From a virus (taxonomy: Duplodnaviria; Heunggongvirae; Uroviricota; Caudoviricetes): a stretch of DNA of 64,000 nucleotides. The stretch lies in the IMG/VR virus record IMGVR_UViG_3300006734_000990. The stretch is one strand, 5' to 3'. Both the position numbers and the translations under genes were made by a program. Within the stretch, counting starts at the first letter, position 1. Each line of letters starts with the position of its first letter. The notes beneath the pieces were generated by a model. That model saw nothing but the letters and a program-made list of their open reading frames with translations, searched no databases and had not been told where the DNA came from. Positions 1 through 64,000 of this stretch are shown here, in pieces.

Positions 1-495
1 CTAAATCAGCATCGGCTCTTCATCCTGCACCTTCTCATCATAGAGGGCAGCCAACATGAAAATGTCGTCATCCGCGATCTCGGTGATGAATGTCATCCCC
101 TCGTGACCGGCGTCCTTAAGCACACGAGACATCTCGAACGCGCATTCAATGAGTGTCACCAAGGGGCGACCCAGCCCGCGTTTGATCTCAGGGATCTTGA
201 GATCGTCCTGGGTGATCCATGAAATTTTATGGATTTCGTCGCCAATCTTGATGTTGAGGGCCGGCGTAACGGTAAAGGTGCCGTCATTCTGGTGATCATC
301 GAAAATCATATGTAGGGCAGGGGCCGCTTTAACGAAATCGGCTGCCAATCCATCAGCTGTGGCCAATACGCTGCGCCTGAACTCCCAGACATAGCACAGA
401 TCAAGCCCTTGTTCGCGAACCGACCGGTTCATGGCGTCAATGGCGCCACGAACATTTCCAATGTAGCGGTCTGCCTGCAGGCTCAGATCATTCAT
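1..495 (-). CDS. hypothetical protein (164 aa)
   Basis: Complete ORF with stop at 1-3; GC-rich third codon positions; no recognisable motifs. Confidence 0.5.
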   Translation of the reverse strand: MNDLSLQADRYIGNVRGAIDAMNRSVREQGLDLCYVWEFRRSVLATADGLAADFVKAAPALHMIFDDHQNDGTFTVTPALNIKIGDEIHKISWITQDDLKIPEIKRGLGRPLVTLIECAFEMSRVLKDAGHEGMTFITEIADDDIFMLAALYDEKVQDEEPMLI

Positions 496-559
496 GTCGC
501 ATCTCCATTCATCACGGAATGAGGATATGCGATGAACATGAAAAAATGACGCATCGACT

Positions 560-830
560 GATCTGTAACGGAATCTGGTGTTTGTAACGCCCCTGTTACG
601 GCTTTGTTACGCTTCTCGTTACGCTCTATCTCTATGATATATATATATTTTATCAGATGTAGTTAGTTATGTAACGGTTTCTGTGAAAAAGTGTATACGT
701 GCGCACATACATGTACGCGCAGGCAATACACTCATCCGCGTTACGCGTTACGCCTGTTAAGTAATTGAAAACATTGACGTGATCCGTAACAATGCGGCGT
801 TACGGTCGTTTTTCTGTTACGCATATCCCC
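560..830. repeat. iteron-like array: at least 11 copies of CGTTAC(G/A)/TGTAACG hexamers flanking an AT-rich (TATATATATATTTTAT) and palindrome-rich (GTATAC, GTGCGCAC, ACATGT) core
   Basis: Direct reading: motif at 564, 583, 594, 605, 617, 670, 740, 747, 785, 800, 816; local AT-richness in a 60% GC background. Confidence 0.55.
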
Positions 831-938
831 GATATCAACAGCAATCGAGCCGCGAAATCCGTAAATATGTCCGGAATCTTTGACATGCGAAAAACCAAGA
901 CGTAGATATTAATCTATGGACCATTAGGAGTGTCTTCC

Positions 939-1481
939 ATGACAGTGATCAAAGACGGTGACCGTAAGGTGCCCTTCAGTAGGGAACAGCGCCGGCCGCA
1001 CTTCGCGCTGAGGGTACTCAATGTGCTTTTCTCCACCGTGGTGGCGGCGGGGTTTGCTGGCGGTGCTGTCTATGCTGTGCTCGGCGGCGTAGATGGATAC
1101 CTGCCGGAGCGTATCTCCGCAGGATTTGTGGCGATCACCGGTCTTTTAGGTGCCATTCTCATCATTCGCCATGCTTTCAAGGATGCGAGATCGATCAGTC
1201 TTATCCTCCTGTTGGCCATCGCCCTGGGGTTTGCTGCAGCGGTTCAATTTGGCGCCGAGCAGATCTTTATCGAGAACGCACAGCTTTCGCGCCTGAGACG
1301 TCCCGTCATCATTGATGCGGCAATCTTCTATGGGGCTGCCTACCTTATGATTTGGGAGAGGGGGGTGCGGACTGACATCGGGAGTGATGATATTGTCGAC
1401 GTCATCCGTTCAGCATTCTGCATCTGGCCGATGTTCCTCTACATCATCCTGTTGGTCGGTATCGAATTCCTGGTCTGGTGA
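939..1481 (+). CDS. integral membrane protein
   Basis: AGGAG at 924-928 then ATG 939; about five hydrophobic helices. Confidence 0.55.
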   Translation: MTVIKDGDRKVPFSREQRRPHFALRVLNVLFSTVVAAGFAGGAVYAVLGGVDGYLPERISAGFVAITGLLGAILIIRHAFKDARSISLILLLAIALGFAAAVQFGAEQIFIENAQLSRLRRPVIIDAAIFYGAAYLMIWERGVRTDIGSDDIVDVIRSAFCIWPMFLYIILLVGIEFLVW

Positions 1482-1528
1482 CCTGAAAGAGCACCTGCGA
1501 AATACATGACAAGAAAGACAAATTCTAA

Positions 1529-2251
1529 ATGGCATATATCGAGAACATCTATATCAAAGAGGTCACGCATATCGGTTTCCTGGATGATGCCACCAGCCGC
1601 AAGCCAAGCCTGGATGGCGCGGGGATCTCCGTCACGACAAAGCCCGAGAGCTGGCGCGCAATCCGCGGCCTCAACGGGCCCGAGTTCACGCTGATCTTTC
1701 CGACAGCGCAGTGGGTCGACGCCATGACCTTCGGCGATGACGACATCGAGGATATTAAAAAATGGGCCGTAAAGGAAGGCTACCTGCGTGAAACCACGGG
1801 TTGGTTTGCTGTTGTGGCCAGTGACCAGGAGGCCGAGGTGAAGATCTTTCCGACCCAAGAGGAAGCGGCGCGCGCGATCGGCCGGACCCTCGATGAGGAG
1901 ATCTTGGCAATCTCGAACGGCCATGGCGGCACCTGGGCTGACCTGACATTCAAGATCTCCCCACGCGGCATGAAGCAGCTCGAGCGCTGGCCCGGAAATA
2001 TGGTCCAATGGGAACAGGCTGCCATCTCCCTCTACATCCGCAAGGTTGTGGTGCCCAAGCGGCCCTATGTGGTCGGGATCTGGTGGTCTGAGCCCGACAA
2101 TGTCGAGGCCGGCTGCGCACCTTCAGGTATCCTCTTCCCGGAGCGCCTGCACCTTTTTGAAGTGGAGGACGAAGAAGGGGAGGTGATGAGCTTCAACGAG
2201 AAGTTTCCGAACTTCAACGCACCAGTTGATCCCCTTGTGGCCTATGCATGA
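1529..2251 (+). CDS. hypothetical protein (240 aa)
   Basis: Long ORF, coding-like codon bias; overlaps next gene start (ATGA). Confidence 0.55.
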   Translation: MAYIENIYIKEVTHIGFLDDATSRKPSLDGAGISVTTKPESWRAIRGLNGPEFTLIFPTAQWVDAMTFGDDDIEDIKKWAVKEGYLRETTGWFAVVASDQEAEVKIFPTQEEAARAIGRTLDEEILAISNGHGGTWADLTFKISPRGMKQLERWPGNMVQWEQAAISLYIRKVVVPKRPYVVGIWWSEPDNVEAGCAPSGILFPERLHLFEVEDEEGEVMSFNEKFPNFNAPVDPLVAYA

Positions 2252-2673
2252 GTGGGAAGTCGTCAGAGAGAGATCGAGTAGAGCGCAGAGATGCGGCGGC
2301 CGACCGGCGGCTCGCTGAGTTCAACCTTTACGCCGAACTGGAGGAAGGATCGGGGGAGCGCATGCGCCTCGGCCCTTTTGCCGCTCTGGTGTGCCTCCCA
2401 ATCATGCTGTTGAACCCATTCTACGTAACAGCGGTCGCGGGATATGTGGCATACCAAAGGCTGCGCAAAGGCAGATCAAAGGGTGCCGCGGGATATGCCT
2501 CTGATGCATCCATGGTTTTGGTCTCCGTGGTCATCGCTTTTCTCCCCGTATACCTCTTATGGTCTGAATATCGCGACCATATGGAGTATCAAAAAACGCT
2601 TCAGAGTATCGAAAACTTCATGCAAAACTACGAGCAGCTGCGTGATCCGGACAATAGAACATACGATATATAG
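2248..2673 (+). CDS. hypothetical membrane-associated protein (141 aa)
   Basis: ATGA overlap with upstream gene; two hydrophobic segments. Confidence 0.5.
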   Translation: MSGKSSERDRVERRDAAADRRLAEFNLYAELEEGSGERMRLGPFAALVCLPIMLLNPFYVTAVAGYVAYQRLRKGRSKGAAGYASDASMVLVSVVIAFLPVYLLWSEYRDHMEYQKTLQSIENFMQNYEQLRDPDNRTYDI

Positions 2674-2686
2674 ATCGGATATTTGA

Positions 2687-3460
2687 TCAGGGCCCCTGCA
2701 TCTCCATCTCATCTTCCACAGCGCGGTGCTGCCCGTATTCCGGATCCAAGATCTCCGCAGTCGACCGCTCCGGAATGCGTGAGATGATCTCACCACGGAC
2801 CTCGGCCGACAGGGCTCCGTAATTGCCGTCCTGCATGTTCTCCAGAATGTACCGGGGGCCGCGGGAGATGGCGAGAGCCTTCAAGGCCGCTTCCTGCTCA
2901 CCGCAGGCTTTCAGCCGTGTCACTTCAAAGCGACCCGCCTGGTGGCCCAGCTTCTCTCCGCGGCCACCTCTCACGACGAGCCAGTCCGCCTCGGGTTCAG
3001 ACCCGACGCGTTTTTCATCGAACATGCGATGCAGGGCGATCCATGTCTCGAAATGATGAGCGCCATAATCCTGATAATCAGAAAAACCATAACCGGATCG
3101 ATCGATCTGCATGCCGGCAAGATTGAGGCTCATATCCATCTTCGTCTTTGCCCCATGATCACCATTATAGTGATCGAGATCGAGTTCGATTTTTACAGGC
3201 CGTGCCGACTGGGGCAGCTCTTCGATGAAGCTCTGAAAAGCGGCGACTACACCCCCGCCAAACTCGGCATAGCCTTTGCGCAGATCAGAGGACTCGGGGA
3301 ATTCCATGAAGGCAGACCAGCACGCCACCCCGTCCACTTCATGGAGTCGTGCCTTGCGCGATAGGGGCGCATTGGGGTGGGTATTGCGATAGTCGTTGTT
3401 GGCTTTGGCGGCTGCCTTTACGATCGCATTGAGGTGTTCTTTTAGGCGTTCTTTGTTCAT
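2687..3460 (-). CDS. hypothetical protein (257 aa)
   Basis: Long ORF with GC3 bias; no motif recognised. Confidence 0.5.
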   Translation of the reverse strand: MNKERLKEHLNAIVKAAAKANNDYRNTHPNAPLSRKARLHEVDGVACWSAFMEFPESSDLRKGYAEFGGGVVAAFQSFIEELPQSARPVKIELDLDHYNGDHGAKTKMDMSLNLAGMQIDRSGYGFSDYQDYGAHHFETWIALHRMFDEKRVGSEPEADWLVVRGGRGEKLGHQAGRFEVTRLKACGEQEAALKALAISRGPRYILENMQDGNYGALSAEVRGEIISRIPERSTAEILDPEYGQHRAVEDEMEMQGP

Positions 3461-3518
3461 GGAGGGCTCCTTCTTTGCCTTCAGGATAAGTCAGGGTGTC
3501 GTAAATGCCGACAGGCGT

Positions 3519-4253
3519 CTACTCGGCTGCCTCAAGAAAGCCTTCGGACAGAGGGGCCTTCTTCAGGCGCGCTGCCCACCCCATCATATGGTGCATGGGG
3601 GTGTGCCAAACCTCGCGAACCTCGAGGGTCAGACAGTTACCAACAATAACCTGCGCCGGCACTGCCCAGAGCGACAATTGGATGTAGCACATGAGGGCGG
3701 CTGTGCGATCGACATCCACGGCCTGAACCCAGATGCTACGCTCAGGCCGGCGTCCGGCGCGCAGCAGGATATCAACGATTGGCAAGATCATCCCACCGGC
3801 ACCGCAGGCCGGCTCGGAAATCGTCACGAAGGGCTTCTCTTTAAGGAGTTCATCCAAATTCGCAAAATTGAGTTCCGCCATCATTCTCGAGACATTCGTA
3901 GGGGTATAGAACTGCCCGCGGCGCGCATCGCCGAACTCAAGCGACATGAATAAATCGCCCAGAAAGTCTTCCGGAGCTACTTCTAGGCCCTTAACAACGA
4001 TCGCGAGGAGTCTTTGAAGGCGCTCCCGATCTTCCGGCTCATAGTTTTGGATGATTTGAAGATATTCATCCTCCAGTTGCTGCGAAAACGCGCATGTATT
4101 TCGCAATGCGATGGCACTCATAGTAACGAAGTCCGTGAACACCTTGAAGCGATGGTGGTAGCGTGCAGTCTCCCCGAAGAGGTCGAGGAAGGCCTTCTTC
4201 TGGCCGGATACGGTGATTAAATGCCCGTCTTCGCGCTTCATCGCAATCTCCAT
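3519..4253 (-). pseudogene. N6-adenine DNA methyltransferase (HsdM / N6_Mtase family) N-terminal portion, truncated before the NPPY/NPPF catalytic motif
   Basis: GQFYTP (motif X) and EPACGAGGM (motif I, SAM binding) present; HsdM-like (Q/D)..T..LA.MNL...G..GN(C/T)L segment present; no NPPF/NPPY before the stop; neighbouring ORF does not supply the missing part. Confidence 0.45.
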
Positions 4254-4279
4254 TGTAAAAGTATATGGCTATACATGTG

Positions 4280-4306
4280 ATGCGAATTTCAATGATGCAA
4301 CAATAA
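4280..4306 (+). other. mini-ORF MRISMMQQ* beginning with ATGCGAATTT box in a divergent intergenic region
   Basis: Read directly; same ATGCGAATTT start as mini-ORF at 27473. Confidence 0.25.
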
Positions 4307-4443
4307 AGACGGAAACGCGGAACATATCCGTTTAATAACAGTTCATTATTCGCAACCAACGTGATGTGATAATGTCCGCAGCGCGTAACCATCCTCGTGG
4401 CACCCGCGAGGTCTACAGAGAACTTTCAAAGGAGACTTCACAG

Positions 4444-4920
4444 ATGAAGTTCAACACCACCGCATTCAGGACCACCTCGCTTATGGCAGCAGCTCTTACT
4501 GTCATGGGTACATCCGCATTTGCATGGCAGATTGATGCGCCTATCACAAAAGCCGAGGCCATGGAAAAGGCGGCTGAGCGCTTTGATAAGGCCGATATTG
4601 ACGGAGATGGTGTCTTGAGCGTCGAGGAGATGAAGGCCGGCAAGAAAGCGGGTGGTGACAAGAGTAACCGCATGAAGCCGCGCGATGTTTTCTCGAAGAT
4701 CGATGCCGACGGCTCGGGCGATTTGAGCCCGGAAGAGTTCGTCAAGGCAGCAGAGCGCATGGAGAAACACCGCAACGAGAAAGGTCATGCTGATGAGGAG
4801 GGTAAAATGAAACTGACCCCGGCAGAGCGCTTTGTTGAGCTGGATGTGGATCAGGATGGCGCGCTGAGCATCGAAGAGTTCAAGCCCGGCAAGCGCCACG
4901 GCAAGGCTGAAGACAAATAA
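4444..4920 (+). CDS. secreted EF-hand calcium-binding protein (three DxDGDG-type loops)
   Basis: AAGGAG upstream of ATG 4444; signal-peptide-like N-terminus; DIDGDGVLSVEE, DADGSGDLSPEE, DVDQDGALSIEE. Confidence 0.7.
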   Translation: MKFNTTAFRTTSLMAAALTVMGTSAFAWQIDAPITKAEAMEKAAERFDKADIDGDGVLSVEEMKAGKKAGGDKSNRMKPRDVFSKIDADGSGDLSPEEFVKAAERMEKHRNEKGHADEEGKMKLTPAERFVELDVDQDGALSIEEFKPGKRHGKAEDK

Positions 4921-4947
4921 CAGCCACAGCGGGACTACCGCACCTTG

Positions 4948-4976
4948 GGGCAGCCTTCGGGCTGCCTCTTTTTTTC
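4948..4976 (+). terminator. intrinsic terminator GGCAGCC-TTCG-GGCTGCC followed by TCTTTTTTT
   Basis: Perfect 7-bp stem, tetraloop, U-tract immediately after EF-hand gene. Confidence 0.75.
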
Positions 4977-5100
4977 GACTTTGTGAAAAATCGCACCGGC
5001 GGTATCTGGCCATTCGCAATAGAGCAAGATACATCGCTGTGAAAATATGGTATTTTCTAGATTACCAAAAAGGCGAAAAGAAGACTGAAGGAAATCATCC

Positions 5101-5646
5101 ATGGCGCAAACCGCATTCGCTAAGAAGATCTCTGGCAACGACGAGCATTTCTACTTTCAGGCTGGGGGGTATGTTCTGCTAAGGATCTCCAAGACACCCG
5201 GTGAATTCGGATATTCTGTCATGACGGTAACGACAGCGAGCTCAACAGCTGCTGCGTGCAAGGCACCGCATCTGTATGCACCTGAAATCGTTGTTGGCGG
5301 CGAGGCGGCGTCGCTCATGAATATCGACAGTGTTGAGCACTGCAACCCAACCCATGAAAGAGCATATCCGGATGCCGACAAGCTGATCTCAGCCGTATCC
5401 TCCCTGATCACGGTAGAGGAGAATGACCTGCGCAGAGATCCCGCAGGACGCCGCTATATCATCCTGAGCGGCATCACGAGCCCGGCGACAGTTCGCGCCT
5501 TCGGGAATGACATTGCAGATGTTCTTTGCCTTGAAAAGTATGTGGAGCCTTGGGTCTATTCAGAGCGACAGACCACAAGCGAAGATCTACCCGATCCTGC
5601 AAATACCCCCAAGCCGTATCGTTGCCTTGATATCTCCTGCCTCTGA
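5101..5646 (+). CDS. hypothetical protein (181 aa)
   Basis: ORF with coding bias; convergent with next gene. Confidence 0.45.
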   Translation: MAQTAFAKKISGNDEHFYFQAGGYVLLRISKTPGEFGYSVMTVTTASSTAAACKAPHLYAPEIVVGGEAASLMNIDSVEHCNPTHERAYPDADKLISAVSSLITVEENDLRRDPAGRRYIILSGITSPATVRAFGNDIADVLCLEKYVEPWVYSERQTTSEDLPDPANTPKPYRCLDISCL

Positions 5647-5661
5647 CCCCGCGGCCTGTAA

Positions 5662-6546
5662 CTATGCTGTAAGAAACATCCCGCAGGATGCAGCCACATC
5701 CCGGCCGACGCGGGGAACAATCTTTGAGCCCATCAGGGGCATAGCTCCCCCAAGCACCCTCAGAGCTTGCGCGTAGCTTGCGTCGCTGGCCTCGCGGCCG
5801 GTTCTTTCGCTGAAGCTGTTATACCTGACAAGATTCAAGCGTGTTTTCAGGGTGGAATTTTCAAGGAAGTTCCGCAGCGCGACATGATCGCAAAGCCGAT
5901 CGTTCTCTCCTTCAATGAGCGCATGGTGAATAACCACATCCCGTCCCGTCGCGGCCTGCCAATCCTCCAGGCGTGCGAGGGTGGCGTCGGGTGCATCGGC
6001 CTTTGGCAGCCAACGTTTACGGAAGGAGGGCAGGAGGGAGTAGATTGACCAGTAGAAAGTGACCGGGTGGCCCGCGAAAGACTTCACGAGGTTCACATCG
6101 CGCGCGCCAATCGGGAAGATCGAGGAGACATTGATGCGGTAATCGATGCCCCGTTCCTCCGCTGCCGTGCGGATCGGCGCGATAAACCTGTCGAACTCGT
6201 TGCAAAAGTTAGGGTTAAGCAGAGGTTCACCGCGGGCCATCATATTGACGTTCATCCGCGTGACCGGTGCCTTCAGACTGTCGTAATGCTCGATCACCTG
6301 GGAAAACTGCGCGTGATAATCCTCAATCCGCGCCTGCCCCATTTGAACTTCCTTCAACTGGGTTAGATGGCAAAACCTGCAGGCTTGATTGCAACCTGTC
6401 TGGGAGGAGAGATAGGCGATAAAATACTCGGAACTGCGCTGAACGAAACGCGCTTCAAGAGCGCCACCATCTTCGTTTTTCGCAATGAAGTTTACCGAGG
6501 CATCGATCTCAGATGCACGTCTCTGCCACTCGTATGTCATATCCAT
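5662..6546 (-). CDS. RlmN/Cfr-family radical SAM RNA methyltransferase, compact form (about 295 aa; alternative start 6630)
   Basis: SSQTGCNQACRFC (CxxxCxxC), MMARGEPLLN (RlmN GMGEPL), C-terminal NLVRYNSF...RVGRDVAASCGMF matching RlmN NLIPWNPF...RGDDIDAACGQL with the second catalytic Cys; GGAG before ATG 6546; TGCGAAAAG box at 6554-6562. Confidence 0.65.
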   Translation of the reverse strand: MDMTYEWQRRASEIDASVNFIAKNEDGGALEARFVQRSSEYFIAYLSSQTGCNQACRFCHLTQLKEVQMGQARIEDYHAQFSQVIEHYDSLKAPVTRMNVNMMARGEPLLNPNFCNEFDRFIAPIRTAAEERGIDYRINVSSIFPIGARDVNLVKSFAGHPVTFYWSIYSLLPSFRKRWLPKADAPDATLARLEDWQAATGRDVVIHHALIEGENDRLCDHVALRNFLENSTLKTRLNLVRYNSFSERTGREASDASYAQALRVLGGAMPLMGSKIVPRVGRDVAASCGMFLTA

Positions 6547-6671
6547 CTCCTGCCACAGCTTACTTTTCGCAGCTATGCCAGAGAATTTCAGATTACAAAT
6601 GCCAGCCGGTGTCTGCGGCAGTGATCGCAAACATCCCGGACCATGGAAAATTAGTAGCGCGCAGACTTTCC

Positions 6672-6875
6672 CTATGCGTCGGCCCGGGCCTTCTTGGTCT
6701 TGGCTTTCGTGACAGTCTTGGGTTCAACCTCTTGTGCCAGACGCGCCTGGCGCAAACGCTCTGATTTTTCCTGACGTTGAATGGTTTGTGCTTCGATGAT
6801 CTCCAGAGCGGCAGCGGTAGTGCGCTCGGCTTTGGTTTCGCTCTTAGTGGGCGTGAGTGTTTTGGCGGTAGTCAT
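6672..6875 (-). CDS. small basic Lys/Ala/Thr-rich protein (67 aa)
   Basis: ORF only; composition suggests nucleic-acid-binding; weak support. Confidence 0.3.
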   Translation of the reverse strand: MTTAKTLTPTKSETKAERTTAAALEIIEAQTIQRQEKSERLRQARLAQEVEPKTVTKAKTKKARADA

Positions 6876-7119
6876 AGGTTCACTTTCATGATGAGGGCGG
6901 ATCCGCGAAGCTTTCCGAAATGAAAGCGCGTCCCCATAACCATCTAGGTCGATCGGGCGGAAAGAAAACGGTGAGCGTCGTTATCATTACGTGGGAAGGG
7001 GATTTATGCGGCAAATCTAAACAGATTTCGCATCTGCCAGACTTTTGGCTGGCCCCTGCCTTATGAGGGCCATAGCTTGCCCACATATTTTAACGGTTTC
7101 AGTAAGACTTGGGTGATTC

Positions 7120-8190
7120 ATGGTTTTCAAATTTATCAAATCGGTTCTCATTATTCTCGGGCTGATGTTTGGCTCTGTGATTGTCTCGGTGATCTCGCCG
7201 CATCTGGGGTTCTACCTGGGCCTTGCCCTGCTGATCGTGCCCCTCATCGCGTTGATCAAGCCTCTCCCGCAGATCGGATTAGGTCATAGAGGGTTCAGCT
7301 TTTCGGTCGCATTCTTCGTTGGGATCATGGCGACGATGGTGGGCTACAGCACCTTGCAGTCGGTAGATCTGGAAGCAATGTCCGCACTTAAGGCCGCAGA
7401 CCCCGAAGCTTATCTCGCAGAGCTGAAGGAGAAAGACCGTGACATCTGGCTGACGGAGCTGAAGGAGATCGATCCGGAGCGCCACGCCGTCGCGCTGGAA
7501 GAAGAGCGGGTACGCATTGCCGCCGAAGAGGCCCGCCGCGCTGAAGAGGAGGCCGAGCTTGCCGCTAAAAAGGCGATCGATGACGCCAAACAGGCCGAGA
7601 TCGTCCGGAATGCGGAGTTAAAGGAAGCCGAGCGCCAGGCCGCGGCGCGTGACGAGGATATCCAAAACTACCTCGAGATGATGGCGCGCGAGATGGCTGA
7701 CCTCAAGTCATTCGACGTTTCGGAATTCACATCCGATGTCGAGGAGATCAATAAGGCGGCCCTGCTGCTCAATGTCTGGACGATGCTCTACGAGGAAGGA
7801 AAGCAGTATCGGGATGAACCGGCAGTGAAATCAAAGCACGATGACTACCGGCGTCAGATCGTTTCAACCCAGCAGCGCATGCTGCCCGCGCTGCGTGATG
7901 CCTACGGTCCGGCGATGCGCCGGCTGCTTTGGGAGGCGGATGGATCGGCGCGCACGATTGGTAAGGGTTACCGGACGATTGAGTTTGTATCCGCGAGCTT
8001 TGCGCGGAACATGAACATCAAGACGACCCACCAAGAGATCTCGGATATGCTGAAAATGCTGCGTTTCACCCGGGCCCAGTACAAGTGGTTCAAGCAGGCT
8101 ACGGAATACAGCTACTACGATATGGAGGCTCCATCAGATCAGGCGCTTGTCATCTGGGAAAGCAACGGCCGGTACCGGACTATAAAATAA
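7120..8190 (+). CDS. membrane-anchored coiled-coil protein (356 aa)
   Basis: Two N-terminal TM helices then long Ala/Glu/Arg-rich helical segment. Confidence 0.55.
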   Translation: MVFKFIKSVLIILGLMFGSVIVSVISPHLGFYLGLALLIVPLIALIKPLPQIGLGHRGFSFSVAFFVGIMATMVGYSTLQSVDLEAMSALKAADPEAYLAELKEKDRDIWLTELKEIDPERHAVALEEERVRIAAEEARRAEEEAELAAKKAIDDAKQAEIVRNAELKEAERQAAARDEDIQNYLEMMAREMADLKSFDVSEFTSDVEEINKAALLLNVWTMLYEEGKQYRDEPAVKSKHDDYRRQIVSTQQRMLPALRDAYGPAMRRLLWEADGSARTIGKGYRTIEFVSASFARNMNIKTTHQEISDMLKMLRFTRAQYKWFKQATEYSYYDMEAPSDQALVIWESNGRYRTIK

Positions 8191-8477
8191 TGCAGAAACG
8201 ACTAGAGGCCGAATTCTTCCTCGTTCTGCTGCGTTTGCTCCACAGGCTCATCAAATATAGGGCCAACTCGTTTCGCGCGTTGTTTCCGAAATCACGACCC
8301 GGGCGCTGCAGGGCAACACCAAACTTCCGGTCCTCGCCGTCCTGAGTTCGGGTATAGGGCCCACGTAAAACGTAGGGTATTTACCATTTGCTTTAACTCG
8401 GGAAATCCTCAAAATATCTTGCACTTGAATACCCGCTTTAAAGATGCTGGTTCAACGGAAAACAGAAAAGAAGATTT

Positions 8478-9227
8478 ATGGCTGATCGAGAATATATAAA
8501 CGTTATGGGTGTCTTGGTCGCGCAGGACAGTATGAGCTCAATTGAAGTGATAACTGCAAAATTCACGTATGTATTGCTTCTGATCTTCAAGATAATTTGG
8601 GGCCTTTCCGCGATATTTTTTGTTGTGGAGTATTTCGACTTAGGTATCCCTCGGATACTCTCGGCAGGTGAGCCAAGCCCCTTCATTCTGTTTCTCTCTT
8701 TGTTTTTCTCGATAATGTACCTTTGGGCCGACGCATCTATTCGTGACAATAAATATGCCGTTCGAGTAACGCTGGATTCGGGCAGGGCATTGACCTCCCG
8801 CCAGATCAGCTTGGATCTTGCCCTTGCATACAAGAATAAACTTCAGAAGACCTTCGAACTCGGCGAGACCGGCAGTACATTCGAGCATGAAGGAACCGTT
8901 TACCATTCAAATGACATCATCACGGTTCGGACTTACAGAAGTATCCCAGAGAGATGTTTTTTGGCGACGCTGGTCTATGGTGTCGCATTCTCAATTGTGC
9001 TCTTCATGGTGGTCCAAGATGGAATGAGCGCGTCGGCGCTATTGTTTATTCCCATATTTTTTGTTCCAGCTGCATGGGCGGCAATCAATACCCTGAACGG
9101 CGATAACAAGCTGGAGGTTATATCTTCTTCTGGTAAGGGCATGGTGACCTCAAAAGTCAGCCGTATATCTGAAGATAGTGCAAATATCAGAGATTTTATC
9201 TATTCCAGCGTAGCAGTACGTTCTTAG
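8478..9227 (+). CDS. integral membrane protein in a low-GC patch
   Basis: Several hydrophobic helices; region 8200-9240 markedly AT-richer than surroundings. Confidence 0.5.
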   Translation: MADREYINVMGVLVAQDSMSSIEVITAKFTYVLLLIFKIIWGLSAIFFVVEYFDLGIPRILSAGEPSPFILFLSLFFSIMYLWADASIRDNKYAVRVTLDSGRALTSRQISLDLALAYKNKLQKTFELGETGSTFEHEGTVYHSNDIITVRTYRSIPERCFLATLVYGVAFSIVLFMVVQDGMSASALLFIPIFFVPAAWAAINTLNGDNKLEVISSSGKGMVTSKVSRISEDSANIRDFIYSSVAVRS

Positions 9228-9691
9228 GGCTCATCAGGCTCCGGCGGTTTGACTTTGCTTTCCGCCTTGTTGGCAAGACCGCGGACCTCGCCTTCAAAGT
9301 GCAAGCGGCGGACCCCTGAGAGATCCGGACAGTCCTGCACAACCCCCTCCGGGTCTAGCCCCAGCGAGATATGAGCATTGAACTCCGGGAAGGCAAAATG
9401 CGCGCCGGCCGTGACCAGCGCGCGGTGCCGCTCCTCGATCTCAGGGCAACGCATGGTCAGCACCAGGTGAGGGCCGAACCGGTCAAAGGCAAGATCCTGC
9501 GGCACGATCTCCAGGGGGTCTTCCATCGCTTGGAAGACAGGCAAGTTCCAATCGACCTCGCGCTTGGAATAGATCAGCGTCATATGCAGTTCGACTTCCC
9601 GCTCGAAGTCAAAACCCGACATCATATCGACAATCATGTCATTGTCGGTCGAGGCGAGGGGGCGTTTGATGTAGAGGGACTTCAGTTTCAT
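9224..9691 (-). CDS. 2H phosphoesterase superfamily protein (LigT / cyclic phosphodiesterase-like)
   Basis: Two H-x-(T/S)-x motifs: HMTLIY and HISLG about 80 aa apart; overlaps upstream gene by 4 nt. Confidence 0.6.
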   Translation of the reverse strand: MKLKSLYIKRPLASTDNDMIVDMMSGFDFEREVELHMTLIYSKREVDWNLPVFQAMEDPLEIVPQDLAFDRFGPHLVLTMRCPEIEERHRALVTAGAHFAFPEFNAHISLGLDPEGVVQDCPDLSGVRRLHFEGEVRGLANKAESKVKPPEPDEP

Positions 9692-10881
9692 TGGGGTTCT
9701 CCGAGTTCGTTCGAGACATCTGCCGCTAATTTACGAGCTTCACGGTCCCGGTGGGTGATCATTTCGGGCATCTCGAAGATACCGGCGGCCATGATCGGAA
9801 GAGCATCTGCTTTATCCAGATCATAGAGCACCTCATCGCCTTCTTGCTCGAATGCCAAAAGAGTTTCAGGATCCAGCATGTAACGAAAGTTCGACCCGGC
9901 TGGCGCGAGGGCGCTGAAGGCGGAGCTGCTTTGAGCGAGAGTGTCGAGAAAAGCACCCGCTCCGGATTTTGAGAAGCCTCCTGCTTCCAGGACTTCCGCA
10001 AACCTGTCTCGCGGTCCGCAAAGGAACTGGCCTTCATCCACAAGACGCTTCAACCCGCGGACTTCGCCGCGGTAGGCGATAACGCCATCCGGGCCCGCCT
10101 CGACAGACACAGATTCATCTTGCCGCAGCATCATTTGTGAGATGCCAATTTCATTCAATGGAAGGAGGTTCATCAGCATACGACCGGCGATGCTGTCATA
10201 TTGGTCTCGCCGGTTTAGCTCAATATCCTTCATGGCCTTTGACCATGCCTGCCAAGCCTTGATGGAGGTGTCATAGTCGATTTCGTCGCAATGAAAGCTC
10301 ATCAAGCCGTAGATCTCAACCGGTTCCGGGCTGGGATCGCTATCCTTATAGGCGATATACCTTGGCGGCGGCTGAAGTGTGCTTCCGTCACGCGCGCAGA
10401 ATACTGCCTGAAGGCCGTCCATTTTGATATCGACGTGCTCACCGGTCACCCATGATTTGAGGCCTTGCCCGGTGTAGGGTCGCATGCCGCCACCCGAAAG
10501 AATATCCGGGAGGTTCTTAACGAGGGCTGCATCAATCGCGTCATAGTCGTCCTTGAAGACAACTCGAAAGAAATCCGGTACGTCACCGACAGCATTCGTG
10601 ACGAAGATATTCGCAAGGGTTCGACAATCCCAATCTTCACACTGGCCCCGCAGTGCGCGGTTCCACACAGTTTTGAAATGGGTGTCATGCCCCAGGTCAT
10701 CGATCTCCTGGATCTGGCCTTGCGCGCCCAGCTCCTTAAAGAGGGGCTCGATAACCTCTTTTTGAATGGCTCGGTCATAGACCTCAAGATGGTTCATACA
10801 GCCGCGGACGTCCTTGCCTGGGCGGTTCTCTTTGAGGATCTGCAGAAGCTTCTCTTCGATATCGGCTGCATTGGGGGTCAT
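9688..10881 (-). CDS. hypothetical protein with KxDG nucleotidyltransferase-like motif (candidate RNA/DNA ligase-like), 397 aa
   Basis: DIKMDGLQ resembles ligase motif I KxDG; co-operonic with 2H phosphoesterase; function tentative. Confidence 0.5.
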   Translation of the reverse strand: MTPNAADIEEKLLQILKENRPGKDVRGCMNHLEVYDRAIQKEVIEPLFKELGAQGQIQEIDDLGHDTHFKTVWNRALRGQCEDWDCRTLANIFVTNAVGDVPDFFRVVFKDDYDAIDAALVKNLPDILSGGGMRPYTGQGLKSWVTGEHVDIKMDGLQAVFCARDGSTLQPPPRYIAYKDSDPSPEPVEIYGLMSFHCDEIDYDTSIKAWQAWSKAMKDIELNRRDQYDSIAGRMLMNLLPLNEIGISQMMLRQDESVSVEAGPDGVIAYRGEVRGLKRLVDEGQFLCGPRDRFAEVLEAGGFSKSGAGAFLDTLAQSSSAFSALAPAGSNFRYMLDPETLLAFEQEGDEVLYDLDKADALPIMAAGIFEMPEMITHRDREARKLAADVSNELGEPQ

Positions 10882-10917
10882 GTCATCTCCGGCAAAAGTT
10901 CAGGCGTATCGAGAAAG

Positions 10918-11136
10918 TTAAGGCGTACCAGCGAAAGTGCCGCCTGTGTTCTTGGGATCGTCTTTGCCTTCCGGTGCTGGCTCACAGCGCCGATGGTCAT
11001 ATTTTCCGCGCCAACCATTGCACATCCAGCATTTAGAAAAGCTCAGCGGGGAGCCAGACTTCAAAAAGAAGCCCGATCCGCGACAAGCGCCGCATCGCTC
11101 TGTCACCATGCGTCCATCCGGGTAAACTAAGGGCAT
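10918..11136 (-). CDS. small Cys-rich (CxxC ... CxxC) zinc-ribbon-like protein
   Basis: CGACRGSG ... CWMCNGW; short ORF, weak. Confidence 0.3.
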   Translation of the reverse strand: MPLVYPDGRMVTERCGACRGSGFFLKSGSPLSFSKCWMCNGWRGKYDHRRCEPAPEGKDDPKNTGGTFAGTP

Positions 11137-11174
11137 TCTACTTCCAGTAATTCAGAGGTTCTGGTGAGATCGAG

Positions 11175-11804
11175 TTAATCTGCAGCGCCATATACAGCCC
11201 GGCAAACTGCTTCGCATTTGTCCAGATCGAGATAGTCGTTCTCGTCCCGCACACCTGTCTCCATATCGATCCAGTAGTTGCGAGCTTTGATGCGGCTGCA
11301 GGCATCGGCGACATTCAACGGGTTCAACCCGCCCGCATATCCGACGAGGTTATCATCAGGAGCTTCAGGGTAGGCGTCCGGGCATGTGCCGCGCCCACCG
11401 CTTTGATCGAAAAGGAACTGCAGCCAGGAACCCGCCTCTCGCTTAGGAAAGGCATCACGGACCTGAACAATTACCGGCGTGAGTGTTTGCGCTGCGATAT
11501 TCCCAAGCACCTTCAGGTCGTACTCATGGGAAAGGAGATTTACCTGCAGGCGATTATGGCCGTAGGCTTCGCTGGGGAAAACGCCACTGTTGGCATAATT
11601 CGCAAAATCCTTGCAGCTATGTAGAGCCGTGCGGAGTTGCTTTCCCGCATCCTGGATTACGGCGGTATCGGGGTACCGGTTTTTACCAAGCTTGCCGCCG
11701 ATAAGGCACCCCCATTCGACGGGCCAACGCATTGAGATCTCGCGGCATCGCTTGAGATCGGTGCGGGCGTCAATTCCAGTGAATGTGATGAACTGTGGGG
11801 GCAT
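11175..11804 (-). CDS. phosphoribosylanthranilate isomerase (TrpF)-like TIM-barrel protein
   Basis: C-terminal DQSGGRG ... YAGGLNPLNVADA ... IDMETGVRDE parallels TrpF D.GQGGSG ... LAGGL..NV.EA ... LD.NSAVE. Confidence 0.45.
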   Translation of the reverse strand: MPPQFITFTGIDARTDLKRCREISMRWPVEWGCLIGGKLGKNRYPDTAVIQDAGKQLRTALHSCKDFANYANSGVFPSEAYGHNRLQVNLLSHEYDLKVLGNIAAQTLTPVIVQVRDAFPKREAGSWLQFLFDQSGGRGTCPDAYPEAPDDNLVGYAGGLNPLNVADACSRIKARNYWIDMETGVRDENDYLDLDKCEAVCRAVYGAAD

Positions 11805-11888
11805 GACGATGTGATCCGTTCTTAAAAGTGTTTTGCCGCAAAGCGGGCGCCTGGATTGGTCTCACCCATTAATTATGCGCATCTCTAC

Positions 11889-11926
11889 TTTTCGCAATGG
11901 TAAAAAGCCCCTATCTAAGGGGGTGA
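11889..11926 (+). promoter_or_regulatory. TTTTCGCAATG box followed by 9-codon uORF (MVKSPYLRG*) about 50 nt upstream of gene 11974
   Basis: Direct reading. Confidence 0.4.
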
Positions 11927-11973
11927 GGCAAAGCCGCATCAACCACGCTGCTGGCAATTAACAAGGAGTAGAC

Positions 11974-12885
11974 ATGGCAAATGATCGATATCTGGTAGCA
12001 CGTGGTGGACGCGCGAAAGAGGTTATGGAGAAGTGGCGTCAGGACTACCTATCGTCTCATAGACGTCTTGTCGGCTACATGGATGAGATCGGCGCCATCG
12101 GCTGCTTCCTGGAGACGTTCGAAAAGCCCTATGCCTTCAAGTTCCCCGGCGATGTGGCCCCGGAGGGTTGGACCAAGCCCGGCGTGCAGGGCGCGAGCCG
12201 TCCAAAGAAGACCAATAAGGCAGATAGTCAGCGGCTGGAAAATCTCTCTTGGTGTGAACCGCTTGAGATCATCGTGCCGCGCGAGTTGGGCTTGCCGGAT
12301 ATGATCAATGTAAACCGCGCGGGCGGGCAGGGGGCTGGCGAGAATTACTATGTCTTGCGGAGCGGCAATCATAAGGCCTTCACGGCACTCTGGACAGAGA
12401 ATGCCGATGGAACCCTTGGCGACATGATCCTCGTCACCCCGGATTATGCCCGTCGCAAGGTGGAGTTTGAACGCCAGAGCGATGTCATCGTCACCTGGCG
12501 GCCGGAAGGGACTGACCCGGGTATCGAGCTTGGTTTTGAAGAAGTCTCGAAAGCCGAGGTCGATCTGATATTTTCTCGGGTAAAGGCTGCTCGAAATGAC
12601 GTCGAGAATGACCCATATCGTCGGAGCGACCTGGTAGAGGTCTATGGTTTCCGCGCAGATGATCGTGGCACATTCGAGACCGAGGCACCGGTAAAGCTCA
12701 AAGAGCGCGCCGCACCGCTCCTTGCGGCTGGTCATGGTTTCGTTTTGTGGGACCCTGAAGATGATGAGGAGGGCCTGCTACTCAGCGGAGACAGCGAGGA
12801 GGAGCTCCGCGCCCAGTTCGAGGCCCATGCCCAGGTACACTTCGATCCACCGAAGCCCGCAGAGGCATCGGCGCCGGGCTTCTGA
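11974..12885 (+). CDS. hypothetical protein, family A (paralog of 14861-15508)
   Basis: N-terminal 120 aa alignable with 14861 product (RYLVARGGRAKEVMEKWRQDY / IYLIAEAGRPKQVLEQWREDL; FKFPGDVAPEGWTKPG / FKFPRNQQPEGWTKPG). Confidence 0.6.
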   Translation: MANDRYLVARGGRAKEVMEKWRQDYLSSHRRLVGYMDEIGAIGCFLETFEKPYAFKFPGDVAPEGWTKPGVQGASRPKKTNKADSQRLENLSWCEPLEIIVPRELGLPDMINVNRAGGQGAGENYYVLRSGNHKAFTALWTENADGTLGDMILVTPDYARRKVEFERQSDVIVTWRPEGTDPGIELGFEEVSKAEVDLIFSRVKAARNDVENDPYRRSDLVEVYGFRADDRGTFETEAPVKLKERAAPLLAAGHGFVLWDPEDDEEGLLLSGDSEEELRAQFEAHAQVHFDPPKPAEASAPGF

Positions 12886-13370
12886 TGTCCGTGAGCTCCA
12901 AACCCAGCCCTTATCTGGAACGCATTGCGCGTGGCTCGGAGGTCGAGGACACCGCAGCTGTGCCGAACCTGGCGGAGTTCATCGATCCTCAACTCTTTTA
13001 TCCTCCTGAGGAGCCCTACGTCGTGGAGGCGATGCTGCCGATCGCGGCGCTCTATGGTCCCGAGGACATGGATGAAGCTTATCTTGTCTCCGCTGGATGC
13101 TCTCTCGAAGAGGAAAGGGCGCGTTTTGAGGGTATCCGGCAGTGGATGCTGGAGATCGGCCCAGAGGCGGCGCTCCGCATCGCTCCGATCATTGCTGTGG
13201 TCGATGATGGTCCAACCTTGGTGTCGGCGGATGGCTGGCACAGGTGCCTTGTAGCTCAGCGTGATTTCGGTCTCGAGGAGGTTCCGGCCGTTATCGTCTG
13301 CCCGGGCAATACGATCAACCAGGTCTGGCATCTGTTTCCTGAGCGATCGATGGAACCCGAACCAGTATAA
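12885..13370 (+). CDS. ParB N-terminal (ParB/sulfiredoxin) nuclease-domain protein
   Basis: TGATG stop/start overlap with upstream gene; DGWHRCLVAQRDFGLEEVPAVIV resembles ParB GxxR box and following helix. Confidence 0.5.
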   Translation: MSVSSKPSPYLERIARGSEVEDTAAVPNLAEFIDPQLFYPPEEPYVVEAMLPIAALYGPEDMDEAYLVSAGCSLEEERARFEGIRQWMLEIGPEAALRIAPIIAVVDDGPTLVSADGWHRCLVAQRDFGLEEVPAVIVCPGNTINQVWHLFPERSMEPEPV

Positions 13371-13513
13371 AGCGCCGCTGACCTGTGACCGTTGGTCCTT
13401 ATCAGCTCTCTCAGAGTATCTTTTATCTTATCCGGGTTTCAAAGCTTTTCATTTTCAGACATGCGACACAATTATAGGAGTACAGAATTCGCAACAGGCA
13501 CCAGGAGATCCGT

Positions 13514-13964
13514 GATGACAGGCGCCATCCCCAATCAGGACAACGTGACAAAGATTGTCGACGAACATGCCCTGGACGGCGATACGCCCCAGGCGCTCTT
13601 CAAGCAGGTCCATAGCTGCCTTGTCGAACTTGACCGGGATGTGCTGATCAACTTCGACTCCGGTTATCACGGCGTTGCAGTCAACGCGACGTTCCAAGGT
13701 GAGGCCGCGGATCTTCCACGGCCCTTGTTTGATGCACTCCACAAGCTCACCCCGCCGCTGCTTGCCTGCGAAATCGAAGACTGGCATGATCAAAAACAGA
13801 CCTCGGGCCGGTTGATGATCGGTCGCAATGATGGGGTATTTCTCGACTGCGAAGACATTGATGGTGAATGGGATTACCAGCGCTTTGTTGATCTCGATGC
13901 ATTGGTCGACATTCAGTTCCCAGAGCCTAAAGCCGACGCCGAGCCATTGCTGGTTCCAGAATAA
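13514..13964 (+). CDS. hypothetical acidic protein (150 aa)
   Basis: GGAG before ATG 13514; coding bias. Confidence 0.45.
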
Positions 13965-14020
13965 TTCAATCACACACCCAGGGATCGAATGCCTGGCATC
14001 TATACCGATAAGGACACAGA

Positions 14021-14824
14021 ATGGATTTTCGCAAGGTCATCTCACCCAAATCTCAGGCAGCTTCCGCGCGCCGGCGTGCGGCTGTCATGGCATTTCAAAA
14101 CGACACGCCTGAAGGGCAGGCGGCGACGCTACTGACTGCTGTACGCACCCTGCGCGAGAGCGGCGCCTTCTCCGACGATCCACGCTACAGCTACGACGAA
14201 TGGGCCCTCTATCGGGTCGTGCCCGAGCTGGCCATGAAACTTGATCCCAACATTGAACTGCAGGATGTCGAGAACCCGGATGAGGAAGAGCGCGTAGATC
14301 AGGTTACCTGGCTGCGCGGTGCGCCGGCAGAACGTCTTGAAAGCTCTGTGAAATCCATCATGGCAAACGCGTCTTTTTCACGGATCCGAGAAAGTGGTGA
14401 CGATTTGAACGATCTCGCGGACGCCACGTTCGGGTATAACACCTGCTACTTTTCGGTCGCTGCGGACACGGTCTTTCCGGGCAGCGCACCGTCGCGCGAA
14501 GATCTCGATACCCGTGATCCTCTGCCGGGCCAATTTGTGCTCTGCTGCCATAAGAGCGGCTATGAGCGGGTCATGAGCTACAGCGAAGACGCTGCTGAGA
14601 TCGACAAGGTCTACGACGCCCTTGTGCGCGTCACCTCTGGTGAAGAGCTTCGCGACGAGGATGCCTGGGTGCGGGAAAAGCTTTCCTGGTACCCGATGCT
14701 GAAGCAGGACGGGAAGAACGGCCGTGAGGGTCTGTTGTCAATCGAGATCCAGGATGCCTCTGGAGAAGTGCTGCGCCAGCACTCCCTTGAGCGTGAAGTT
14801 GATGAGACACCTGAGATGGCCTAA
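14021..14824 (+). CDS. hypothetical protein (267 aa)
   Basis: Long ORF, coding bias. Confidence 0.5.
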   Translation: MDFRKVISPKSQAASARRRAAVMAFQNDTPEGQAATLLTAVRTLRESGAFSDDPRYSYDEWALYRVVPELAMKLDPNIELQDVENPDEEERVDQVTWLRGAPAERLESSVKSIMANASFSRIRESGDDLNDLADATFGYNTCYFSVAADTVFPGSAPSREDLDTRDPLPGQFVLCCHKSGYERVMSYSEDAAEIDKVYDALVRVTSGEELRDEDAWVREKLSWYPMLKQDGKNGREGLLSIEIQDASGEVLRQHSLEREVDETPEMA

Positions 14825-14860
14825 TGCCGCTCCCCCCAAATTCAGACAAGGACCACTACA

Positions 14861-15508
14861 ATGGCTAAACAAATTTACCTCATCGCCGAAGCCGGCCGCC
14901 CCAAGCAGGTTCTTGAGCAATGGCGCGAGGACCTGTTCGATGCCGAGGCACGACTGAAGGACTATATGGAGGAAATTGGCGCGGAGGGTGCTTTCCGACT
15001 GCAGTTCGAGAAGCCGGGAGCCTTCAAGTTTCCGCGCAACCAGCAACCGGAGGGTTGGACCAAGCCCGGGCGCAATGGGGCATCACAGCCCAAGAAGCGC
15101 AACCGCGAGGTCTTGGAAAAGCTCGAAGCGCTTGAATGGTGCAATTCATTGACGAACGTCGTGTGTAATGAAATCGGTCTACCCCATTCCATGAGTGGTG
15201 AGACTGAGGCTTGGGGGCGGTTCAGTCGGGGTCTCAGCCGCGGCGCGATCAACCCGTTCTCCGTATGCTGGACGGCATATCCAGGAGGCCGCCTTAGCGA
15301 TGTTATTTTGATTGCGCCTGATGCTCATGAGGCAGCAGAGAACAGCGGTATGGATCCCGAAAGCCTGGCCTGGCTACCTGAAGGCACCTCGCCGTCACTC
15401 CCTGATGGCATGCGGGAGATGACCGAGGGTGAAGTCGACCTGTTGTTTGCTGAAGCCAAGGTGGCGCGTGAGGCAGCTAAAGTAGAAGAAGACTGTCCGG
15501 CGCCCTGA
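14861..15508 (+). CDS. hypothetical protein, family A paralog (215 aa)
   Basis: See 11974-12885. Confidence 0.6.
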   Translation: MAKQIYLIAEAGRPKQVLEQWREDLFDAEARLKDYMEEIGAEGAFRLQFEKPGAFKFPRNQQPEGWTKPGRNGASQPKKRNREVLEKLEALEWCNSLTNVVCNEIGLPHSMSGETEAWGRFSRGLSRGAINPFSVCWTAYPGGRLSDVILIAPDAHEAAENSGMDPESLAWLPEGTSPSLPDGMREMTEGEVDLLFAEAKVAREAAKVEEDCPAP

Positions 15509-15594
15509 TCTGCGTCGCTCAGCAGTCATAGGCGGCGTCTGACGCCCAAAAGCCCCGGACTCAGACGGGACCAACAATCTAGGAAGTGATCGAC

Positions 15595-16077
15595 ATGACT
15601 GAAACCACAGACGCTGCCAGCCGTCTCGCAGAGATCTTCACGCGTTTTAGCGATCACCCATCTGCTCGCGGCGCAACAGAGGCTGAAATCGAAGATATCA
15701 AAGAAACCTTCGCTGAATTGGAGTTTCCGCTCCCGGCAGATCTTCTCGATGTTTACAGGACAACCCTCGCAATAGCCGGTGTGCTCAATCATCATCCGGT
15801 GCTTGCAGCGCCATGTATATTCGGCGGTCCACCAATCGGACAGGTAACGTTCTTGATGAATCAGGACGAGGATGCCGACGAAGAAGGTGTCTTATGGCTC
15901 GGAACGGGAAACAGGAGTGACCTGATCATTGACCGCAATGGCCGATGCGGTACCGTCCCTGAGTTCCAGGAGGACGGTACTGTGCGGTTAAAAGATCCGA
16001 CCGATTTCGAGACTGCATTCATCGCATACGTCCTAAGTCAGGAAGCTGAGCTTCTTGCTGAATTCGGAGACGTTTGA
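15595..16077 (+). CDS. hypothetical acidic protein
   Basis: AGGAAG 8 nt before ATG 15595. Confidence 0.45.
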   Translation: MTETTDAASRLAEIFTRFSDHPSARGATEAEIEDIKETFAELEFPLPADLLDVYRTTLAIAGVLNHHPVLAAPCIFGGPPIGQVTFLMNQDEDADEEGVLWLGTGNRSDLIIDRNGRCGTVPEFQEDGTVRLKDPTDFETAFIAYVLSQEAELLAEFGDV

Positions 16078-16155
16078 TTTTTTTAATGCCATGCTGTCAT
16101 AGTTACCTCAGTCGCGCGACATCCATATCAAGCAAGATTGGCAAAAGGATACGAG

Positions 16156-16845
16156 ATGAACGAGACAGCTGCATTCTCCCGCGACACAGGCCCTGGCGCA
16201 CCAGGCAAAGATAACACCCACATTCCAGGCCGCAGCTACACGACCCATCAGGTCGAAGACACCGGCTGCGCGCTCTGCCGGACAGAGGTCGGGTATTGGG
16301 AGCATGACGGTACAAGCCTCTATGGAACAGAGGGTCAGCGCCGGCACTATGTGTGGACCTTGCCACCGCAAGAGATCCCGGCGAAATGTACCATCTGCGA
16401 CGAATGCCTCGAGCCCTTCATTGCCCGAGGTGATCTGGAGCTCTATCTTGATCGCGAAATGCTCGTCGAGGGTCTCAGCGATACTGCGATCAAGGTCCTG
16501 TTTGCAGAAGGCGCACGCTGGGTGATCAACAGCTTTGCTGAATTCCAACAAGCCCCCCTTCAGACCAGCGAATTCATTCTTCCGATCAGCGCGGCCGAGA
16601 TCGATCAGATCATGGGCTTTGCGCATATGAGCTTCGGGTTGGATGACATCATGTCGGCAGGGAAACACTACGCTCACGCGGCCCTGGCCTTTGGCAAGGT
16701 TCTTGGGGATCCCGCTTTTGAGGCCGCAGCGGAGCACTATGTGGATGTGTGGCTTCATCAGGTCGACCCTGACATCGATCCCGAGACCATGGCAGAAGAA
16801 GAGCTGCTGCGTCAAATGCTCGAAGCCTCTGGGCTGGAGCCCTAA
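16156..16845 (+). CDS. hypothetical acidic Cys-containing protein
   Basis: AAGGA before ATG 16156; GC3-rich in this frame whereas antisense ORF 16108-16815 is not. Confidence 0.5.
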   Translation: MNETAAFSRDTGPGAPGKDNTHIPGRSYTTHQVEDTGCALCRTEVGYWEHDGTSLYGTEGQRRHYVWTLPPQEIPAKCTICDECLEPFIARGDLELYLDREMLVEGLSDTAIKVLFAEGARWVINSFAEFQQAPLQTSEFILPISAAEIDQIMGFAHMSFGLDDIMSAGKHYAHAALAFGKVLGDPAFEAAAEHYVDVWLHQVDPDIDPETMAEEELLRQMLEASGLEP

Positions 16846-16895
16846 TCCGTAAGGGTAGCGGGTGGCCGCAGCACTGAGTGCCGCGGCTTAGATCC

Positions 16896-17387
16896 TCAGA
16901 TGGCCATCGCGAGGCCAACTTCATCAGCTTCATGAAAGACAGCTGGTTGAATGAAATCCGCATCAACCAGCTCGAGGGGCCCGCTCGCAATCTCGACATG
17001 AATGTCGTTCATCGGATCAAAGGAGCCGTCGAGCTCAAGCGGGCGACCGACTTCACGCAGATCGTAGATGAGCGGCATGCCATCATCATAGGAGCTGGAG
17101 CCTGTGGTTGTGCCCACTGCAAAGATATCATCATTGATCTGGCTGATCAGTGCTTCCCCGGCGTTATCGCCGCGGCGCAAAAGGGCAATCGTGCGGGCTT
17201 TCTCCAGGCTATCGGTGATCAGAATTTCACGGCTGCGATTACTCGCGCCAAGGACGCCCCGAACCAAACCATGGTAATCATCCTCACTGCGGACCACTTG
17301 CCCGCCATCATCCCCGGCACCTGCAGCACGCAGATAGGCGATTGCATCACCTTGGTTCGTGTTTCTAAAACGTAATTCTACCTTCAT
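16896..17387 (-). CDS. hypothetical protein (164 aa)
   Basis: AAGGGA SD before ATG at 17387; upstream in-frame extension is AT3-rich and probably non-coding. Confidence 0.45.
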   Translation of the reverse strand: MKVELRFRNTNQGDAIAYLRAAGAGDDGGQVVRSEDDYHGLVRGVLGASNRSREILITDSLEKARTIALLRRGDNAGEALISQINDDIFAVGTTTGSSSYDDGMPLIYDLREVGRPLELDGSFDPMNDIHVEIASGPLELVDADFIQPAVFHEADEVGLAMAI

Positions 17388-17585
17388 GGGTTTTCCCTTC
17401 TCTTGTTTTGGGGACATTAGGCCGGTGGTGTGAAAAAAACTAAGCCAAACCATGCAGATACATTGTGCGGTTGATTGACATTGCGGCGCAAGCAAAACAG
17501 GATCTATACCAGAAGTTGCATAGCGGAATCTTGATGTTCTGTACTTTTCGCGGCCATCTTGGATAAACAATAACAGGTTCTCTAC

Positions 17586-18890
17586 GTGCATTCAGAAGCT
17601 CTTACAAAATCGCGAAAGCGTTCTTTCAATGACCTACAGTCCTTTTGGCGGCTCCCCGTCATCCTGATCATCTTTTTGGTATTGGCTCTTGGCACAACCT
17701 GGCTCAGCCACGTTTTTGGCGAAAACTTCTTGCAGGGGGATAAGTTCACCGGAGATGGCGCCAGCTGGGGAAGTGCCTCCGACTGGTTCTCAGGTGTCGT
17801 CGGGGTTTCGATTGGTCTCGCCGGCTCTTCAATTGCGATCTGGTTGGCATACCGCGTTGAAAAGCTCACCATTGCTCAGAACCAGATGGCCAATGTCCAA
17901 GCCTGGCGGGAAACCTACATTGATTCAGGTGACATCGCGGCGCGCGCCGAGCTGGCCTCCCGCGCCTATGCTCTGATTCAGTCGATCTACACCAGCATGC
18001 TGGAAATCGAATTGATCGATAAGGCGCTTGATAAGTCATTGGAGGGGCTTGAAGAGAAAAAGACCGTAGAGGATGTTGATGTCAGCCAAGAGCTCAAGGA
18101 GGTCAAATCGGCATCCCATCTGGAAGCAAAGGCACATGGAGACAGCATTTTTGAAGCTGTTACCGAGATGGCCGAGATGCTCCCAAAGCTACGCCGCAAA
18201 GATGCTGGCATTGAGGATATTCTGGGATTGTCCTCTCAGAAGGTTCTTGATTTCGCCAAAGCGTGCATGCCAGCGGGAGCCTGGGGAACAGTCCATAAGC
18301 ATCGCTTGGCGGAGCGGGTCCTCAGCAAAAATTCGACCAAGATCCATATCTCTGACGCCGTAAAACTCTTGCTGTTCTACACCAAGGATACCCCGGTCAA
18401 ACTGGGGCAAGCTGCGTTCCGCTCCACTGATAATCGTCCTGAAGATTTCGGCGAGTTTTTCTGGGAGAACGGGGCAACAAGTGCAGGCAACGCATTGAAG
18501 GCTATTGATCGATATCTGCCCAGAGCCTTGCACGTGAACGAGGACACGGTGAACGAGGTTTACTGGGTAGAGGCTCTTTGCGACTTTGTCATGAATGAAG
18601 CCAATCCCTATCGATACGCCCATGATGCGATCGAAAGAGACCTGCACATCGGGGATGTAAATGCTCAGCAGGAGCAACGCCTCGCATTGCTGTCCCACCT
18701 TACGATCAACAGAATTCTTCCTTCGACGCCCTATATTCGAGAGGTGTTCCCAGAGGAGGGGTATTCAGATCGGGCGATCCTCGAAGTTATTTCGGCGCCG
18801 GTGAAACGACCGAAGGTTCATAACAAATTTGAGGCCGGAAAGCGGGCTTTGGCGAAAGCACGCAAGGCCAAGGCCGCACAAACCGAATAG
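17586..18890 (+). CDS. membrane-anchored hypothetical protein (434 aa, GTG start)
   Basis: N-terminal TM helices; long ORF. Confidence 0.5.
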   Translation: MHSEALTKSRKRSFNDLQSFWRLPVILIIFLVLALGTTWLSHVFGENFLQGDKFTGDGASWGSASDWFSGVVGVSIGLAGSSIAIWLAYRVEKLTIAQNQMANVQAWRETYIDSGDIAARAELASRAYALIQSIYTSMLEIELIDKALDKSLEGLEEKKTVEDVDVSQELKEVKSASHLEAKAHGDSIFEAVTEMAEMLPKLRRKDAGIEDILGLSSQKVLDFAKACMPAGAWGTVHKHRLAERVLSKNSTKIHISDAVKLLLFYTKDTPVKLGQAAFRSTDNRPEDFGEFFWENGATSAGNALKAIDRYLPRALHVNEDTVNEVYWVEALCDFVMNEANPYRYAHDAIERDLHIGDVNAQQEQRLALLSHLTINRILPSTPYIREVFPEEGYSDRAILEVISAPVKRPKVHNKFEAGKRALAKARKAKAAQTE

Positions 18891-18925
18891 AGCGGACTGT
18901 TCCATAAAGTATGACGAGGGTCCCG

Positions 18926-18957
18926 GCATCACTGCCGGGACCTTATTCGTTATGCCG
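18926..18957. terminator. bidirectional hairpin GGTCCCGGC-ATCACT-GCCGGGACC with T-rich flank, between convergent genes
   Basis: 9-bp perfect stem; TTATTCGTT after it. Confidence 0.55.
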
Positions 18958-19369
18958 GGCTGTCGTCGAGGCCATCATCCTCGAGATCGGCCTGCGCATT
19001 ATGCCATTCGACCATATCAAGGCTGGGATACTGTGCGATGGCCGCAAGATATGATCCTTCCTGCGGCACCATATCAGGTCCGCTGCGCTCCAAGACCATG
19101 GACCGCTCCCAGCCATCTCCATCATAGACCCCGCGTAGATAACAATTGGCCTCTTCGGGGGTATTGAAATCCATCACCTTGATCTCGCCGAAGGCGTCAT
19201 CAGAGATGCGCTCGTTACTTTCGATCGCAGAAGTGAACTCTAGCCCGAAGACCATAGCGATCTGACAGTTCTGCGCGCCTGCCGGAGCAGCCGTGGCGGC
19301 GACAGGCACCTTGCCTTCGCTGGCTTTGATCGTCGCCATCAGGGCCGCCTGGTTCTCAAAGCCCAGCAC
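18950..19369 (-). CDS. hypothetical acidic protein (139 aa)
   Basis: ORF with coding bias. Confidence 0.4.
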   Translation of the reverse strand: MLGFENQAALMATIKASEGKVPVAATAAPAGAQNCQIAMVFGLEFTSAIESNERISDDAFGEIKVMDFNTPEEANCYLRGVYDGDGWERSMVLERSGPDMVPQEGSYLAAIAQYPSLDMVEWHNAQADLEDDGLDDSPA

Positions 19370-19654
19370 TTCTGCGATCAGATCAATGCGCTGAAGATGG
19401 GAAAGCTTGGCGTTGTCGGCATTGCCGATAAGCTTGGACAGGGCAGTGATGTGCGAACGTTTTACGTCGATATCTATAATGATGCTCCTAAGCGATCAAC
19501 ATCTCGAGTTGGCCCCGTTACCCGCAGTGATCGCTGGATGATCATTGTGGCAGTTTATGCATGGAGCGGTTTGGCGTATTGGGGCCGCCGGGTTCGCTCC
19601 GACCATGTATTGGAGGTATTGCGCATACGGTTAGTTGTCAATATTTTCGCAGCG

Positions 19655-20146
19655 CTAAAATTCAGGTGATCCACCCGGCTGGTCATGCGCTTCCAATGCG
19701 GTCAAGCGATCATAGGCAGCCTCGATCTCCTCGATCGGTGTCTCCATGGTCATGCCATGGTCCCGCGGCCGGACCCCGTAGGCCTCTTTATAATTGTCGG
19801 AATAAGACTGCAGCAGGAGAAGTTTCTCAAGCTCCTCTGGCGTGGTTACCCCATAGCGGTCCCAATGCTCCGGATCGTCTGTCAACTGCCCCATGAAGCA
19901 CCCTTCGATGGGGTTCTCTGCAAGCCAGATCGCCGTTGTATTGCCGAGGCGAACATAGTCCGCGATCGTCTCACACAGGCGCCAGTCTGGTCGGACGTCC
20001 GCAGCCATCATGAAGTTTTGCCGTGTGAGTTCCTCCCGCGCCAGCCGCACGGCCTCATCTGCATCGTCGGTCTCAATCACGCGGGACGGGCGCAGCACGC
20101 CATCCTCATCGTAGCCGTTTTCGTAGATGTGTACCTTGTGGGCCAT
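19655..20146 (-). CDS. hypothetical acidic protein (163 aa)
   Basis: ORF with coding bias. Confidence 0.45.
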   Translation of the reverse strand: MAHKVHIYENGYDEDGVLRPSRVIETDDADEAVRLAREELTRQNFMMAADVRPDWRLCETIADYVRLGNTTAIWLAENPIEGCFMGQLTDDPEHWDRYGVTTPEELEKLLLLQSYSDNYKEAYGVRPRDHGMTMETPIEEIEAAYDRLTALEAHDQPGGSPEF

Positions 20147-20230
20147 GTTGCTTCTCCTTTCATCTGCCAGGGAAACAATACGGTCGAGGAGCGAAAAGCC
20201 GCAGCGCTCTCGCGCCTCGACATGCTCTCT

Positions 20231-20878
20231 TCAGTTCCGTGCCAAGCCGACACTCTTCTCCAGTACCGGATTTTTGGTGAAATACTCCTCCCGGCCATGC
20301 ACGCCGCGGCCGACAATCCGGAAGAACTGGCGCGGCCCAGCCTTCGCTTGCGCGATCGGCTCATGCGGCGTGAAGATCCCGATCTCCAACACCTCACCGG
20401 CCGACATCATCCGACCCGTGGTGCGAGGAAACTCGGAGGCGCGCGCGGATAGATCGCCGTCGGGGGTCGTATCCTCTACATCCTCATCCCAGATCATGCA
20501 GGTCTCTGGGATCGAGTTGGCGATCAGAACGCGCGTGTCGCGCTCCAGCTCGACAAAGCCGGGCCCGTCGCCCCAGGTCGGTGTACCGGGGCCCCAGGTC
20601 AAAAGCCCCTCCCGCAGACAGGCTTCGGTATGAATGGTACGCTCTCCGGCGCCGTAGCCACGCTGTGAGGCGCCGGCCGCCACCATGCTCTCATCGATGG
20701 TGATCAGTCCAAGCTCACCTTCCTGGCCAGGCAGGGCGAAACGGGCCACGACGTCACCATACCCAGCATAGGCTTCCGGCAGGCTTTCCGGGCGGCCCTG
20801 GATGAAGGGCATCATGTAGCAACGCGCACCGGTGTAGGCGGGAAAGGCCATGTGGCCGGAGGACTTTACAGACATTGA
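20231..20878 (-). CDS. hypothetical protein (215 aa)
   Basis: Start chosen at MSVKSSGH; TCGCGAAAAAC box about 50 nt upstream (20925-20936). Confidence 0.45.
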   Translation of the reverse strand, partial: SMSVKSSGHMAFPAYTGARCYMMPFIQGRPESLPEAYAGYGDVVARFALPGQEGELGLITIDESMVAAGASQRGYGAGERTIHTEACLREGLLTWGPGTPTWGDGPGFVELERDTRVLIANSIPETCMIWDEDVEDTTPDGDLSARASEFPRTTGRMMSAGEVLEIGIFTPHEPIAQAKAGPRQFFRIVGRGVHGREEYFTKNPVLEKSVGLARN

Positions 20879-20994
20879 GGTACCCTTGTGATTGAATTTA
20901 GAACAGCATAACACATCGCGAAAAACGAGAGTATCAGAAATAAAGAGAGCGCCAGTTTCCCGGCGCCCCAATGTTTTTGAAGAACAGTTCAGCC

Positions 20995-21945
20995 TTACTT
21001 GGTTTTGGCTGTCGGGGTAGTCTTGCGGGGCGTTGCTTTTGCCGGGGCTTTCACCTGCTGACCTGCAGCGATCATGCCCATGGTTGCGGCATCTTTGGTT
21101 TCCTTGGCCGCAGCCGTCACGAAGACCACACTGCCACCCGCGGATGCAGCATCGCGCAGCGCTTCCATCTCATTGATCGAGGTGAAGAAGTCGAGGCCGG
21201 CGCTGGCCGACAGACCTGTGCTGCCCACGAAGGCCTGCAGAGCTTCAGCGTTGCCTTCGGCAACCTTCTTGCGGAAGGACGCATAGGCTTCGGCCTTGAT
21301 GTTCATGGCTTCGCCTTCCGCGTGCGATTTCGCAATTGAAAGTGTTTTCGCAGCTTCACCTTCGTTGATCGCCGCTTCTTTGAGGCGCTCAGATGCAATG
21401 ACGCGGTCGAAGGCCTGACGGAGTTCTTCTGAGGGCTGCGGATCATCGACGAGCACGTTCTCAATCCGAAAGCCGAAGCCGGACATCTTTTCGGTCAGAG
21501 TGCCTTCGACACCATCTTCAAAGGTATCGCGCGCCTGAAAGAGCTGATTGAACGACAGGCTCGAGGCTGTGGAACGTACCTGGTTGACGACGTAGGAGCG
21601 GATCTGGCCTTCAGGGTTGTTCAGCTTATAAAAGGCGTCCTGCGCTGTGTCTTCGTCGACGCAGAACTGGACGCGGATCGGCACCAACACGAAGGCATTG
21701 TCGGAGGACTTCACATTAACGTCCTCGGAGATCTCACGGATCTTCAACGAAAAGTTTGGCGATGCAGCCTGGAACGGCCAAGGCGCTTTGAACGACAAGC
21801 CAGACTTTCTAACCGAGGAGAACCTGCCGAAGGTGGAGATGATCTTGACGTGTTGTTGCTGCGTGATGACCACGGTTGATGCGGCCATCAATAGAAGTAC
21901 GACAGTGGCGATGGCGATATGGACCGCGGTGAGTGTGATAAACAT
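20995..21945 (-). CDS. SPFH / Band 7 (stomatin-prohibitin) family membrane protein
   Basis: N-terminal TM helix then ISTFGRF...KAPWPF... typical SPFH core, Ala/Glu-rich C-terminal helices. Confidence 0.7.
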   Translation of the reverse strand: MFITLTAVHIAIATVVLLLMAASTVVITQQQHVKIISTFGRFSSVRKSGLSFKAPWPFQAASPNFSLKIREISEDVNVKSSDNAFVLVPIRVQFCVDEDTAQDAFYKLNNPEGQIRSYVVNQVRSTASSLSFNQLFQARDTFEDGVEGTLTEKMSGFGFRIENVLVDDPQPSEELRQAFDRVIASERLKEAAINEGEAAKTLSIAKSHAEGEAMNIKAEAYASFRKKVAEGNAEALQAFVGSTGLSASAGLDFFTSINEMEALRDAASAGGSVVFVTAAAKETKDAATMGMIAAGQQVKAPAKATPRKTTPTAKTK

Positions 21946-22017
21946 GAGTTAAACCTTTTGCATTGGATTTGTGTCTTGCGGCTCAAGTAGGAGCCGGGTT
22001 TTTTCATTACAAATCCA

Positions 22018-22030
22018 TTTTTCGCAAAAG
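22018..22030 (+). promoter_or_regulatory. TTTTTCGCAAAAG box between SPFH gene and thrS-like gene
   Basis: Direct reading. Confidence 0.35.
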
Positions 22031-22049
22031 TGTTTTCTCACCATCGCAA

Positions 22050-23297
22050 TCACGGGGGCGCATCATGCGCCTCCGAGATTACCGCTACGAGGTCCTCAAT
22101 CGAGACCGAACGCTCTTTGCCGTTCATCTTCAGCATCACCTCGCCGCGCTCGACCTCACGCTTGCCGATTACCATCTGCACCGGGATCAGCTTATCCCGC
22201 ACCATGACAATCCGGCGGCCAAGCCCCTCAGACTGGTCAAAGAGGGCAGGGCGCAGCCCTGCGGCGCGCAGCTGGTCCATGACCGCCACCGCAGCATCGC
22301 GCTGGTCATGCCCGATCGGCAGCACAGCGACCTGTACCGGTGCCAGCCAGAGGGGCAGGCGGCCTTCGCAATGCTCCAGCAGGATGCCGATGAAGCGTCC
22401 GAGCGAGCCAAGCACCGCGTGGTGCAGCATCACGGGCTGATGTTTGGCGCCGTCTTTCCCCACATAGGAAGCGTCCAGGCGGCCTGGCAGGACCATGTCG
22501 AGCTGAATGGTGCCGCACTGCCACGAACGGCCCTTCTTGTCGCGCAAGGCGAACTCCAGCTTCGGACCGTAGAATGCGCCTTCGCCGAGCTGCAGCTTTG
22601 GGTCGAGCCCACAGGAGAGCGCCGCTTCCAGCAATTCCTGCTCTGCATGATCCCAATCCGCATCATTGCCGGCGCGCTTTTCTGGACGCAGCGACAGCGC
22701 CACTTCGAAGTCCGTAAACCCCAGAGCAGCATAGACCTCCTTCAGCAGTTCAACGAAGCGCGCGACTTCGCCACGGACCTGATCGGGATCGCAGATCACA
22801 TGGGCATCGTCCTGCTCAAATGCCTTGGTGCGCATCAGCCCATGCATGGAGCCCGATGCCTCATCGCGGTGGCACTGGCCAAACTCGGCAATGCGCATCG
22901 GCAGATCACGCCAGGAGCGCAGGTCCGAATTGAAGATCTGCAAATGACAGGGGCAACTCATCGGCTTCAGCGCCATATCGCGGCCGCCTTCCTCACGCGC
23001 CGGCACGGCGAACATGTTGTCGCCGAACTTCTCCCAATGGCCCGACGCTTCCCAGAGGGACTGGGGCAGCAGCTGCGGCGAGCGCACCTCGCCGTAGCCC
23101 AGGCTGCGCATGCGGTTACGGATGTAGTCCTCGAGCTCGCGGTAGATCTGCCAGCCAGCGGCGTGCCAGTAGATCATGCCCGGCGCATCTTCCTCGATGT
23201 GGTAGAGATCGAGACGGCGTGCCAGCACACGATGATCCAGAGGATCCATGCCTTGTTCGCGGGAGATGTCGAGGTTCTGTGCGTTGTTCTTATTCAT
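22050..23297 (-). CDS. threonyl-tRNA synthetase-like protein, catalytic plus anticodon-binding domains only (N-terminal TGS/editing domains absent), 416 aa
   Basis: DHRVLARRLDLYHIEEDAPGMIYWHAAGWQIYRELE ... matches E. coli ThrRS from about residue 240 ([26 protein letters not shown]...); class II motifs and C-terminal ABD present; AAGGA before ATG 23297. Confidence 0.8.
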   Translation of the reverse strand: MNKNNAQNLDISREQGMDPLDHRVLARRLDLYHIEEDAPGMIYWHAAGWQIYRELEDYIRNRMRSLGYGEVRSPQLLPQSLWEASGHWEKFGDNMFAVPAREEGGRDMALKPMSCPCHLQIFNSDLRSWRDLPMRIAEFGQCHRDEASGSMHGLMRTKAFEQDDAHVICDPDQVRGEVARFVELLKEVYAALGFTDFEVALSLRPEKRAGNDADWDHAEQELLEAALSCGLDPKLQLGEGAFYGPKLEFALRDKKGRSWQCGTIQLDMVLPGRLDASYVGKDGAKHQPVMLHHAVLGSLGRFIGILLEHCEGRLPLWLAPVQVAVLPIGHDQRDAAVAVMDQLRAAGLRPALFDQSEGLGRRIVMVRDKLIPVQMVIGKREVERGEVMLKMNGKERSVSIEDLVAVISEAHDAPP

Positions 23298-23345
23298 CGT
23301 CTTGGTCCTTTGTGGGGTATCAAATTGGACGCGAGACAATAAAAA

Positions 23346-23373
23346 ACCCCGCGTCAGTGGCGGGGTTCAAAGT
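23346..23373 (-). terminator. CCCCGC-CACTGAC-GCGGGG followed by UUUUUU hairpin-terminator 45 nt upstream of thrS-like start (leader attenuator-like)
   Basis: Read on minus strand; perfect 6-bp GC stem with U6. Confidence 0.6.
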
Positions 23374-23479
23374 CTGTTATGTTGATCCGATCAACTCACA
23401 CGACAACGCTCCGCCCGGGATGGGTGGTTGTTGTCGTCGTGGTGGAGGCGATCATGTTCATCATGCCGTCATACATAGG

Positions 23480-23569
23480 ATGCGAAAAACCCGTGGTCAA
23501 TATAATATCACTCCGTATTTTCGTGTTTTCCGAGGATCATGGCGTCAACCGATCAGGAGTATGACATGA
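23480..23569 (+). other. uORF (29 codons, MRKTRGQYN...) starting with ATGCGAAAAAC box; its TGA overlaps main-gene ATG (ATGA)
   Basis: Direct reading. Confidence 0.4.
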
Positions 23570-24075
23570 AAAACCCATTCCGCAGCAAAACCACCCGCAT
23601 CCGAGAGATAATGGCCGAGCTCGATACTTTCCAAGGTCAGATCGAGGGCCTCCTTGACGTCAGTCAGCATATTGGCGTCGAAAAAGTCACTGGTCCGATC
23701 GATGTTAAAACCCTTTCGGAAATCAAATCCGCGATCGAGTCCCAGCATTCCTACCTTAGCATGAAAGACGTCCGCGGGATCTCGGAGACATCCGATGAAT
23801 CCCATGCCGGTGTTGAACGTCGCTTCGCAGCCCGGGATGAAATTGTTTCCGGCGTTAAAGAAGAGATCGGAAAAACCAAAGGAATTCGCGGTGTTTTCGG
23901 CATGCACAGGAAGAACGTCGGGCAGTCCATCGCTGAACGCGCGATCTTGGCCATTGAGAAGGCCTGCGGCTATACTGACCTTAAATGCGCGCCTCTGAGT
24001 GTCAGCGATCCCTTCGGTCGGCCCAAGATCTCCGCTGAACATACCAAACCCGACTACTGCACGCCGGGCTGGTGA
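23566..24075 (+). CDS. hypothetical protein (169 aa)
   Basis: AGGAG 5 nt before ATG 23566; first of three co-directional genes. Confidence 0.45.
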   Translation: MKNPFRSKTTRIREIMAELDTFQGQIEGLLDVSQHIGVEKVTGPIDVKTLSEIKSAIESQHSYLSMKDVRGISETSDESHAGVERRFAARDEIVSGVKEEIGKTKGIRGVFGMHRKNVGQSIAERAILAIEKACGYTDLKCAPLSVSDPFGRPKISAEHTKPDYCTPGW

Positions 24076-24081
24076 TCTGAT

Positions 24082-24690
24082 ATGACCGACAGACTGATCA
24101 CCAAAGCCTTCTTCGACCCGATCTTTGAACATGAGCACGCCTATGATCGCACCTTCGGCGTCTACCTGCACCGCTGCGCCCGCGAAGAGCTCATCGTGAA
24201 AGCGATGCAGCGTGCGCGCAACGCCGGGAAGCTGGCCAAGTTCGAAGGGCTCGAAGGACGCCGCTTCGAAGAGGCCGAAGCCTGGAATGCTTTGGCAGAG
24301 GGGCGCGATCCTGAAGGTAAGATCGAAATGTATCTAACGTCGGCCATCTTGCTGGAGAAAATCGACACGATCGTCGGTGAGGCTTTCAGCAAGTTCTCCA
24401 ATACGAACGGCGAAGACATCCACGACAAGGTAGGCTTTCACAAATCTCTCTCGGCAATAGCCCTCAAGATCGAGAAATGGCTCGAACACCCAAAACAGTA
24501 TCAGAAAGACCATATGTTGCCACGCGGCACGAGTTTCGGGGACTTCGACAAACGTGAGATCAGCTACCTGGTTCGGCTCAACGGCTGGGACAGCATTGCA
24601 CTGATGGAGAAGGGTCTGCGCGAAGACTGGCGGCCTGTCGAAACTCCGCCCGAAGAAACATGCGATGCTGACGACGATATGGAGCCCTGA
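24082..24690 (+). CDS. hypothetical protein (202 aa)
   Basis: ORF, coding bias. Confidence 0.5.
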   Translation: MTDRLITKAFFDPIFEHEHAYDRTFGVYLHRCAREELIVKAMQRARNAGKLAKFEGLEGRRFEEAEAWNALAEGRDPEGKIEMYLTSAILLEKIDTIVGEAFSKFSNTNGEDIHDKVGFHKSLSAIALKIEKWLEHPKQYQKDHMLPRGTSFGDFDKREISYLVRLNGWDSIALMEKGLREDWRPVETPPEETCDADDDMEP

Positions 24691-24694
24691 AATA

Positions 24695-25363
24695 ATGCAA
24701 CTTTCCAAGAAACACTATTCGCCTGGCAAACGTACGCTGGATGACTTCGCGGACACGGTCATCTGCAAGTCCACATCCAGCGGCAGGGCGGTTCTCGATA
24801 CCGGATTCTACGATACGGTTTCTGATCCGGACTTTTCACCGAGTGGCCATGGCGCTGATTTCGAGACTGCCGCGAAAAACTGCGGCACGCGGATCCGTGA
24901 AGCTGCCCAGGATGGAAAACGGTATGGCTGCCTGCATGGATATGACCTGCAGTATCGCCTGATGTATCACTGGGACCGCAAAGAGAAGTTCGTCGAGCTT
25001 GGCTTGGACCCTAACGAGGTCATGAAGGACTGCAACGACAGCTATGGTCAATGGCCCCTCGGGGCCAGCTGGCTTCAGAACGTCAAAGGCGCGCGCCACG
25101 CGGAGTTCTTCTTCAAGCTGCTGGTCGCCACCGGCCAGAAAGGCATTGAGGAAGGGGCCTACGACCGTTCGAGCGTCATCGATGCGATTATGGTCGAGCT
25201 TGCCGATGAATTCCCGCAGATCGGCCCGTCGATCCATTATCCGGGCATCCCTCGGCCGCGGAGCGAGACCGAGCTTCGGGACATTGTGCTGGAGCGCTTA
25301 CATGAGATCTTTGATGCGCCCGACATGTCTCTCGATGAGGACACTGAGATGACGGGGCCTTAA
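24695..25363 (+). CDS. hypothetical protein (222 aa)
   Basis: GGAG 10 nt before ATG 24695. Confidence 0.5.
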   Translation: MQLSKKHYSPGKRTLDDFADTVICKSTSSGRAVLDTGFYDTVSDPDFSPSGHGADFETAAKNCGTRIREAAQDGKRYGCLHGYDLQYRLMYHWDRKEKFVELGLDPNEVMKDCNDSYGQWPLGASWLQNVKGARHAEFFFKLLVATGQKGIEEGAYDRSSVIDAIMVELADEFPQIGPSIHYPGIPRPRSETELRDIVLERLHEIFDAPDMSLDEDTEMTGP

Positions 25364-25402
25364 ATCAGGTGAACATGTGACCCCGCCCGGATTGCGTCGA
25401 AT

Positions 25403-26395
25403 TCAGCTAGAAAACGGCGGCAGATAAGGTGCTAACTCCGAAATAGGGAAGTTGTAGGCCCGATCTTCACCTTCCTCACCTTTGGCACCAGCTTTTACAT
25501 AGGCCGAAAATGCCTTGCGCAGGGCGGCTTTGTCGCCCGCATCGACTGTCATCCCTTCAATGCTTTCAACCTCATAGGCAGGATGGAAGATGCTGCCATC
25601 CTTTTCAAAATCCGAGAACTCATCTGCATTGCGCCGAAGGACCGTGCCCCGCGCAATACCGCCGCGCGCAGGCCAGTCGAATGAGACAAGATAGGCGGAT
25701 CGGGCGGCTTTCGCCATGCTCTCCCAGTCCCAATACACGGAAAAGGTCGGGCCGTACATTTCCTGGGCTTGTTGGTCTGCCGTATCGAGAACCTCCAGTT
25801 CATCCGGGTCGGTCATCGTGTCGAAGACCACCATTCTTACATTGAGCGCATCCAGCTCTTCAGGCGCGCTGCGCAGGACGTCGATCAAGCCTCGATCGCC
25901 TTTGCGCGCAGCTACCACTGCATTGCCACGCTGTCGATTGGCCCAAGCGGCTGCGGCTGCTGTCAGGTTATCCTCTGTAATGGGATCTGAAGCTTTCCAG
26001 TAACCTTTGAACATCTTTGCAATTTCGGGCCGAGCCTTGCCGTAGACGGCATTTGCCTCTTTCCAATGCGCGGCACCGCCTTCCGCGCCGAGACCATTGG
26101 CCGACATGTTCGACGAGCCCACAAAGGACATGTCTCCGATCACGCCAATCTTTGCATGAAGATCGTTAAGCTGGCGTACCTCAGCACCGCCCGCCTGGAG
26201 CTTGCTGATCTCATTGGGGTTGGTACCCCCACTCATAAGGTTGCAGACAATCCTCATCTTGGTTTTGTCTTGCTTGCCGAGCGCTTCAGCAGCGCCGGCG
26301 CCCCAAAATGCTACGGCAAGATCGGCGTTTGCCGTGTTTTTAAGTTCAGCGCGCATACGTTGCAGCAACGCAGCTCCATCAAGGAATTTGGGCAT
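25403..26395 (-). CDS. phospholipase D-like (single HKD motif) domain protein, putative Nuc-like nuclease
   Basis: LHAKIGVIGDMSFVGSSNMSANG is a complete HxKxxxxD(x6)GSxN motif; one copy only. Confidence 0.7.
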   Translation of the reverse strand: MPKFLDGAALLQRMRAELKNTANADLAVAFWGAGAAEALGKQDKTKMRIVCNLMSGGTNPNEISKLQAGGAEVRQLNDLHAKIGVIGDMSFVGSSNMSANGLGAEGGAAHWKEANAVYGKARPEIAKMFKGYWKASDPITEDNLTAAAAAWANRQRGNAVVAARKGDRGLIDVLRSAPEELDALNVRMVVFDTMTDPDELEVLDTADQQAQEMYGPTFSVYWDWESMAKAARSAYLVSFDWPARGGIARGTVLRRNADEFSDFEKDGSIFHPAYEVESIEGMTVDAGDKAALRKAFSAYVKAGAKGEEGEDRAYNFPISELAPYLPPFSS

Positions 26396-26527
26396 AAATG
26401 ACCTTTTTGAAAATCGAGGGTGTCTAAAAATAAGTTCAAGGCCCCTTATGGGGGCTCAATATGGATGCAGCGTAGGCCACAACTAAAAATGGGTCAAACA
26501 GCCAATGTATTACACGAGCATCGCGAA

Positions 26528-27202
26528 CTATTCAGGAGAGACTGTCCAGCGCTCGAATTCCTCTGCTGGCAAAGCATCCGGCTTTCGCCGTACTTGCTGC
26601 AAGATCTGCTTCTCTACGGCCTCCTGCGCCTCGATCAAGCTCTCGATCCAGGATTCCGCGACCCGCTGACCGGTCCGATTGGACATGCCCGCGATCTGAG
26701 CTTCCAGCTTTTCGAGGCTGTCGATCTCATCGAGCACCTCTTGGTAAAGTGTATTGAGCGTCTCCGAAGAGCACTCCGGCAGCTCCGGGTGCTCTGGGAT
26801 CTCACCGGGATCCGACCATTTGATCGATCCCCAGCCTGGTGATCGCACGGCCGGGCTGTCTGACGCCGTCCAGATCTTCTGCGCAGCCTTTTCGGCCATA
26901 CCTTTGCGCTCGCGCCGAAAACCATAGAAATCATGTTTCTTCAGCGCGCAGATGCGCATCGTATCATCATCAGGATAGGTGGTGAATACGATCAGCTTGG
27001 CGGCCACATGCATGTGACGGATGCCCGCGAAGCGTTTGCCTGAGAAGGGATTGTCTCCGCCGGGCTCGCCCGCGGCCGCCTTGGCAACCATTTCACCGAT
27101 CTGTTTGCGGATCGTCCAATAGTCCGGATGGTTCCTGGCCTTGGCCAGGTCTTTCCAGAAGAGCTTCGAAATTTCGACCTTACTGATCTTCCTCGCGCTC
27201 AT
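26528..27202 (-). CDS. RelE/ParE/YafQ-superfamily toxin-like protein with about 130-aa C-terminal extension
   Basis: N-terminal 95 aa: FWKDLAKA ... GKRFAGIRHMHVAAKLIVFTTYPDDDTMRICALKKHDFYG resembles RelE/YafQ core (R-x-H, Y, HD, F/Y); start ATG overlaps upstream small ORF by 23 nt. Confidence 0.5.
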   Translation of the reverse strand: MSARKISKVEISKLFWKDLAKARNHPDYWTIRKQIGEMVAKAAAGEPGGDNPFSGKRFAGIRHMHVAAKLIVFTTYPDDDTMRICALKKHDFYGFRRERKGMAEKAAQKIWTASDSPAVRSPGWGSIKWSDPGEIPEHPELPECSSETLNTLYQEVLDEIDSLEKLEAQIAGMSNRTGQRVAESWIESLIEAQEAVEKQILQQVRRKPDALPAEEFERWTVSPE

Positions 27203-27407
27203 CGGTATAGGCTCCATGGGGATCCACACCGGTGGCCATCGCGAAATTGAACTCCGCCGGGGAGAGCAGGGTGCTGCCCGAGAGATCCGCTTCGCGTTCG
27301 ATCTCGGCTTCGACCATGGCTTTGACATGCTCCTCGCGGCTGGCTTCGCTGCGCGCCTGCAGGTCCTGCTTCATGTCCTGGAAGGCTTTTGATTTGGAAA
27401 AGCTCAT
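27180..27407 (-). CDS. putative antitoxin (75 aa) overlapping toxin start
   Basis: Position and size only; no clear RHH signature. Confidence 0.4.
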   Translation of the reverse strand: MSFSKSKAFQDMKQDLQARSEASREEHVKAMVEAEIEREADLSGSTLLSPAEFNFAMATGVDPHGAYTDEREEDQ

Positions 27408-27472
27408 CGCTCATATCCCCTGTGATCTTTCTATCCATATTATGTGTGCCTTAACCTTCTTCAAGACAAGAT

Positions 27473-27484
27473 ATGCGAATTTAG
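27473..27484 (+). other. mini-ORF MRI* (ATGCGAATTTAG)
   Basis: Direct reading. Confidence 0.2.
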
Positions 27485-27628
27485 TAAAAGCTGTTCTGAA
27501 TGGGAGTCTGCTTGCCGGGTCTGAAAGTACCAAGATGTTCCGGATTATTCTCTGCTCCCACAAGGCGGTTCACGGGCTTTTCGCGGAAGCCTCCTATGAT
27601 CGGCGGAAGAAATAAAACGAGGTCCGCC

Positions 27629-28078
27629 ATGCAAGACAGAGATATGAACACCGCGCCCGAAGGGGACGTGGATCTCACACCCGCAGCCGCCTTTCTCAAA
27701 GAGGCTGACACGCTCTGGCCAGAGGTCAGCCAGTTCTACCGCTTTGCCGTAGAGAGGCAGGAAGTCGGTGCCTTCTGTCTCGATGATATTCATGAAGACG
27801 AAGAGGTCGGGGTAAGCCTCATCAAGGTGCGCACATCTCTGACAGGCCGGGGCTATGGCACAATGATGCTGGATGCGCTCTGTGCGCTGGCCGACAAACA
27901 TGATGTGGCCTTGCGCCTGGAGATACTACCGACCGGCCGCCTCAACGAGATCAATCTGACAGATTGGTATGCACGCCGCGGCTTCGTGCCCGGTTTTCAG
28001 TCTGCTTATGACGAAGGACCGGTCATGAGCCGGTCGCCTCATGCGGAGCCCGAAGAAGCGCCTACAGCAACTCTGTGA
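27629..28078 (+). CDS. GNAT family N-acetyltransferase
   Basis: RGYGTMMLDAL matches GNAT motif A (R/Q-x-x-G-x-G/A); start at MQDRDMN with SD-like upstream. Confidence 0.6.
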   Translation: MQDRDMNTAPEGDVDLTPAAAFLKEADTLWPEVSQFYRFAVERQEVGAFCLDDIHEDEEVGVSLIKVRTSLTGRGYGTMMLDALCALADKHDVALRLEILPTGRLNEINLTDWYARRGFVPGFQSAYDEGPVMSRSPHAEPEEAPTATL

Positions 28079-28955
28079 GAGCCGCCTCGAGACGCTCCCA
28101 TTCGCCGCGTGCCATAACCTTGCTCAGCACTTTCGCCTTGGTCTTGTTGTCCGGCGGAATCCGAACGACCTGCCAGAGCCCATTGCTGCTTGGTGCAAGG
28201 CCGATATCAACAGCGGTCCGGCCCTGACGGCCCTGACGGTACCGCGATCTGATCTCTTGGGCATTGGGATGCGGCCTGCGCACATCGAAGCCGGCGGATT
28301 TCAAGGCAGAGAGCATGGCGCGCGTTTCGCGTTCAGCTTCACCGAAGATGCGCACAGCTTCCTCCAGACGCCGTGCGCGATCGCGGCGCTGTTCTGGCTC
28401 CATCTCGAAGTCAGCGGGGAGGGGGCGCACGGTGCCGATACGATAGACCAATGGGTTCCGTGTCTCCCAGGGGTGGAAGTCGCCACCGGTGAGGGCCCGG
28501 GTCAGAACATAATGTCGTTTCGCCGCGGCCAGTGAGACGAGGTCGGCGACATCATCGAACTGCGCGCGCAGCTGGCGCTGGCGGCCGCGGATGATCCGCT
28601 TGTCAGGTTCCCGTGCGATCAGGGCGGCCAGATGGTCGAGGGCGTCCTCGATCTCCACCGCATCTGTGGGCAGCTCAGGAAAGATAAGATCGCCCCGCTC
28701 TTCGCGGGTGCGGCGCTCGGCAATCTCACCAGAAGTCTCAAGCACCACAATGCTTTCCACGTCGGCGCCCTTGAGGTCGAGAATTGTCGGCATGGCCCAG
28801 GCACGGCGGTGTGTTTCGTCTTGAATGTAGCGCATGCCGGCGACCGCGAGCACTGGCCCTTCGGCGGAACTGATTTCGATGCTGTCCTCGAAGCGGGGCG
28901 GGTTAAAAATAACCCGGGCCCGATCGCCATCTGCAAGATGATTCAAGTTTGGCAT
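28062..28955 (-). CDS. hypothetical protein (about 297 aa; ORF extends to 29096 but the extension is AT3-rich)
   Basis: Start chosen at MPNLNHLADG; TGCGAAAAC box about 55 nt upstream. Confidence 0.45.
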   Translation of the reverse strand: MPNLNHLADGDRARVIFNPPRFEDSIEISSAEGPVLAVAGMRYIQDETHRRAWAMPTILDLKGADVESIVVLETSGEIAERRTREERGDLIFPELPTDAVEIEDALDHLAALIAREPDKRIIRGRQRQLRAQFDDVADLVSLAAAKRHYVLTRALTGGDFHPWETRNPLVYRIGTVRPLPADFEMEPEQRRDRARRLEEAVRIFGEAERETRAMLSALKSAGFDVRRPHPNAQEIRSRYRQGRQGRTAVDIGLAPSSNGLWQVVRIPPDNKTKAKVLSKVMARGEWERLEAALTELL

Positions 28956-29180
28956 GATACCCCAAATCGATAGCGTGAACCCGTAAGTGATTCGCTTAAA
29001 TGTATTGGTTTTCGCAACTGCTGTCACGCCGCAGCTCAGCTTACCGAGCAGTTCAGTTCGCTCGTTTGGAGATTCTCTTGTCTCAATCAGTTGCATCTAG
29101 TGTGACGGCAAAATTGCTGCTTGTACCGACTGAAAACCCTGCGTGACATGACCTCCATTGGATCAAAAAAGGAGTGAAGC

Positions 29181-29538
29181 GATGTCCGAAGATAGATTTG
29201 ATATCCCCGAATGGATGCTCGAGCGGATAGCGAAATCCTACAAGGAAGAGGTGCTGAAAATTCGCTCGGAGGGATATATGCTCGATTTCTTAACCGGTTG
29301 GCACGGCAAGGATCCCAGCATTACAGTGTTCATTGATGAGGAGGAGTTTGGCAGCGATACCTTTAGCCTCGAGCTGCTCTGCACAGAGCCGGCGCAATAT
29401 TGGCATAATGGCAAGACCATCGATCAGCATCACTATGATCTCATCGGTGAAATCGCGCAGGAGCTCAGAAAACAATCCGACCGTCTTATTGCCGTTCAAG
29501 TTTCACTTGAGATCGTTCGGACTGAAGAACGGCAATAA
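29181..29538 (+). CDS. hypothetical protein (118 aa)
   Basis: AAAGGAG 7 nt before ATG 29181. Confidence 0.5.
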
Positions 29539-29699
29539 GCCTCAGCAACCCAAATGCGACGGGGGGAATAGGCAGGAAATGCTCTGCGAAATACCTTATA
29601 CTGAGGCTTTATCGGCACGGTTCCTGAAATTAAATGCACAGGCCCTGTCATGCACGGTCTGCGGTTGCGATATCTACTTCACACAACCAAGGAGTATTT

Positions 29700-30035
29700 A
29701 TGCGCAACCTCATTCTCACGGCCGCCTTTGGACTTTTCGCCGTGCCGGCCATCGCAGGGTCAATTCAGGGTACCTGGGCAACAGACCCGCAACATTGCAG
29801 CGGCGTCTATCCAGAAACTCAGGTCAAAATCACCGGCAATACCATTCGGTTCATCGAAACCACCTGTGAGCTCACCAATCCCACTGCTCTGCGCGACATG
29901 CCAGAAGCCATGCTCTACGACATGGTTTGTAGCGGTGAAGGTAGCACTTGGTCTGAGCGTGCCTTTATCGGCACGGATTACAACGGGCTGGTCGTTTACA
30001 GCCGCGGCACCGCACGCACCTATCGCAGCTGCTGA
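29700..30035 (+). CDS. small secreted Cys-containing protein with signal peptide
   Basis: AAGGAG before ATG 29700; MRNLILTAAFGLFAVPAIAG signal peptide. Confidence 0.55.
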   Translation: MRNLILTAAFGLFAVPAIAGSIQGTWATDPQHCSGVYPETQVKITGNTIRFIETTCELTNPTALRDMPEAMLYDMVCSGEGSTWSERAFIGTDYNGLVVYSRGTARTYRSC

Positions 30036-30110
30036 ACCACTTTGCCGAGGCGGTTATTCGCTTCGCCTCGGCAATCAAGATTTCCATAAAGTACAAGGGA
30101 TACGACAAAA

Positions 30111-30587
30111 ATGGATAAGAATACCAAGATCATCGTCGCGGGCACTGCCGCAACAGCAGTCAGCTTTTTCCTGCCATGGATTAACACTGGTTTCGGCGGC
30201 ATCGCGCCCTCGAATATTTTCGATATGGGTCCTGATCTCATGACTTTGGGCACATATGTTTTCCTTGGCAGCTTCCTCCTCGCTGCAATCACATGTGTTG
30301 TGTATGCGACAGGTAATGGGAATGCGAAGCTGGCAGTCGCGACTGGGGTGCTGCCCTTCGCGATTTTGGTCATCGCGATCCTGAAAACGGAGTCGCTGAT
30401 CACTGAGGCCTTGGGATCCAACTTCAATTGGAGTGACTTCGGGCAGCTGTTCCAAGTGCTTGGCATCGGAGTGGTGGCCTATTTCGTCGGCTCACTGGTG
30501 ACTGTGATTACCGGCTTTATCGCATTCCATGCAGAAGAGGACGCGGTGAAGTCGGCAGGTGTAGAGCCCAGCGGCGATGTCAGCTGA
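30111..30587 (+). CDS. integral membrane protein (158 aa)
   Basis: Four hydrophobic helices. Confidence 0.55.
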   Translation: MDKNTKIIVAGTAATAVSFFLPWINTGFGGIAPSNIFDMGPDLMTLGTYVFLGSFLLAAITCVVYATGNGNAKLAVATGVLPFAILVIAILKTESLITEALGSNFNWSDFGQLFQVLGIGVVAYFVGSLVTVITGFIAFHAEEDAVKSAGVEPSGDVS

Positions 30588-30639
30588 CCATTGTGCCTAT
30601 ATGGTGAGTAAGTCATCGTAATTAAACTCGCGATACACG

Positions 30640-30676
30640 CCCGGTGGGATTGATCCGCCGGGCATTTTTGCACCCA
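30640..30676 (+). terminator. GCCCGGTG-loop-CGCCGGGC hairpin followed by ATTTTTG
   Basis: 8-bp stem with one GU pair then U-run. Confidence 0.5.
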
Positions 30677-30891
30677 ATCACTGTTTTTTCGCATTGCCTT
30701 TCTGAAACGGATTTCCTAACATCCCCGCATGACACAGGATAAACCCATCTGCGCGATCAATTGGTGGCTGCCTCTCTGAGGCGGCCCAATTCCTGTGACC
30801 AACCCCAGGACCGGCCGCGTGATGCGGCTTGTGATGTCCTGAAAGACCCCTCCCATCATGCGGCTGTCCTCTCTCCATAAAGGACAAGACC

Positions 30892-32028
30892 ATGCAAGAT
30901 CTCTCTACCCTCGAAGGCAAGACCATCCTCACCGGCGACCGGCCCACAGGTCCGCTCCATCTCGGCCATCTGGCCGGGACCCTTCAGGCGCGCGTCGCCC
31001 TGCAGGACAAGAACGACGTGACCATTCTGGTGGCTGATATGCAGGCCCTGACGGATAACGCCGGGCGCGCTGCGGATGTGGCCGCCAATGTGCGCGAGGT
31101 GGTACTCGATTATATCGCGGCCGGCATCGATCCAGACCGGGTCACCATCGTGCGCCAGTCCGAACTGCCAGCCCTCAATGAGCTCACCATGCTCTATATG
31201 AACCTGATCACCGTCCCGCGGCTCATGCGCATCCCGACAATCCGTGAGGAGATCGCCCAGCGCGGCTTTGGCGATGGTACCCCGGCGGGCTTTCTCTGCT
31301 ACCCGGTTAGCCAGGCGGCCGACATCACAGCCTTTGGCGCTGATATCGTGCCCGCGGGCGCCGATCAGGCACCGCTTGTCGAGATCACCGGTGAGATCGC
31401 GGGCAAGGTGAACCGCATGGCAGGGCGCAACTTGCTGGTCACCCCGACCTTGATGCAGTCCAATGCACCGCGGCTGCCGGGCATCGACGGGGCCGGCAAG
31501 ATGTCCAAATCCGCCGGCAATGCGATCGCGCTGCGCGATGGACCAGATGAGATCCGCGCGGCCGTCATGCGGATGTTCACTGATCCTGGCCATCTGAAGG
31601 TCTCTGACCCCGGCAAGGTGGAGGGTAATGTGGTCTTTGCTATGCTCGACGCCTTTGATCCGGATGCCGCAGCTGTAGAGGATCTCGAATCCCAGTACCG
31701 CGCCGGCGGGCTCGGAGACATGGTCCTGAAGCGTCGTTTGGACGGAATCTTGCAGGAGCTGCTGGCGCCGATGCGTGCGCGGCGCGCGGAGCTCGCCTCC
31801 GATGCAGGCTTGGTAGACCATATCCTCGAGGAGGGCCGTAAGCGCGCCCATGTGACCACCATGGAGACCTTGGGGGATGTGCGGCGCGCCTTTGGGTTGG
31901 AAGGGCGCCCAGGGCGCTCTGCGGCACTCACAGAGCTTGTGAGCTTGGGAGAGGACTGCGAGGCGGGAAAGGTCCACGAGGGGCTCGTGGACGCCATTTC
32001 TGCGTCACATACGCGCTTCTCTGCCTGA
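30892..32028 (+). CDS. trpS: tryptophanyl-tRNA synthetase (about 40-aa C-terminal extension relative to compact bacterial TrpRS)
   Basis: HIGH-type PTGPLHLGHLAG, TrpRS hallmark ILVADMQALT (VDxHAIT region), GKMSKSAGNAI KMSKS loop; co-linear with Bacillus TrpRS throughout. Confidence 0.8.
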   Translation: MQDLSTLEGKTILTGDRPTGPLHLGHLAGTLQARVALQDKNDVTILVADMQALTDNAGRAADVAANVREVVLDYIAAGIDPDRVTIVRQSELPALNELTMLYMNLITVPRLMRIPTIREEIAQRGFGDGTPAGFLCYPVSQAADITAFGADIVPAGADQAPLVEITGEIAGKVNRMAGRNLLVTPTLMQSNAPRLPGIDGAGKMSKSAGNAIALRDGPDEIRAAVMRMFTDPGHLKVSDPGKVEGNVVFAMLDAFDPDAAAVEDLESQYRAGGLGDMVLKRRLDGILQELLAPMRARRAELASDAGLVDHILEEGRKRAHVTTMETLGDVRRAFGLEGRPGRSAALTELVSLGEDCEAGKVHEGLVDAISASHTRFSA

Positions 32029-32060
32029 ACAGCTGCCGATTGCGAAGTGAGGGAGGCGTT

Positions 32061-32426
32061 TTAATGCGCTAAGAGCTCTGAAATGGTGCCTTCTTCACCT
32101 GCTCCATCGATGGATTTAACCTCGGCGTAAGCAGAACCGTCGGAAATCTGTGCCAGCGCAATAGACAAAGCTTCCTTGGCATTTGATGCATGTGTTTGAG
32201 CACTGATCACGACTGTGAACTGCTGATCATCCTGTTCAGCGCCGGCTTGCTTGGCCTCACCCTTTACAGCGGTGCCAACAGAGATGATGTCATAGCTGTC
32301 GACATTGAAGCGATCGCGGCCAATATCCAAGATGCTGACAAGGTCTACTTCTGGATCGTATACATTTTCAGGATCGAGCCGATCGCTTGGATCGAAGGTG
32401 ATGCGGGCGGTAATTGTCTGCTGCAT
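32061..32426 (-). CDS. hypothetical acidic protein (121 aa)
   Basis: ORF, coding bias. Confidence 0.45.
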   Translation of the reverse strand: MQQTITARITFDPSDRLDPENVYDPEVDLVSILDIGRDRFNVDSYDIISVGTAVKGEAKQAGAEQDDQQFTVVISAQTHASNAKEALSIALAQISDGSAYAEVKSIDGAGEEGTISELLAH

Positions 32427-32489
32427 TGATCTGCTCCTCTAGGCCAGCTTTAGGCAAATACGAAAGTCCGGGGGTCTCGGTGCTCAGTT

Positions 32490-33302
32490 TCACCGCAGGC
32501 TTTTTGAGCCTGTTGTTTCGGCGTGGTCAGAAATAACTTCCTCAGCGGCCCATCCGGACATTGGGAACTCGACGCAGCCAGTTGCTGCTATCATGCAGCA
32601 AAGCCGGAAAATCTCTTCTTGATCCGAGTCCGACATATCTGCCATGTCCTTGGCGGTGGTGGACGTGTCGATGCCGATGCGCGCGCAGGCTTCCTCCATC
32701 CTGGCCAGCGCATAGGATCGCGCTTCCAGAACCGTTTGTCCTGTAATGGCCATCACCGGAATACAGAGATCTACAGCCTCACCCGGCAGGTTCCTCGTAA
32801 AATTGAAAAGTGCGAAAGGACGCACATCCCCTTTCGATACATCACCCACCACGCCCTCGTTCATAATCGATTGCAAGCACATGGAGTTCAAAATCAGGAC
32901 GGCTGCCTCATCCGCCTCCTCGCGGGTTGTATGGGGCATGCTCAGAGGGGTGCCCATTACGTCGGAGACGCCGGGGGGCACGTTTTTCAGCAAAAGATCC
33001 GCGTACCAGCCTCTCGAGGTGCGGTAGACAACCAATGCGCGGAAGTTATCAACGACAATAAACCGCTGCGTGGCCATCGCCCGCGTCGTGTTGACCTTCA
33101 TCTGAATATTCGGGTCTCGGATAGCTTTTCGGGCATAGGCGCGGGCCTCGGGCAACAGGCGCTTAAGGCGGGCTCGCCCGTCTTTCATTTGCTTGTCGGT
33201 GTAGCGCATCTTCCCTCCAGTTTCACTCGTATCGATATAGGCAGATGAAACCCGTAATGTTAAATGGTAATCCTGTACCGTTTTTCGCATGGCATAATTC
33301 AT
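32490..33302 (-). CDS. hypothetical protein (270 aa); N-terminus MNYAMRKTV coded by ATGCGAAAAAC box
   Basis: ORF; start ambiguous. Confidence 0.45.
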   Translation of the reverse strand: MNYAMRKTVQDYHLTLRVSSAYIDTSETGGKMRYTDKQMKDGRARLKRLLPEARAYARKAIRDPNIQMKVNTTRAMATQRFIVVDNFRALVVYRTSRGWYADLLLKNVPPGVSDVMGTPLSMPHTTREEADEAAVLILNSMCLQSIMNEGVVGDVSKGDVRPFALFNFTRNLPGEAVDLCIPVMAITGQTVLEARSYALARMEEACARIGIDTSTTAKDMADMSDSDQEEIFRLCCMIAATGCVEFPMSGWAAEEVISDHAETTGSKSLR

Positions 33303-33375
33303 TTTTGGAATGAGTTGCCTGTAAGGCTCTGACCTGTGATGCTCCTATGGAACGCCGCAAGGGTAATATCCGGCT

Positions 33376-34464
33376 ATGAAATCGCGGTACTGCACCAACG
33401 CCCAAGGTGAATTGATCGACGTCGATGATCTGACGGTGGAGCGCCGCAATGCCCGCGGCCCCTACATCTGCCTGGGCTGCGGCAATGCCATGCTGCCGGT
33501 CCTCGGCGAGATCCGGGTTCACCACTTCCGTCATGCGTCAGACGCAATTATCGATTGCGCCCATGAGACATATCTCCACCGCGCCGCAAAGATGGCTGTG
33601 GTTGCAGGCTTCACCGCGGCCTGCCGGGATGGGAGGCCCTACAGGCTCACCCGCAACCGCCAGATCAGGTGTATGTCGGCCGCCCAGTTTTTCCCTGAAG
33701 GTTGTAGCAAGTCAGAGGCACCGGAAGTCTTTGATCTGACACAATGGCTCGACTGTGCCCGCGAGGAGATCGGCGTCGACGGGTTCATCGCAGATGTGCT
33801 GCTAAGCAAGAAAGGGCAGGCGGCCCGGCTGCTTGTCGAAATTGAAGTCACCCACCCCTGTGATCCCGCAAAGCTGGCCAGCGGGCTGCCAATTCTGGAG
33901 ACGAAGGTCTCTACCGAGAAAGACATCGACAGGCTACGACGAGGCATCACGATCGACAGTGATCGTGCGCGCGGCTTCAATCTCACGCCCCTCACGGAAC
34001 GAAAGGTGGATCGCTGCAAGATTTGCCCCGTTGAGCAATCCGTTTTTGTCGTGTTTCGAAGCGGGAAAGTGCTGCTCACGACGCAGAGTTGCCGCGCATT
34101 GAAGAAGGTCCTGGCCAAACCGAGCATTGTTCATTGGGAAGTCGTGACCAATGAGTTCTCACGCTACAGGTTCATAGAGCGTTACGATGCCATTGTCCGC
34201 CGTGCGCATTACGATAGAGGCATTCCCATGAGAACATGCCTGCAGTGCAGATATGGTGGCATCAGCAGCTCAGGTGAAACGCCAATGGTGTGTTTCAAGC
34301 AGCGCGGCCGCACTCTGCCGACAGGGGTTAACAAGGCAACGGACTGTTTGGAGTATTCTCCGATACCGAGCTACGAAGAACTTTTGTCAGTCCGTCAGCG
34401 GCAACTGCAAGGGCGGCCGCCAAATCTGGATGACCCTGAGAGCGATAGTCTTATCGAGGACTGA
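33376..34464 (+). CDS. competence protein CoiA-like family protein
   Basis: N-terminal zinc finger plus HxxHxxH: YICLGCGNAMLP...IRVHHFRHAS; mid-region GFIADVLL...LLVEIEV nuclease-like core. Confidence 0.5.
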   Translation: MKSRYCTNAQGELIDVDDLTVERRNARGPYICLGCGNAMLPVLGEIRVHHFRHASDAIIDCAHETYLHRAAKMAVVAGFTAACRDGRPYRLTRNRQIRCMSAAQFFPEGCSKSEAPEVFDLTQWLDCAREEIGVDGFIADVLLSKKGQAARLLVEIEVTHPCDPAKLASGLPILETKVSTEKDIDRLRRGITIDSDRARGFNLTPLTERKVDRCKICPVEQSVFVVFRSGKVLLTTQSCRALKKVLAKPSIVHWEVVTNEFSRYRFIERYDAIVRRAHYDRGIPMRTCLQCRYGGISSSGETPMVCFKQRGRTLPTGVNKATDCLEYSPIPSYEELLSVRQRQLQGRPPNLDDPESDSLIED

Positions 34465-34617
34465 GTTCCTTTCCTTCTATTTGGTTTTTCTTCGTCTTGA
34501 GTAATGATGGACTGAATGAGAATAGAACTGCTGTTTTATACCAGATACACATAAGATGGTTCACAGGTGGCACTTAAACGCTATAATGCGCCTTGTGTGA
34601 CACATAAAGGGTAACGG

Positions 34618-34992
34618 ATGGACAAGCGTAAGATCAACGACACACTCCCTGACCAGGTGATGTCTCGGTTGTCGGTGTTCGGGTCTGATATTTCCGCCGC
34701 GCGGCGTGCGCGCAACATCAGCCAAGCTGATCTGGCGGATCGGATCAACGTCGCGCGCCGCACGGTTGTCAGGATGGAGCAGGGTGACGCGCGTGTCAGT
34801 TTCAGCGCCTATGTCTCCGTCGCCTGGGTGTTTGGCTTGGAGGGTAGGCTCTTTGATGCCTTCAGCTCGGAGACAGACCCGGTACAAATTCGCGAAGCGC
34901 GTTTGAACATCCCACGGCGCATCGATGCACCTCGCGGTGCCAGGCACACTGCTGAGACAGTCTCGGCCGACGACAAAGGATTGGATTTCTAA
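34618..34992 (+). CDS. hipB: HipB-like XRE-family HTH antitoxin
   Basis: ISQADLADRINVARRTVVRMEQG helix-turn-helix; TAATG overlap with hipA. Confidence 0.7.
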   Translation: MDKRKINDTLPDQVMSRLSVFGSDISAARRARNISQADLADRINVARRTVVRMEQGDARVSFSAYVSVAWVFGLEGRLFDAFSSETDPVQIREARLNIPRRIDAPRGARHTAETVSADDKGLDF

Positions 34993-36326
34993 TGGAACAC
35001 AAGGCTATCGTATTTCTCGAACTGCATGGCGAAACTGTTCCTGTGGGACGACTGGTAATTACAGAAGACGGGCGTTATTCGCGCTCGGATTTCGACTACG
35101 GCCGCAAGTACCTCGAGCGCCCGGACGCCGTGGCGATCGACCCCGTTCAGATGCCGCTGGGAAAAGAACACCTGCGCACCCATGAGGACTTCACCCTCTT
35201 CAACGGGATCCGGGATGCAGCGCCTGACGCCTGGGGCCGCAAGCTCATCGATCTTTACATGAAGCGCACCGAGGGGCGGGCCGCTTCCGAGGCCGAGTAT
35301 CTGCTGGTCTCCCAGCGCGGGACCCGGATCGGTGGCGTTCAGTTCGGCCCCACCACGGAAGGGCCTGGCCAGATCCTCGATGTGGGCCTACCCGATGTCT
35401 CCTCTGACCTCGGCACGCTCGAAGCCTTCCAAGAGATGGTCGACACCTTCAAAGCCGGCCGTCATGTGCCGGACCACCTGCTTGATCACGTCTCCCCCGG
35501 TGCAGATCTCGGTGGTGCGCGCCCCAAGGGCACGGTGACGATCAATGATCACCCCTGGCTGGCCAAATTCGGCATCGAGAGCGACAGCATCACTATGGCC
35601 GCGGCCGAGGCTGGCTGCCTGGATCTCTGTGAGATGGCAGGACTGTCGGTTTGCGAGCGCGACATCATCGATGTGGCAGGCCGCCCGACCTTACTGTTGA
35701 AACGCTTTGACCGTGAACCCGATGAGAGCGGCAAGCTCCACCGCAGGCATATGATCTCCGGCCTGACCTTGCTGGGCGCCCATGAGATGGACCGGGCCGC
35801 TTCGGGATATGCAGATCTTTATGATGGCATGCGCCGCTTCGGCGCGGCAGACGATGCCGGAGAGACGATCTACCGGCGCATGGTGATGAATGTCCTGTGC
35901 GGCAATACAGATGATCATTACCGCAACCATGCCTTCCTGCTCAATGATGAGGGGCTCTATGTGCCAAGCCCGGTTTATGACGTCACGCCCTCCACTGGCT
36001 TCTCGACCAGCCGCAGCCTCTTCATGCATCTGGGTAAGGCCGGCTGCGGCCGGGATGCGACGCTGGAGAATGCGGTGGCGGGTGCTGCGAGCCTCGGTGT
36101 GTCCCAGGCGCGCGCGACAGAAATCGCTAATGATCTGAGCCATATGGTGGGTAAGAGTTGGCGCCGCGTTCTGTCGGACCGCGGGGCGACGGAAGCGGAC
36201 CTTGAGACGTTGGAGACGAGCTTCTCGGAAGCTGGCCGGTCTGTAGGTCTGGACCACAGCGCAGTGTTCAATCCTTTCGACACTCCGACGCATGACCGCA
36301 AGGGTCCCGCTTTGCCAAATCCGTAA
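34992..36326 (+). CDS. hipA: HipA-family serine/threonine kinase toxin
   Basis: 444 aa; catalytic-loop motif NTDDHYRNHAFLL (HipA N.DDH.KN.S), N-terminal HipA_N-like region; operon with HTH gene. Confidence 0.8.
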   Translation: MEHKAIVFLELHGETVPVGRLVITEDGRYSRSDFDYGRKYLERPDAVAIDPVQMPLGKEHLRTHEDFTLFNGIRDAAPDAWGRKLIDLYMKRTEGRAASEAEYLLVSQRGTRIGGVQFGPTTEGPGQILDVGLPDVSSDLGTLEAFQEMVDTFKAGRHVPDHLLDHVSPGADLGGARPKGTVTINDHPWLAKFGIESDSITMAAAEAGCLDLCEMAGLSVCERDIIDVAGRPTLLLKRFDREPDESGKLHRRHMISGLTLLGAHEMDRAASGYADLYDGMRRFGAADDAGETIYRRMVMNVLCGNTDDHYRNHAFLLNDEGLYVPSPVYDVTPSTGFSTSRSLFMHLGKAGCGRDATLENAVAGAASLGVSQARATEIANDLSHMVGKSWRRVLSDRGATEADLETLETSFSEAGRSVGLDHSAVFNPFDTPTHDRKGPALPNP

Positions 36327-36342
36327 GGCGTAACACCTCAAG

Positions 36343-36945
36343 CTAAGGCGAAGGCGCATCTTCCTGCGCCTGTTCGCGCCTCTTCTGGGCTTCCTGCTTC
36401 AGCGTGGCCACGCCATCCTTCACCTGCTGTAGGATCTCCTCTTTCGAGAACTGCTGGTCGACGCCATCCGCATAGCGTTGCTTGAACCCCGCAGGAAAAT
36501 GCAGCTTCACCGGGATGCCCAAGGCATGGGCCGCGATGCCACCAGCCATGTCGGCCCCGGTCTGGCCGCCGGAAATCACCTTGGCGATCGGCCAATGCTT
36601 ATGGACTGGGCTCAGGATTTCCAGGAGGCGGATATTCACGAACTCCTGGGTAAACCCATTCCGGTTCATCGTTTGCATGCCGTTGCCAGCGACATTGATG
36701 ACCGGGTTCTTCAGATCGCGGTCCCGCAGCGTGCGGTACAAAAGACGCGCGGCATCGAGGCCGTCCATGGACAGGGGCAGGGCGAGGAACTTGTCTCCGG
36801 CCGCCTTATGGGTGAGGCGCTCACCGCCGGTCTTGTAGTTCGCAGCCACCGCAATCGTCAGATCCCCTTCATGGGCATTGGCATAGGTCCGCGGGCCGTA
36901 GCCTGAAGACTTATGCGCGATGATGTCGATCGGGGCTGCACTCAT
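36343..36945 (-). CDS. SLOG-superfamily / putative molybdenum-carrier (YpsA-like) Rossmann protein
   Basis: VISGGQTGADMAGGIAAHALGIPV glycine-rich nucleotide-binding loop typical of MoCo_carrier/SLOG. Confidence 0.5.
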   Translation of the reverse strand: MSAAPIDIIAHKSSGYGPRTYANAHEGDLTIAVAANYKTGGERLTHKAAGDKFLALPLSMDGLDAARLLYRTLRDRDLKNPVINVAGNGMQTMNRNGFTQEFVNIRLLEILSPVHKHWPIAKVISGGQTGADMAGGIAAHALGIPVKLHFPAGFKQRYADGVDQQFSKEEILQQVKDGVATLKQEAQKRREQAQEDAPSP

Positions 36946-37904
36946 GGCTCGTAGCCCTCTTCCTTCCGGTACTCGTTCCAGTTTTCGAGATCTTTAAGAG
37001 CGACGAGCTCCACCTCATAGGGGGTAAGACGCATCGTGATCGTATTCGTAGACCCCCAATCAATCCAACGCGGATCACCTGTCGCGTTCTTCCCTACCCA
37101 CTGGACAGTCAAAGAACCCGCACCATCCATTTCCCACGGATCGGCCGAGATGGCTTCATCGATAACGCCCTGCGTGTAGATCTCGGCGGCATGGGTTGCG
37201 TCTCGCGCCACCACATACCAATCGCTGCTCTCCATGGAGTTAGGAACACTTACGGAATAGAGGTTCAGCGCGCCAGGCGTCGGAATCTCAATCTCGATGG
37301 GGTCGGTGCTGTGATAGAGCTCGTGCAGATAGGGGTCCAAGACCTCAGGTTGGAATGCACCCATCTCAAGCCGATTGGTGATATCTTCATAATCGAGCGT
37401 GATCGACATCATTTGTCCGCTCAAGCTGACTCCGTCGAGTGCCGCAAAACAGCTGAAGGCCACACCTTCGCAGCGCTTCGACTCATCCGTCTTGTCGTTC
37501 TTTGCCCAATATTCGGCAGTGCCCATGAAAGAGCGAACGATCTGATCGCGAATTTCTTCGGCCGAGTAGGGCGCCGCATCGGTGCGATCCGGGAGCCAGG
37601 ACGGATCCTTCAGCCGAGTCAAGAAGTGATCCGAGAGACCGGGGCTGCTGAAGATGTCCTCATTGTACCAAGGCATGCCCTCGGCTTTCGCTTCGGCAAT
37701 GTCTTCTTCATGCTGTTGCGGTGCGAGCAGGCAGCGCGGAAAATGCGGTGTCTTGCCGTCGAGCAGTGCCAGAAGGCCATAGGCTGTCTTCTCGCATTTC
37801 TGCTCGCGGGTCAGACCAGGCTCGGTCTCAACTTGATGCGCAAATCCACGGGCGAGGCCGAGGAGACGGGCGGATGCTTCGGAAGCGGTCAATTTTTTGG
37901 ACAT
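36942..37904 (-). CDS. hypothetical protein (320 aa), operon with SLOG gene
   Basis: 4-nt overlap with downstream gene. Confidence 0.5.
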   Translation of the reverse strand: MSKKLTASEASARLLGLARGFAHQVETEPGLTREQKCEKTAYGLLALLDGKTPHFPRCLLAPQQHEEDIAEAKAEGMPWYNEDIFSSPGLSDHFLTRLKDPSWLPDRTDAAPYSAEEIRDQIVRSFMGTAEYWAKNDKTDESKRCEGVAFSCFAALDGVSLSGQMMSITLDYEDITNRLEMGAFQPEVLDPYLHELYHSTDPIEIEIPTPGALNLYSVSVPNSMESSDWYVVARDATHAAEIYTQGVIDEAISADPWEMDGAGSLTVQWVGKNATGDPRWIDWGSTNTITMRLTPYEVELVALKDLENWNEYRKEEGYEP

Positions 37905-37971
37905 GTCTTACCTTACTGTGCTTTTCCAGAAGGGTATGGGCGATGAGTGAAAGACCCTAGAAGCTTCTAGG

Positions 37972-38694
37972 TTATCCCCCCAGTGCCTTGCTCCCTGATC
38001 CATCCGGATCCTTGGAGAACAGCAGCAGCTCGAGACAGCGCAGATCAGTGAAGCGATAGCCATGCGCGTCCTCGATGTGGTCGCGAATGCACCGGGTAAG
38101 ATCTGGGCGGCTCGGGATCTCTTCGTGCATGAAGGTCACATAGTTGATGTAGGTCTTCTTCAAATTGAGACTGTAATCAGATATCGAGCCAAACCTCGCG
38201 GCAACGCGGCTGTCCCAGATCGGAAAGATGTCCGGATTGAGCATATGAAGGAGCTTGCTGGTGCCAATCCAAGACCCATTAAGCGGCGCTCGCTTTTCCA
38301 TGGCAGCAATCAGACTGACGGCTTCGGCTTCAGTTCTGATATCTCTGATATCATCGACTGGCGTATTCCTATTGAACGCCTCAGGCTCAAAGGTCTTCAG
38401 GATCGTAGGCATCCAAGCGTAAACGGCGCAGGAGAGGGTTAATAGACCGCTGTGACGCGCATCGTCTTCTATCGCCTGTCCAAGTGCCAGTAAGGCTCCA
38501 TAGGTGCTGTGGTAGCGCAGATTGGTTATGGCTTGGACTGATGTCTCTGCGGTATGACGGGTCAGGAAGTCTTTAGCTGCATCGATGTCCACAAAAAGAT
38601 CTCCTACCCAAAACCCCTTAGGAGTGCCCCGGTTGCCACCAAGGTGCAACCCACGATAACGATGATTTTGGGATTTTTCGCCACTTCCACCCAT
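37972..38694 (-). CDS. hypothetical protein (240 aa)
   Basis: ORF, coding bias. Confidence 0.45.
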   Translation of the reverse strand: MGGSGEKSQNHRYRGLHLGGNRGTPKGFWVGDLFVDIDAAKDFLTRHTAETSVQAITNLRYHSTYGALLALGQAIEDDARHSGLLTLSCAVYAWMPTILKTFEPEAFNRNTPVDDIRDIRTEAEAVSLIAAMEKRAPLNGSWIGTSKLLHMLNPDIFPIWDSRVAARFGSISDYSLNLKKTYINYVTFMHEEIPSRPDLTRCIRDHIEDAHGYRFTDLRCLELLLFSKDPDGSGSKALGG

Positions 38695-38731
38695 AATGAG
38701 TTAACATCAATATTTCATAGGAAATCGATCC

Positions 38732-39532
38732 ATGTCCGGCAAACTCGTTTTTACAGCAGATGATCAGGAAATGATCCTTGAGGCCACGCGCCGTGAAGCC
38801 CGCGGCTTCGCCCGGCCCCAGGATCTCAAAGAGATGCTCGCGCACATTCGGGACGGCGGCACGGCCGTTGCATCCATGCACAAGTTCAACATGGGGTATA
38901 GTCTGCCAGAAGGCGCCACGATCGAATTTACCAAAGCCTGCGAGCAGGGCACAAAAGCAAGGCTTCAGGCCGAGGCCCGCGATCGCAGCAAGCTTGGCAT
39001 GGTGAAGCTTCGCCCACATCAAGAAGCGATGATCAAAGCCGTCCGTGAAATGGACCCGGCAGAGCTGAGCAAGCGCCTGGTGGGGCATTTTGCCCGCCGT
39101 ACGCACCCGATTCCTGATATTGATATCGAGCAATCGAAAGGCCGTATCCACCGCACAGGGCAGAAACCCGTGGAAGTGATCGTGCTTAGTGAGGCCCATG
39201 ATTTCGACAAGTATCACGCGCTGAAAGCGCAGGGTCAGATTGGAAAGACTGTAAAAGGGGGTGAGCCCCTTCCTATGGATGCGGCCCCCATGTTCAGGTC
39301 GCGCCGTCAGCTGTCTCACACCGGGGAGCGCGCGCCGTTGCAGGACTTGGGCCGCATCCATCCCCAGCGGGGTGAGCCTGTGACCGTTGATCTCTCTGAG
39401 CCAGGCCCGGACATCGATGACGCCGTCATGATGCGCGCCAGTGGTAAAGCCGAGGCGCTCCCCAGCCCCGTGGATCCTTTCGCTGAACCGGTGAAGGTAG
39501 AGCTCAATCTTGACGATCAGGAGCCAGAATAA
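38732..39532 (+). CDS. hypothetical protein (266 aa)
   Basis: ORF, coding bias. Confidence 0.5.
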   Translation: MSGKLVFTADDQEMILEATRREARGFARPQDLKEMLAHIRDGGTAVASMHKFNMGYSLPEGATIEFTKACEQGTKARLQAEARDRSKLGMVKLRPHQEAMIKAVREMDPAELSKRLVGHFARRTHPIPDIDIEQSKGRIHRTGQKPVEVIVLSEAHDFDKYHALKAQGQIGKTVKGGEPLPMDAAPMFRSRRQLSHTGERAPLQDLGRIHPQRGEPVTVDLSEPGPDIDDAVMMRASGKAEALPSPVDPFAEPVKVELNLDDQEPE

Positions 39533-39535
39533 GGC

Positions 39536-48826: not shown

Positions 48827-49846
48827 ATGGATCTTACAGCAGAACATATTCTCAAAATGGGGAACCAAGAGGCTTCCAAGGTTTTCACTGGCGATGAGAA
48901 GGCTGACAAAAAGTCTTTTCGCACGCTTGCCGCGCGTTGGCACCCCGACCACTGCCAAGACCCCAAAGCGGCTGAAGTCTTCGCAAAGCTGATTTCACTT
49001 CGTGACGCCGCGCGCGGCGCCCCGCGGCTACCCGGGCAGCAATATATCTTCAGACAAGCCGGCGGCGGCGGACGCCAGGCCATGCGTTACCTGTCGCGCC
49101 ACCATATTGATACCGGCATCCTTCTGGTGGGTCCGGTCAGTATTGCTCAAGTCTATGAGTCCGACCTTGCTGATATCGCCGCGGCGGAGCTGCGCACCTT
49201 GGCGGGTTTCAAATTCGCGGATGCAAAGATGGAAGCGCAGATGCGGATGTTTCTGCCGCGCCATAAATCCCGTGTCGATCTGGCAGATGGGAAAGTGCTG
49301 ATCACCCATGCGCGGGCGCCCGGTGATGTTCTTCTGGCCGATCTGATTGCCGAGGATGGCCCTATGCCGCCCGAGCATGCGGCTTGGCTCTGCTCTGGGC
49401 TGATGAACGTCGCGGCCTGGCTGACCTGGGCGGGCAAGGTACACGGCGCCATTGGCCCCGAGGCAGTCATGGTTGACCCCGAAACCCATTCGGTACGGCT
49501 GGTCGCCGGCTGGGGGTTTGCGACCGATGTCGGAACCCGGCCCGCGATGCTGCCCAACCGCAGCTTGCAAATTGCCCCACAGATGGCCGTAAAGGGGCAG
49601 GTGGCTGATCCTTCGCTGGATCTCGAGTTGATCCGGCGTACCGTCTGTGAGGCATTGGGTGCGGCGTCCTTGAGCGGGTTGAGTGGGCTCGGCCTACCAG
49701 ATCCTGTCCGGAACTGGTTGATGCTGCCGCCTGGCAAGGACGGCATTGTTGATTACGCGAACTGGCAGAAGGCGCTGAGCGATGGATGGGGGGCGCGGCG
49801 CTTCGCCAAATACACCGGCGACGGGGTAGGGGTCTACGCTTCCTGA
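48827..49846 (+). CDS. J-domain protein fused to a protein-kinase-like (probably pseudokinase) domain
   Basis: FRTLAARWHPDHCQDPKAAEVFAKLISLRDAA = J-domain helix II/III with HPD; later VHGAIGPEAVMVDPETHSVRLVAGWGFAT parallels kinase catalytic loop HRDLKPENILLD...DFG with Asp replaced by Ala. Confidence 0.55.
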   Translation: MDLTAEHILKMGNQEASKVFTGDEKADKKSFRTLAARWHPDHCQDPKAAEVFAKLISLRDAARGAPRLPGQQYIFRQAGGGGRQAMRYLSRHHIDTGILLVGPVSIAQVYESDLADIAAAELRTLAGFKFADAKMEAQMRMFLPRHKSRVDLADGKVLITHARAPGDVLLADLIAEDGPMPPEHAAWLCSGLMNVAAWLTWAGKVHGAIGPEAVMVDPETHSVRLVAGWGFATDVGTRPAMLPNRSLQIAPQMAVKGQVADPSLDLELIRRTVCEALGAASLSGLSGLGLPDPVRNWLMLPPGKDGIVDYANWQKALSDGWGARRFAKYTGDGVGVYAS

Positions 49847-49924
49847 TTAAGTTGCGTTTTACAACTTGCAATGTGCAACTTAATAATCTATACCATGGGC
49901 AACACCATATGAAGGAGACCTACC

Positions 49925-50848
49925 ATGGGAAACGGACGTTGGGATAGCTCGGCATGGGCCGGCTACACTGCTCAGAACACCGCGGGCAAAACACAGAGCC
50001 AGATCTTCACATCTCGGCAGATGAAGGATGAATATAACCCGGCAAAGATCGAATTTCGCGAAAGCCGCGACAGCGCTGACAACCCTATGTCGACGCCGAT
50101 TGTTTTGGCTTCGGACGTGACAGGTTCGATGGGTATGATCGCCGAAAAGCTGATGCGCGATGGTTTGAATACTTTGGCCACCCAGATCTATGACCGCAAA
50201 CCGGTGACCGACCCGCATATCATGATCATGGGTGTGGGTGACGCCAAATCCGACCGGGCGCCTTTGCAGGTCACTCAGTTCGAGGCGGACATTCGTGTTG
50301 CTGAACAGGCCCGTGAGCTTTGGCTTGAAGGCGGCGGCGGCGGCAATGGCGGTGAATCCTACTCGGCTGCCCATCTTTTCGCAGCGACAAAGGTGCGTGC
50401 AGACGCAATCGAGAAACGTGGCCGTAAGGGCTATCTCTTCACCATTGGTGATGAACCCATCCACGATGGGATGACCAAGTCGGAGATTGAGCGGGTTCTG
50501 GGCATTACTGTCGAAGCAGACCTGTCGGCAATGGACATCATCCGTATGGTTCAACGCGACTGGGAAGTCTTCCACATCGCTCTGGTCAATGAAGGCTACT
50601 GCAACTGGGGCCAGTCGCGCGATCAGGTTCTCGCTTCCTGGCGCAAAATCCTGCCCGAGCGCACCATTCAGCTTGAGGATGTCAATGCTCTGGCCGAGAC
50701 CGTCGTGTCGCTGATCCAGGTGACCGAGGGCGCCAATGCGGGCGACGTGGCTGCCAGCTGGTCGGGCTCGACTGCGTTGACCGTGGCCAATGCCCTGAAA
50801 GGCGTGCCAGCCAAGACCGGCCAGTCGCGCGGCGTCCAGCGCTTGTAG
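49925..50848 (+). CDS. von Willebrand factor A domain protein (TerY-like), MIDAS DxTGS
   Basis: PIVLASDVTGSMG MIDAS; AAGGAG before ATG. Confidence 0.65.
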   Translation: MGNGRWDSSAWAGYTAQNTAGKTQSQIFTSRQMKDEYNPAKIEFRESRDSADNPMSTPIVLASDVTGSMGMIAEKLMRDGLNTLATQIYDRKPVTDPHIMIMGVGDAKSDRAPLQVTQFEADIRVAEQARELWLEGGGGGNGGESYSAAHLFAATKVRADAIEKRGRKGYLFTIGDEPIHDGMTKSEIERVLGITVEADLSAMDIIRMVQRDWEVFHIALVNEGYCNWGQSRDQVLASWRKILPERTIQLEDVNALAETVVSLIQVTEGANAGDVAASWSGSTALTVANALKGVPAKTGQSRGVQRL

Positions 50849-50855
50849 TAGATCG

Positions 50856-50886
50856 GCCCGGGCGAAAAGCCCGGGCCGATCCTCCT
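50856..50886 (+). terminator. 13-bp GC hairpin GATCGGCCCGGGC-GAAAA-GCCCGGGCCGATC (no U-tract)
   Basis: Perfect inverted repeat directly after vWA gene. Confidence 0.4.
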
Positions 50887-50964
50887 CCAGGTAAATAGCT
50901 GATTGATCGTAACGATTTTCGTAGGCCGCCCTTAGGGTGATATTGACAGTATATGGAGAAATAG

Positions 50965-51366
50965 ATGGCCGCGCCCAAGCACCCTGAAACGTTCGATGAA
51001 AATGACTTCGAAACCATCCCGGCGGCCGCACTAAGGGAGCTTACCCGGCGGGGAACCGGGATTTTGGACGGGGCTCTCGATCTTGCGCCTGAATGGGTGG
51101 CAAACGCCATGACGGAAGCCCTTTGGTCGGTTGCGATGAGTAACTTCGATCCGCAGGATCTACCTGCAGGGCGTGATCTTTCGCGCCTTTCCGACCGAGA
51201 GCTTCAGGACTATGCGGCTTTGGTCTTCCAAAAGACTGCACAGCGTGAAAACGGGTGCCATGGTGTTTTTGGTCCTTTGGGAGCAAGCCCATGTGTGGCA
51301 CATGCCCTGGCCATCGAAGACTGGTCGGAGCGCAATCATCCTGATGAAGCGCCAGAACCTGAATAA
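50965..51366 (+). CDS. hypothetical acidic protein (133 aa)
   Basis: ORF. Confidence 0.45.
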   Translation: MAAPKHPETFDENDFETIPAAALRELTRRGTGILDGALDLAPEWVANAMTEALWSVAMSNFDPQDLPAGRDLSRLSDRELQDYAALVFQKTAQRENGCHGVFGPLGASPCVAHALAIEDWSERNHPDEAPEPE

Positions 51367-51400
51367 ATCCCCTCGGATATAATCCATTTGGAATGATCTA

Positions 51401-51943
51401 ATGAGCAAATGCCCTACCTGCGGTGCAGTATCTTCTGAAGAGAACCAGGCCCCACAAAACAGCGAAGCCGAAATCGTTCTGCGCATCCCCGAGCGGCACT
51501 TCCCGCTCATGCGCAAGACCTTTCGCGAGATGGAAGTGAAGTTGGGTATGCACGGGCTTGGCGAGCTGGCAAATACGCTCAAACCCTATGGGGCCTTATT
51601 TGACAAAGACTTCGACAAGCTGCGCTATTTCAATGATGGCGCATTGGGAATGGTGATGCATGGGATCACGGCCGGCTATCCGGCCGCGGTTCGGATTGCT
51701 GAAGGAAACGACAAGCTCTTCGCTTCCCACGAGCGCGGTAAACGCGTTGCGGTTCATGTCGACTTCACCTTCCCTGACGGTCAGGTCAAACACATGGCGG
51801 TTGCGGAAAGCGCGACGCCTGAGGCGGCCGCCTGGTTCACCGATTACATCAATGATCTCTGCGACAGGCTTTCGCCGCAAAACCCCCAGGGAAACTCAGA
51901 TCAAAGATCGGATATCCAGGAGAACAATGATGCGGGGTTCTGA
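51401..51943 (+). CDS. hypothetical protein with N-terminal CPxCG zinc ribbon (180 aa)
   Basis: KCPTCGA; overlaps next gene start. Confidence 0.5.
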   Translation: MSKCPTCGAVSSEENQAPQNSEAEIVLRIPERHFPLMRKTFREMEVKLGMHGLGELANTLKPYGALFDKDFDKLRYFNDGALGMVMHGITAGYPAAVRIAEGNDKLFASHERGKRVAVHVDFTFPDGQVKHMAVAESATPEAAAWFTDYINDLCDRLSPQNPQGNSDQRSDIQENNDAGF

Positions 51944-53207
51944 AAAGAAAGCCTTTGGCGTTGTCGGCGCCGGCTGGGGCGATGAGGGCAAGGGGCTCGC
52001 CACAGACGCGCTGACAGCACATTTGATGGGGCAGGGGCGCCAAGTTACTGTTGTGCGCTCCAATGGCGGCGCACAGGCGGGCCATGGGGTCACGATGGAT
52101 GACGGTCGCCACCATGTTTTCCACCACATCGGCTCCGGATCATTCCGGGGTGCAGCCACCCATCTGTCGCGCTTTTTCGTCTCCCACCCGATGGTCTTCT
52201 TCTCAGAGCTGGAGGAGCTCGCGCGCAAAGGCGTCCATGACCTGCAGATCACGGCCGATCCGCGCTCTGTGATCACCACACCTTGGGACATGGCAATCAA
52301 TCAGGCGGCAGAGATCGCCAGAGGCGCAGGTAAGCATGGCTCCTGCGGATTGGGTTTCGGGGAGGCACTGGAGCGTCATGAGAAAGGGTCTCAACTCACA
52401 ATGCAGGACCTCTTCTCACCAGGACTGATGTCTCGGCTGGAACAGATTGCCTCGGTTTGGGTGCCTGCGCGACTGGCAGCCTTGGGGCTCACAGATATCC
52501 CGGTTCACTTGAGACCTGTACTGAACAATGCATCAGGGTTCGTCGGCCGGTTTGCAAAAGACCTGCAGAAATATAGCGCGGTCGTCTCTCTCATGTCCGA
52601 TGAAGCCCTGGGAGATTGCGATGCGGTGGTTTTTGAGGGCGCTCAGGGTTTGCAGCTTGATATGGACCTTGGGGTATTTCCCCATGTGACGCGGTCTTAC
52701 ACCGGCGCAAAGAACATGGTCGAGATCGCCCGCGACGCCGGGATCACGGATCTCGAGGTCATCTACATGACCCGCGCCTATGCCACGCGGCACGGGGCAG
52801 GGCCCTTCCCGCTCGATCGAGGCACGACGCCCCTGCCAGGCACCCATGTCATTGATCGGACCAACAGACCAAATGAGTGGCAGGACGCCATCCGCTACGC
52901 GCCTTTGGACCTTAGAGAGTTGGACCGCATCATCTCGGCTGATCTCGCGCGCAGCTGCGGTCAGGGCGTAAACATCGATCATGGTTTGGGTGTTACCTGC
53001 CTGGACCAGCTGGGCGACAAGGTTTTGATGTCTGTGATGGATATGGGGGATGGGCCCTATGTATCGGAGGTCGACACCGAGAACCTCGCGGATGTCATCT
53101 CCGGGCTTTCAGGTCACCCTCTCAAACTCAAATCAGAAGGCCCCTGTGCCGAGAAGGTCGATCTGTCGCTTCTCGCACCTGTTCCTCATGAAGAGCCCTG
53201 TCCCTGA
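51927..53207 (+). CDS. adenylosuccinate synthetase family protein, divergent (PurA/PurZ-like), 426 aa
   Basis: GAGWGDEGKG (PurA P-loop GxQWGDEGKGK), GGAQAGHG, VVFEGAQGLQLDMDLGVFPHVTRSYT (PurA [22 protein letters not shown]), YATRHGAGPFPLD (YSTRVGAGPFP); PurA GATTGRRRR loop replaced. Confidence 0.7.
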   Translation: MMRGSEKKAFGVVGAGWGDEGKGLATDALTAHLMGQGRQVTVVRSNGGAQAGHGVTMDDGRHHVFHHIGSGSFRGAATHLSRFFVSHPMVFFSELEELARKGVHDLQITADPRSVITTPWDMAINQAAEIARGAGKHGSCGLGFGEALERHEKGSQLTMQDLFSPGLMSRLEQIASVWVPARLAALGLTDIPVHLRPVLNNASGFVGRFAKDLQKYSAVVSLMSDEALGDCDAVVFEGAQGLQLDMDLGVFPHVTRSYTGAKNMVEIARDAGITDLEVIYMTRAYATRHGAGPFPLDRGTTPLPGTHVIDRTNRPNEWQDAIRYAPLDLRELDRIISADLARSCGQGVNIDHGLGVTCLDQLGDKVLMSVMDMGDGPYVSEVDTENLADVISGLSGHPLKLKSEGPCAEKVDLSLLAPVPHEEPCP

Positions 53208-53220
53208 GCAAAATCGAAGC

Positions 53221-53745
53221 TTAGGCAGGGACCAGCTCGACCTGACGCTCATAGCGAAGCCGGGTGATCTCTCTGACCGAGAGCGCCGCGAGCGAGAACA
53301 GTGCCATGAAAGCGCTGGGCCAAGCGCCGATCAGCACCGCGAAGAGGCCCCAGGTACATTCACCCGCGGCACATGCGAGGGTCAACCTGCCGCGGCTCAT
53401 GAAGGCCACGCCTGTATTGATGGCCGCGCCCCCGATGAAGGGCAGGGTATCGATCATCGTCAGATGGCCGGCAGCAACCGCAAGGAAGGAAGCCGGGATT
53501 GCCGCGATACAGAGATACCAAGCCAGATTTGCGATGCGCTGGTGCCCGTAGATCGCACCCCAAATCATGACGCAGGCCAACGACAGGCTCGCAACTGAGG
53601 TCCATTCGGCGAGTAGCACAAAATAACTCGTCCAGAATACACAGGAGATGACGTTCAAGACCCGGAGGCGACGGTCGTCACGCAGAAGATAGCTCGCAAT
53701 GCTGATGGCGATCGCGAGGTATCCGATAAAGGTGGCAGTGATCAT
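53221..53745 (-). CDS. integral membrane protein (174 aa)
   Basis: Five hydrophobic helices. Confidence 0.55.
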   Translation of the reverse strand: MITATFIGYLAIAISIASYLLRDDRRLRVLNVISCVFWTSYFVLLAEWTSVASLSLACVMIWGAIYGHQRIANLAWYLCIAAIPASFLAVAAGHLTMIDTLPFIGGAAINTGVAFMSRGRLTLACAAGECTWGLFAVLIGAWPSAFMALFSLAALSVREITRLRYERQVELVPA

Positions 53746-53922
53746 ATGGCGATGGCGTCCGTTGCTCTCATCTCAAGTGATGCCGCCAGTATATGGCTGC
53801 TTTGCGATAATCCAGACCTTGGATGAACTTCATCCACGTATAAGCGAAAGTTTACCGCGACGGCAGGTTGCTACGCGAATAAAGGCGCATACATAAAGAT
53901 TAACGCAATAGGGTTTTTCGCA

Positions 53923-54342
53923 ATGCCAAGACAGCACGAGTACGCGATCGGGACAGAACAGATGCTTGAGAAGGAGGCTGAACGCGCGCGGCGTTGGAAG
54001 AAAAGAGGGGATGCAATCGAGTACCACCTCATCCGTGGACCGGTTGGGCTTGTGTTACAGGCGGCCTCTCTTATCGTGTTCGTCGCCTGTTTCTATTTCA
54101 TCCAGCTCGACGCACAGAAAGAGCGCTTTGCGGAGCGTGAAACGGCTTTGCTGGAAATTGAAGCGGCTTGCATGGAGCGGGGCGGCAGCTTTGCCTTTAG
54201 CCGGGTCAGCGATGATGTCGGGTATTGCTATGAAAAAGGCGAAAAGGTGATCTTTGAGGTTGAAGGATTGGCAGGCTCGCCGAGTGAATTCGCCATCGCA
54301 GATCCACGCTCTCAGAAAGACAGCAGACAATCGGAGATTTGA
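53923..54342 (+). CDS. hypothetical protein with one TM segment (139 aa); ATG directly preceded by GGGTTTTTCGCA box
   Basis: Direct reading. Confidence 0.5.
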   Translation: MPRQHEYAIGTEQMLEKEAERARRWKKRGDAIEYHLIRGPVGLVLQAASLIVFVACFYFIQLDAQKERFAERETALLEIEAACMERGGSFAFSRVSDDVGYCYEKGEKVIFEVEGLAGSPSEFAIADPRSQKDSRQSEI

Positions 54343-54576
54343 AAATAGCTTGCGGGACGGCATCGCGCTCATGGAGGCATCTTTGAGCGAAATCACCCTC
54401 AGCGTCGAGGAGGAGGTCACTACCTCTGCACAGGCGCTTTCGATGCAGCTGGGCCGCATGGTGAAGATCCCCGCTTGATCGGGGGTCTTTAGGCCAAAAC
54501 CACACATTGCGAAAATAATACTTGCGTTGTGCAAATTCATATGCAAGAACTTCAGTGTAATCAAAGGAAGAAAACC

Positions 54577-54624
54577 ATGTTCCGTTCGCAGGAAGAACAA
54601 TCCGGGTATCGAGAGACGCGCTGA
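54577..54624 (+). other. 15-codon leader-like ORF MFRSQEEQSGYRETR* with strong AAGGAAG SD
   Basis: SD 7 nt upstream; followed by 8-bp stem (54606-13 / 54645-52) and terminator. Confidence 0.4.
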
Positions 54625-54658
54625 CGCCAGAGTTCAGTTTCGCGCCCGATACCCATGC

Positions 54659-54683
54659 ACCCGCCCCTGAGGCGGGTTTTTTT
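54659..54683 (+). terminator. CCCGCC-CCTGA-GGCGGG hairpin followed by TTTTTTT immediately upstream of tRNA genes
   Basis: Perfect 6-bp GC stem with U7. Confidence 0.75.
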
Positions 54684-54693
54684 ATGCCCATAC

Positions 54694-54769
54694 GTCTCCT
54701 TAGTTCACCCGGTTAGAACAGCAGCCTTTCAAGCAGCAGAAACGAGTTCGAGACTCGTAGGAGATGCCA
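54694..54769 (+). tRNA. tRNA-Glu (anticodon UUC)-like, 76 nt, encoded CCA, G1-U72 wobble and an A-A mismatch in anticodon stem
   Basis: Manual fold: acceptor GTCTCCT/AGGAGAT, D-arm GTTC-ACCCGGTTA-GAAC (G18G19), anticodon loop CTTTCAA, 4-nt variable loop, T-arm ACGAG-TTCGAGA-CTCGT. Confidence 0.65.
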
Positions 54770-54782
54770 AAATCACCACCAC

Positions 54783-54858
54783 GTCCGCATAGTTCAATTG
54801 GTTAGAATAGTGCCCTCTCAAGGCACAGACGCGAGTTCAATCCTCGCTGCGGATGCCA
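54783..54858 (+). tRNA. tRNA-Glu (anticodon CUC), 76 nt, encoded CCA, G1-U72 wobble
   Basis: Manual fold: acceptor GTCCGCA/TGCGGAT, D-arm GTTC-AATTGGTTA-GAAT, anticodon stem GTGCC/GGCAC loop CTCTCAA, 4-nt variable, T-arm GCGAG-TTCAATC-CTCGC. Confidence 0.7.
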
Positions 54859-54874
54859 AATTCAGGAGACCAAG

Positions 54875-55225
54875 ATGTTGTCACTGTCGCGCTTTTTTAA
54901 ACGTCGCCCCAAGGCACCTGAGCTGCCTCGCTTTCCAGACCGGGCCGAGGCGGCTGCATGGATGCGCAGCAAGATTGTTCAGACGCGACAGAGGTCACCT
55001 CACGAGGCCCAGCGCCTCTTTGATCCGACATCCGGAGATTACCTGCCCGCATCCGTCCATACAGGATCGTATTTCGATGAAGACGCTCTAGTGGCATATC
55101 GAGCCCTCAAAGCCGAGTTCCCAGATCTTGTTGCGGCCTCATTCAATGAGCCAATGGCATTCTGCGTCTCGCGCATCGCGGACCCGGAAGATCTTCATGC
55201 TCATGCACATCGAATTGGCGTCTGA
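54875..55225 (+). CDS. hypothetical protein (116 aa)
   Basis: ORF between tRNAs and GluRS-like gene. Confidence 0.4.
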   Translation: MLSLSRFFKRRPKAPELPRFPDRAEAAAWMRSKIVQTRQRSPHEAQRLFDPTSGDYLPASVHTGSYFDEDALVAYRALKAEFPDLVAASFNEPMAFCVSRIADPEDLHAHAHRIGV

Positions 55226-55238
55226 AAGGATTTTCACA

Positions 55239-56093
55239 ATGACCTACACAACCCGAGTAGCCCCGTCTCCAACTGGCGACTTTCACATCGGCACAGCCCG
55301 CACCGCCTATTTCAACTGGCTCGCCGCGCGCGCCTCTGGCGGTCGCTTCCTCCTGCGCATCGATGACACCGATCTCGCGCGCAACAACGATGCCTCGATC
55401 AGCGTGATCCATGATTGCCTCGATTGGTTGGGGCTTACGCCTGACGCCGTCTACCGTCAGTCGCACCGGCGCGACATCTATGATGCCGCGGCTACAAAGC
55501 TTCTTGATGCAGGGCTGGCAGTCCGTGCCGACAATGGTGCTGTGCTGATGAAGGGTGGGGCAGCCGCGCCGTGGCACGATCTGATTTCCGGCGACCAGCT
55601 GCCCAGCTCCAAGGCGCATGACCTGGCGCGCGATCAGGTGCTCATCAAAGCTGACGGTATGCCGGTCTATCATTTCGCCTCAGTGGTCGACGATATCGAT
55701 CTGCGCGTGAACCTGGTGATCCGGGGCATGGACCATGTGACCAACACTTTCCGTCATGCGGGGATCTACGCTGCCCTCGGTGCGCCAATGCCGGATTTTG
55801 CCCATGTCGGCCTGATCACCATGGGTGGCAAGAAGATGTCCAAACGCGACGCCGCGGCAAGCCTTCTGGGGTACCGCGATGACGGTGTCGATCCCGATGC
55901 CATGCTGAACTATCTGCTGCGCGTCGGCTGGGGCCCGCGCCAGGATGACAAGTCGATGAAGATCATCGATCGGGCTCGGGCGGTTGATCTGTTTCTGGAT
56001 CACGGCAAGATGCGGTCCTCGCCGGCCGCGATGGATCTGGCAAAACTTGCCAGCTTCGATCGGAAGTACAAGCACATGAAACGGCCTGCATAG
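55239..56093 (+). CDS. glutamyl-tRNA synthetase catalytic domain protein lacking the anticodon-binding domain (GluQRS-like architecture, GluRS-like sequence), 284 aa
   Basis: APSPTGDFHIGTARTA (HIGH), VYHFASVVDDIDLRVNLVIRGMDH, GKKMSKRD (KMSKS), LNYLLRVGW - co-linear with E. coli GltX residues 1 to about 300; stops shortly after. Confidence 0.75.
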   Translation: MTYTTRVAPSPTGDFHIGTARTAYFNWLAARASGGRFLLRIDDTDLARNNDASISVIHDCLDWLGLTPDAVYRQSHRRDIYDAAATKLLDAGLAVRADNGAVLMKGGAAAPWHDLISGDQLPSSKAHDLARDQVLIKADGMPVYHFASVVDDIDLRVNLVIRGMDHVTNTFRHAGIYAALGAPMPDFAHVGLITMGGKKMSKRDAAASLLGYRDDGVDPDAMLNYLLRVGWGPRQDDKSMKIIDRARAVDLFLDHGKMRSSPAAMDLAKLASFDRKYKHMKRPA

Positions 56094-56121
56094 GCCAAGA
56101 GACGATAGGAATACCTTCTTA

Positions 56122-56129
56122 TTTTCGCA
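56122..56129 (+). promoter_or_regulatory. TTATTTTCGCA box directly abutting ATG of 56130 gene
   Basis: Direct reading. Confidence 0.4.
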
Positions 56130-58727
56130 ATGCGCGCTGAAACTACAGTCAGCCAATATTGTGAGATCAAGATGTTCAGATTCCTATCGTCGCTCCTGCC
56201 AGAACGGAAGCCCCAGAAAGAGGCAGAAGAAGCCCATCCGGGCGGCCAGACATTGGTCGAGGCCTTCGAGATGTATCGCTATGGGGGCCTGAACGAGGCA
56301 GAGCCTTCCGAAGAGAAGCCTTCCGAAGAAGAGGGCGCCCCTTGGACGCCGGATACAGAGGTGGCTACGCTCGAGGAAAAGGTACTCCCTGCCACGCCCT
56401 CACCATCAATGGCCGCTTCGCTTTTCCGCAGGGCGCCGCGCGCTGAACCTGAACGCGAGCCCGAGATCGTCGAGAGCGAGAAGGGCGTGCGCTTCAAGCG
56501 CATCCCGGTTTCGGATTTCATCGCCAACGACCCCATGATGAAAGACCTCAACCCCTTCCTTAAAATGGAACCTGTGGCGAAAAGCCCTGAGGAGTATACG
56601 CTCTTCAGAACCCTGGCGGGGAAACATGATTTCGACCTGGCAGATCCAGAGATCGACGAGGTCCTGAAGGGCTGGGAGAAGGGGTACGCCGACTACATCG
56701 AGGACGCGCGTATCTTTGTCTCCTACAAGGATCAGTTTCCCGGCTTCCGCCGTCTGATCATCGCAGGCGATAACCTGTCGCGCCGCAGCAAGGCTCTGTC
56801 GGTCATCGCGGTAGATAACGACGGCGCGCTCATCAACAAGATGTTGAAGCCCGTTAATCAGGACGTCGCTCCGCTCAAGTCGGTCGCCGAGGCATTGGAG
56901 GTCATTTACAACGGTCATCCTGATTGGCAGATCAGCTTCGGCCGGAATGACATCGAATTGAACCGTCACACAAATGCTGCGCGTGCCATGGCGCAGGAGG
57001 GATTGGAGTTCCTTAAACCCGGTCGTTCCGCCCTGACGATTGGTAGAACACTAGCGCATCGCAGATTGATTGATGGCAAGATGCACTATCAGGCCAGGCA
57101 TATGCTGAAAAATAAAGCCGACAGCCGTCTCAATCTGATGCGCTGGGCCATCAGCGATGCCATGGATCCAGAAGTCCTACGCATCATGCGCGGAACCGGT
57201 CTCACCAAACTGGGGCATGCACAGTGGCTCTGTGGGACCCATGGCAGCACTCTGCTCGATCCGGACACGGTCAACACCGAAGTTGCCATAGCCCGCCAGC
57301 AGGCTGTGAAGGCCTATCCGATCCTCGCCAGGGCGATGCATGAAGAGCCCGTGCTTCGGGATGCTATCGACGCCCGCGCGCCCCTTGCACCAGTGATCGC
57401 AGATTTTCTGCGCTGTGATGTGAAGTATGTGAAGCGTCTGCAAGGGCTGACCTGGCAGCGTGCCGGCGCGAGCCCGCGCGATCCAATGGAGGAGATCAAG
57501 ACCCTCCTAAAGCTTCCCTACGACAGATTACCCACCAGCCGTAAGGAGCATCGCTTCCTGAAAGAGCTGAAGAAGTTTGGCAAAGGGATCTTTGGGACCT
57601 CCCTGTCGGAAACGATGCACCGCGTGGCGCGGGACGGTGATCCTTACAAGATGATGGACAAGATCCTCGCCACCCCGGCCGAGCAGGTAAAGGATGCGGT
57701 GAGCTACCTGGCCAATACGCTCTATGTGCCCGCGACGATGAACAAGATACGTGAAGTTGCCGAGGAGCGCGGCCTTGAGTGGAACGAGAGTATTTCGCAA
57801 CGCGGATATTCTCCGAACAACAATGATTATGTTTCGCCGAGTGATAAGGCCCTCAAAGCTGTACTGGAAGACTTCAAGATCTCCGAACTGCTGGAACTCT
57901 CGACCCGGTATCACCGTAACATCCATCGCTATGCTGATAAGGTACAGAAGATCAGTACGGATGAAGTATGGGAGCCGCTTGTCGGCGAGATCGATCTTGG
58001 GAATGGACTGCACGCACGTGAGTTAAACAGCGCCAAGGCGCTGACCAAACAGGGTCGGTCTGAAAACCACTGCGTGGGTGGTTACCTCAATACGGTTCTT
58101 AAAGGACGCTCCAAAGATGCGCGGCTCATCTTTTCACTCGAAACCAAAGATGAGATTTCGAGCACAGTTGAGCTGGATGTCTTGGTCAAATCCCGCACCG
58201 TAAAGCATGAGGATGGCAGTGAGCGTGAGGTGCCTTATCTTCACTGCGAGGTGCGTCAGAACTATGCCTATGGAAATGAGGAGCCCAGTGACGCGGCTGA
58301 GGAAGCCGCAAACCGGCTCGCCAAGCACATCCAAACCTTAGAGGTCCCAGATTTCGCGCGCTATACCGATGGGCTTGCGGAGGCCCGGCATGAGCAGGAT
58401 ATGATGAGGCTGATGCCGCTGTCGGTGCGCTCGGCCGGCTACAATCCATGGGACCGAGAACACCTTCAGGATGCCTGGGACGAGCTAAGTGCATTGCTGC
58501 CGCGTAAAATTCGCAAATCCGGACTTGATAAGTTTATCGCCGGGTCAGATATCAAAGGAGAGGAGTTCAAGTTCGTTGAGGGCAGTGATCCCCGAAATAT
58601 CTGGGATCGCCTTGCAGAGGAAGATGCTGCCGAACTTGATATTGAAGACGTGCAGGAGGGTGAGGTCGATGACCCTTTCGCAGAAGATGAAGAACCGGAA
58701 CATGATATCATGTGGGCAGCGCAGTGA
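56130..58727 (+). CDS. large hypothetical protein (865 aa), possible PcfJ-like domain
   Basis: ENHCVGGYLNTVL...ARLIF resembles PcfJ-family conserved core; otherwise unassigned. Confidence 0.55.
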   Translation: MRAETTVSQYCEIKMFRFLSSLLPERKPQKEAEEAHPGGQTLVEAFEMYRYGGLNEAEPSEEKPSEEEGAPWTPDTEVATLEEKVLPATPSPSMAASLFRRAPRAEPEREPEIVESEKGVRFKRIPVSDFIANDPMMKDLNPFLKMEPVAKSPEEYTLFRTLAGKHDFDLADPEIDEVLKGWEKGYADYIEDARIFVSYKDQFPGFRRLIIAGDNLSRRSKALSVIAVDNDGALINKMLKPVNQDVAPLKSVAEALEVIYNGHPDWQISFGRNDIELNRHTNAARAMAQEGLEFLKPGRSALTIGRTLAHRRLIDGKMHYQARHMLKNKADSRLNLMRWAISDAMDPEVLRIMRGTGLTKLGHAQWLCGTHGSTLLDPDTVNTEVAIARQQAVKAYPILARAMHEEPVLRDAIDARAPLAPVIADFLRCDVKYVKRLQGLTWQRAGASPRDPMEEIKTLLKLPYDRLPTSRKEHRFLKELKKFGKGIFGTSLSETMHRVARDGDPYKMMDKILATPAEQVKDAVSYLANTLYVPATMNKIREVAEERGLEWNESISQRGYSPNNNDYVSPSDKALKAVLEDFKISELLELSTRYHRNIHRYADKVQKISTDEVWEPLVGEIDLGNGLHARELNSAKALTKQGRSENHCVGGYLNTVLKGRSKDARLIFSLETKDEISSTVELDVLVKSRTVKHEDGSEREVPYLHCEVRQNYAYGNEEPSDAAEEAANRLAKHIQTLEVPDFARYTDGLAEARHEQDMMRLMPLSVRSAGYNPWDREHLQDAWDELSALLPRKIRKSGLDKFIAGSDIKGEEFKFVEGSDPRNIWDRLAEEDAAELDIEDVQEGEVDDPFAEDEEPEHDIMWAAQ

Positions 58728-58732
58728 CGCTC

Positions 58733-58747
58733 ATGCGAAAACAATAG
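58733..58747 (+). other. mini-ORF MRKQ* (ATGCGAAAACAATAG) immediately upstream of SD of gene 58758
   Basis: Direct reading. Confidence 0.25.
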
Positions 58748-58757
58748 GAGCGCCGCG

Positions 58758-59093
58758 ATGCACACGATCTACATGGGCGATATCTGCTTGCTGAAGGCAG
58801 AGCCTATGCCCGGGGAGGGGGAGCGATACCGAGATCTCCAACATGGCGGTTTCGTATCAGCTCGAAACAGCTTGGCCTCTCTCTTCGGCGCAGCTGAAGT
58901 CGAGGCGCTGAAAGCTGCAGCTACGCTGCCGCTCATGACCTTTGATGGTCGCAGCCGCGCGATCGAGATCATCTTCAATGAAAGAGGCGCAGACCCCGAC
59001 GTTGTTGTGAAGGATGAGGTCGGGTCAACTTTCGATTTCCATGAGATCACCCTGGCAGACCTCTTCAAACAGCCGGACTTTGCAGAGATCTGA
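58758..59093 (+). CDS. hypothetical protein (111 aa)
   Basis: AGGAG before ATG. Confidence 0.45.
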   Translation: MHTIYMGDICLLKAEPMPGEGERYRDLQHGGFVSARNSLASLFGAAEVEALKAAATLPLMTFDGRSRAIEIIFNERGADPDVVVKDEVGSTFDFHEITLADLFKQPDFAEI

Positions 59094-59118
59094 TTCTCGG
59101 CACAAGATTTAATTGGTA

Positions 59119-59178
59119 TTTTTCGCAATGTCGATGGACACTAGTAGCAAAGTAATACCAAGCAGGATAAATCAATGA
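59119..59178 (+). other. TTTTTCGCA box plus 16-codon uORF (MSMDTSSKVIPSRINQ*) whose TGA overlaps ATG 59175 (ATGA)
   Basis: Direct reading. Confidence 0.4.
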
Positions 59179-60068
59179 CCAAACGAAACTTCCCTACAGC
59201 CACCATCGCTTGGGGCGCGCTCGCCACACTTTATGCTGCCACCGCAGTTCTCTCTATGTCCGACAGGTCCGCGGCGGAGGACAGCCTGAACGGCATGCTG
59301 GATCTTCCAGCTAAACACTATGCGGCCGAAGTCTTGCTCGGTGCCTCGGATGGCATGAAAGCGAATGGATGGTCGAACTTTGGTATCGAAGAACGCCTCG
59401 CCGCCGTAAAGGCAGCCACTCATGAACCTCTGCGCCGTCACATGACCGCTATATATGAGAACGCCTACTCTCAGGGGATCAACGGCGAATGGGACGAGGC
59501 GGCATTGGATGGATATCTCGAAGTAGTCGAGTTACCAAAGAGCGATATTTTCTGGCTCAACCAATCCACCCTCAAGGGGGATGAGAACATTAATCCTGAA
59601 GCCCTGAATGCCAAAATTGAAGCTGATTATGGGGCTCGGTGGGATGATGTTGGCAAGCATTTCCGCGAAGGTCTCGAAGGTATCATCCATACAACCGTTA
59701 ATTCAGTTGAAATTGCGTTTTCAAATGTGCCTGACAGTTCGAAACGGACCAATGGTGAAATGCAGCCACCGGTGTATAGCGCGGCAAAGGAATTTGGCTT
59801 TATGACCACTGGGCCAAATGAGCCCAATGCCACTGTCACTTACAGCCAGGCGGATGCTATCGAAGCGCGAAAATCTGTTGAGCATTTGGCTGTTAAGCCT
59901 ACCGAACGTGTCGAGGTGGAGTTGGTGCGTGAGAAGAGAGCTATACATTTCAGCCCTCACCAGATCGCTGTGTTTGCACCCCTCAATCAGCATGTGGAAG
60001 ATCCCTTTACAGCGGAACGAGTTGCCGAGCAGGAGCTGTCCAACGACAACCCTGATCAGCCTAACTGA
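59175..60068 (+). CDS. hypothetical protein with hydrophobic N-terminus (297 aa)
   Basis: ORF, coding bias. Confidence 0.5.
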   Translation: MTKRNFPTATIAWGALATLYAATAVLSMSDRSAAEDSLNGMLDLPAKHYAAEVLLGASDGMKANGWSNFGIEERLAAVKAATHEPLRRHMTAIYENAYSQGINGEWDEAALDGYLEVVELPKSDIFWLNQSTLKGDENINPEALNAKIEADYGARWDDVGKHFREGLEGIIHTTVNSVEIAFSNVPDSSKRTNGEMQPPVYSAAKEFGFMTTGPNEPNATVTYSQADAIEARKSVEHLAVKPTERVEVELVREKRAIHFSPHQIAVFAPLNQHVEDPFTAERVAEQELSNDNPDQPN

Positions 60069-60074
60069 TCTTTA

Positions 60075-60536
60075 TCAACACCGCTCCGCGAGGGTCATGA
60101 CCCAAACGTCATCGACCTTCGCGATGCCCATCCATAGCAAGTTCGGTCGGAGTATATTCTCGCGGTGACCTGGCGATTCCATCCAGGTCTGAATAATGTT
60201 GCCGGTGTTTAACGCTTTGCCCTTGGCGATATTTTCCGCCAACGCGCGTGAGCACCCAGCATCCCGCAGCCGCTCTGCCGCTGAAGAGCCATCCGTTCCG
60301 GTATGGCTGAAAGTACCATGAAGCGCCATGTCGGTCGCGGCGCGCAGGGCAGCCCGTTCCGCCTGTTGTCCGGCAGCAAGTGGTTGCAGACCAAAGGCGC
60401 GCCTTTGTGCATTCGCATCTTCAATGACCCTTACCAGTCCTGAGGTGGAAATCTCAGGCGCAACATAGCGGACAGGTGCAGAGGTACATGCTGAAAGAAT
60501 AGACCCGCATAGAATGGTCGTTACTGTTTTTCGCAT
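60075..60536 (-). CDS. CAP/SCP/PR-1-like domain lipoprotein
   Basis: Lipobox LSAC; HTGTDG ... GENI ... WMESPGHRENIL ... SCP-type motifs; N-terminus MRKTV coded by ATGCGAAAAAC box. Confidence 0.6.
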   Translation of the reverse strand: MRKTVTTILCGSILSACTSAPVRYVAPEISTSGLVRVIEDANAQRRAFGLQPLAAGQQAERAALRAATDMALHGTFSHTGTDGSSAAERLRDAGCSRALAENIAKGKALNTGNIIQTWMESPGHRENILRPNLLWMGIAKVDDVWVMTLAERC

Positions 60537-60746
60537 TGAGCAATCACTCCTTGGCTTTCATCTTCGCAATAGGCATCGAAGGTCTGCGCCGATGCGACAT
60601 ATGCTCTGTTTTTGCGACGCCCCGACCGGCACAGCAGGGGATTATTAAAAATAATCGCGTTTTTCGCAAATCGCTTGCATTCCCCTAAATTCTTCAGCTA
60701 TCCATAGCAAGAGCATTTTTCGCAACTCGCACCGAAAGGTTGGACC
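60524..60746. promoter_or_regulatory. divergent intergenic region with five GTTTTTCGCA(A/T)-type boxes (60526, 60572 partial, 60608 variant, 60659, 60716)
   Basis: Direct reading. Confidence 0.45.
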
Positions 60747-61019
60747 ATGACCCCTTCGCCAGGCGCTACACTTAAAGTTCCCGCCGCACTTCTTGTGGCG
60801 AATATTGCGCTGACCATGCCCGCGATCAAGGCGCTGGGCGGCAATGGTCGCGGCTGGATCGTGGCAATGCAGGATTACGGCCGGGCCATGCTGCCGTCTC
60901 AAGATATGCTGTTCCAGTCGACGGCCTATAGCCTGGTACTGACGGCCTCTGTGACAGTTTCAGCAATTCTCATCGGTAAAATGGTCATGCGCGGCCTTTT
61001 GATCGCAACCAATAGCTGA
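60747..61019 (+). CDS. small membrane protein (90 aa)
   Basis: Two hydrophobic helices. Confidence 0.4.
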   Translation: MTPSPGATLKVPAALLVANIALTMPAIKALGGNGRGWIVAMQDYGRAMLPSQDMLFQSTAYSLVLTASVTVSAILIGKMVMRGLLIATNS

Positions 61020-61075
61020 GGTCAGCAGCGCGCACCGCATTTCATTCCAGATACACCCCCTTAAAGGACTACGAC

Positions 61076-61693
61076 ATGAGTAAGATCGAGAATTTCAACA
61101 AACTGAGCCCTGCAGAAACCGAACGTCTGGCAATGCTTTCCGAAGAAGCAGGCGAGGTTGTTATGGCCGCCACGCAGATGCTTAGGGACGGTCCTTATTC
61201 TGAGAACATGGAAGGGGCGCTGGACGACAATGTCGGCGAGCTCGGACGTGAGGTCGCCGACCTCCTGGCCGTCGCGGACTTCATGGAGGGCGACATCAGC
61301 ATCGAAGCCTTTGACAACTACTTTGCGAAAAACGAATCCAACTATAATAGCCCGTATTCAGATGCGCTGAAGGAAATGTCTGCCCTTGGGAATACGATCG
61401 TGGTCAATGGTGTAGATCTCGCTGAAATGGAACAGCTTCACATTCTGTCGACCAGGGCTGCAAAGATCGTTCAGACCGTGGGTAAGATCCTGCGCCATGG
61501 CTATGAGAGCTTTCACCCCGATCAGCCCGAGCAGAGCAATAGGCAGCTTCTGACGTTGGACCTTTTCAATTTCTGGATCGCAGTTCACTACCTCCCTGAC
61601 GGCTTCTTTGAAGATGTGCCTGATGCCCATGAAGAGATAATGGCACGTAAAATGCGCTACATGCATCATCAGACGTTGGAGGTGGTGGCGTGA
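61076..61693 (+). CDS. MazG-like nucleoside triphosphate pyrophosphohydrolase family protein
   Basis: ERLAMLSEEAGEVV and LGREVADLLAVADFM resemble the two MazG EExxE / hxxL(G/A)D helices. Confidence 0.55.
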   Translation: MSKIENFNKLSPAETERLAMLSEEAGEVVMAATQMLRDGPYSENMEGALDDNVGELGREVADLLAVADFMEGDISIEAFDNYFAKNESNYNSPYSDALKEMSALGNTIVVNGVDLAEMEQLHILSTRAAKIVQTVGKILRHGYESFHPDQPEQSNRQLLTLDLFNFWIAVHYLPDGFFEDVPDAHEEIMARKMRYMHHQTLEVVA

Positions 61694-62080
61694 GCAATAT
61701 CCTAGCGGGCGCTGCCATCTCAATGATTTCTGTAGGCGGCGGGCTTTATAACGCAGATACCGGCCAAGGCACGGGCCTTATGATCTGCGGCATGCTGATC
61801 GCAATCATTGCCTGGATCATTCACGCCAATCCCCCGCGTAGTCACTAGGGCACAATGCGCGACCATCGGTCTCTCCCACAGCCCCAACGGCTTCAGGCCG
61901 TGATGCTGGGCGCCCGTGAGGCGCGTCTTGCCTATCAGCGCGGCGAGATCACCCATGAGGAGCGTATGGCACGCCTGCAGGCCCTGTGTCGCCCCAGAGG
62001 GGCCCTGCAGTGCCTGACCGACCGCGTGAGGCGCTGGCTCCTCCAGTAACGATCACCTGTGTTTAAAACGGAATGATAGA

Positions 62081-63580
62081 ATGGAATTTCTTCTGATCCT
62101 CTTGGGTCTCGGCGCTGCCTTCGGCATGAGCGGCGGATCCGGTAGTAAATCGACCCAACCCTCGGACCCCTCCGATCCAGATCCTGTGGATCCGCAGCCA
62201 GATGACGCTTTTGATGTGCGCTCCTATGACGATGGCATCTCGGTAATCGATACGCTCGATCTTGAAAGCGACATTCCAGGGGAACGTATCGACGGGACCT
62301 CCGCGGATGAGCGGCTGTCGGGAACAGGCGCAAAAGATATCATGATGGGCAACGGAGGGGAGGATCGCTTCAGCGGTCTCGGTGGTGATGACATCATTAT
62401 TCTCGATCGCTCGGAGGGCTATAGCGAGCTCTGGGGCGGCCATGGGGATGACACATTGATTTCCTCTATCCCTGGTTTCGGGCAGGTCCATGTCGGCGGG
62501 GGTGAGGGCAATGACCGGATCGTCCTCGATCTGACCAATGACTCCAATTACGATGGGCACCATGTCTATACGGGCACCGGCAATGACACCGTCGAGTTCG
62601 ACAATATCGGCCAGCTCAACAGCCCGATCCTCGGCCGTATCGAGGACTTCGATATCACCCGCGATGTGATCGTCCTTGAGGGGCAGGCGCTAGATCTTCA
62701 CGATCTGCCTGAAGGTATCGATGTCGTCGAATATCTCGACCAGCAATGGCTACGCCTCGGGGACCAAGGGCTTTATGCGCTCGAAGGCGCACGCCATGCC
62801 GGCGCCGAAACGCATTTTTCTGAAATGCCTGAGAACCTGGCCGCGCTGCCAGTGGTCGATTACATCGACCAGCAAAATTACGTGCCTCATGGCAGTTTCG
62901 ACGAAGACCTCAATAAGATGAAGAACACGGAAGATTCGATTGCCGGCACCGATGGTGATGACTGGATCTGGGATGTTCAGAAGACACCTCATGCTGATGG
63001 CATGTTCCGCGCTGGCGATGGCAATGATGTTGTCGATGCAGGTAAGGGCAACGATACGGTCTACGGTGGCAACGGTAATGATCAACTGGCTGGCGGCATG
63101 GACATGGACGAGCTCCGTGGCGGGTCCGGGGATGACACGCTCTATGGTGGCTCCGAGGCTGACCTGTTGGTTGGTGGCTCGGGTAACGACATGCTGCGCG
63201 GTGGCACAGGTAACGACACGCTGAACGGCGGCACAGGCGTTGATACGCTTCACGGCGGCGCCGGAGATGACACGTTCCGCTTTGAGGCTGGCGATCTGCA
63301 GGTCTGGGATGACCTGGAAGGAACCGATGAGGAAAAGTATGCCCAGATCGATCGGATTGAGGATTTCAGGCCCGGGCAGGATTTCATCTCTTTCGGTGAT
63401 GAGATCAGCGCAAACAGCTTCGGGGACCTTGAGGTTGGCACAGTGACTATCGACGATGAGGAATTGTATTCTGTCAGCATTGTCGAAACCGGGGAAAGGT
63501 TTCTGGTAGCGCTCGATGACACTTACGAAGAAGACGATGAAGACGAGGGTCTGGCAGAGGCTGAGAATTTCGTTTTCTGA
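62081..63580 (+). CDS. RTX calcium-binding repeat protein (haemolysin-type GGxGxDxUx nonapeptides)
   Basis: GGNGNDQLAGGMDMDELRGGSGDDTLYGGSEADLLVGGSGNDMLRGGTGNDTLNGGTGVDTLHGGAGDDTF. Confidence 0.7.
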   Translation: MEFLLILLGLGAAFGMSGGSGSKSTQPSDPSDPDPVDPQPDDAFDVRSYDDGISVIDTLDLESDIPGERIDGTSADERLSGTGAKDIMMGNGGEDRFSGLGGDDIIILDRSEGYSELWGGHGDDTLISSIPGFGQVHVGGGEGNDRIVLDLTNDSNYDGHHVYTGTGNDTVEFDNIGQLNSPILGRIEDFDITRDVIVLEGQALDLHDLPEGIDVVEYLDQQWLRLGDQGLYALEGARHAGAETHFSEMPENLAALPVVDYIDQQNYVPHGSFDEDLNKMKNTEDSIAGTDGDDWIWDVQKTPHADGMFRAGDGNDVVDAGKGNDTVYGGNGNDQLAGGMDMDELRGGSGDDTLYGGSEADLLVGGSGNDMLRGGTGNDTLNGGTGVDTLHGGAGDDTFRFEAGDLQVWDDLEGTDEEKYAQIDRIEDFRPGQDFISFGDEISANSFGDLEVGTVTIDDEELYSVSIVETGERFLVALDDTYEEDDEDEGLAEAENFVF

Positions 63581-63709
63581 GTAGGGCGGTCCCCCACAAT
63601 AAGAGAGGCAGGTCAACGCGCGGTTTCGCCGGCCTGCCTTGCTTGACTCCAAGGGGTGCTCTACATGCCGCAATCAAAGGAAGCCAATTAGATAGGGGCC
63701 GAAAAACTC

Positions 63710-64000
63710 ATGAAAAATGCCTTGGTAACCGGCGCTGGCGTGCGCCTCGGGCGCGCAATGGCTATCTACCTCGCAGACCGAGGTTTTGATGTGGCTGTGC
63801 ATTATCGCAGCTCTGAAAAGCAAGCCTCTGAAGTCGCCTCCGAGATCACCCGCCGCGGTGGGCGTGCTGTTATTATAAAAGCTGATCTTCTTGTAGAGGA
63901 TGACGTTCAGAACCTTCTGCCCCGCGCAGCCGACGCGCTGGGCGGTCCAATCACCTGCCTTGTCAACAACGCGTCGATTTTTGAACCTGATGATGTCGCA
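63710..64000 (+). CDS. short-chain dehydrogenase/reductase (SDR), N-terminal part (continues beyond window)
   Basis: ALVTGAGVRLGRAMA (TGxxxGxG), NNAS motif region. Confidence 0.65.
   Translation, partial: MKNALVTGAGVRLGRAMAIYLADRGFDVAVHYRSSEKQASEVASEITRRGGRAVIIKADLLVEDDVQNLLPRAADALGGPITCLVNNASIFEPDDVA

Follow-up and report, generated by a model that had tools for sequence, protein, structure and literature searches.

The window, the whole 64-kb stretch of DNA analyzed here, most likely forms part of a ~650-kb marine megaphage genome resembling Mar_Mega_1, a likeness drawn from its 656-kb contig, the predominance of ORFans, several aminoacyl-tRNA synthetase (aaRS) genes, tRNAs, and Acb1. Scattered in front of about one-third of its genes is a short sequence box. 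There was no evidence for a Rhodobacterales regulon, the context being that of a Mar_Mega_1-like megaphage and not demonstrably that of the Rhodobacterales.

Sequence and enrichment of the box

The box is a sharply defined, free-standing, asymmetric 10-mer, (T)TTTTCGCA(A). As first noted, it is strongly over-represented: TTTTCGCA ranks first among all 8-mers of the window (32 copies vs ~3.7 expected), and TTTCGCAA occurs 19 times vs 2.7 ± 1.6 in dinucleotide shuffles, with none of 100 shuffles reaching 19. Allowing up to 2 mismatches, the 13-mer gave 20 occurrences vs 1.9. None of the 8 core positions varies, and the core lacks both a dyad and a repeat partner; no single-substitution neighbor exceeds 7 copies, and the symmetry partner TTTTGCGA has only 4. 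A purine directly follows 22 of the 32 copies, and plus-strand copies are in mild excess (23 vs 9 minus). Alongside the box we observed a strongly polar word, GGGNAGGG (16 plus-strand vs 3 minus-strand occurrences).

A box or one-mismatch variant lies within ~3 nt of each of the 20 positions first listed, three of which (17540, 20925, and 43486) are TTTTCGCG variants. About 12 further copies were found, including those at 886, 6477, 14026, 19644, 30686, 40019, 40634, 45508, 45678, 45705, and 45863. Two additional variants claimed at 4280 and 27473 proved to be weak AAATTCGCAT look-alikes and were excluded from the counts.

TABLE 1 Box copies and associated elements in the window. Forward and reverse are relative to the adjacent gene; L numbers denote related loci. 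One-mismatch variants are rows separate from the 32 exact TTTTCGCA copies.
Feature	Position	Strand	Context	Relatives
Box (GTTTTTCGCAT)	886..893	-	Divergent region 496-938; spacer of TTGACA-17-TAGATA, which points to gene at 939	
Box	4081..4088	-	5' part of N6-methylase ORF 3519-4241	
Inverted weaker copy TATTTCGCAATG	4098-4106		Pairs with box 4081..4088	
Perfect 13-mer GTTTTTCGCAATG	6477..6484	+	Antisense, 62 nt inside radical-SAM ORF 5662-6540	
Box	6564..6571	+	Reverse; 23 nt upstream of minus-strand gene ATG 6540; 14 nt before AGGAG	
Box	11889..11896	+	Divergent region 11805-11973	Kept in L006/L010, ~90-92% identical to window there
Box	14026..14033	+	Sense; codons 2-5 of gene at 14021 (MDFRK...)	
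One-mismatch variant TTTTCGCG	17545..17552	+		
Box	19644..19651	+	Reverse, between two minus-strand genes; on gene strand, 2 nt upstream of TTGACA	
One-mismatch variant GTTTTTCGCGATG	20917..20924	-		
Weaker copy (7-mer TTTCGCA)	21328-21334		18 nt upstream of box 21345..21352	
Box	21345..21352	+	Antisense inside Band7 gene 20995-21945	
Box	22019..22026	+	Reverse, between ThrRS and Band7 genes (both minus); 73 nt upstream of Band7 ATG	Same place and orientation in L008, although flanks unalignable
Box	23481..23488	-	17-nt spacer of TTGACC-17-TATGTA; 16 nt upstream of Thr-rich thrS leader peptide	
Box	29009..29016	+	Antisense, 83 nt inside minus-strand ORF 28062-29096; points to divergent gene at 29182	
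Box	30686..30693	+	Forward; 198 nt upstream of Trp/Tyr-type aaRS gene at 30892; terminator-like hairpin 20 nt earlier	
Box	33282..33289	+	Divergent region 33210-33375; minus strand reads ATGCGAAAAAC	
Box	40019..40026	-	Reverse; 39 nt past stop of gene 39536-39979	
Box	40634..40641	+	Forward; 49 nt upstream of ATG 40691	
Box, first of two	43323..43330	+	Divergent region 43145-43595 (PTH2 gene/gene at 43596)	
Box, second of two	43454..43461	+	Same region	
One-mismatch variant TTTTCGCG	43486-43493		Follows second box	
Box	45508..45515	+	Antisense, 122 nt inside gene 45062-45634	8/8 identical in L001
Box	45678..45685	-	Forward; 43 nt upstream of ATG 45634	8/8 identical in L001; flanks 70% identical
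Box, tandem copy	45705..45712	-	27 nt upstream of box 45678..45685	Conserved in L001
Box	45863..45870	+	Forward; 38 nt upstream of ATG 45909; 17 nt after TTGACA	Conserved in L001
Box (TCTTTTCGCAC)	48916..48923	+	Intragenic, sense; possibly nonfunctional	Kept in L001 amid conserved coding sequence
Box	50376..50383	+	Intragenic, sense; possibly nonfunctional	
Perfect 13-mer GTTTTTCGCAATG	53915..53922	+	Fills gap from AGGG to ATG, the true start of gene 53923-54342	Conserved in L003
Box	54508..54515	-	Reverse; past hairpin 3' of gene 53923-54342; 186 nt upstream of tRNA-Glu pair	Conserved in L001 and L003
Box	56122..56129	+	Upstream of 851-aa PcfJ-like gene (true start, 56172)	Forward box upstream of orthologues in L001, L003, L013, and L014
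Box	58734..58741	-	Reverse; 30-nt gap between co-directional genes; 4 nt before AGGAG, 16 nt before ATG 58758	Retained in L001, L003, and L014
Box	59120..59127	+	Forward; 47 nt upstream of ATG 59175	Conserved island within divergent spacer
Box	60528..60535	+	Overlaps true start codon of CAP-domain lipoprotein gene (minus strand, ATGCGAAAAAC = MRK)	
Box, upstream of tandem pair	60661..60668	+	Before gene at 60747; 56-nt spacing	8/8 identical in L001 and L003; flanks 55% identical
Box, downstream of tandem pair	60717..60724	+	22 nt before ATG 60747; TTGCAT-18-TATCCA between the pair	TTGCAT-18-TATCCA conserved
Box	61324..61331	-	Antisense inside gene 61076-61693 (codons A-K-N)	Present in L001 and L003

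Location and conservation

Rather than being equally frequent in coding DNA, the box has a density of 1.90/kb in intergenic DNA (23 copies in 12.1 kb; 1.1 expected from intergenic composition, z = 20) vs 0.17/kb in coding DNA. The earlier statement that nearly all copies are intergenic or at gene starts is roughly right, with 23 of 32 intergenic and several others in the first 150 nt of ORFs. The only other strong intergenic words were the Shine-Dalgarno sequence and one local repeat cluster. Boxes occur in 9 of 14 divergent regions but in none of 8 convergent ones, which include gaps of 1033 bp and 326 bp (P = 0.025). Boxes are strongly concentrated 0 to 110 nt upstream of the ATG, whether forward or reverse. 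Both orientations relative to adjacent genes occur, as first noted; between co-directional genes, independent sites number 8 forward and 11 reverse (P = 0.65 vs 1:1). Forward sites cluster 22 to 54 nt before start codons, with a fairly tight mode at 38 to 54 nt. Boxes all point outward, toward their genes, in divergent region 45635-45908, in its L001 orthologue, and in L014 9733-10001. Intragenic copies are also in excess (18 vs 2.5 expected), on the antisense strand (13 vs 1.2) and the sense strand (5 vs 1.3).

The analysis extended to ~150 kb of related loci. All 9 intergenic boxes alignable with L001 are identical at 8/8 positions, against a background identity of 72% (P ~1e-10), and TTTTCGCA is also the top-enriched 8-mer in the distant relatives L013 and L014 (14 vs 0.73 and 10 vs 0.92, respectively), whose GC contents are 62% and 48%. 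We conclude that the box is a true cis-element of gene 5' regions, acting at the DNA level and kept by purifying selection across a phage family of 48% to 62% GC.

Such an element could serve a nontranscriptional DNA transaction or genome architecture, for instance, the loading or anchoring of a nucleoid-organizing, partition, or replication protein, or a linker favoring modular recombination; the intergenic bias would then simply reflect poor tolerance of the box in coding sequence. Its apparently orientation-independent function, the enrichment of intragenic copies, the plus-strand excess beside the polar word, and the mosaicism of the relatives, in which blocks of 90% identity lie next to blocks of 52%, are all compatible with this. 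We nevertheless consider it improbable: the contrast between divergent and convergent regions argues for a function specific to 5' regions, the distance to the start codon is constrained, the orientation of intragenic boxes in L014 tracks the gene strand and not the replicon strand, and mosaic breakpoints (e.g., 14893 and 7357) do not coincide with boxes.

A host-encoded global factor exploited by the phage might instead recognize the box. No phage regulator was found in the window, and some boxes, placed 2 to 6 nt before a -35-like TTGAC/TTGTA, occupy the position expected of an UP element or a class I activator. The identical 8-mer recurs, however, in relatives of 48%, 56%, and 62% GC, whose hosts probably differ. 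We know of no bacterial regulator whose consensus it matches, and a full-text literature search for the sequence found nothing relevant. Dependence on a host factor is thus distinctly improbable.

Relation to start codons

The ATG ending the box had been proposed as the start codon of main genes at 53923 and 56130. The former is correct, since the pattern of synonymous substitution relative to L003 starts at that very ATG. The latter is not: this ATG reads AAC or ACG in relatives, and a 100%-identical database protein begins 14 codons downstream, placing the true ATG 42 nt past the box. The CDS start proposed at 60536 was borne out: MRK is there the n-region of a lipoprotein signal peptide, which can be aligned with the L001 orthologue. 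The uORF proposed at 59128 is not conserved. An ATG directly follows 7 of the 32 boxes in the window (0.64 expected). Among the close relatives, L001 shows this arrangement at 2 of its 17 boxes and L003 at 2 of its 11, whereas none of the 24 boxes of the distant L013 and L014 has it. We therefore attribute the fusion to start codons to a peculiarity of this lineage, outside the family consensus of the element.

This fusion had raised the possibility of an RNA-level translational element. A box of that kind, or one acting as start-codon context, would have counterparts in RegA-type operators and in the start-associated sequences of mycobacteriophages. The excess of fused ATGs, the two verified start codons fused to the box (53923 and 60536), and the many copies in leaders next to the ribosome-binding site would suit such a role. 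Both strand orientations are conserved, however, so that mRNAs would carry two complementary sequences, and the strand data already largely refute it. Fusion, although real at two genes, lies outside the family consensus, and L001 and L003 have lost it at orthologous sites; the distance to the start codon ranges from 0 to >100 nt, and boxes also occur within genes on the antisense strand. Action at the RNA level is accordingly very improbable.

Promoter context and candidate operator function

No second element at fixed spacing was found among 75 non-redundant sites, nor any fixed -35 or -10 geometry relative to the box, including an ECF-like -35 (AAC)/-10 (CGT) pair. Convincing sigma70-like core promoters adjoin only a minority of boxes, and canonical sigma70 promoters are not enriched (7 found vs 11 expected). 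In four of the five best sigma70-like predictions, a box in one or the other orientation falls between -29 and -14, and the box often adjoins the ribosome-binding site or falls in the spacer of sigma70-like promoters. Upstream of the thrS leader, the window, L008, and L011 share a sigma70-like TTGACC-17-TA(T/C)(G/A)TA at a conserved position with respect to the leader ATG. In the window, its spacer contains the box; in L008 and L011, the box is instead inverted and precedes the -35.

A replicon-encoded DNA-binding protein and a replicon-specific promoter, the two functions first put forward, are still the best readings. As a single-element promoter, -10-like or initiator-proximal and without a -35, the box would be read by host RNA polymerase with a megaphage sigma-like factor, or by a phage polymerase, with transcripts beginning a few bases past CGCA(A). 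An invariant 8-mer without a partner element resembles the T4 late promoter TATAAATA. Deep conservation despite very different GC contents is expected of a site for the core transcription machinery, and the spacing of forward sites, the outward-pointing boxes, the purine after the box, the lack of sigma70 promoter enrichment, and the antisense-specific selection on intragenic copies fit as well, as does an ECF-type sigma factor (SLAVMIC_00410; 99.9% Phyre2 confidence) in the supplementary table of the Mar_Mega_1 paper. About half of the copies would then give rise to antisense or outward transcripts, which might shut off early genes in a programmed way. The even split of orientations between co-directional genes is, however, not that of a promoter: all that the conserved reverse sites at 58734, 22019, and 54508 would yield is antisense RNA against the 3' end of the upstream gene. 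Where boxes touch or overlap the ribosome-binding site or start codon, as several do, no room is left for a leader; positions within the transcribed leader (58734, 53915, and 60528) mean that many boxes cannot be promoters of the adjacent gene. Since thrS also has a separate conserved promoter relative to which the box shifts, and no ECF-like pair was found, we regard promoter function as possible but rather unlikely.

We favor, at a probability of about 0.45, a putative operator for a replicon-encoded global DNA-binding regulator. This reading draws on the independence of box and gene orientation, the boxes within transcribed leaders, the fixed thrS promoter beside a box that moves and flips, the absence of a fixed-spacing partner or -35/-10 geometry, the regulatory location, the selection seen in L001, L013, and L014, and the presence of several copies in some regulatory regions. 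Against it, no plausible DNA-binding protein encoded in the window could be linked to the box, invariance at 8 positions without a dyad or repeat partner is more typical of sigma factor/RNA polymerase elements than of classical operators, the antisense intragenic bias needs an extra assumption such as avoidance of U tracts in mRNA, only a minority of boxes have a convincing core promoter beside them, and the fairly tight spacing of forward sites would also suit a promoter.

Under the operator reading, one sequence-specific protein, most probably megaphage encoded, would recognize (T)TTTTCGCA(A) and coordinately control many accessory or early-type transcription units, so that the box most likely marks genes switched jointly by one regulator. 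The protein may use the major groove to contact TTGCG and the minor groove to contact the A/T tract, reading the box as one unit rather than as a symmetric dimer. Bound within or beside core promoters (in the -35/-10 spacer, just upstream of the -35, or in the early transcribed region near the ribosome-binding site), it could block or modulate RNA polymerase by occlusion or as a roadblock, independently of site orientation, and tandem copies, which lie 27 or 56 bp apart, would raise occupancy.

Abundance, placement, and conservation of the box

In an unbiased k-mer survey, the octamer TTTTCGCA, referred to here as the box, was the most over-represented 8-mer of the window, with 32 copies against 3.7 expected; the over-representation put forward in the original prediction is borne out, far above chance. 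The word TTTCGCAA is present in 19 copies (2.7 ± 1.6 expected from dinucleotide-preserving shuffles), and the 13-mer GTTTTTCGCAATG, with up to two mismatches, in 20 (1.9 expected). The core is sharp: every one-substitution neighbor of TTTTCGCA has 7 copies or fewer. All coordinates first listed for the motif correspond to the box or to a one-mismatch variant, although the two ATGCGAATTT variants among them are weak and were left uncounted; about 12 additional copies in the window were absent from that list. When 75 non-redundant copies from the window and related metagenomic loci were pooled, sequence information was limited to (T)TTTTCGCA(A), and no second conserved position was found within ±50 nt on either side. 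The center-inverted version, TTTTGCGA, occurs just 4 times in the window; with this count, and with flanks devoid of information, a palindromic dimer operator or a second half-site was rejected. Spacings between tandem boxes (18, 27, 56, 86, 131, and 133 bp) were checked for helical phasing and gave no pattern.

The motif is not equally frequent in coding DNA, the comparison suggested along with the original prediction. On a gene map of the window built from codon usage (75 genes, 83% coding), intergenic DNA had 23 boxes where its composition predicts 1.1, a density of 1.90/kb versus 0.17/kb in coding DNA. No other intergenic word is strongly enriched except the Shine-Dalgarno sequence AGGAG and one local cluster of repeats. 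Boxes are found in 9 of 14 divergent intergenic regions versus none of 8 convergent regions (3.7 expected, P = 0.025), and the box-free convergent regions include gaps of 1033 bp and 326 bp. Several regulatory regions contain two or three copies (43323/43454, 45678/45705/45863, and 60528/60661/60717). An intrinsic terminator, a GC-rich hairpin with a T-run at gene 3' ends, was rejected, as no hairpin is tied to the box and convergent gaps lack it. Mosaic recombination breakpoints were also discarded as an explanation; breakpoints and boxes do not coincide.

The 45.3- to 64-kb part of the window was aligned over its whole length with a close syntenic relative, L001, giving 79% identity in coding and 72% in intergenic DNA. 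All nine alignable intergenic boxes are identical at 8 of 8 positions in L001, compared with 47 to 90% identity in their flanks (p about 1e-10). In the divergent spacers upstream of the genes at 59175 and 60747, boxes stand out as conservation islands. TTTTCGCA is also the top-enriched word in L013 (62% GC; 14 copies versus 0.73 expected) and in L014 (48% GC; 10 copies versus 0.92 expected), distant relatives of strongly different base composition whose 851-aa PcfJ-like marker protein is merely 41 to 42% identical. Conservation of the box across relatives of such different composition makes it usable for recognizing fragments of this megaphage family. Box enrichment is seen in the window, L001, L003, L008, L013, and L014; the box is missing from L004 and L015, which carry more distant marker homologues and show no synteny. 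A box pointing at the marker gene lies 38 to 54 nt upstream of it in five of five genomes, and one pointing away lies 16 to 21 nt upstream of the following gene in four of five.

Orientation, promoters, and start codons

Between co-directional genes, 8 independent sites point at the downstream gene (forward) versus 11 that point away (reverse), in agreement with the earlier observation that both orientations occur. Forward and reverse boxes alike lie 0 to 110 nt from the start codon, many of them at 40 to 55 nt. Conserved reverse boxes occupy DNA that must be transcribed; that at 58734, for example, lies in a 30-nt intra-operon gap, 4 nt before AGGAG. Room for a leader is missing there, as it is at 53915, which abuts the ATG of one gene, and at 60528, which overlaps that of another.

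The orientation counts led us to reject a bipartite sigma70 or ECF promoter pointing at its gene. A bipartite sigma70 promoter (elements 16 to 18 bp apart) with the box as its -35 (TTGCGA) or -10 element was likewise rejected, as there is no consistent partner hexamer; neither TTGACA nor TAnnnT was found at any fixed offset from the box. An ECF-type pairing of -35 (AAC) and -10 (CGT) elements lacks a partner at fixed spacing, and a MotA-like -30 box was rejected because forward boxes lie too near start codons. TTGAC is not enriched in intergenic DNA of the window, nor are canonical sigma70 promoters (7 versus 11 expected).

Convincing sigma70-like promoters were recognizable in few places, with the box inside or beside them at varying positions. 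It falls in the promoter spacer at 886 (TTGACA-17-TAGATA), 23481, 45678, and L001 14448; immediately before the -35 element at 19644 and 22019 in the window and at 14863 in the related locus L008; and between the -10 element and the ribosome-binding site at 60717. The clearest case of the box shifting relative to the promoter is the leader of the threonyl-tRNA synthetase (ThrRS) gene, thrS. There, three genomes keep TTGACC-17-TATGTA/TACATA in register with the leader ATG; in the window the box lies within the spacer, but in L008 and L011 it is inverted and upstream of the -35 element.

These observations bear on the main rival to the reading that we favor, namely, that a phage sigma-like factor uses the box as a single-element promoter. 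The short invariant core without a -35 partner, its deep conservation, the peak of forward boxes 38 to 54 nt before start codons, and the antisense enrichment of intragenic copies described below are all consistent with such a promoter, yet the orientation test failed, some boxes overlap the ribosome-binding site or start codon, and the position at thrS is mobile. We consider this reading unlikely. An ECF-like sigma factor, SLAVMIC_00410, which is listed in the supplement to the description of the marine megaphage Mar_Mega_1 (PMC9723777), also speaks for it, although this factor is not linked to the box.

Fusion of the box to start codons, as originally proposed, holds at 53923 and 60536 but not at 56130. 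At 53923, the ATG directly after the box is a true start: relative to the close relative L003, most differences in the first 11 codons are synonymous changes of the third base. At 60536, the CAP-domain lipoprotein gene has its ATG within the box, here in the opposite orientation (ATGCGAAAAAC, encoding MRK); this is a true start as well, since its signal peptide can be aligned with that of the L001 orthologue. At 56130, however, relatives have AAC or ACG in place of the ATG, and the start of the database orthologue is 14 codons downstream; a short upstream ORF proposed at 59128 proved not to be conserved. ATG follows the box in 7 of 32 copies in the window (0.64 expected), in 2 of 17 in L001 and 2 of 11 in L003, and in none of 24 in L013 and L014 together, and so is a preference of the window's lineage, not part of the element. 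An RNA-level element is highly improbable: a translational operator or start-associated sequence was rejected, given that the box is conserved on both strands, lies 0 to more than 100 nt from the start, and has a family consensus that does not include the ATG.

Candidate readings of the box

Codon shuffling across the window, L013, and L014 gave 1.2 expected antisense copies inside genes versus 13 observed (P about 5e-10) and 1.3 expected sense copies versus 5 observed. All six intragenic boxes of L014 are antisense, with orientation tracking the gene strand and not the replicon strand. The combination of mixed orientation and intragenic antisense enrichment is unusual for a promoter and for an operator alike.

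The best fit, to which we assign a probability of about 0.45, is a DNA-level operator of a replicon-encoded global regulator. One specific protein would read the box at sites inside or next to core promoters and early transcribed regions, and its effect would be independent of site orientation. The intragenic copies bear on another, improbable reading, in which the box is a promoter of a megaphage-specific transcription system, seeded at gene 3' ends and at intragenic antisense positions. If this were true, one factor would activate one gene set and launch a genome-wide antisense program silencing another, a built-in, sequence-coded temporal shut-off in a phage of ~650 kb. Mixed orientation and intragenic antisense enrichment would have broader interest if they reflected programmed antisense transcription.

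The window yielded no cognate protein. A 90-aa protein behind the triple-box region was rejected as the reader, being membrane-protein-like from its sequence, and other box-neighbor proteins are acidic ORFans in which DNA-binding features were not obvious by eye. HipB and NrtR, both encoded in the window, were set aside, as palindrome binding is expected of them. In L013, three paralogous proteins of 245 to 309 aa (3596-6236) each consist of two tandem OmpR-type winged-helix (Trans_reg_C) domains and have no receiver domain; boxes at 5297 and 6280 flank them, and a Mu-transposase/TniB pair lies nearby. These proteins could read the box in L013, which is a lead only; neither the window nor the other loci contain a homologue. 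The box resembles an OmpR/PhoB winged-helix half-site, about 6 to 7 specific bp followed by an A/T tract, in that TTGCGA precedes AAAA(C) in the layout of a single pho-box half-site, but there are no 10- to 11-bp direct repeats of it, so that this is a resemblance only. A host factor as the reader is quite improbable, and the box has a low probability of being an architectural or other DNA-transaction site.

The proposed operator can be set against several known systems. The stoperators of L5 and other Cluster A mycobacteriophages are asymmetric, non-palindromic sites of ~13 bp. Dozens of them are scattered along the phage genome in short gaps between genes, co-transcribed ones included, and there the phage repressor (gp71 in L5) blocks transcription. 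The box is likewise an asymmetric site dispersed in short intergenic gaps, but stoperators are one-way relative to transcription, their sequence is unrelated, and the box alone of the two has intragenic copies enriched in antisense. No repressor candidate was found in the window, which is part of a genome. KorA and KorB of IncP plasmids govern global regulons through operators at many promoters of one replicon. Like the box, these operators comprise a dozen or more identical sites at variable positions relative to core promoters, and the layout that we propose, a replicon-encoded regulator with coordinate control of backbone or accessory genes, is the same; they are, however, palindromes bound by dimers, whereas the box has no dyad symmetry.

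Single-element phage promoters include the T4-type late promoter TATAAATA, read by gp55, and those of the phiKZ or AR9 non-virion polymerase. They share with the box an invariant word of 8 to 10 bp without a -35 partner, conserved among very divergent relatives and located some tens of bases upstream of start codons, but they face their own genes, whereas about half of the boxes do not and some overlap the ribosome-binding site or start codon. The early promoter motif of Mimivirus, AAAATTGA, is also a short invariant word before many genes of a giant genome, discovered by intergenic over-representation alone; that virus is eukaryotic and its motif strictly oriented and positioned relative to genes, in contrast to the bacterial translation signals (AGGAG) and mixed orientation in the window. 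The box should not be filed under any of these four classes, because it lacks a feature that defines each of them, whether a fixed orientation, dyad symmetry, or the combination of orientation with room for a leader. It belongs, as a cis-regulatory word that is dispersed and replicon-specific, to a category that is already familiar; its sequence and its use by an uncultivated megaphage family appear undescribed. A full-text literature search for the box words returned primers and unrelated matches and nothing relevant, and neither promoters nor motifs are mentioned in the Mar_Mega_1 paper (PMC9723777).

As a robust and very specific handle on megaphage gene expression, the box would define a regulon of about one in three transcription units in the window region. 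It could serve in vitro as bait for the cognate regulator or sigma factor, for which a cultured host is unnecessary. To our knowledge, megaphages of at least 650 kb come solely from metagenomes, and we know of no account of how expression of their ~1000 genes is organized.

The replicon and other features of the window

Most ORFs of the window have no Pfam family, and none is a structural gene. Three encode aminoacyl-tRNA synthetase-type proteins: a ThrRS core, a Trp/Tyr-type enzyme, and a GluRS-like protein beside two tRNA-Glu genes. Other recognizable products are a PTH2 peptidyl-tRNA hydrolase, a divergent adenylosuccinate synthetase, HipBA, an NrtR-type regulator, an RTX protein, a DNA methylase, and an Acb1 anti-CBASS protein, which supports a phage origin. 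The truncated GluRS-like gene is presumably GluQ-RS-like. The best solved-structure matches of the adenylosuccinate-synthetase-like protein are ordinary PurA enzymes and not PurZ, and we therefore make no claim of a modified genome.

Features of the window outside the box, by position
Feature	Coordinates	Strand	Remarks
Acb1-family anti-CBASS phosphodiesterase	9224-9691	minus	Pfam E = 8e-17
thrS leader	23298-23475	minus	Upstream of gene 22050-23297
Adenylosuccinate-synthetase-like protein	51660-53207		Divergent; family labeled PurZ type by PHROGs
Terminator-like hairpin	54659-54677		Just before first tRNA-Glu
tRNA-Glu pair, adjacent	54694-54858		Anticodons UUC and CUC; immediately upstream of GluRS-like gene
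GluRS-like gene, truncated	55128-56093		Catalytic domain only, about 285-320 aa

The largest protein of the window has a 100%-identical copy on a metagenomic contig of 656,090 bp and a 75% relative on one of 642 kb, and the loci related to the window come from marine metagenomes. Mar_Mega_1 (OU342829.1) is a published marine megaphage of 656,628 bp with 50 tRNAs, several aminoacyl-tRNA synthetase genes, and an unknown host (PMC9723777). The context of the window is most likely a marine megaphage of this kind; nothing was found that ties it to Rhodobacterales, whose regulons were originally suggested for comparison. A megablast search with 20 kb of the window matched nothing among GenBank phages or PLSDB plasmids, tblastn against phages gave a weak partial match only, and IMG/VR scans gave none.

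The gene downstream of the thrS leader encodes a ThrRS catalytic core (E = 9e-121 to residues 230-616 of E. coli ThrRS). The leader contains an attenuator-like peptide ORF, MMNMIASTTTTTTTHPGRSVVV followed by a stop, with seven consecutive Thr codons, then an intrinsic terminator (CCCCGCCACTGACGCGGGG and a T-run), a ribosome-binding site, and the ThrRS ATG. Its predicted fold has a z of -4.7, and L008 and L011 carry an almost identical ~180-nt leader in surroundings that are ~88% identical; no Rfam family matches it. A leader-peptide attenuator is thus predicted to precede the phage-encoded threonyl-tRNA synthetase.

Directly after the box at 11889, a 9-codon ORF (11897-11925; MVKSPYLRG, then a stop) overlaps the hairpin CCCCTATCTAAGGGG; L006 and L010 retain this arrangement, which is uninformative because these loci are ~90% identical to the window there. 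The palindrome ATGCGCAT, which adjoins this box at 11873-11880, has 18 copies versus 3.4 expected in L006, L008, L009, L010, and L012 pooled. Three ORF-poor stretches of 0.7 to 1.0 kb (8191-9223, 26369-27179, and 39980-40690) contain no convincing ORF and no Rfam match, and may hold small genes or non-coding RNAs.

Within the intergenic region 496-938, about 10 GTTACG(C)/GTAACG repeats, some in each orientation, form an iteron-like cluster at positions 560-830, on either side of an AT-rich run at about 634-653, ATGATATATATATTTTAT. GTTACGC ranks second among enriched intergenic 7-mers (8 versus 0.87 expected), and the cluster may represent an origin of replication or an array of regulator-binding sites. 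In the window, the E. coli KOPS word GGGNAGGG occurs 19 times versus 8.6 expected, 16 on the plus and 3 on the minus strand; GGGCAGGG is split 10 to 0 between strands, and cumulative GC skew climbs across the entire window. Together these features suggest a polar, replication- or translocase-related word in the phage genome. The 1.8-Mb contig L004 (47% GC), in which the box is not enriched, has repeated words of its own, such as TCGTCTTG (12 versus 0.6 expected), and carries a tandem array of at least 10 paralogues (about 680 to 790 aa) of the 851-aa PcfJ-like protein.

Follow-up and report, generated by a model that had tools for sequence, protein, structure and literature searches.

The window, by which we mean the whole 64,000-nt stretch analysed here, comes from the IMG/VR virus record IMGVR_UViG_3300006734_000990 and contains about 80 closely packed genes, is 87% coding with 27 changes of strand, and has a uniform composition (GC 0.51–0.60). 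Under half of the approximately 75 window ORFs scanned have a Pfam match at E ≤ 0.001, and no near match to the window was found among 50,697 phage and 72,556 plasmid records. The translation-related loci occur on both strands, dispersed between genes of no known family (Table 1). Out of the eight such loci named in the original prediction six are real, namely those of ThrRS, TrpRS, GluRS, Pth2, a 2H phosphoesterase and hipBA.

Table 1 Features located in the window and the basis of their assignment.
Feature	Coordinates	Strand	Basis or remark
Radical-SAM protein, remote RlmN/Cfr-like core	5662..6630	-	PF04055, TIGR00048
Acb1-like 2H phosphoesterase, two HxT/S motifs	9224..9691	-	PF23474, E 8.4e-17
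397-aa protein, tiny element-specific family	9688..10881	-	21 representatives among 1.84 billion proteins
SPFH/Band-7 protein adjoining ThrRS	20995..21945	-	PF01145, E 3.2e-30
ThrRS catalytic core and anticodon-binding domain	22050..23339	-	TIGR00418, E. coli ThrRS alignment
266-aa protein, no family match	26528..27328	-	Profile and PDB searches
GNAT-like acetyltransferase	27500..28078	+	Sub-threshold profile scores
Complete TrpRS, C-terminal extension of ~40 aa	30892..32028	+	TIGR00233
HipB-type HTH antitoxin	34618..34992	+	PF01381/PF13560; stop overlaps hipA start
HipA-family Ser/Thr kinase toxin	34992..36326	+	PF07804, E 7.3e-39; Shewanella HipA alignment
Pth2-type peptidyl-tRNA hydrolase, divergent	42677..43144	-	PF01981, E 5e-13
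NrtR-like Nudix and winged-helix regulator	47988..48683	-	48% homologue in locus L090
Adenylosuccinate-synthetase-like protein, divergent	51660..53207	+	Profile match
Terminator-like hairpin with T-run	54659..54677	+	Directly before the first tRNA
tRNA-Glu (UUC)	54694..54769	+	Non-canonical D-arm (UAGUUCA...GAAC), G1·U72, G73, encoded CCA
tRNA-Glu (CUC)	54783..54858	+	Non-canonical type, as the adjacent tRNA-Glu (UUC)
116-aa conserved ORF, located after the tRNAs and before GluRS	54875..55225	+	Homologues, Ka/Ks
GluRS catalytic domain, 284 aa	55239..56093	+	Profile match, family alignment, PDB-chain comparison
865-aa protein, weak PcfJ-like region	56130..58727	+	Kept as downstream neighbour in the close clade

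The ThrRS is N-terminally truncated, as had been predicted: it lacks the TGS and editing domains (family length about 390–416 aa), scores 442.5 bits against TIGR00418 (cut-off 383.65, model positions 150–561) and aligns to residues 229–616 of E. coli ThrRS. Its motifs MSCPCH, QDDAHV and MLHHAV give C, H and H at the presumed zinc positions, which we take to be the three zinc ligands of the E. coli enzyme. The protein corresponds to the truncated E. coli core 1EVK, which aminoacylates without editing. The same truncation is present in 12 of 13 ThrRS genes on selected IMG/VR viral contigs (149–578 kb). A spurious 459-aa antisense ORF overlies the ThrRS gene, which is therefore skipped by longest-ORF calling. 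A homologue of the adjoining SPFH/Band-7 protein (37%) lies 8 kb from ThrRS on the 437-kb IMG/VR contig L270.

The TrpRS assignment stands as well (224.6 bits against TIGR00233, cut-off 176.75), with a HIGH-type motif (HLGH) and KMSKS both present. The protein proposed to be a GNAT acetyltransferase gives a family signal that is consistent across four GNAT models but stays below threshold (about 23 bits vs the cut-off of 27). Its homologues, 42–44% identical, are located between or beside ThrRS and TrpRS in the related loci L091 and L193, and the one in L091 likewise matches GNAT weakly.

The GluRS gene encodes the catalytic domain without the anticodon-binding domain, directly behind the tRNA-Glu genes, as originally described, although the start shared by the family is the ATG at 55239 and not position 55128, where the ORF had been begun. 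The protein ends just past the conserved FDRKYK motif and possesses HIGH (as HIGT) and KMSKR motifs. Its domain architecture is that of GluQRS, but in sequence it is much closer to GluRS, scoring 252 bits as GluRS vs 150 as GluQRS with the NCBIfam models and 184 vs 76 bits against PDB chains. With HIGH and KMSKS motifs intact and the presumed ThrRS zinc ligands kept, the synthetases of the element look active. The short ORF upstream of the GluRS gene has 40% identical counterparts at this place in Paracoccus ME4 (L007) and Leisingera (L004), with Ka/Ks of 0.13–0.20 (0.32 for one near-identical pair). It is unrelated to the GluRS anticodon-binding domain.

Selection acts on both the truncated GluRS and its tRNAs. 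The enzyme belongs to a conserved family with Ka/Ks of 0.03–0.055; in the cassette tRNAs the cloverleaf is formed in 98.8% of the cells scored, 12 pairs carry compensatory changes and the acceptor end (G1·U72, U2-A71, C3-G70) is invariant. Two to three tRNA-Glu genes (UUC, CUC), many with a non-canonical D-arm, always precede the truncated GluRS in the Rhodobacterales clade, and tRNA-Glu lies directly upstream in all the members examined at ≥60% identity (the window, L001, L003, L004, L006, L007, L008, L092, L094–L099, L132 and L150). Such direct adjacency is not seen in remote members (45–55% identity). A tRNA-Glu gene within 1.5 kb upstream was found in only 9 of 58 evaluable metagenomic loci, and many of the remaining loci lie in or near large tRNA arrays. 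In the window, the hairpin before the first tRNA marks the start of a separate unit.

The peptidyl-tRNA hydrolase is of the Pth2 type, as claimed (PF01981, 49.7 bits vs the cut-off of 23), with the NCBIfam Pth2 model below its cut-off. The radical-SAM part of the suggested RlmN/Cfr-like methyltransferase was recovered (PF04055, 31.7 bits, cut-off 29.5; CxxxCxxC as CNQACRFC and a C-terminal ...AASCG...), but its likeness to RlmN/Cfr is remote only (TIGR00048 RlmN, 53.9 bits, cut-off 290). The pair read as a 2H phosphoesterase and a KxDG ligase of the tRNA healing and sealing kind is retained in its 2H half. The specific match of this protein is to anti-CBASS Acb1 (PF23474, 61.7 bits, cut-off 27) and not to a tRNA-repair enzyme, and the first 4 nt of its gene are also the last 4 of the preceding minus-strand gene, that for the 397-aa protein. 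The ligase reading of the latter is not supported, with the motif lysine in only 2 of the 10 aligned members of the 21-member family; no match was found in Pfam, NCBIfam, PHROGs or PDB with either the single sequence or the family profile. Its homologue in L092 (39%) adjoins an Fmt gene. The true start of the adenylosuccinate-synthetase-like gene is probably internal, the gene called in a relative having 425 aa.

The gene set co-occurs on many other contigs, the three synthetase genes lying together on at least 11 related ones. All three are carried by the complete 535,398-bp plasmid CP151277.1 of Paracoccus sp. ME4, GluRS and ThrRS by a 519,115-bp Epibacterium contig, where ThrRS is flanked by uncharacterised genes homologous to those of the window, and TrpRS, GNAT and ThrRS lie inside 9 kb of a 528,791-bp Pseudosulfitobacter contig; eight further contigs, matched by identical lengths, are common to the three homologue tables. 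Local gene order is as in the window in L091 and L092, and in distant relatives the three genes are more than 100 kb apart. Metagenomes hold syntenic relatives, including LAZR01000009.1 (375,787 bp). An average bacterial genome would have about 0.36 synthetase genes per 63 genes, against three counted here (Poisson P ~0.006), but the recurrence on many independent contigs is more telling than this enrichment. Relatives also encode SmpB, Fmt and Ro60/TROVE.

GluRS and ThrRS truncated in this manner are encoded by IMG/VR viral contigs of 150–610 kb and by 800-kb Variovorax megaplasmids, which also share with the element the trio of truncated GluRS, Pth2 and NrtR and are known to carry tRNA genes (PMC7313664). 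The Pth2 homologue near the truncated GluRS on a Variovorax megaplasmid is 36% identical to that of the window, and those in L131 and L163 are 32% identical. The truncated GluRS family has members at 18 viral loci in IMG/VR, the majority on contigs of 230–608 kb; the window's own clade was not found in the IMG/VR search.

These data support the view, taken already in the original prediction, that the window is accessory and mobile, and neither core nor a chromosome segment: its relatives lie on replicons of about 0.4–0.64 Mb. The synthetases are horizontally carried extra copies, ThrRS sharing only about 49% identity with Rhodobacteraceae thrS genes on PLSDB replicons and the genes residing on a plasmid record in ME4, a location that suggests a host with full-length thrS, trpS and gltX of its own. 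The idea of an ordinary chromosomal region with three housekeeping enzymes, its remaining genes being annotation noise, could draw on the uniform GC and on the SDR and RTX genes of chromosomal look at the right end, but it is already contradicted by the ME4 plasmid location and the low thrS identity, as well as by the truncated architectures, the extreme share of genes without a known family and the synteny that the SDR and RTX genes keep in element relatives.

Based on the observed gene identities, architectures, mobile context and co-occurrence, it is quite probable, as one joint reading, that the window belongs to a giant mobile element of marine Rhodobacterales that exists outside the chromosome, and that elements of this family bring along an auxiliary translation kit of their own, made of minimal enzyme cores. 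The replicon is left as either a megaplasmid or a huge phage-like episome, because profile searches of the window and sampled flanks found no hallmark genes of replication, partition, conjugation or virions. The kit would comprise ThrRS without editing and TGS domains, the compact TrpRS, the small Pth2 and the truncated GluRS with its own two tRNA-Glu. As to which enzyme charges which tRNA and when it matters, we infer the following. The truncated GluRS would charge the co-encoded tRNAs via their invariant acceptor end, since it has no anticodon-reading domain, and the charged tRNAs would then read GAA and GAG codons in ribosomal translation. In combination with ThrRS, TrpRS and Pth2 this would make charged-tRNA supply and tRNA recycling independent of host enzymes, and may sustain or boost translation of the acidic proteome (median pI 5.3; Glu the third commonest residue, 7.7%) when the element is active or host translation is throttled. 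The genes for hipBA, Acb1 and the like would be the usual addiction and counter-defence genes, interspersed with the kit and not wired to it.

It had been proposed instead that the three synthetases and tRNA-Glu form a coherent unit with hipBA and other toxins, supplying toxin-insensitive replacements or decoys, so that translation by the element or its carrier cell could go on even with the host enzymes disabled by HipA-type kinases or tRNA-directed toxins. GltX and TrpS are reported targets of HipA-family kinases, also in the alphaproteobacterium Caulobacter (PMC7029023, PMC8545095, PMC8262856). In the window hipBA (HipA catalytic loop GNTDDHYRN) lies 3 kb from TrpRS, and translation-directed toxin modules recur near synthetases in relatives: ME4 has two hipBA modules less than 8 kb from ThrRS and AbiEii adjoining TrpRS, and Pseudosulfitobacter has MNT-HepT near ThrRS. 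A full bypass of GltX and tRNA-Glu would, moreover, need an enzyme plus its own tRNAs, as found. We nevertheless regard this explanation as unlikely. Toxin insensitivity is not supported, as nothing in the GluRS and TrpRS sequences points to it: both retain the KMSKS-loop serines targeted by HipA and HipT, the one in the GluRS fragment being invariant in 32 sequences. About 100 related loci were examined, and none has a HipA homologue less than 10 kb from the truncated GluRS; the window HipA is not a conserved partner, because it shares only 30% identity with one of the HipA pair in ME4. With hipBA so loosely linked and the translation loci scattered, a coherent module is not supported; ThrRS is not known to be targeted by HipA, and large mobile elements often carry toxin-antitoxin modules in any case. 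The proposed RelE/YafQ-like toxin gene, 26528–27328, yielded no profile or PDB match, and its single-sequence structure model (pLDDT 54) is unusable.

The synthetases and tRNAs might also feed aminoacyl-tRNA-dependent modification of DNA, RNA, peptides or lipids, with the GNAT serving as a transferase in the manner of Mom, or the GluRS fragment acting on an RNA base as GluQRS does. Phage Mu Mom, of the GNAT superfamily, transfers glycine from Gly-tRNA to DNA (PMC13219725), the GNAT-like gene is conserved beside TrpRS and ThrRS in three elements, the fragment shares the GluQRS architecture, and the loss of editing and anticodon-reading domains would suit a carrier role. This is very unlikely in view of the sub-threshold GNAT match and the closeness of the fragment to GluRS. 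The linked anticodons are always those for Glu (UUC, CUC) although the enzyme has no anticodon-binding domain, which argues for use in decoding and is not expected of a mere carrier.

Synthetase copies collected by a plasmid for self-resistance or acquired resistance to natural inhibitors (borrelidin or obafluorin in the case of ThrRS, indolmycin in that of TrpRS) would have a precedent in duplicated TrpRS, IleRS and SerRS genes that confer antibiotic resistance (reviewed in PMC9437257). Such an origin appears highly improbable: neither the window nor its flanks showed a biosynthetic gene cluster, huge viral contigs bear the same truncated architectures, and the set of three different synthetases, tRNAs and Pth2, to which relatives add SmpB and Fmt, suggests a general role in translation.

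An auxiliary translation kit would place this element beside the huge phages, giant viruses and tRNA-carrying megaplasmids that bring translation genes of their own. Huge phages encode both tRNAs and synthetases (PMC7162821). Such genes are already known from giant phages and megaplasmids, but the cassette described here and the element family that carries it both appear to be undescribed so far.

The strongest and most interesting result concerns a cassette formed by a gene for a truncated glutamyl-tRNA synthetase (GluRS) and two tRNA-Glu genes, all features being listed in the table below. The GluRS fragment matches the catalytic domain profile PF00749 (E value 3.6e-57) and possesses the HIGT and KMSKR motifs, invariant across the family, while its score with the bacterial GluRS model TIGR00464 (gltX_bact) is 252.4 bits, below the cut-off of 289.95. 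It stops at about residue 334 of 488-aa GluRS chains, the C-terminal α-helical anticodon-binding domain being absent. The original prediction of a GluRS catalytic part without this domain, located behind two tRNA-Glu genes, is thus correct except for the gene start, which really lies at 55239, giving a protein of 284 aa. Members of the family are about 277–311 aa long, and 32 of the 32 aligned ones end after FDRKYK, past which full-length GluRS runs on into the anticodon-binding domain. The Ka/Ks values of 0.03–0.055 indicate strong purifying selection.

Features of the window discussed in the text
Feature	Coordinates	Strand	Remark
N6 DNA methylase fragment	3519-4253	-	
EF-hand calcium-binding protein	4366-4920	+	
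Radical-SAM protein	5662-6630		
Predicted Acb1-type 2H phosphoesterase	9224-9691		
Protein proposed as KxDG ligase	9688-10881		
Truncated ThrRS	22050-23339	-	
PLD-like domain	25403-26395	-	weak
Protein proposed as RelE/YafQ	26528-27328		
GNAT-like gene	27500-28078	+	
TrpRS	30892-32028	+	
hipB and hipA	34618-36326	+	
YpsA/SLOG domain	36343-36945	-	circularly permuted
Pth2	42677-43144	-	
phrog_4776 match	46645-47850	-	E 3.3e-23; function not assigned
phrog_2971 match	49925-50848	+	E 3.6e-49; function not assigned
Adenylosuccinate-synthetase-like gene	51660-53207	+	divergent; purA 134 bits vs cut-off 402
YgjV-type membrane protein	53221-53745	-	adjoins adenylosuccinate-synthetase-like gene
tRNA-Glu(UUC)	54694-54769		upstream of truncated GluRS
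tRNA-Glu(CUC)	54783-54858		upstream of truncated GluRS
orf116	54875-55225	+	good ribosome-binding site; between tRNA-Glu genes and truncated GluRS
Truncated GluRS	55239-56093		
RTX repeat protein	62081-63580	+	syntenic in relatives

The same architecture, namely the GluRS catalytic domain alone with a length of about 290 aa and no anticodon-binding domain, is known from GluQRS/YadB, the glutamyl-queuosine tRNA-Asp synthetase, which glutamylates queuosine-34 of tRNA-Asp. The fragment is, however, clearly closer to GluRS (252 versus 150 bits): the GluQRS model TIGR03838 gives 149.7 bits, below its cut-off of 276.7, and in the PDB comparison the fragment scores 184 bits with GluRS chains and 76 with the YadB chain 1NZJ. 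Unlike GluQRS/YadB, it has no cysteine cluster in the connective region and is genetically coupled to genes for tRNA-Glu, not tRNA-Asp.

All the examined members with at least 60% identity (the window and loci L001, L003, L004, L006, L007, L008, L092, L094–L099, L132 and L150 from its relatives) are immediately preceded by two to three tRNA-Glu genes in the same orientation, with both UUC and CUC anticodons represented in nearly all cases; in the window, a terminator-like hairpin is located 5′ of the first tRNA. The conserved orf116 (116 aa) recurs in several elements and is found at the same position in Paracoccus sp. ME4 and Leisingera with 40% identity, and its Ka/Ks is 0.13–0.20 in most comparisons. 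Its product has no match to known families, and the suggestion that it supplies the anticodon-binding domain in trans was rejected with an hhalign probability of 0.2%.

The cassette tRNAs are of two types, one with the usual tRNA-Glu D-arm and the other with an Asp/Asn-like D-arm (UAGUUCA...GAAU), to which both copies in the window belong. Among 12 tRNAs of the latter type, the cloverleaf is kept in 98.8% of cells with compensatory changes in 12 pairs, and G1.U72, U2-A71 and C3-G70 are invariant. The idea that G1.U72 is an oddity was dropped, as ordinary actinobacterial tRNA-Glu genes in the loci have the same pair; the non-canonical feature of the cassette tRNAs is the D-arm. A PLSDB search with both types returned no usable host tRNA-Glu for comparison. 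In three close relatives, L001 (9545-9620), L098 and L099 (both 8897-8972), the anticodon stem of the second tRNA is rewritten and its loop reads ACCUCAC, with C at position 33, which is near-universally U, whereas the window and L094 retain the normal CUCUCAA loop.

The linked tRNAs always have Glu anticodons although the enzyme has no anticodon-binding domain, the simplest reading of which is that they would decode on the ribosome, with the enzyme presumably recognising the acceptor end. Alternatively, the charged tRNAs may serve a non-ribosomal reaction, as with the phage Mu protein Mom, a GNAT which uses Gly-tRNA for DNA modification (PMC13219725), and it is consistent with this that a GNAT-like gene is kept beside TrpRS and ThrRS in three elements. 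The conserved Glu anticodons, however, oppose such use for the GluRS cassette and favour ribosomal decoding. As for the GNAT-like gene itself, which had been regarded as a GNAT acetyltransferase, its matches are sub-threshold and weaker than claimed.

The other two synthetases of the original prediction are genuine. The ThrRS scores 442.5 bits with TIGR00418 (cut-off 383.65; aligned model positions 150-561), contains the class II core (PF00587) and the HGTP anticodon domain (PF03129) and aligns to E. coli ThrRS residues 229-616, the N-terminal TGS and editing (N2) domains being absent from it; the family members are about 390–416 aa long. The window protein retains C, H and H at the positions which we take to be the three zinc ligands of E. 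coli ThrRS. With Rhodobacteraceae thrS on PLSDB replicons it shares about 49% identity, with Burkholderia thrS 55%; it was not copied recently from the host gene. The same core with the anticodon-binding domain, without TGS and editing domains, is seen in the E. coli crystallisation construct PDB 1EVK and in the split ThrRS-cat of some archaea; in contrast to these, the window protein represents a natural bacterial family on mobile elements, its activity being predicted and mischarging of serine being possible, and no separate editing protein was identified for it. The TrpRS, with HIGH and intact KMSKS motifs, covers the whole of TIGR00233 (model positions 3-328 of 328) with 224.6 bits against a cut-off of 176.75. 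In IMG/VR viral contigs of 149–578 kb picked for comparison (L195-L270), ThrRS genes are truncated as well (386–435 aa in 12 of the 13), a general feature of huge phages of which no mention was found in the literature searched. Synthetases reduced to a minimal core thus appear to recur in giant mobile genomes.

Replaced by a codon-usage model, greedy longest-ORF calling had overlooked ThrRS and several true genes because long antisense ORFs conceal real genes, ThrRS included. Such ORFs, by which simple longest-ORF calls are misled, are located at 21963-23342 (+), 49880-51031 (-), 41356-42372 (+) and 19685-20452 (+), the longest one, of 459 aa, being opposite ThrRS.

Among the remaining translation-related loci, Pth2 passes the gathering score of PF01981 (49.7 versus 23 bits), as had been suggested, and stays below the cut-off of the NCBIfam equivalog (41.6 versus 126 bits) and is therefore a divergent member. 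The supposed RlmN/Cfr-like methyltransferase does contain a radical-SAM domain passing its threshold, but its relation to RlmN (53.9 bits, cut-off 290) and Cfr (38.2 bits, cut-off 530) is remote. The proposed tRNA healing and sealing pair dissolves. Its first protein is of the 2H type, with HMT and HIS as the two HxT/S motifs, but the specific match is to the anti-CBASS Acb1 family (PF23474, 61.7 bits versus a gathering score of 27), making it a predicted Acb1-type anti-CBASS 2H phosphoesterase. Its presumed KxDG ligase partner has no match in Pfam, NCBIfam, PHROGs or PDB, nor does a profile of its family; 1.84 billion proteins include 21 representatives of this family, and the motif I lysine is present in 2 of the 10 aligned members. 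No RelE/ParE superfamily match at E ≤ 1 was obtained for the proposed RelE/YafQ toxin, either with the full protein or with its N-terminal 115 aa. Single-sequence AlphaFold models of the ligase and RelE candidates were poor, with pLDDT of 34 and 54, respectively, too low for a structure search. On the whole, the loci observed in the original prediction are largely real, and describing them as an accessory, horizontally carried and co-occurring gene set was right.

The window has a GC content of 0.51–0.60, uniform along its 64 kb, and contains about 80 genes on both strands with 87% coding and 27 strand switches. Fewer than half of about 75 ORFs scanned have a Pfam match at E ≤ 0.001, and an Rfam scan detected two tRNAs and nothing else. 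The encoded proteins have an acidic composition (Glu 7.7%, Asp 7.2%, median pI 5.3), and the matches to phrog_2971 and phrog_4776 are the sole strong links to phage protein families. There are two paralogous neighbour pairs with no known function, 11974-12885/14861-15508 and 43596-44129/44175-44735. The divergent adenylosuccinate-synthetase-like gene and the YgjV-type gene are both kept in close relatives. The former resembles PurA (134 bits) more than the PurZ of a Z-genome phage (38 bits), and a 2-aminoadenine genome is thus not indicated; it retains a GDEGKG loop, which we assume to be the PurA-type signature.

Megablast gave no near match to the window in 50,697 phage and 72,556 plasmid records, and look-ups of its exact TrpRS and GluRS proteins were likewise negative; raw assemblies, however, contain many relatives. 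The region of 46–64 kb is syntenic with several metagenomic contigs at 55–96% protein identity, including Logan SRR14866210 and marine-sediment LAZR01000009.1 (375,787 bp). In more distant relatives, the same synthetase genes are carried by very large replicons, namely 'plasmid unnamed1' of Paracoccus sp. ME4 (complete, 535,398 bp; CP151277.1), contigs of Epibacterium sp. DP7N7-1 (519,115 bp; JAHWRP010000004.1) and Pseudosulfitobacter pseudonitzschiae (528,791 bp; JBMGNR010000005.1) and contigs of Leisingera and Cereibacter sphaeroides; a JGI contig of 642 kb is a further relative. Genes of no known family at 11974-15508 have homologues of 30–40% identity beside the Epibacterium ThrRS, so the elements are related as wholes, beyond the synthetases. 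The first paralogous pair and the genes at 13392-13964 and 14021-14824 are those found there (locus L089, 12.6–16.1 kb).

The sampled flanks of the relatives code for SmpB, RNase H, Fmt, Ro60/TROVE, FtsH, LigA, SbcCD, thymidine kinase, a sigma factor, NADAR, ART and AcrVA2-like domains, phage-type lysozyme and several toxin-antitoxin modules. Near the synthetases in L089 (Epibacterium), L092 (JGI 3300037296), L193 (Pseudosulfitobacter) and L192 and L088 (both Paracoccus ME4), there are genes for SmpB, methionyl-tRNA formyltransferase, Ro60/TROVE, FtsH, RNase T and RNase H, as well as AbiEii, MNT-HepT, two hipBA modules and ART-PolyVal and AcrVA2-like domains.

Contigs common to the three homologue tables, recognised by identical sizes in bp, carry all three synthetases (535,398 bp), GluRS and ThrRS (519,115 and 40,309 bp), GluRS and TrpRS (449,438, 1,120,264, 1,824,351 and 23,247 bp) or ThrRS and TrpRS (15,447, 98,014, 229,702 and 88,549 bp). 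As in the window, ThrRS, GNAT and TrpRS follow one another in this local order on a JGI contig and in Pseudosulfitobacter, and another contig has TrpRS followed by two tRNA-Glu genes and GluRS. In ME4 and Epibacterium the synthetase genes are more than 100 kb apart, so the gene set is a property of the element and not an operon.

Housekeeping gltX dominated the results when genomes were scanned with the full GluRS alignment, only L007 and L008 being true members, and the metagenome and viral scans were performed with a C-terminal, family-specific alignment. This profile revealed 80 metagenomic loci, many on contigs of 290–670 kb and one on 1.46 Mb, and 18 loci on IMG/VR viral contigs, most of them 230–608 kb long. 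In remote members (45–55% identity) tRNA-Glu genes are not directly adjacent, and the gene often lies in or near large tRNA arrays. In three remote huge elements (L153, L173 and L159) ARAGORN detected tRNAs with UUA and CUA anticodons, i.e. stop-codon readers, near the truncated GluRS, which may point to stop-codon recoding.

Huge phages are known to encode tRNAs and synthetases as a general phenomenon (PMC7162821). Like these and giant viruses, the element is a very large mobile genome with mostly genes of no known function and has tRNAs, several synthetases and other translation factors distinct from those of the host, and huge viral contigs in IMG/VR (150–610 kb) contain GluRS of the same truncated family and ThrRS of the same truncated architecture. 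In contrast to huge phages, no capsid, portal, terminase or tail genes were seen in Pfam scans of the window proteins and a PHROGs scan of ten of them, the window representing about 64 kb of a 0.4–0.6-Mb element, and PHROG scans of 20 large proteins with no known family gave no structural or replication matches. The window's own clade is also absent from IMG/VR according to single-protein scans, and the complete relative is a plasmid record from a cultured Paracoccus. Neither the window nor the flanks sampled in relatives yielded a gene for replication, conjugation or virion formation, so the element may be either a megaplasmid or a huge phage-like episome.

A giant replicon with a tRNA array is also represented by Variovorax megaplasmids of the pSRS16-1 type (about 800 kb), RepB-ParAB and tra genes being reported on them (PMC7313664), with nothing comparable seen in the window. 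Within 10 kb, the Variovorax sp. SRS16 plasmid 2 (locus L090, LR594667.1, positions 620–645 kb) carries a truncated GluRS (51% identity), Pth2 (36%) and an NrtR-type Nudix regulator (48%), adjoining tRNA-Glu, Arg and Asp genes; in the window, the same three are found within 13 kb (42677-56093). On the Variovorax side, however, the host is a betaproteobacterium and the GluRS copy is interrupted by an IS element. The passages searched in PMC7313664 discuss the tRNAs with no mention of the synthetase fragment. The shared trio hints at an old core that giant elements of different classes may have in common. No precedent for a GluRS that lacks the anticodon domain and is fixed in one cassette with its own tRNA-Glu pair turned up in the literature searched, nor did anything specific describing these elements.

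It had further been proposed that the translation genes and hipBA form a coherent module that could supply toxin-insensitive or decoy translation factors. The hipBA genes are real, with the HTH antitoxin gene overlapping that of a HipA_C kinase with an intact catalytic loop, as in type II hipBA toxin-antitoxin modules, although the kinase differs widely from characterised HipA proteins (22 bits to Shewanella HipA; YjjJ model 31 versus a cut-off of 401). According to PMC7029023, PMC8545095 and PMC8262856, HipA-family kinases target GltX and TrpS, Caulobacter included, phosphorylation of an aminoacyl-tRNA synthetase being known for characterised HipA and HipT, and translation-directed toxin modules do recur near synthetases: hipBA is 3 kb from TrpRS in the window, ME4 has two hipBA modules within 8 kb of ThrRS and AbiEii by TrpRS, and Pseudosulfitobacter has MNT-HepT by ThrRS. 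However, the target serines of the KMSKS-type loop are kept in both the GluRS fragment and TrpRS, about 100 loci were free of HipA homologues within 10 kb of the truncated GluRS, no conserved linkage of hipBA to synthetase genes was found, and the window HipA is only 30% identical to one ME4 copy; toxin-antitoxin modules are, moreover, common on large elements anyway. A coherent hipBA-linked module is thus possible but unsupported.

The truncated ThrRS, TrpRS, truncated GluRS, Pth2 and the tRNA-Glu pair probably make up an auxiliary translation kit, carried by a giant mobile element which consists largely of genetic dark matter. Elements with such kits are a known kind; new here are the undescribed family, the cultured hosts and the distinctive GluRS-tRNA cassette. 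A tentative reading, which we hold to be rather unlikely, is that the GluRS fragment and the non-canonical tRNA-Glu pair would form an orthogonal charging system for Glu decoding when host GltX or tRNA-Glu is disabled, e.g. through HipA-type kinases or tRNA-directed toxins, the carrier being an undescribed family of about 0.5 Mb related to huge phages and stable in cultivable Rhodobacterales, with Paracoccus, Epibacterium, Leisingera, Cereibacter and Pseudosulfitobacter as tractable carriers.

Translation genes of giant phages and megaplasmids are known almost entirely from metagenomes, and why they are carried is a standing question. The presence of the same truncated synthetases on replicons of about 0.5 Mb in cultured bacteria makes it accessible to experiment. 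An anticodon-blind GluRS with its own tRNA-Glu(UUC/CUC) is a compact and strongly conserved unit, which could reveal how a synthetase recognises tRNA by the acceptor end alone, could be a ready-made orthogonal pair for genetic-code engineering and makes it possible to test directly whether host translation control points such as GltX are bypassed by mobile elements.

Follow-up and report, generated by a model that had tools for sequence, protein, structure and literature searches.

A stretch of viral DNA of 64,000 nucleotides (hereafter the window) encodes a threonyl-tRNA synthetase (ThrRS) reduced to its catalytic and anticodon-binding domains. We consider it likely that this protein is an accessory, horizontally mobile, editing-less ThrRS and that its gene is placed under a ribosome-mediated attenuator that reads the supply of Thr-tRNA(Thr). 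The features concerned are collected in Table 1.

Table 1. Elements of the thrS leader region and the truncated gene, with their positions in the window.
Feature	Position	Strand	Remarks
Putative promoter TTGACC-N17-TATGTA	23472..23500	(-)	inferred from sequence; TTTTTCGCA box in the spacer (23489-23481)
Leader ORF MMNMIASTTTTTTTHPGRSVVV*, 22 codons	23396..23464	(-)	in-frame ATG 23476 also present, overlapping the putative -10 box
Seven consecutive Thr codons ACC ACG ACG ACA ACA ACC ACC	23423..23443	(-)	proposed sensing element
GGGCGG, putative antiterminator element	23411..23416	(-)	partner is CCGCC in the terminator 5' arm
GTTGTCGTG	23399..23407	(-)	partner is the Thr-codon stretch ACGACGACAAC (23440-23430); 1:2 "protector" helix in MFE, centroid and nascent-RNA folds
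Small hairpin GTTGATC-G-GATCAAC	23381..23395	(-)	3' of the leader stop codon and 5' of the terminator
Intrinsic terminator, stem GAACCCCGC/GCGGGGTTT, loop CACTGAC, U6	23341..23368	(-)	
Segment 5, CGCGTC	23328..23333	(-)	complement of GACGCG (23355-23350), a sequence shared by the terminator loop and 3' arm
Shine-Dalgarno-like AAGGA	23306..23310	(-)	8 nt 5' of ATG 23297, read from sequence
Truncated ThrRS gene, 415 aa	22050..23297	(-)	class II catalytic core and anticodon-binding domain, without N1 (TGS) and N2 (editing)

The truncated synthetase

The minus-strand open reading frame spans 22050..23339. ATG 23297 is the likely start, since the alternative TTG 23339 lies inside the terminator tail. 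A sequence-only reading of this DNA had described a ThrRS with catalytic and anticodon-binding domains only, and the Pfam search agrees with it: tRNA-synt_2b (PF00587, 8.8e-46) and HGTP_anticodon (PF03129, 3.4e-12, residues 336-423) are the only domains found in the protein, with no match to TGS or tRNA_SAD. With the NCBIfam model thrS TIGR00418 the protein reaches 440.8 (cutoff 383.65), although it covers only positions 163-561 of 565. The protein aligns to residues 230-616 of E. coli ThrRS (1qf6), and the motif DHR..LDLYH, at which it had been proposed to begin near E. coli residue 240, is aligned from about residue 243 onward.

In the 1qf6 alignment C334, H385, H511, R363, D383, Y462, K465, and R520 (E. 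coli numbering) are all retained. The zinc ligands Cys334/His385/His511 and the motif 2 and motif 3 arginines, which mark the class II core, are C115/H166/H292 and R144/R301 of the window protein and are invariant in 25 family members. The retained residues suggest that the enzyme is catalytically competent and makes Thr-tRNA(Thr). The earlier reading would have fallen if the N-terminal domains were present in an adjacent frame, and none were found there. A tblastn search of the window for N1/N2 coding potential gave a best E of 2.5 against 3e-166 for the positive control, and no TGS or tRNA_SAD match was obtained in the flanking ORFs scanned between 19655 and 29096. Frameshifted N-terminal domains were thereby rejected.

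Distribution and genomic context of the family

At least 120 homologs of the window protein are listed, with lengths of about 366-448 aa and, in almost every case, of 380-430 aa. None of these carries TGS/tRNA_SAD Pfam domains, and all but one of the 120 listed contain both PF00587 and PF03129. The N-terminal boundary is common to more than 100 proteins, and the truncated ThrRS, of about 390-415 aa, form one clade in Alpha- and Betaproteobacteria, apart from the full-length enzymes. The truncated thrS is often found on plasmids or integrative elements, with some copies amid ordinary chromosomal genes; the gene and leader module also occurs on the Burkholderia plasmid pM7012 and a Caballeronia replicon. 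What pattern scans of genomes and metagenomes recovered was mostly full-length thrS, at most 59% identical; no near-identical DNA was found among plasmids, and no close relatives were found on IMG/VR viral contigs. A Legionella "plasmid" thrS turned out to belong to an ordinary thrS-infC-rpmI-rplT-pheS cluster and was discarded.

It might be supposed that the gene is a 5'-truncated pseudogene remnant and that the hairpin upstream is merely the terminator of another transcription unit. Hairpin-U runs are not unusual here (3 vs. 1.2 expected in 1.8 kb), and a decayed fragment does exist on one Thioclava plasmid. However, the proteins that share the boundary are monophyletic with invariant catalytic residues, GC3 of the truncated thrS is 0.76, and the leader and terminator are conserved together with the gene. 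Moreover, there is no upstream unit on the thrS strand, because the upstream neighbour is divergent. The remnant explanation is effectively refuted.

A second possibility is that the truncated enzyme is the sole ThrRS of its organism. The lineage would then either have lost editing, like yeast mitochondria, or have transferred it to another protein, like the Crenarchaea. Natural editing-less ThrRS with catalytic and anticodon-binding domains and no cis-editing domain do exist: yeast mitochondrial MST1 (3ugq, 243 bits) and the crenarchaeal ThrRS-cat of Aeropyrum (3a31, 168 bits) are among the structure matches, vs. 407 bits for E. coli ThrRS. Those enzymes, however, are either the only one of their compartment or paired with ThrRS-ed, and neither the window nor the flanks of 23 truncated loci yielded such a free-standing editing-domain homolog. 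The genomic contexts are accessory and mobile, and within named species the gene is strain-specific (P0008 and P0013, each with one member sequence on 1-2 contigs). In Paracoccus litorisediminis, an exact-sequence look-up placed full-length thrS and the truncated gene in different assemblies, so that their co-occurrence holds at species level, and a normal thrS of ~650 aa is present at the Rhodobacterales loci L017, L019, L028, and L034. A sole-enzyme status is therefore highly improbable. As for the "editing-less paralog" of the sequence-only reading, its first half has strong comparative backing, and its second is favoured indirectly, by P. litorisediminis and by the copies on plasmids and integrative elements.

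The upstream neighbour of the truncated thrS is divergent, with no gene upstream on the same strand, and the neighbours scanned contain Band_7, a weak PLD-like match, or no domain. No NRPS/PKS-type domains occur in the ~40 window ORFs scanned, about half of those in the window. The island also holds a HipA-like kinase with an HTH partner, a TrpRS, a catalytic-only GluRS-like protein, and two tRNA-Glu genes. PADLOC defence models gave no match for the ThrRS, TrpRS, or GluRS-like proteins. Both a defence-system and a biosynthetic-cluster reading were rejected, given the lack of a PADLOC match and of a cluster among the scanned neighbours.

This company might point to a non-translational role, in which the protein supplies Thr-tRNA or Thr-AMP to a secondary pathway, acts as a regulator, or serves as a decoy for a synthetase-targeting toxin. 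HipA-family kinases target GltX and TrpS; ThrRS, to our knowledge, is not a known HipA target. Against such a role, the residues binding Thr, ATP, and zinc are all kept along with the anticodon-binding domain, a sensor made of Thr codons suits the charging of tRNA(Thr), and no PADLOC model was matched. We regard a role outside translation as very unlikely.

The leader region

The leader ORF carries a run of seven Thr codons that occurs once in the window and in none of 100 shuffles. Between this ORF and the gene lies an intrinsic terminator, so that both a cognate-codon leader ORF and a terminator placed as in an attenuator are present. The hairpin (23368..23344) has 9 pairs and a 7-nt loop, and is followed by T6 at 23346-23341, 43 nt 5' of the ATG. 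The attenuator-like hairpin-U6 noted earlier upstream of the thrS start is thus real and has strong comparative backing. The decisive element of the proposed leader control, the coding-strand Thr-codon leader peptide, had gone unnoticed. In its place, coupled plus-strand uORFs (23379..23564) had been suggested; these are antisense to the true leader ORF (23464..23396), wrong in strand and content, and were dismissed.

The leader ORF lacks a Shine-Dalgarno sequence, and its ATG is located 7 nt past the putative -10 box. Such a short distance implies a leaderless start of the leader ORF. The promoter and the leaderless start are both deduced from sequence; a strict sigma-70 consensus scan found no promoter site here, and the same promoter-to-leader geometry recurs in 17 of 21 relatives. 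The TTTTTCGCA box is present 17 times in the window vs. 0.72 expected, mostly in intergenic positions. The ATGCGAAAAAC box assigned earlier to the uORFs is accordingly a real motif, although not a uORF feature: it sits between the putative -35 and -10, and therefore appears to be a promoter-region signal.

Conservation of the leader and its RNA structure

Nearly all truncated thrS examined have the leader, a GGCGG element, and the terminator on their 5' side, and full-length thrS rarely do. At least five Thr codons in seven are found upstream of 23 of 25 truncated loci vs. 2 of 133 full-length loci, and the two truncated loci that fall short of such a run still fit the pattern. Equivalent leader ORFs, having 22-28 codons with 4-9 Thr, were recognized in 21 related loci. 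Their alignment reveals period-3 conservation: the A and C of the Thr codons are invariant and the third base is free.

Over 17 leaders the terminator helix is 95.6% paired, and two (outer) pairs show AU<->GC compensatory changes, a result reached in 0 of 500 shuffles. GGCGGG lies 2-4 codons past the Thr run in all leaders and is 84.9% paired, vs. at most 61% in slid controls; the antiterminator helix is invariant and therefore offers no covariation. A covariance model built from 15 relatives, with the window left out, matches the window at 23335..23445(-) with 73.9 bits (E 3e-18). Over 160 loci gathered regardless of leaders, it recovers 13 of the 14 truncated loci and 1 of the 146 with a full-length gene; ORF length alone misassigns L094 (GTG start) and L139 and L164 (contig-end cuts).

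Among Rfam families, Thr_leader (RF00506) matches the region best, with 22.7 bits (E 0.27). This is below the gathering cutoff of 55, and by this test the window leader is not a member of that family. No Rfam family reached its gathering cutoff on seven related loci or at the window site. A T-box was not among the Rfam matches up to E 10 in 21800-24200, and T-box control was rejected since no T-box covariance model matched upstream of the ThrRS gene.

A conserved fifth segment falls outside the attenuation model. Its pairing in 16 leaders is supported by duplex energies against shuffles (Fisher p 1.7e-9; 0.26 for the 5' arm control), and the partner sequence varies between clades. Control of RBS accessibility by segment 5 was considered and rejected, as a simple model showed no systematic effect (0.37 vs. 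0.41, p 0.18).

The modelled switch and the proposed mechanism

Nascent-RNA folding of the window leader gave probabilities for upstream capture of the terminator 5' arm of 0.03 with no ribosome, 0.74 with a ribosome stalled on Thr codons 1-5, and 0.07 with a ribosome at the stop codon. In these folds the GGGCGG element takes the 5' arm only with a ribosome positioned over the Thr codons, and this switch was equalled by only 1 of 200 shuffles. The respective means over 21 loci are 0.18, 0.84, and 0.43; in leaders of the L004 type a ribosome at the stop codon fails to restore termination in the model. Equilibrium folding with ribosome masks favours the terminator under every ribosome condition, so antitermination would have to be kinetic. 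The antiterminator core of the window is only 5 bp.

The attenuator would work as follows. Transcription would begin from the putative promoter, and the leader would be translated immediately, probably without a 5' UTR. If Thr-tRNA(Thr) is ample, the ribosome would reach the stop codon and mask GGGCGG; without translation, the Thr-codon stretch would pair with GUUGUCGUG. Either with GGGCGG masked or with the protector paired, the CCCCGC/GCGGGG-U6 terminator would form and transcription would stop before thrS. Thr-tRNA(Thr) may become scarce when cells starve for Thr or when the housekeeping ThrRS fails or is inhibited. The ribosome would then stall at the seven Thr codons, freeing GGGCGG and the downstream sequence, which would capture the terminator 5' arm before the 3' arm is synthesized and allow read-through into thrS. 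The added enzyme would increase tRNA(Thr) charging capacity. Without N2, some Ser-tRNA(Thr) may be expected, to be either tolerated or cleared in trans by the full-length ThrRS of the host. Inducing an editing-less ThrRS during Thr starvation, when the Ser/Thr ratio is high, looks risky for fidelity. The physiological role may be backup charging or drug resistance.

Comparison with known systems

The window leader resembles E. coli thrL (RF00506) in having a short leader ORF with a Thr-codon run, a GC hairpin that ends in a U-run, and predicted alternative helices 1:2, 2:3, and 3:4. The regulatory codons of E. coli thrL are a mix of Thr and Ile. Those of the window leader, in contrast, are Thr only. 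Its target would be a synthetase gene, not genes of biosynthesis; its start is probably leaderless, and it possesses an extra fifth segment. In E. coli, pheM-pheST is a leader-peptide attenuator upstream of an aminoacyl-tRNA synthetase gene.

In S. lividans, leader peptides control synthetase genes in thrL-thrS, trpL2-trpS, leuL2-leuS, and alaL-alaS; the first three leaders are all leaderless, and thrL has just two Thr codons and no clear terminator (PMC8079986). The window family, unlike S. lividans thrL, has 5-9 Thr codons and a canonical terminator, belongs to Alpha- and Betaproteobacteria, and is tied to a domain-truncated enzyme. A cognate-codon leader peptide is nevertheless common to it and the Streptomyces synthetase leaders. 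Vecchione and Sello reportedly described in 2010 an auxiliary antibiotic-resistant TrpRS under attenuation in S. coelicolor, which is likewise a second copy.

That precedent also speaks for the view that the truncated thrS serves chiefly to give mobile resistance or immunity to ThrRS inhibitors such as those of the borrelidin or obafluorin type. The Thr leader would then be a drug sensor: with the housekeeping enzyme inhibited, Thr-tRNA(Thr) would fall and the insensitive copy would be induced. The sensing mechanism would be identical to that of the attenuator explanation, and the selective role alone would differ. Second synthetase copies are known as immunity genes, and ObaO gives transferable obafluorin resistance (bioRxiv 704981, PMC10619133). 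The frequent location of the truncated gene on plasmids and integrative elements fits this view, as do the clade-specific substitutions N333S and R512H, which adjoin the zinc ligands C334 and H511. However, L489, at which the change L489W confers borrelidin resistance in E. coli, is unchanged in the alignment to E. coli ThrRS, and Y462 and G463 are retained. Furthermore, no biosynthetic cluster was seen among the neighbours scanned, some copies reside among ordinary chromosomal genes, and ObaO is not described as truncated. On balance, resistance as the selective role appears possible but unlikely.

As regards second ThrRS genes, a T-box mechanism regulates thrZ and thrS of B. subtilis (Putzer et al. 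1992, cited in PMC4787780). The thrZ gene is similar to the window gene in being a second ThrRS gene induced as tRNA(Thr) charging falls, and differs in that a T-box RNA binds uncharged tRNA directly, whereas here a translating ribosome would be the sensor. The ThrZ protein is full-length.

The engineered E. coli deltaN-ThrRS (residues 242-642; 1evk, 1evl, 1fyf, 1kog) has nearly the same boundary and the same domains as the window enzyme. The DHR of the latter falls opposite residue 2 of the 1evk chain, and roughly one in two aligned positions is identical, as judged by eye. According to what Dock-Bregeon et al. are said to have found in 2000, deltaN-ThrRS aminoacylates but mischarges Ser. Unlike this construct, the window enzyme represents a natural, evolutionarily stable family with signature substitutions, N333S and R512H among them. 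In Anabaena, ThrRS T2 is a stress-induced editing-defective duplicate, and subunits of the housekeeping T1 rescue fidelity in trans (Rubio et al. 2015, PMC4787780). In contrast to the window ThrRS, T2 retains N1 and N2, has an insertion, and is induced by zinc limitation instead of through a Thr-codon leader (PMC4787780).

Implications

Leader-peptide attenuation of synthetases and of the thr operon is already known (pheST and the auxiliary synthetases of Streptomyces), and it is the present family and its pairing with the attenuator that appear undescribed. No published description of the truncated-ThrRS family or of its leader was found in a search mostly outside subscription journals. Databases label these genes plainly as "threonine--tRNA ligase", and the lost editing function is therefore hidden.

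More speculatively, and in our opinion with rather poor odds, the region could be a mobile "translation-rescue island" of spare or domain-minimised synthetases (ThrRS, TrpRS, and GluRS-like, with two tRNA-Glu genes) plus a HipBA-like pair. At least two of the synthetases would each be wired to a leader peptide for the charging of their own tRNA; for the TrpRS gene this is a putative Trp leader at 30729..30779. The editing-less ThrRS would have been selected to sustain translation in Thr shortage or under synthetase attack, at the cost of, or exploiting, Ser-for-Thr mistranslation, and a further layer of control, acting after transcription, would come from the conserved fifth RNA segment.

Proofreading by ThrRS is viewed as essential for the discrimination of Thr and Ser, and here a widespread mobile bacterial family dispenses with it. 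The family adds a well-defined, probable leader-peptide attenuator of ~120 nt from Alpha- and Betaproteobacteria that is absent from Rfam. An editing-less ThrRS under a probable sensor for limiting Thr-tRNA(Thr) provides a natural test system, raising the questions of whether bacteria endure conditional mistranslation or put it to use, whether a paralog can rely on trans-editing by the housekeeping synthetase, and whether spare synthetases travel on mobile elements as modules for resistance or stress.

Truncated Threonyl-tRNA Synthetase

The ThrRS gene of the window was listed with a TTG start that is unlikely because it lies inside the terminator tail; the credible start is an ATG behind AAGGA, with a predicted product of 415 aa. 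Pfam assigns only tRNA-synt_2b (8.8e-46) and the anticodon-binding domain (3.4e-12) to this protein, in agreement with the sequence-only reading of a class II core and anticodon-binding domain lacking the N1 (TGS) and N2 (tRNA_SAD editing) domains. The protein passes the NCBIfam thrS equivalog (440.8 vs. a cutoff of 383.65), covering only positions 163–561 of the model, and aligns with E. coli ThrRS residues 230–616 in a search of solved structures. Its DHR motif corresponds to residue 243, which bears out the proposed start near residue 240 and is essentially the boundary of the crystallographic E. coli deltaN enzyme (1evk/1evl). The zinc ligands C334, H385, and H511 (E. coli numbering) are all kept, as are R363, E365, M374, R375, F379, Q381, D383, Y462, K465, L489, and R520. 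Frameshifted N-terminal domains in an adjacent frame, the alternative raised in the same reading, are excluded: no N1/N2-like coding sequence was found in any frame of the window (best tblastn E 2.5; positive control 3e-166), and the scanned ORFs adjoining thrS have no TGS or tRNA_SAD match.

The best 120 relatives of 8000 candidates scored in a protein search are ~366–448 aa long (nearly all 380–430) and 53–91% identical to the window ThrRS; none carries TGS or tRNA_SAD, and with one exception they retain both of the other domains. Those named belong to Rhodobacterales (Pseudosulfitobacter, Paracoccus, Cereibacter sphaeroides, Roseivivax, Epibacterium, Mesobaculum). Remoter truncated members (53–59% identity) include proteins from other Alphaproteobacteria, one of 402 aa encoded by the conjugative Burkholderia plasmid pM7012, and one from a Caballeronia replicon. 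Neighbour joining on the region common to both types groups all truncated proteins in a single clade, separate from 47 full-length ThrRS. Clade-specific changes include N333S and R512H, each flanking a zinc ligand; R512 is unchanged in 47/47 full-length enzymes. The catalytic residues show no change across 25 truncated members. Plasmid p3 of Thioclava sp. (L182 2501-2890) holds an unannotated ~130-aa fragment, 72% identical to the window ThrRS and with no leader match, which is probably a decayed copy of this family.

Features around thrS and elsewhere in the window
Feature	Position	Strand	Remark
Radical-SAM gene	5662..6630	-	TIGR00048 1.3e-14, phrog_27142 3.5e-87
Band_7/SPFH gene	20995..21945	-	after thrS
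Hairpin with T6	21979..21996	+	between thrS and Band_7 genes
Additional TTTTTCGCA box	22018-22026		between thrS and Band_7 genes
thrS ORF as listed	22050..23339	-	TTG start
Credible thrS ATG	23297	-	8 nt past AAGGA
U-tract to thrS start	23297..23346	-	predicted pairing within full-length 5′ UTR
Segment 5	23333-23328	-	CGCGTC
Covariance model match	23335..23445	-	end to end
U6 tract	23346-23341	-	43 nt ahead of thrS ATG
Terminator	23368-23344	-	read on coding strand
Small hairpin	23395-23381	-	read on coding strand
Leader ORF MMNMIASTTTTTTTHPGRSVVV	23464 to stop 23398-23396	-	read on coding strand
Leader ATG	23464	-	7 nt past TATGTA
Putative -10 TATGTA	23477-23472	-	17-nt spacer after TTGACC
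Putative -35 TTGACC	23500-23495	-	read on coding strand
TTTTTCGCA site example	23481-23489	-	
TTTTTCGCA site example	30685-30693	+	
TTTTTCGCA site example	45678-45713	-	
TTTTTCGCA site example	60527-60724	+	
Mini-ORF MTQDKPICAINWWLPL	30729..30779	+	tandem Trp codons, ahead of TrpRS
TrpRS	30892..32028	+	TIGR00233 224.6 vs. cutoff 176.75
HTH_3	34618..34992	+	HipB-like
HipA_C kinase	34992..36326	+	7.3e-39, directly after HTH_3
Adenylosuccinate-synthetase-like	51660..53207	+	515 aa; Pfam 2.6e-45, phrog_1211 1.8e-56
Tandem tRNA-Glu pair	54694..54858	+	UUC and CUC anticodons
GluRS-like	55128..56093	+	321 aa; tRNA-synt_1c 3.6e-57

Threonine Leader and Its Conservation

The hairpin and U6 tract noticed earlier upstream of thrS are indeed present as a terminator. 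The uORFs had been placed on the plus strand, which is the wrong one: the Thr-codon leader ORF sits on the coding strand. Its run of seven ACN codons occurs once in 64 kb and in 0 of 100 shuffles. Among Rfam families Thr_leader comes closest to this region, with a sub-threshold 22.7 bits, and none reached the gathering threshold on seven leader loci.

In a genome scan, 10/10 truncated loci have an upstream ORF of 25–27 codons with a Thr run, then a GC hairpin and U-run. At least five Thr codons in seven were found upstream of 23/25 truncated vs. 2/133 full-length genes, counts that pool genome, metagenome, and targeted loci; both exceptions fit, as locus L093 has TTTAT and L143 ends at the contig edge but has the terminator. 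The leader also precedes thrS in each of nine closer relatives fetched one by one, among them C. sphaeroides (MDKMRALFVTTTTTTRSRWLVRI) and Pseudosulfitobacter (MSMKQNTTTTTTTTHSGGSVVV). Conservation across the Thr block has a period of three, with A and C fixed and the third base free, which indicates selection on codons rather than on an RNA motif.

A covariance model trained on 15 relatives, with the window and its near-twin L081 left out, matched the window with 73.9 bits (E 3e-18). Untrained leaders were also matched (L094 69 bits, Caballeronia 71, pM7012 59, L143 partially). Over 160 loci collected irrespective of leaders, it matched 13/14 truncated genes, the one missed being the basal L101, and 1/146 full-length genes; no match came from the housekeeping thrS of P. 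litorisediminis or of Legionella. The leader is not strictly limited to truncated genes: the full-length thrS of locus L159 has the same leader family (243-367, 60 bits), a plasmid-borne full-length thrS of Qipengyuania citrea (L177 2112-2211) has the weaker MTPMRITTTTTTTPGNRGWSVAA (31 bits), and that of a rumen MAG (L050, ~300-420) has a different, AT-rich Thr leader, MFVYSLITTTFTTTTP.

Probable Attenuation Mechanism

The mechanism is probably leader-peptide attenuation, which is of an already known kind. The terminator helix is 95.6% paired over 17 leaders, and two of its outer pairs show AU↔GC compensatory changes (12 cells) that 0/500 shuffles reach. In every leader GGCGGG (GGGCGG in the window) stands 2–4 codons past the Thr run and complements CCCGCC of the terminator 5′ arm; this helix is 84.9% paired vs. 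at most 61% when slid, its support being limited to conservation since both strands are invariant. The fold predicted for ribosome-free RNA has the Thr codons paired with GUUGUCGUG, which is thereby sequestered.

Equilibrium folding favoured the terminator in every case, an outcome that would be expected of a kinetic switch, and therefore nascent RNA ending just before the 3′ arm was folded. Upstream capture of the 5′ arm of the window had a probability of 0.03 in ribosome-free RNA, 0.74 when a ribosome sat on Thr codons 1–5, and 0.07 when it sat at the stop codon; the means over 21 loci were 0.18, 0.84, and 0.43, respectively. The stop-codon effect was absent in leaders of the L004 type in this folding. 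Dinucleotide shuffles of the intervening sequence equalled the switch in 1/200 cases for the window, 2/200 for L090, and 1/200 for L004 (stalled vs. free). A ribosome stalling on the Thr codons would thus leave the 5′ arm captured upstream and permit read-through into thrS, and the gene would be turned up when Thr-tRNA(Thr) is low.

TTGAC-N17-TAnnnn precedes 17/21 leaders, and the leader ATG follows the -10 box by 6–9 nt, which suggests that the leader ORF is leaderless; a strict promoter scan found nothing at the window leader promoter. Leaderless leader ORFs have been reported for Streptomyces aaRS leaders (PMC8079986).

Segment 5, a conserved stretch ~35–45 nt before the thrS ATG, complements the loop and 3′ arm of the terminator. 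The paired sequences differ by clade, with GACGCG:CGCGTC in one and CGGACGGG:CCCGTCCG in the second; over 16 phylogenetically non-independent leaders, Fisher p is 1.7e-9 (5′ arm control 0.26). Segment 5 is made only once the U-tract has been transcribed, so it cannot affect termination, and a simple test gave no sign that it acts on RBS accessibility. In a subgroup of three loci (L088, L092, and L173) the inner 5′ arm seems to be the partner of the downstream element instead. The folding prediction for the full-length 5′ UTR of the window has the U-tract and the next bases paired to the SD/AUG region (P unpaired 0.11 in either terminator state), a pairing that relatives do not show consistently.

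Neighbouring Genes

The "ATGCGAAAAAC box" of the sequence-only reading corresponds to TTTTTCGCA, a truly enriched motif (17 copies in the window vs. 0.72 expected, 13 intergenic). The putative promoters of the ThrRS and TrpRS leaders both contain or adjoin it. The motif recurs near thrS promoters of the Rhodobacterales relatives L081, L084, L086, L092, and L173, and it probably serves the island or host as an operator or promoter element.

TrpRS is a second accessory synthetase. Its Pseudosulfitobacter ortholog, 74% identical (L086 90-1250 (-), upstream 1250-1492), has the mini-ORF MTQNKTYLSQAWWLP. The TrpRS leader is strongly structured (z -4.4), its WW codons pairing with a segment just past the stop codon; a long helix GGCCGCGUGAUGCGG:CAUCAUGCGGC adjoining the RBS is conserved, and no U-tract terminator was found in this leader. 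The GluRS-like gene after the tRNA-Glu pair, the third synthetase-like and second domain-truncated gene of the window, encodes the catalytic domain only (252 bits against gltX_bact, below the 290 cutoff, up to model position 318 of 470), and its true start may be further upstream. The HTH_3 and HipA_C kinase genes make up a HipB/HipA-like pair. GltX and TrpS are targets of HipA-family kinases, and extra copies or relatives of both occur in this island.

The adenylosuccinate-synthetase-like protein falls well short of both the purA cutoff and the PurZ cutoff and has a ~100-aa N-terminal extension. The radical-SAM gene, distant kin of RlmN/Cfr rRNA methyltransferases, is another translation-related cargo gene. 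Synteny of thrS with Band_7 is kept in L081–L083. In relatives, truncated thrS frequently has RNA- or translation-related or mobile neighbours: HD_4 (RelA/SpoT-type hydrolase) directly upstream in C. sphaeroides (L084 7112-7762); NUDIX, NAMPT, CHAP, and CCA-adding-enzyme-like PolyA_pol in P. litorisediminis (L088 698-7715); SmpB and RNase H in Epibacterium (L173 913-2898); and a phage-type integrase at L175 4260-5429.

Likely Accessory Role and Novelty

Indirect evidence suggests that the truncated thrS is an accessory copy. One P. litorisediminis assembly carries a full-length thrS with TGS and SAD domains, set in a conserved chromosomal context, and another has the truncated gene. Truncated copies are strain-specific within the collection. 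They are often plasmid-borne, adjoin integrases, or sit in gene-poor "hypothetical" islands; some occupy ordinary parts of the chromosome.

The selective benefit may be backup charging. It may also be resistance to a ThrRS inhibitor, for which the auxiliary TrpRS, reportedly under leader-peptide control, is a precedent, as is ObaO for a second ThrRS copy (bioRxiv 704981, PMC10619133); however, the scanned ORFs nearby contain no biosynthetic cluster, and L489 is unchanged. Defence-system models gave no match for the window ThrRS.

Ser mischarging is predicted for an enzyme without N2, as expected from E. coli deltaN ThrRS. The null editing of an engineered deltaN form of the Anabaena duplicate T2 points to the same prediction (PMC4787780). 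No free-standing editing homolog is encoded in the window or in the flanks of 23 truncated loci. Trans-editing by the housekeeping ThrRS would be a plausible remedy, by analogy with Anabaena, in which the apo form of the housekeeping T1 edits in trans (PMC4787780).

Synthetase genes under leader-peptide control include E. coli pheST, those behind the Streptomyces leaders, and, reportedly, the gene for the auxiliary TrpRS. As far as the searchable literature shows, a natural, monophyletic, mobile bacterial ThrRS family without N1 and N2 is new; for ThrRS, a 2022 review of aaRS duplication gives only Anabaena T2 and eukaryotic ThrRS-L. Also new, judging by Rfam and the literature that could be searched, are a conserved ~120-nt Thr-leader attenuator family in Alpha- and Betaproteobacteria and the near-obligate pairing of truncated ThrRS with this leader.

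Follow-up and report, generated by a model that had tools for sequence, protein, structure and literature searches.

We analysed a 64-kb stretch of DNA, hereafter the window, in which a tryptophanyl-tRNA synthetase (TrpRS) gene lies near a hipBA toxin-antitoxin operon. Our preferred explanation, to which we assign a probability of about 0.6, is that trpS and hipBA are two independent functional genes, long resident in a single mobile element, very large and rich in ORFans, of marine Rhodobacterales (Sulfitobacter/Pseudosulfitobacter group), and that a hotspot and inherited gene order made them neighbours. Functional coupling of the two is a minority hypothesis; their adjacency breaks down in more distant relatives. 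All genes were found where a previous sequence-only reading had placed them, and the gap it gave as within 3 kb is 2,589 bases (2.6 kb) from the end of trpS to the start of hipB, with three genes in between (Table 1).

Table 1. Features of the trpS-hipBA locus and other translation genes of the window.
Feature	Position	Strand	Evidence
ThrRS, catalytic and anticodon-binding domains only	22050..23339	-	tRNA-synt_2b E 9e-46; HGTP_anticodon
trpS: TrpRS, 378 aa, TrpRS-II-like, element-borne	30892..32028	+	PF00579 E 3.7e-47; TIGR00233
TrpRS C-terminal tail, residues 339-378 (~40 aa)	31906..32028	+	Past the end of the alignment to solved TrpRS structures
ORFan, 121 aa, variable cargo	32061..32426	-	No Pfam/PADLOC match
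ORFan, 270 aa, convergent with trpS	32490..33302	-	No Pfam/PADLOC match
CoiA-like protein, 362 aa, weak CoiA N-terminal-like zinc-finger region, variable cargo	33376..34464	+	CoiA_N E 5e-4
hipBA promoter, sigma-70-like: TTCACA, 16 nt, TATAAT	34560..34587	+	11/12 consensus positions
hipB: XRE-type HTH antitoxin/repressor, 124 aa	34618..34992	+	HTH_3 E 6e-8
hipA: full-length HipA-family Ser/Thr kinase, 444 aa	34992..36326	+	HipA_C E 7e-39
cpYpsA-type SLOG-domain protein, 200 aa, stable far flank of variable interval	36343..36945	-	PF12694 E 5e-8
Pth2-type peptidyl-tRNA hydrolase	42677..43144	-	PF01981 E 5e-13
Two tandem tRNA-Glu: UUC 54694-54769, CUC 54783-54858	54694..54858	+	ARAGORN
GluRS catalytic core, no anticodon-binding domain	55239..56093	+	tRNA-synt_1c E 3.6e-57

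An ORFan-rich element with its own TrpRS

The mobile element of marine Rhodobacterales that carries both trpS and hipBA is very large and for the most part uncharacterised. The window is ORFan-rich throughout: most of its approximately 90 ORFs have no family match, and none is an ordinary chromosomal core gene. Besides three aminoacyl-tRNA synthetase (aaRS)-type genes and a pair of tRNA-Glu genes, it encodes Pth2 and an Acb1-like protein, the remaining ORFs being mostly unannotatable. Relatives were found on contigs of 109–642 kb (0.1–0.64 Mb), some of them from assemblies labelled Pseudosulfitobacter and Sulfitobacter and as cultured isolates. Like huge phages (PMC7162821) and the pMEGA megaplasmids of Enterobacteriaceae, in which about 80% of the genes are hypothetical and which carry hisS and as many as 208 tRNAs (bioRxiv 10.1101/2025.09.30.679422), the element is very large, has mostly hypothetical genes, and carries its own aaRS and tRNA genes as well as anti-defence and toxin-antitoxin cargo. 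Unlike these, it is without sequence relatives in IMG/VR, INPHARED, PLSDB and the GTDB representative genomes, and its host group is Rhodobacterales. Huge phage, megaplasmid and integrated island are all candidate classes for the element, since the 64 kb showed neither virion genes nor genes for replication or conjugation.

The window ThrRS has neither a TGS nor an editing domain and aligns to residues 229–616 of E. coli ThrRS (E 8e-121); its gene is kept in relatives. ThrRS architectures devoid of the editing domain occur in self-resistance copies. The GluRS core, which probably starts at ATG 55239 as read from the sequence (the ORF listing begins at 55128), keeps a KMSKR motif and scores 252 bits against TIGR00464, below the cut-off, and GluRS structures match it over the catalytic domain only (E 2e-53). 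The tRNA-Glu genes reach Rfam tRNA scores of 52.8 and 64.9 bits. Pth2, kept in L002, L027 and L071–L074, matches NF003314 below the cut-off (E 1e-10), and more distant relatives carry ArgRS, CysRS, RF-1 and SmpB. Two of the three aaRS-type genes of the window, TrpRS and GluRS, represent the two known Hip target families.

The window TrpRS scores 224.6 bits against the TIGR00233 trpS model (cut-off 176.75). Its HIGH (HLGH, residues 23–26) and KMSKS (residues 203–207) motifs are both intact, its AlphaFold2 (AF2) model has a mean pLDDT of 81.8, and trpS is under purifying selection among relatives (dN/dS 0.09–0.17). The closest solved structure is Deinococcus radiodurans TrpRS II (2a4m/1yi8, E ~3e-110, residues 12–338), of a type that recurs on plasmids as an extra trpS; genes of this type were found on 170 plasmid records, and in Salmonella assemblies with both they share only about 27% identity with the second TrpRS. 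Unlike D. radiodurans TrpRS II and other auxiliary or plasmid-borne TrpRSs, this one has no nitric oxide synthase partner gene nearby and is encoded alongside other partial translation machinery.

The sequence-only reading had left undecided whether this TrpRS is a housekeeping or an element-borne copy. The question is largely decided: context and synteny point to an element-borne, not a chromosomal housekeeping, enzyme, because the 64 kb hold no chromosomal core gene, synteny extends to relatives whose large contigs come from metagenomes and isolates, and the gene is absent from the GTDB representatives, where the best match among 185,579 genomes reaches 61% identity. Only two of the top 120 matches at 60% identity or more carry Rhodobacterales labels (Cereibacter and Paracoccus), and the Cereibacter-labelled one sits in similarly ORFan-rich DNA.

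The tail of about 40 residues reported earlier, an extra by comparison with D. radiodurans TrpRS II and other auxiliary or plasmid-borne TrpRSs, is present and conserved in the closest relatives. It terminates in the motif EGLVxAxSAS(R/H)xxFS, which is confined to TrpRS among all DNA gathered for the analysis, and it was found in P0001–P0007 and L027, whereas clade members further away lack it or have a short version. AF2 models it as two helices at low confidence (pLDDT 45–58). The long tail occurs only in the lineage with adjacent hip genes, a coincidence that is phylogenetically confounded. The residue equivalent to E. coli Ser197, Ser205, is unchanged, and both HIGH and KMSKS, the motif that includes it, are invariant in 27 homologues of the clade. 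The suggestion of a kinase-resistant TrpRS copy therefore gains no support from the target site, where no substitution was seen.

The hipBA operon and the neighbouring hotspot

The hipBA operon proved as clear as first described: the gene of an XRE-HTH antitoxin overlaps that of a 444-aa kinase whose catalytic loop is intact. The overlap is a single base, common to the stop codon of hipB and the start codon of hipA (TAATG). The best NCBIfam match of HipB is the HipB-type Y4mF antitoxin subfamily TIGR03070 (38.8 bits, below the cut-off of 71.65). Its C-terminal extension is conserved (DPVQxREARL ... GLDF), orthologues precede hipA in L002, L008, L010, L026, L027 and L031, and hipB dN/dS is 0.05–0.09. 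In HipA, G174–K179, D307, H309, R311, N312 and D330 are invariant in 31 homologues. The AF2 model has a pLDDT of 84.3, with full-length E. coli HipA as the top Foldseek matches (TM 0.62–0.72). Strong purifying selection acts on hipA (dN/dS 0.02–0.10); it is more tightly conserved than trpS, which is unusual for dispensable toxin-antitoxin cargo. HipA is a divergent, full-length and catalytically intact member of its family. The hipBA promoter is the sole promoter-like site in 30400–36600, and the sequence block around it is kept in four relatives (L002, L008, L010 and L027). With this strong private promoter and the intervening genes, two of them convergent and one on the same strand, trpS and hipBA are separate transcription units, and neither the gene layout nor the promoter scan gave a signal of co-transcription.

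The operon shares with HipBA of E. coli K-12 and Shewanella the hipB-hipA order with overlapping genes, an XRE-HTH HipB and a private promoter, and its kinase shares their full-length fold (TM 0.62–0.72 to 3dnt, 3tpt and 4pu5), the DxHx(K/R)N catalytic loop and the Mg-binding Asp. Identity to E. coli HipA is only about 19%, and a single-sequence PDB search with the window HipA matched the Shewanella enzyme only (E 4e-4). Unlike in both known systems, the Pfam Couple_hipA N-domain model gives no match, HipB is longer (124 aa) with its conserved extension, and the operon rides on a giant mobile element. It is not a HipBST system as in E. coli O127, as the window has no hipS and the kinase is full length, compared with the HipT of about 335 aa. 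Like Caulobacter crescentus HipA2, which also has 444 aa (PMC8262856), it is a Hip-family kinase from an alphaproteobacterial setting.

That the HipA/HipT family targets GltX and TrpS, as the sequence-only reading stated, agrees with the literature: E. coli K-12 HipA phosphorylates GltX at Ser239 and HipT of E. coli O127 HipBST phosphorylates TrpS at Ser197, the documented Hip kinase targets (PMC6581861), and C. crescentus HipA2 is reported to target TrpS (PMC7029023, PMC8262856). Translationally coupled and driven by a conserved promoter of its own, hipBA would form a self-contained type II toxin-antitoxin operon, in which HipB may repress transcription and neutralise HipA. Upon loss of HipB, HipA would arrest translation by phosphorylating a class I aaRS, by analogy GltX or TrpS, at the serine of its KMSKS loop; the outcome could be maintenance of the element or exclusion of competitors. 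The trpS gene, for its part, is predicted to encode an active TrpRS-II-type synthetase, one of several element-borne translation genes that may supplement or back up the charging capacity of the host cell. Both loci border a hotspot of insertion that lies between trpS and the cpYpsA-type gene, their order being inherited within one sub-lineage.

The trpS-cpYpsA interval holds 0–4 unrelated genes that differ by relative, and its far flank is 86–94% identical in L002, L007, L008, L010, L071 and L072. Besides the window, the 121-aa ORFan was found in L007/L071 only; the 270-aa ORFan has orthologues (62–78%) in L002, L007 and L008 and is absent in L010 and L027. The gene described earlier as CoiA-like indeed lies upstream of hipBA, between it and trpS and thus downstream of the latter. 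The label itself is weak because the sole match, CoiA_N, scores 20 bits, below the cut-off of 26.3; the protein has no PDB sequence match. It is probably a selfish nuclease-type gene: it is present in L007/L071 (70%) and L072 (83%), absent from L002, L008, L010 and L027, and adjoins GIY-YIG-type genes in L007 and L072. Cargo at this site in relatives comprises ORFans, the CoiA-like gene, GIY-YIG genes, an ApaLI-type endonuclease, a glyoxalase, a second canonical hipBA and an HNH-HipA replacement. The hotspot beside hipBA gathers nuclease-type and extra hip genes.

Linkage across relatives and alternative explanations

Despite turnover of the intervening genes, a hip kinase gene lies within 0–4 genes of trpS in 7/7 close element variants examined. 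The dS values of hipA and trpS match in each pair of relatives (0.71/0.60 for L002, 0.96/0.93 for L008 and 1.11/0.94 for L010), and hipBA is therefore, as judged from this co-divergence, not a recent independent insertion, a case the earlier reading had considered, but was inherited together with trpS. Further away the linkage is lost. L011/L012 have the TrpRS (74%) and no hipBA; in L029 the 10 kb around the TrpRS (~67%) contain no hip gene, and in L026, L031 and L033 the 10 kb around HipA (66%, 60% and 56%) contain no TrpRS. Based on three aaRS-type genes in 64 kb, a randomly placed operon would lie this near TrpRS or GluRS with an estimated probability of about 0.16, rising to about 0.24 for any of the three. 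Within this window, dense in aaRS-type genes, the proximity is statistically unremarkable.

Coupling of the two loci by target replacement or buffering is unlikely in our assessment. Here HipA would hit host TrpS and/or GltX, and the element's TrpRS, GluRS core and tRNA-Glu would be insensitive or add capacity; element carriers would keep translating, cells losing the element, or competitors, would not, and the TrpRS tail could aid insensitivity. Against independence of trpS and hipBA, and in favour of coupling, we counted the kinase near trpS in all seven close variants, the presence of both Hip target types in the window (PMC6581861), the coincidence of tail and hip adjacency, and the finding that overproduction of TrpS or GltX works against Hip kinases, with extra TrpS copies suppressing those that target TrpS (PMC6581861, PMC7029023). 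The tight conservation of HipA was also counted against independence, as was the ~19% identity of its clade to E. coli HipA, the target being assigned by analogy only. Coupling further gains from three Hip lineages (element-type, HNH-fused and canonical) at the trpS locus and from the divergence of TrpRS-II from the second TrpRS in Salmonella. However, the KMSKS loop is unchanged throughout, the phospho-acceptor Ser205 included, the GluRS core retains KMSKR, the operon has a conventional antitoxin in HipB, and L033 has tandem hip genes without a nearby TrpRS; the linkage loss, the chance estimate and the separate transcription argue in the same direction.

We consider it improbable that HipA is the takeover kinase of a lytic huge phage, shutting down host aminoacylation during infection and triggering a stringent-like state, with HipB as a timing repressor and not an addiction antitoxin. 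The Acb1 anti-CBASS homologue, a radical-SAM protein that shares 44% identity with jumbo-phage proteins from Caulobacter and Brevundimonas, a PurA/PurZ-like enzyme that matches phrog_1211, free-standing GIY-YIG and HNH genes, the Phage_lysozyme2, RF-1 and SmpB of relatives and the 56–66% conservation of HipA would fit such a takeover. However, neither the window nor ten scanned L026/L033 proteins yielded a capsid, portal, terminase or tail gene, the operon has a canonical autoregulated toxin-antitoxin architecture, and relatives in isolate-labelled assemblies suggest stable carriage. Similarly improbable is a specialised, Hip-unrelated TrpRS for resistance to inhibitors of the indolmycin type or for charging modified tryptophan. 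The ThrRS without an editing domain, the kinship to auxiliary D. radiodurans TrpRS II, the many plasmid-borne genes of this type and the known roles of auxiliary TrpRSs in indolmycin resistance and nitro-Trp chemistry (PMC9437257) are in line with it; yet neither a nitric oxide synthase nor a gene for antibiotic biosynthesis turned up among about 80 window ORFs scanned, trpS is surrounded by general translation genes, and its active site is indistinguishable at motif level from that of an ordinary TrpRS. By far the least probable is an ordinary chromosomal arrangement, with a single housekeeping TrpRS and a chromosomal hipBA nearby by chance. An intact TrpRS under purifying selection and related loci on large contigs, inspected for ~10 kb on each side, would agree with this; against it stand the absence of core genes, the lack of a counterpart above 61% in the representative genomes, the two Rhodobacterales labels among the top 120 matches with the Cereibacter locus itself in ORFan-rich DNA, the truncated GluRS and ThrRS variants, and the G+C content of the window, which ranges from 48 to 64% in 1-kb blocks and is mostly in the mid-50s.

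Genes and proteins of the trpS-hipBA locus

The ORF list and family scans recovered every gene that the sequence-only reading had named at this locus, and coordinates are collected in the table. The HipBA module that it had proposed was confirmed as an XRE-type HTH gene overlapping a 444-aa kinase with its catalytic loop; the hipB stop and hipA start have one base in common (TAATG). The 362-aa ORF was rejected as a member of the CoiA competence family on its sub-threshold CoiA_N score, and it had no match in NCBIfam, PADLOC or the PDB sequence search. For ten proteins in this neighbourhood, PADLOC returned nothing meaningful.

Coordinates of features in the window and in related loci on other contigs (L handles)
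Feature	Location	Coordinates	Strand	Details
RlmN/Cfr-like radical-SAM protein	window	5662-6630	-	40-44% to Caulobacter (CcrColossus, CcrPW) and Brevundimonas jumbo phage proteins
Acb1-type anti-CBASS protein	window	9224-9691	-	61.7 bits, cut-off 27
ThrRS, catalytic and anticodon-binding domains only	window	22050-23339	-	E. coli ThrRS 229-616, E 8e-121
TrpRS (trpS)	window	30892-32028	+	378 aa; PF00579 E 3.7e-47; TIGR00233 224.6 bits, cut-off 176.75
CoiA-like ORF	window	33376-34464	+	362 aa; sole match CoiA_N, 20 bits, cut-off 26.3
ACACATAA, first copy	window	34547-34554		8-nt direct repeat
ACACATAA, second copy	window	34600-34607		8-nt direct repeat
hipB	window	34618-34992	+	124 aa; XRE-type HTH, HTH_3 E 6e-8
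hipA	window	34992-36326	+	444 aa; HipA_C E 7e-39
NrtR-type NUDIX/winged-helix regulator	window	47988-48683	-	family match
PurA/PurZ-like adenylosuccinate-synthetase homologue	window	51660-53207	+	515 aa; ~100-aa N-terminal extension
Two tandem tRNA-Glu genes (UUC, CUC)	window	from 54694	+	then small ORF and GluRS core; set spans 54694-56093
GluRS catalytic core	window	~55239-56093	+	no anticodon-binding domain; KMSKR kept
865-aa protein with sub-threshold PcfJ-like region	window	56130-58727	+	weak match
RTX calcium-binding repeat protein	window	62081-63580	+	499 aa
Pth2 peptidyl-tRNA hydrolase	window			family match
HNH-nuclease/HipA fusion	L007	6290-7993	-	567 aa; opposite strand
HNH-nuclease/HipA fusion	L071	~11150-12340		567 aa; opposite strand
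Double HipB	L072	13767-14483	-	238 aa; two tandem HipB units in one chain
Tandem hip kinase genes	L010	11106-14682		
Tandem hip kinase genes	L033	8281-11404		
Genes in ORFan-rich DNA labelled Cereibacter sphaeroides	L031	3940-5307, 11291-11764	-, -	
Genes in ORFan-rich DNA labelled Cereibacter sphaeroides	L029	2292-3692, 5437-6273	-, -	

The TrpRS scores above the curated TIGR00233 cut-off and carries the HIGH (as HLGH) and KMSKS motifs. Because both motifs are invariant across 27 clade members, dN/dS against relatives is 0.09-0.17 and the core is confident in the AF2 model, we read the protein as a probably active synthetase. By sequence it is assigned to the auxiliary TrpRS II type and not to the E. 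coli/Bacillus housekeeping type: the closest solved structure is the Deinococcus radiodurans auxiliary TrpRS II (2a4m/1yi8, E ~3e-110), and E. coli and Bacillus-type TrpRS structures match at just 1e-24 to 1e-31. Extra trpS genes of the TrpRS II type are common on plasmids (170 records), and the mobile-element setting suggests that the same cell would also have a distinct housekeeping TrpRS. Just two Rhodobacterales-labelled proteins (Cereibacter, Paracoccus) occur among the best 120 matches at at least 60%, which argues that the element trpS is not a recent copy of a host housekeeping gene. The surroundings of the Cereibacter-labelled TrpRS are likewise ORFan-rich.

About 40 residues of the TrpRS extend past the last position aligned to solved TrpRS structures. 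This tail (residues 339-378) ends in the motif EGLVxAxSAS(R/H)xxFS, is conserved in the closest lineage only and appears in the AF2 model as two helices of low confidence. We rejected the idea of a motif common to other element proteins, since it was found on TrpRS alone in all DNA searched. In an exact-protein look-up, neither the window TrpRS nor the window HipA was on record.

The HipT kinase phosphorylates Ser197 of E. coli TrpS (PMC6581861), which lies in the motif KMS197KS. The equivalent residue in the window TrpRS is Ser205, and KMS205KS is invariant in the 27 clade members. Loss of the target serine is thus ruled out, and the earlier suggestion of a kinase-resistant TrpRS finds no sign of resistance at the target site. 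The tail or surface changes would be other possible routes to resistance.

HipA contains a Gly-rich loop with Lys179, the catalytic loop D307-x-H309-x-R311-N312, alignable to that of HipT/HipA, and Asp330; G174-K179, D307, H309, R311, N312 and D330 do not vary across 31 homologues, and dN/dS is 0.02-0.10. A profile of the clade matched HipT and HipA structures at 1e-11 to 1e-16 and no better, and the Pfam Couple_hipA model did not match the window HipA. On full-length E. coli HipA, the AF2 model (pLDDT 84.3) fits with a TM of 0.62-0.72 over ~450 columns at ~19% identity; the protein is therefore a long HipA of a divergent clade and not a split HipS/HipT. The HipB-type model TIGR03070 gave 38.8 bits for the hipB product, below its cut-off of 71.65, and the HipB partner upstream of hipA is conserved in six relatives. 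With the kinase domain residues, a full-length kinase and an upstream, translationally coupled XRE-HTH HipB, the operon shows three features of the HipBA type II toxin-antitoxin systems with long HipA kinases. The tripartite HipBST system (hipB, hipS and a short hipT of ~335 aa) was rejected, as there are two genes only and the 444-aa kinase has its own N-domain.

Upstream of hipBA lies a sigma-70-like promoter (TTCACA, 16 nt, TATAAT) with 11 of the 12 consensus positions, the sole strong site of this kind in 6.2 kb, and the block around it is conserved in four relatives. No clear inverted repeats that could serve as HipB operator palindromes were found at this promoter. The direct repeat ACACATAA occurs on either side of it. 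Its copies, 53 nt apart, could be a HipB binding site or a chance occurrence, and the first lacks a conserved counterpart in the related locus L002.

Inheritance of trpS and hipBA beside a hotspot

A hip kinase gene lies 0-4 genes from trpS in seven distinct close variants (the window, the L002 type, L007/L071, L008, L010, L027 and L072). For the window against L002, L008 and L010 in turn, the hipA/trpS dS values match pairwise (0.71/0.60, 0.96/0.93 and 1.11/0.94). Therefore the two genes were inherited together, and the recent independent insertion of hipBA that the sequence-only reading had considered as a counter-explanation is ruled out.

Between trpS and the stable cpYpsA flank lies a hotspot whose content differs per variant, comprising ORFans, the CoiA-like gene, GIY-YIG genes, an ApaLI-type endonuclease, a glyoxalase and extra hip genes. 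In L007/L071, the position of hipBA is taken by an HNH-HipA fusion that has no HipB and shares 47% identity with the HipA of the window. Sulfitobacter litoralis and Sulfitobacter sp. 1A13353 have annotations of this fusion as well, and its architecture was not found among the Hip families listed in PMC8262856. In L072 the HipA, 94% identical to that of the window, follows a double HipB which, by its sequence, is possibly a single-chain dimer. Tandem hip kinase genes are found in L010 and L033, where a canonical Couple_hipA-type hipBA adjoins an element-type hipA; both kinase genes directly follow trpS in L010, and L033 has no TrpRS nearby. The association is missing in more distant relatives. 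L011/L012 encode a TrpRS at 74% identity and lack hipBA, HipA relatives at 56-66% have no TrpRS within 10 kb, and no hip gene lies within 10 kb of the Cereibacter-labelled TrpRS. Within the window, three genes lie between trpS and hipB, two of them convergent and one on the same strand; because of these and the separate hipBA promoter, co-transcription of trpS and hipBA appears unlikely.

Independent or coupled functions of trpS and hipBA

We favour, with a probability of about 0.6, two independent functions for trpS and hipBA. The synthetase gene would be part of the element's partial translation toolkit, and hipBA would be a conventional autoregulated toxin-antitoxin module with a role in element maintenance or competitor exclusion. 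Upon loss of HipB, HipA would be expected to phosphorylate GltX or TrpS at the serine in the KMSKS loop, by analogy with known Hip kinases (PMC6581861, PMC7029023, PMC8262856); we infer target, toxicity and biological role of HipA from this analogy. Real coupling, the main rival, in which the element's own enzymes would replace or buffer the targets of the kinase, seems improbable to us. The recurrent adjacency in seven variants and the matching dS values favour a link. The coupling reading draws on the presence of both TrpRS and GluRS types in the window, the coincidence of the TrpRS tail with hip adjacency, and the suppression of Hip kinases by extra TrpS or GltX (PMC6581861, PMC7029023). 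However, the target serine is kept, HipB is present, and a separate promoter and intervening genes set hipBA apart. Furthermore, the linkage is gone in more distant relatives, L033 has tandem hip genes without TrpRS, and the variable content of the hotspot includes extra hip genes. Chance alone would place a random operon this close to a TrpRS or GluRS gene in ~16% of cases, by our estimate for three aaRS-type genes in 64 kb.

To our knowledge, Hip kinases have been shown to target two enzyme families only, TrpRS and GluRS. An aaRS-targeting Hip kinase paired with the element's own target copies, i.e. the tailed TrpRS and the GluRS core with its tRNA-Glu genes, is likewise an improbable reading. 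If it were true, HipA would cripple host Trp and/or Glu charging and the element enzymes would sustain translation, giving a 'toxin plus replacement target' addiction or host takeover unlike classical toxin-antitoxin logic. Independent functions remain our preferred reading, and we regard the trpS-hipBA pairing as a moderately interesting, testable hypothesis. Each part on its own is of a known kind: the operon is a HipBA module, the synthetase an auxiliary-type TrpRS and the carrier a giant mobile element rich in translation genes. Their combination and setting, a divergent and strongly selected HipA clade long carried on giant aaRS-rich elements of marine Rhodobacterales, have no description in the collections and literature searched. 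Since related DNA is present in Pseudosulfitobacter/Sulfitobacter isolate-labelled assemblies, a bench test is possible of whether aaRS genes of mobile elements protect against, or cooperate with, aaRS-targeting kinases.

The element carrying the locus

About 80 of the ~90 window ORFs were scanned against families and most had no match; on its sequence, this DNA is not ordinary chromosome. The nearest TrpRS and HipA homologues (74-97% identity) come from contigs of like gene order that are equally unannotated, including a 642-kb JGI contig (Ga0591050_0000001), a 302-kb contig, a 376-kb marine-sediment contig (LAZR01000009.1) and a 529-kb contig (JBMGNR010000005.1) of an NCBI assembly labelled Pseudosulfitobacter pseudonitzschiae (GCA_048984855.1). 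Others belong to assemblies labelled Sulfitobacter, Leisingera, Defluviimonas and Cereibacter; in isolate-labelled assemblies the contigs that bear related loci measure 426-529 kb, the 426-kb one being from Sulfitobacter sp. 1A13353. The large contigs were viewed ~10 kb to either side of the match, and the window represents 64 kb of an element of possibly at least 0.5 Mb.

No relative of the element was found in INPHARED, PLSDB, IMG/VR or 185,579 GTDB representative genomes. Megablast of 28-40 kb against plasmids and phages gave no match. IMG/VR scans with TrpRS, HipA and the HipA alignment yielded nothing close, with ~30% HipA homologues on small viral contigs, and the best GTDB match of TrpRS was at 61%, none representing the element. 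Nine concatenated element proteins searched by tblastn against phages matched through the radical-SAM and PurA-like proteins only, never together in one record. Literature searches on HipA genes of phages, on megaphages of roseobacters and on aaRS-bearing Sulfitobacter elements gave nothing relevant. The element family appears to be missing from present collections of phages and plasmids; arguably it is a more notable find than the trpS-hipBA pairing, and it merits separate description.

Several further window genes relate to translation. The ThrRS, conserved beside the locus in relatives, has no TGS or editing domains, so proofreading of Ser-tRNA-Thr would be expected to be absent. The GluRS core is of GluQRS-like size and nearer in sequence to GltX, and together with the tRNA-Glu pair it may form a dedicated enzyme-tRNA set.

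As to its class, features of the element point in different directions. Acb1 anti-CBASS proteins are anti-defence proteins typical of phages, and the Acb1 gene, the free-standing GIY-YIG and HNH genes and the radical-SAM protein in common with Caulobacter jumbo phages point towards a huge phage. The PurA/PurZ-like protein matches phrog_1211 ('2-aminooxy adenylosuccinate synthetase', PurZ-type; E 2e-56), and NCBIfam scores it higher as PurA (134 bits) than as PurZ (38 bits). Virion genes (major capsid, portal, terminase, tail) were not found among 60 window proteins searched against PHROGs or ten proteins of L026 and L033. Carriage in isolate-labelled assemblies, ~80% hypothetical genes and own aaRS genes would fit a megaplasmid of the kind of the pMEGA elements in Enterobacteriaceae. 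The RTX, PcfJ-like and NrtR-type proteins look more like cellular or plasmid cargo, and the sub-threshold PcfJ-like match is the sole sign of plasmid replication, partition or conjugation in the window. An integrated island is a possible third class.

More distant relatives encode ArgRS, CysRS, RF-1, SmpB, SecY and a phage-type lysozyme. The gene set of the Cereibacter sphaeroides-labelled L031 and L029 comprises SecY, SmpB, DsbB, dUTPase, LuxR-type regulators, CysRS, split RF-1 fragments, an ATP-dependent DNA ligase and a phage-type lysozyme. Distant relatives of HipA (56%) and TrpRS (68%) each come from a contig of equal size, 1.82 Mb. L033 lies on a 1,824,351-base contig (ERZ25070530); almost none of the stretch viewed is annotated, and a 5,466-aa PKD-repeat protein is among its products. 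L026, from a 260-kb contig of the same sample, has six paralogues in an array, which match phrog_9049, a giant phage protein family.
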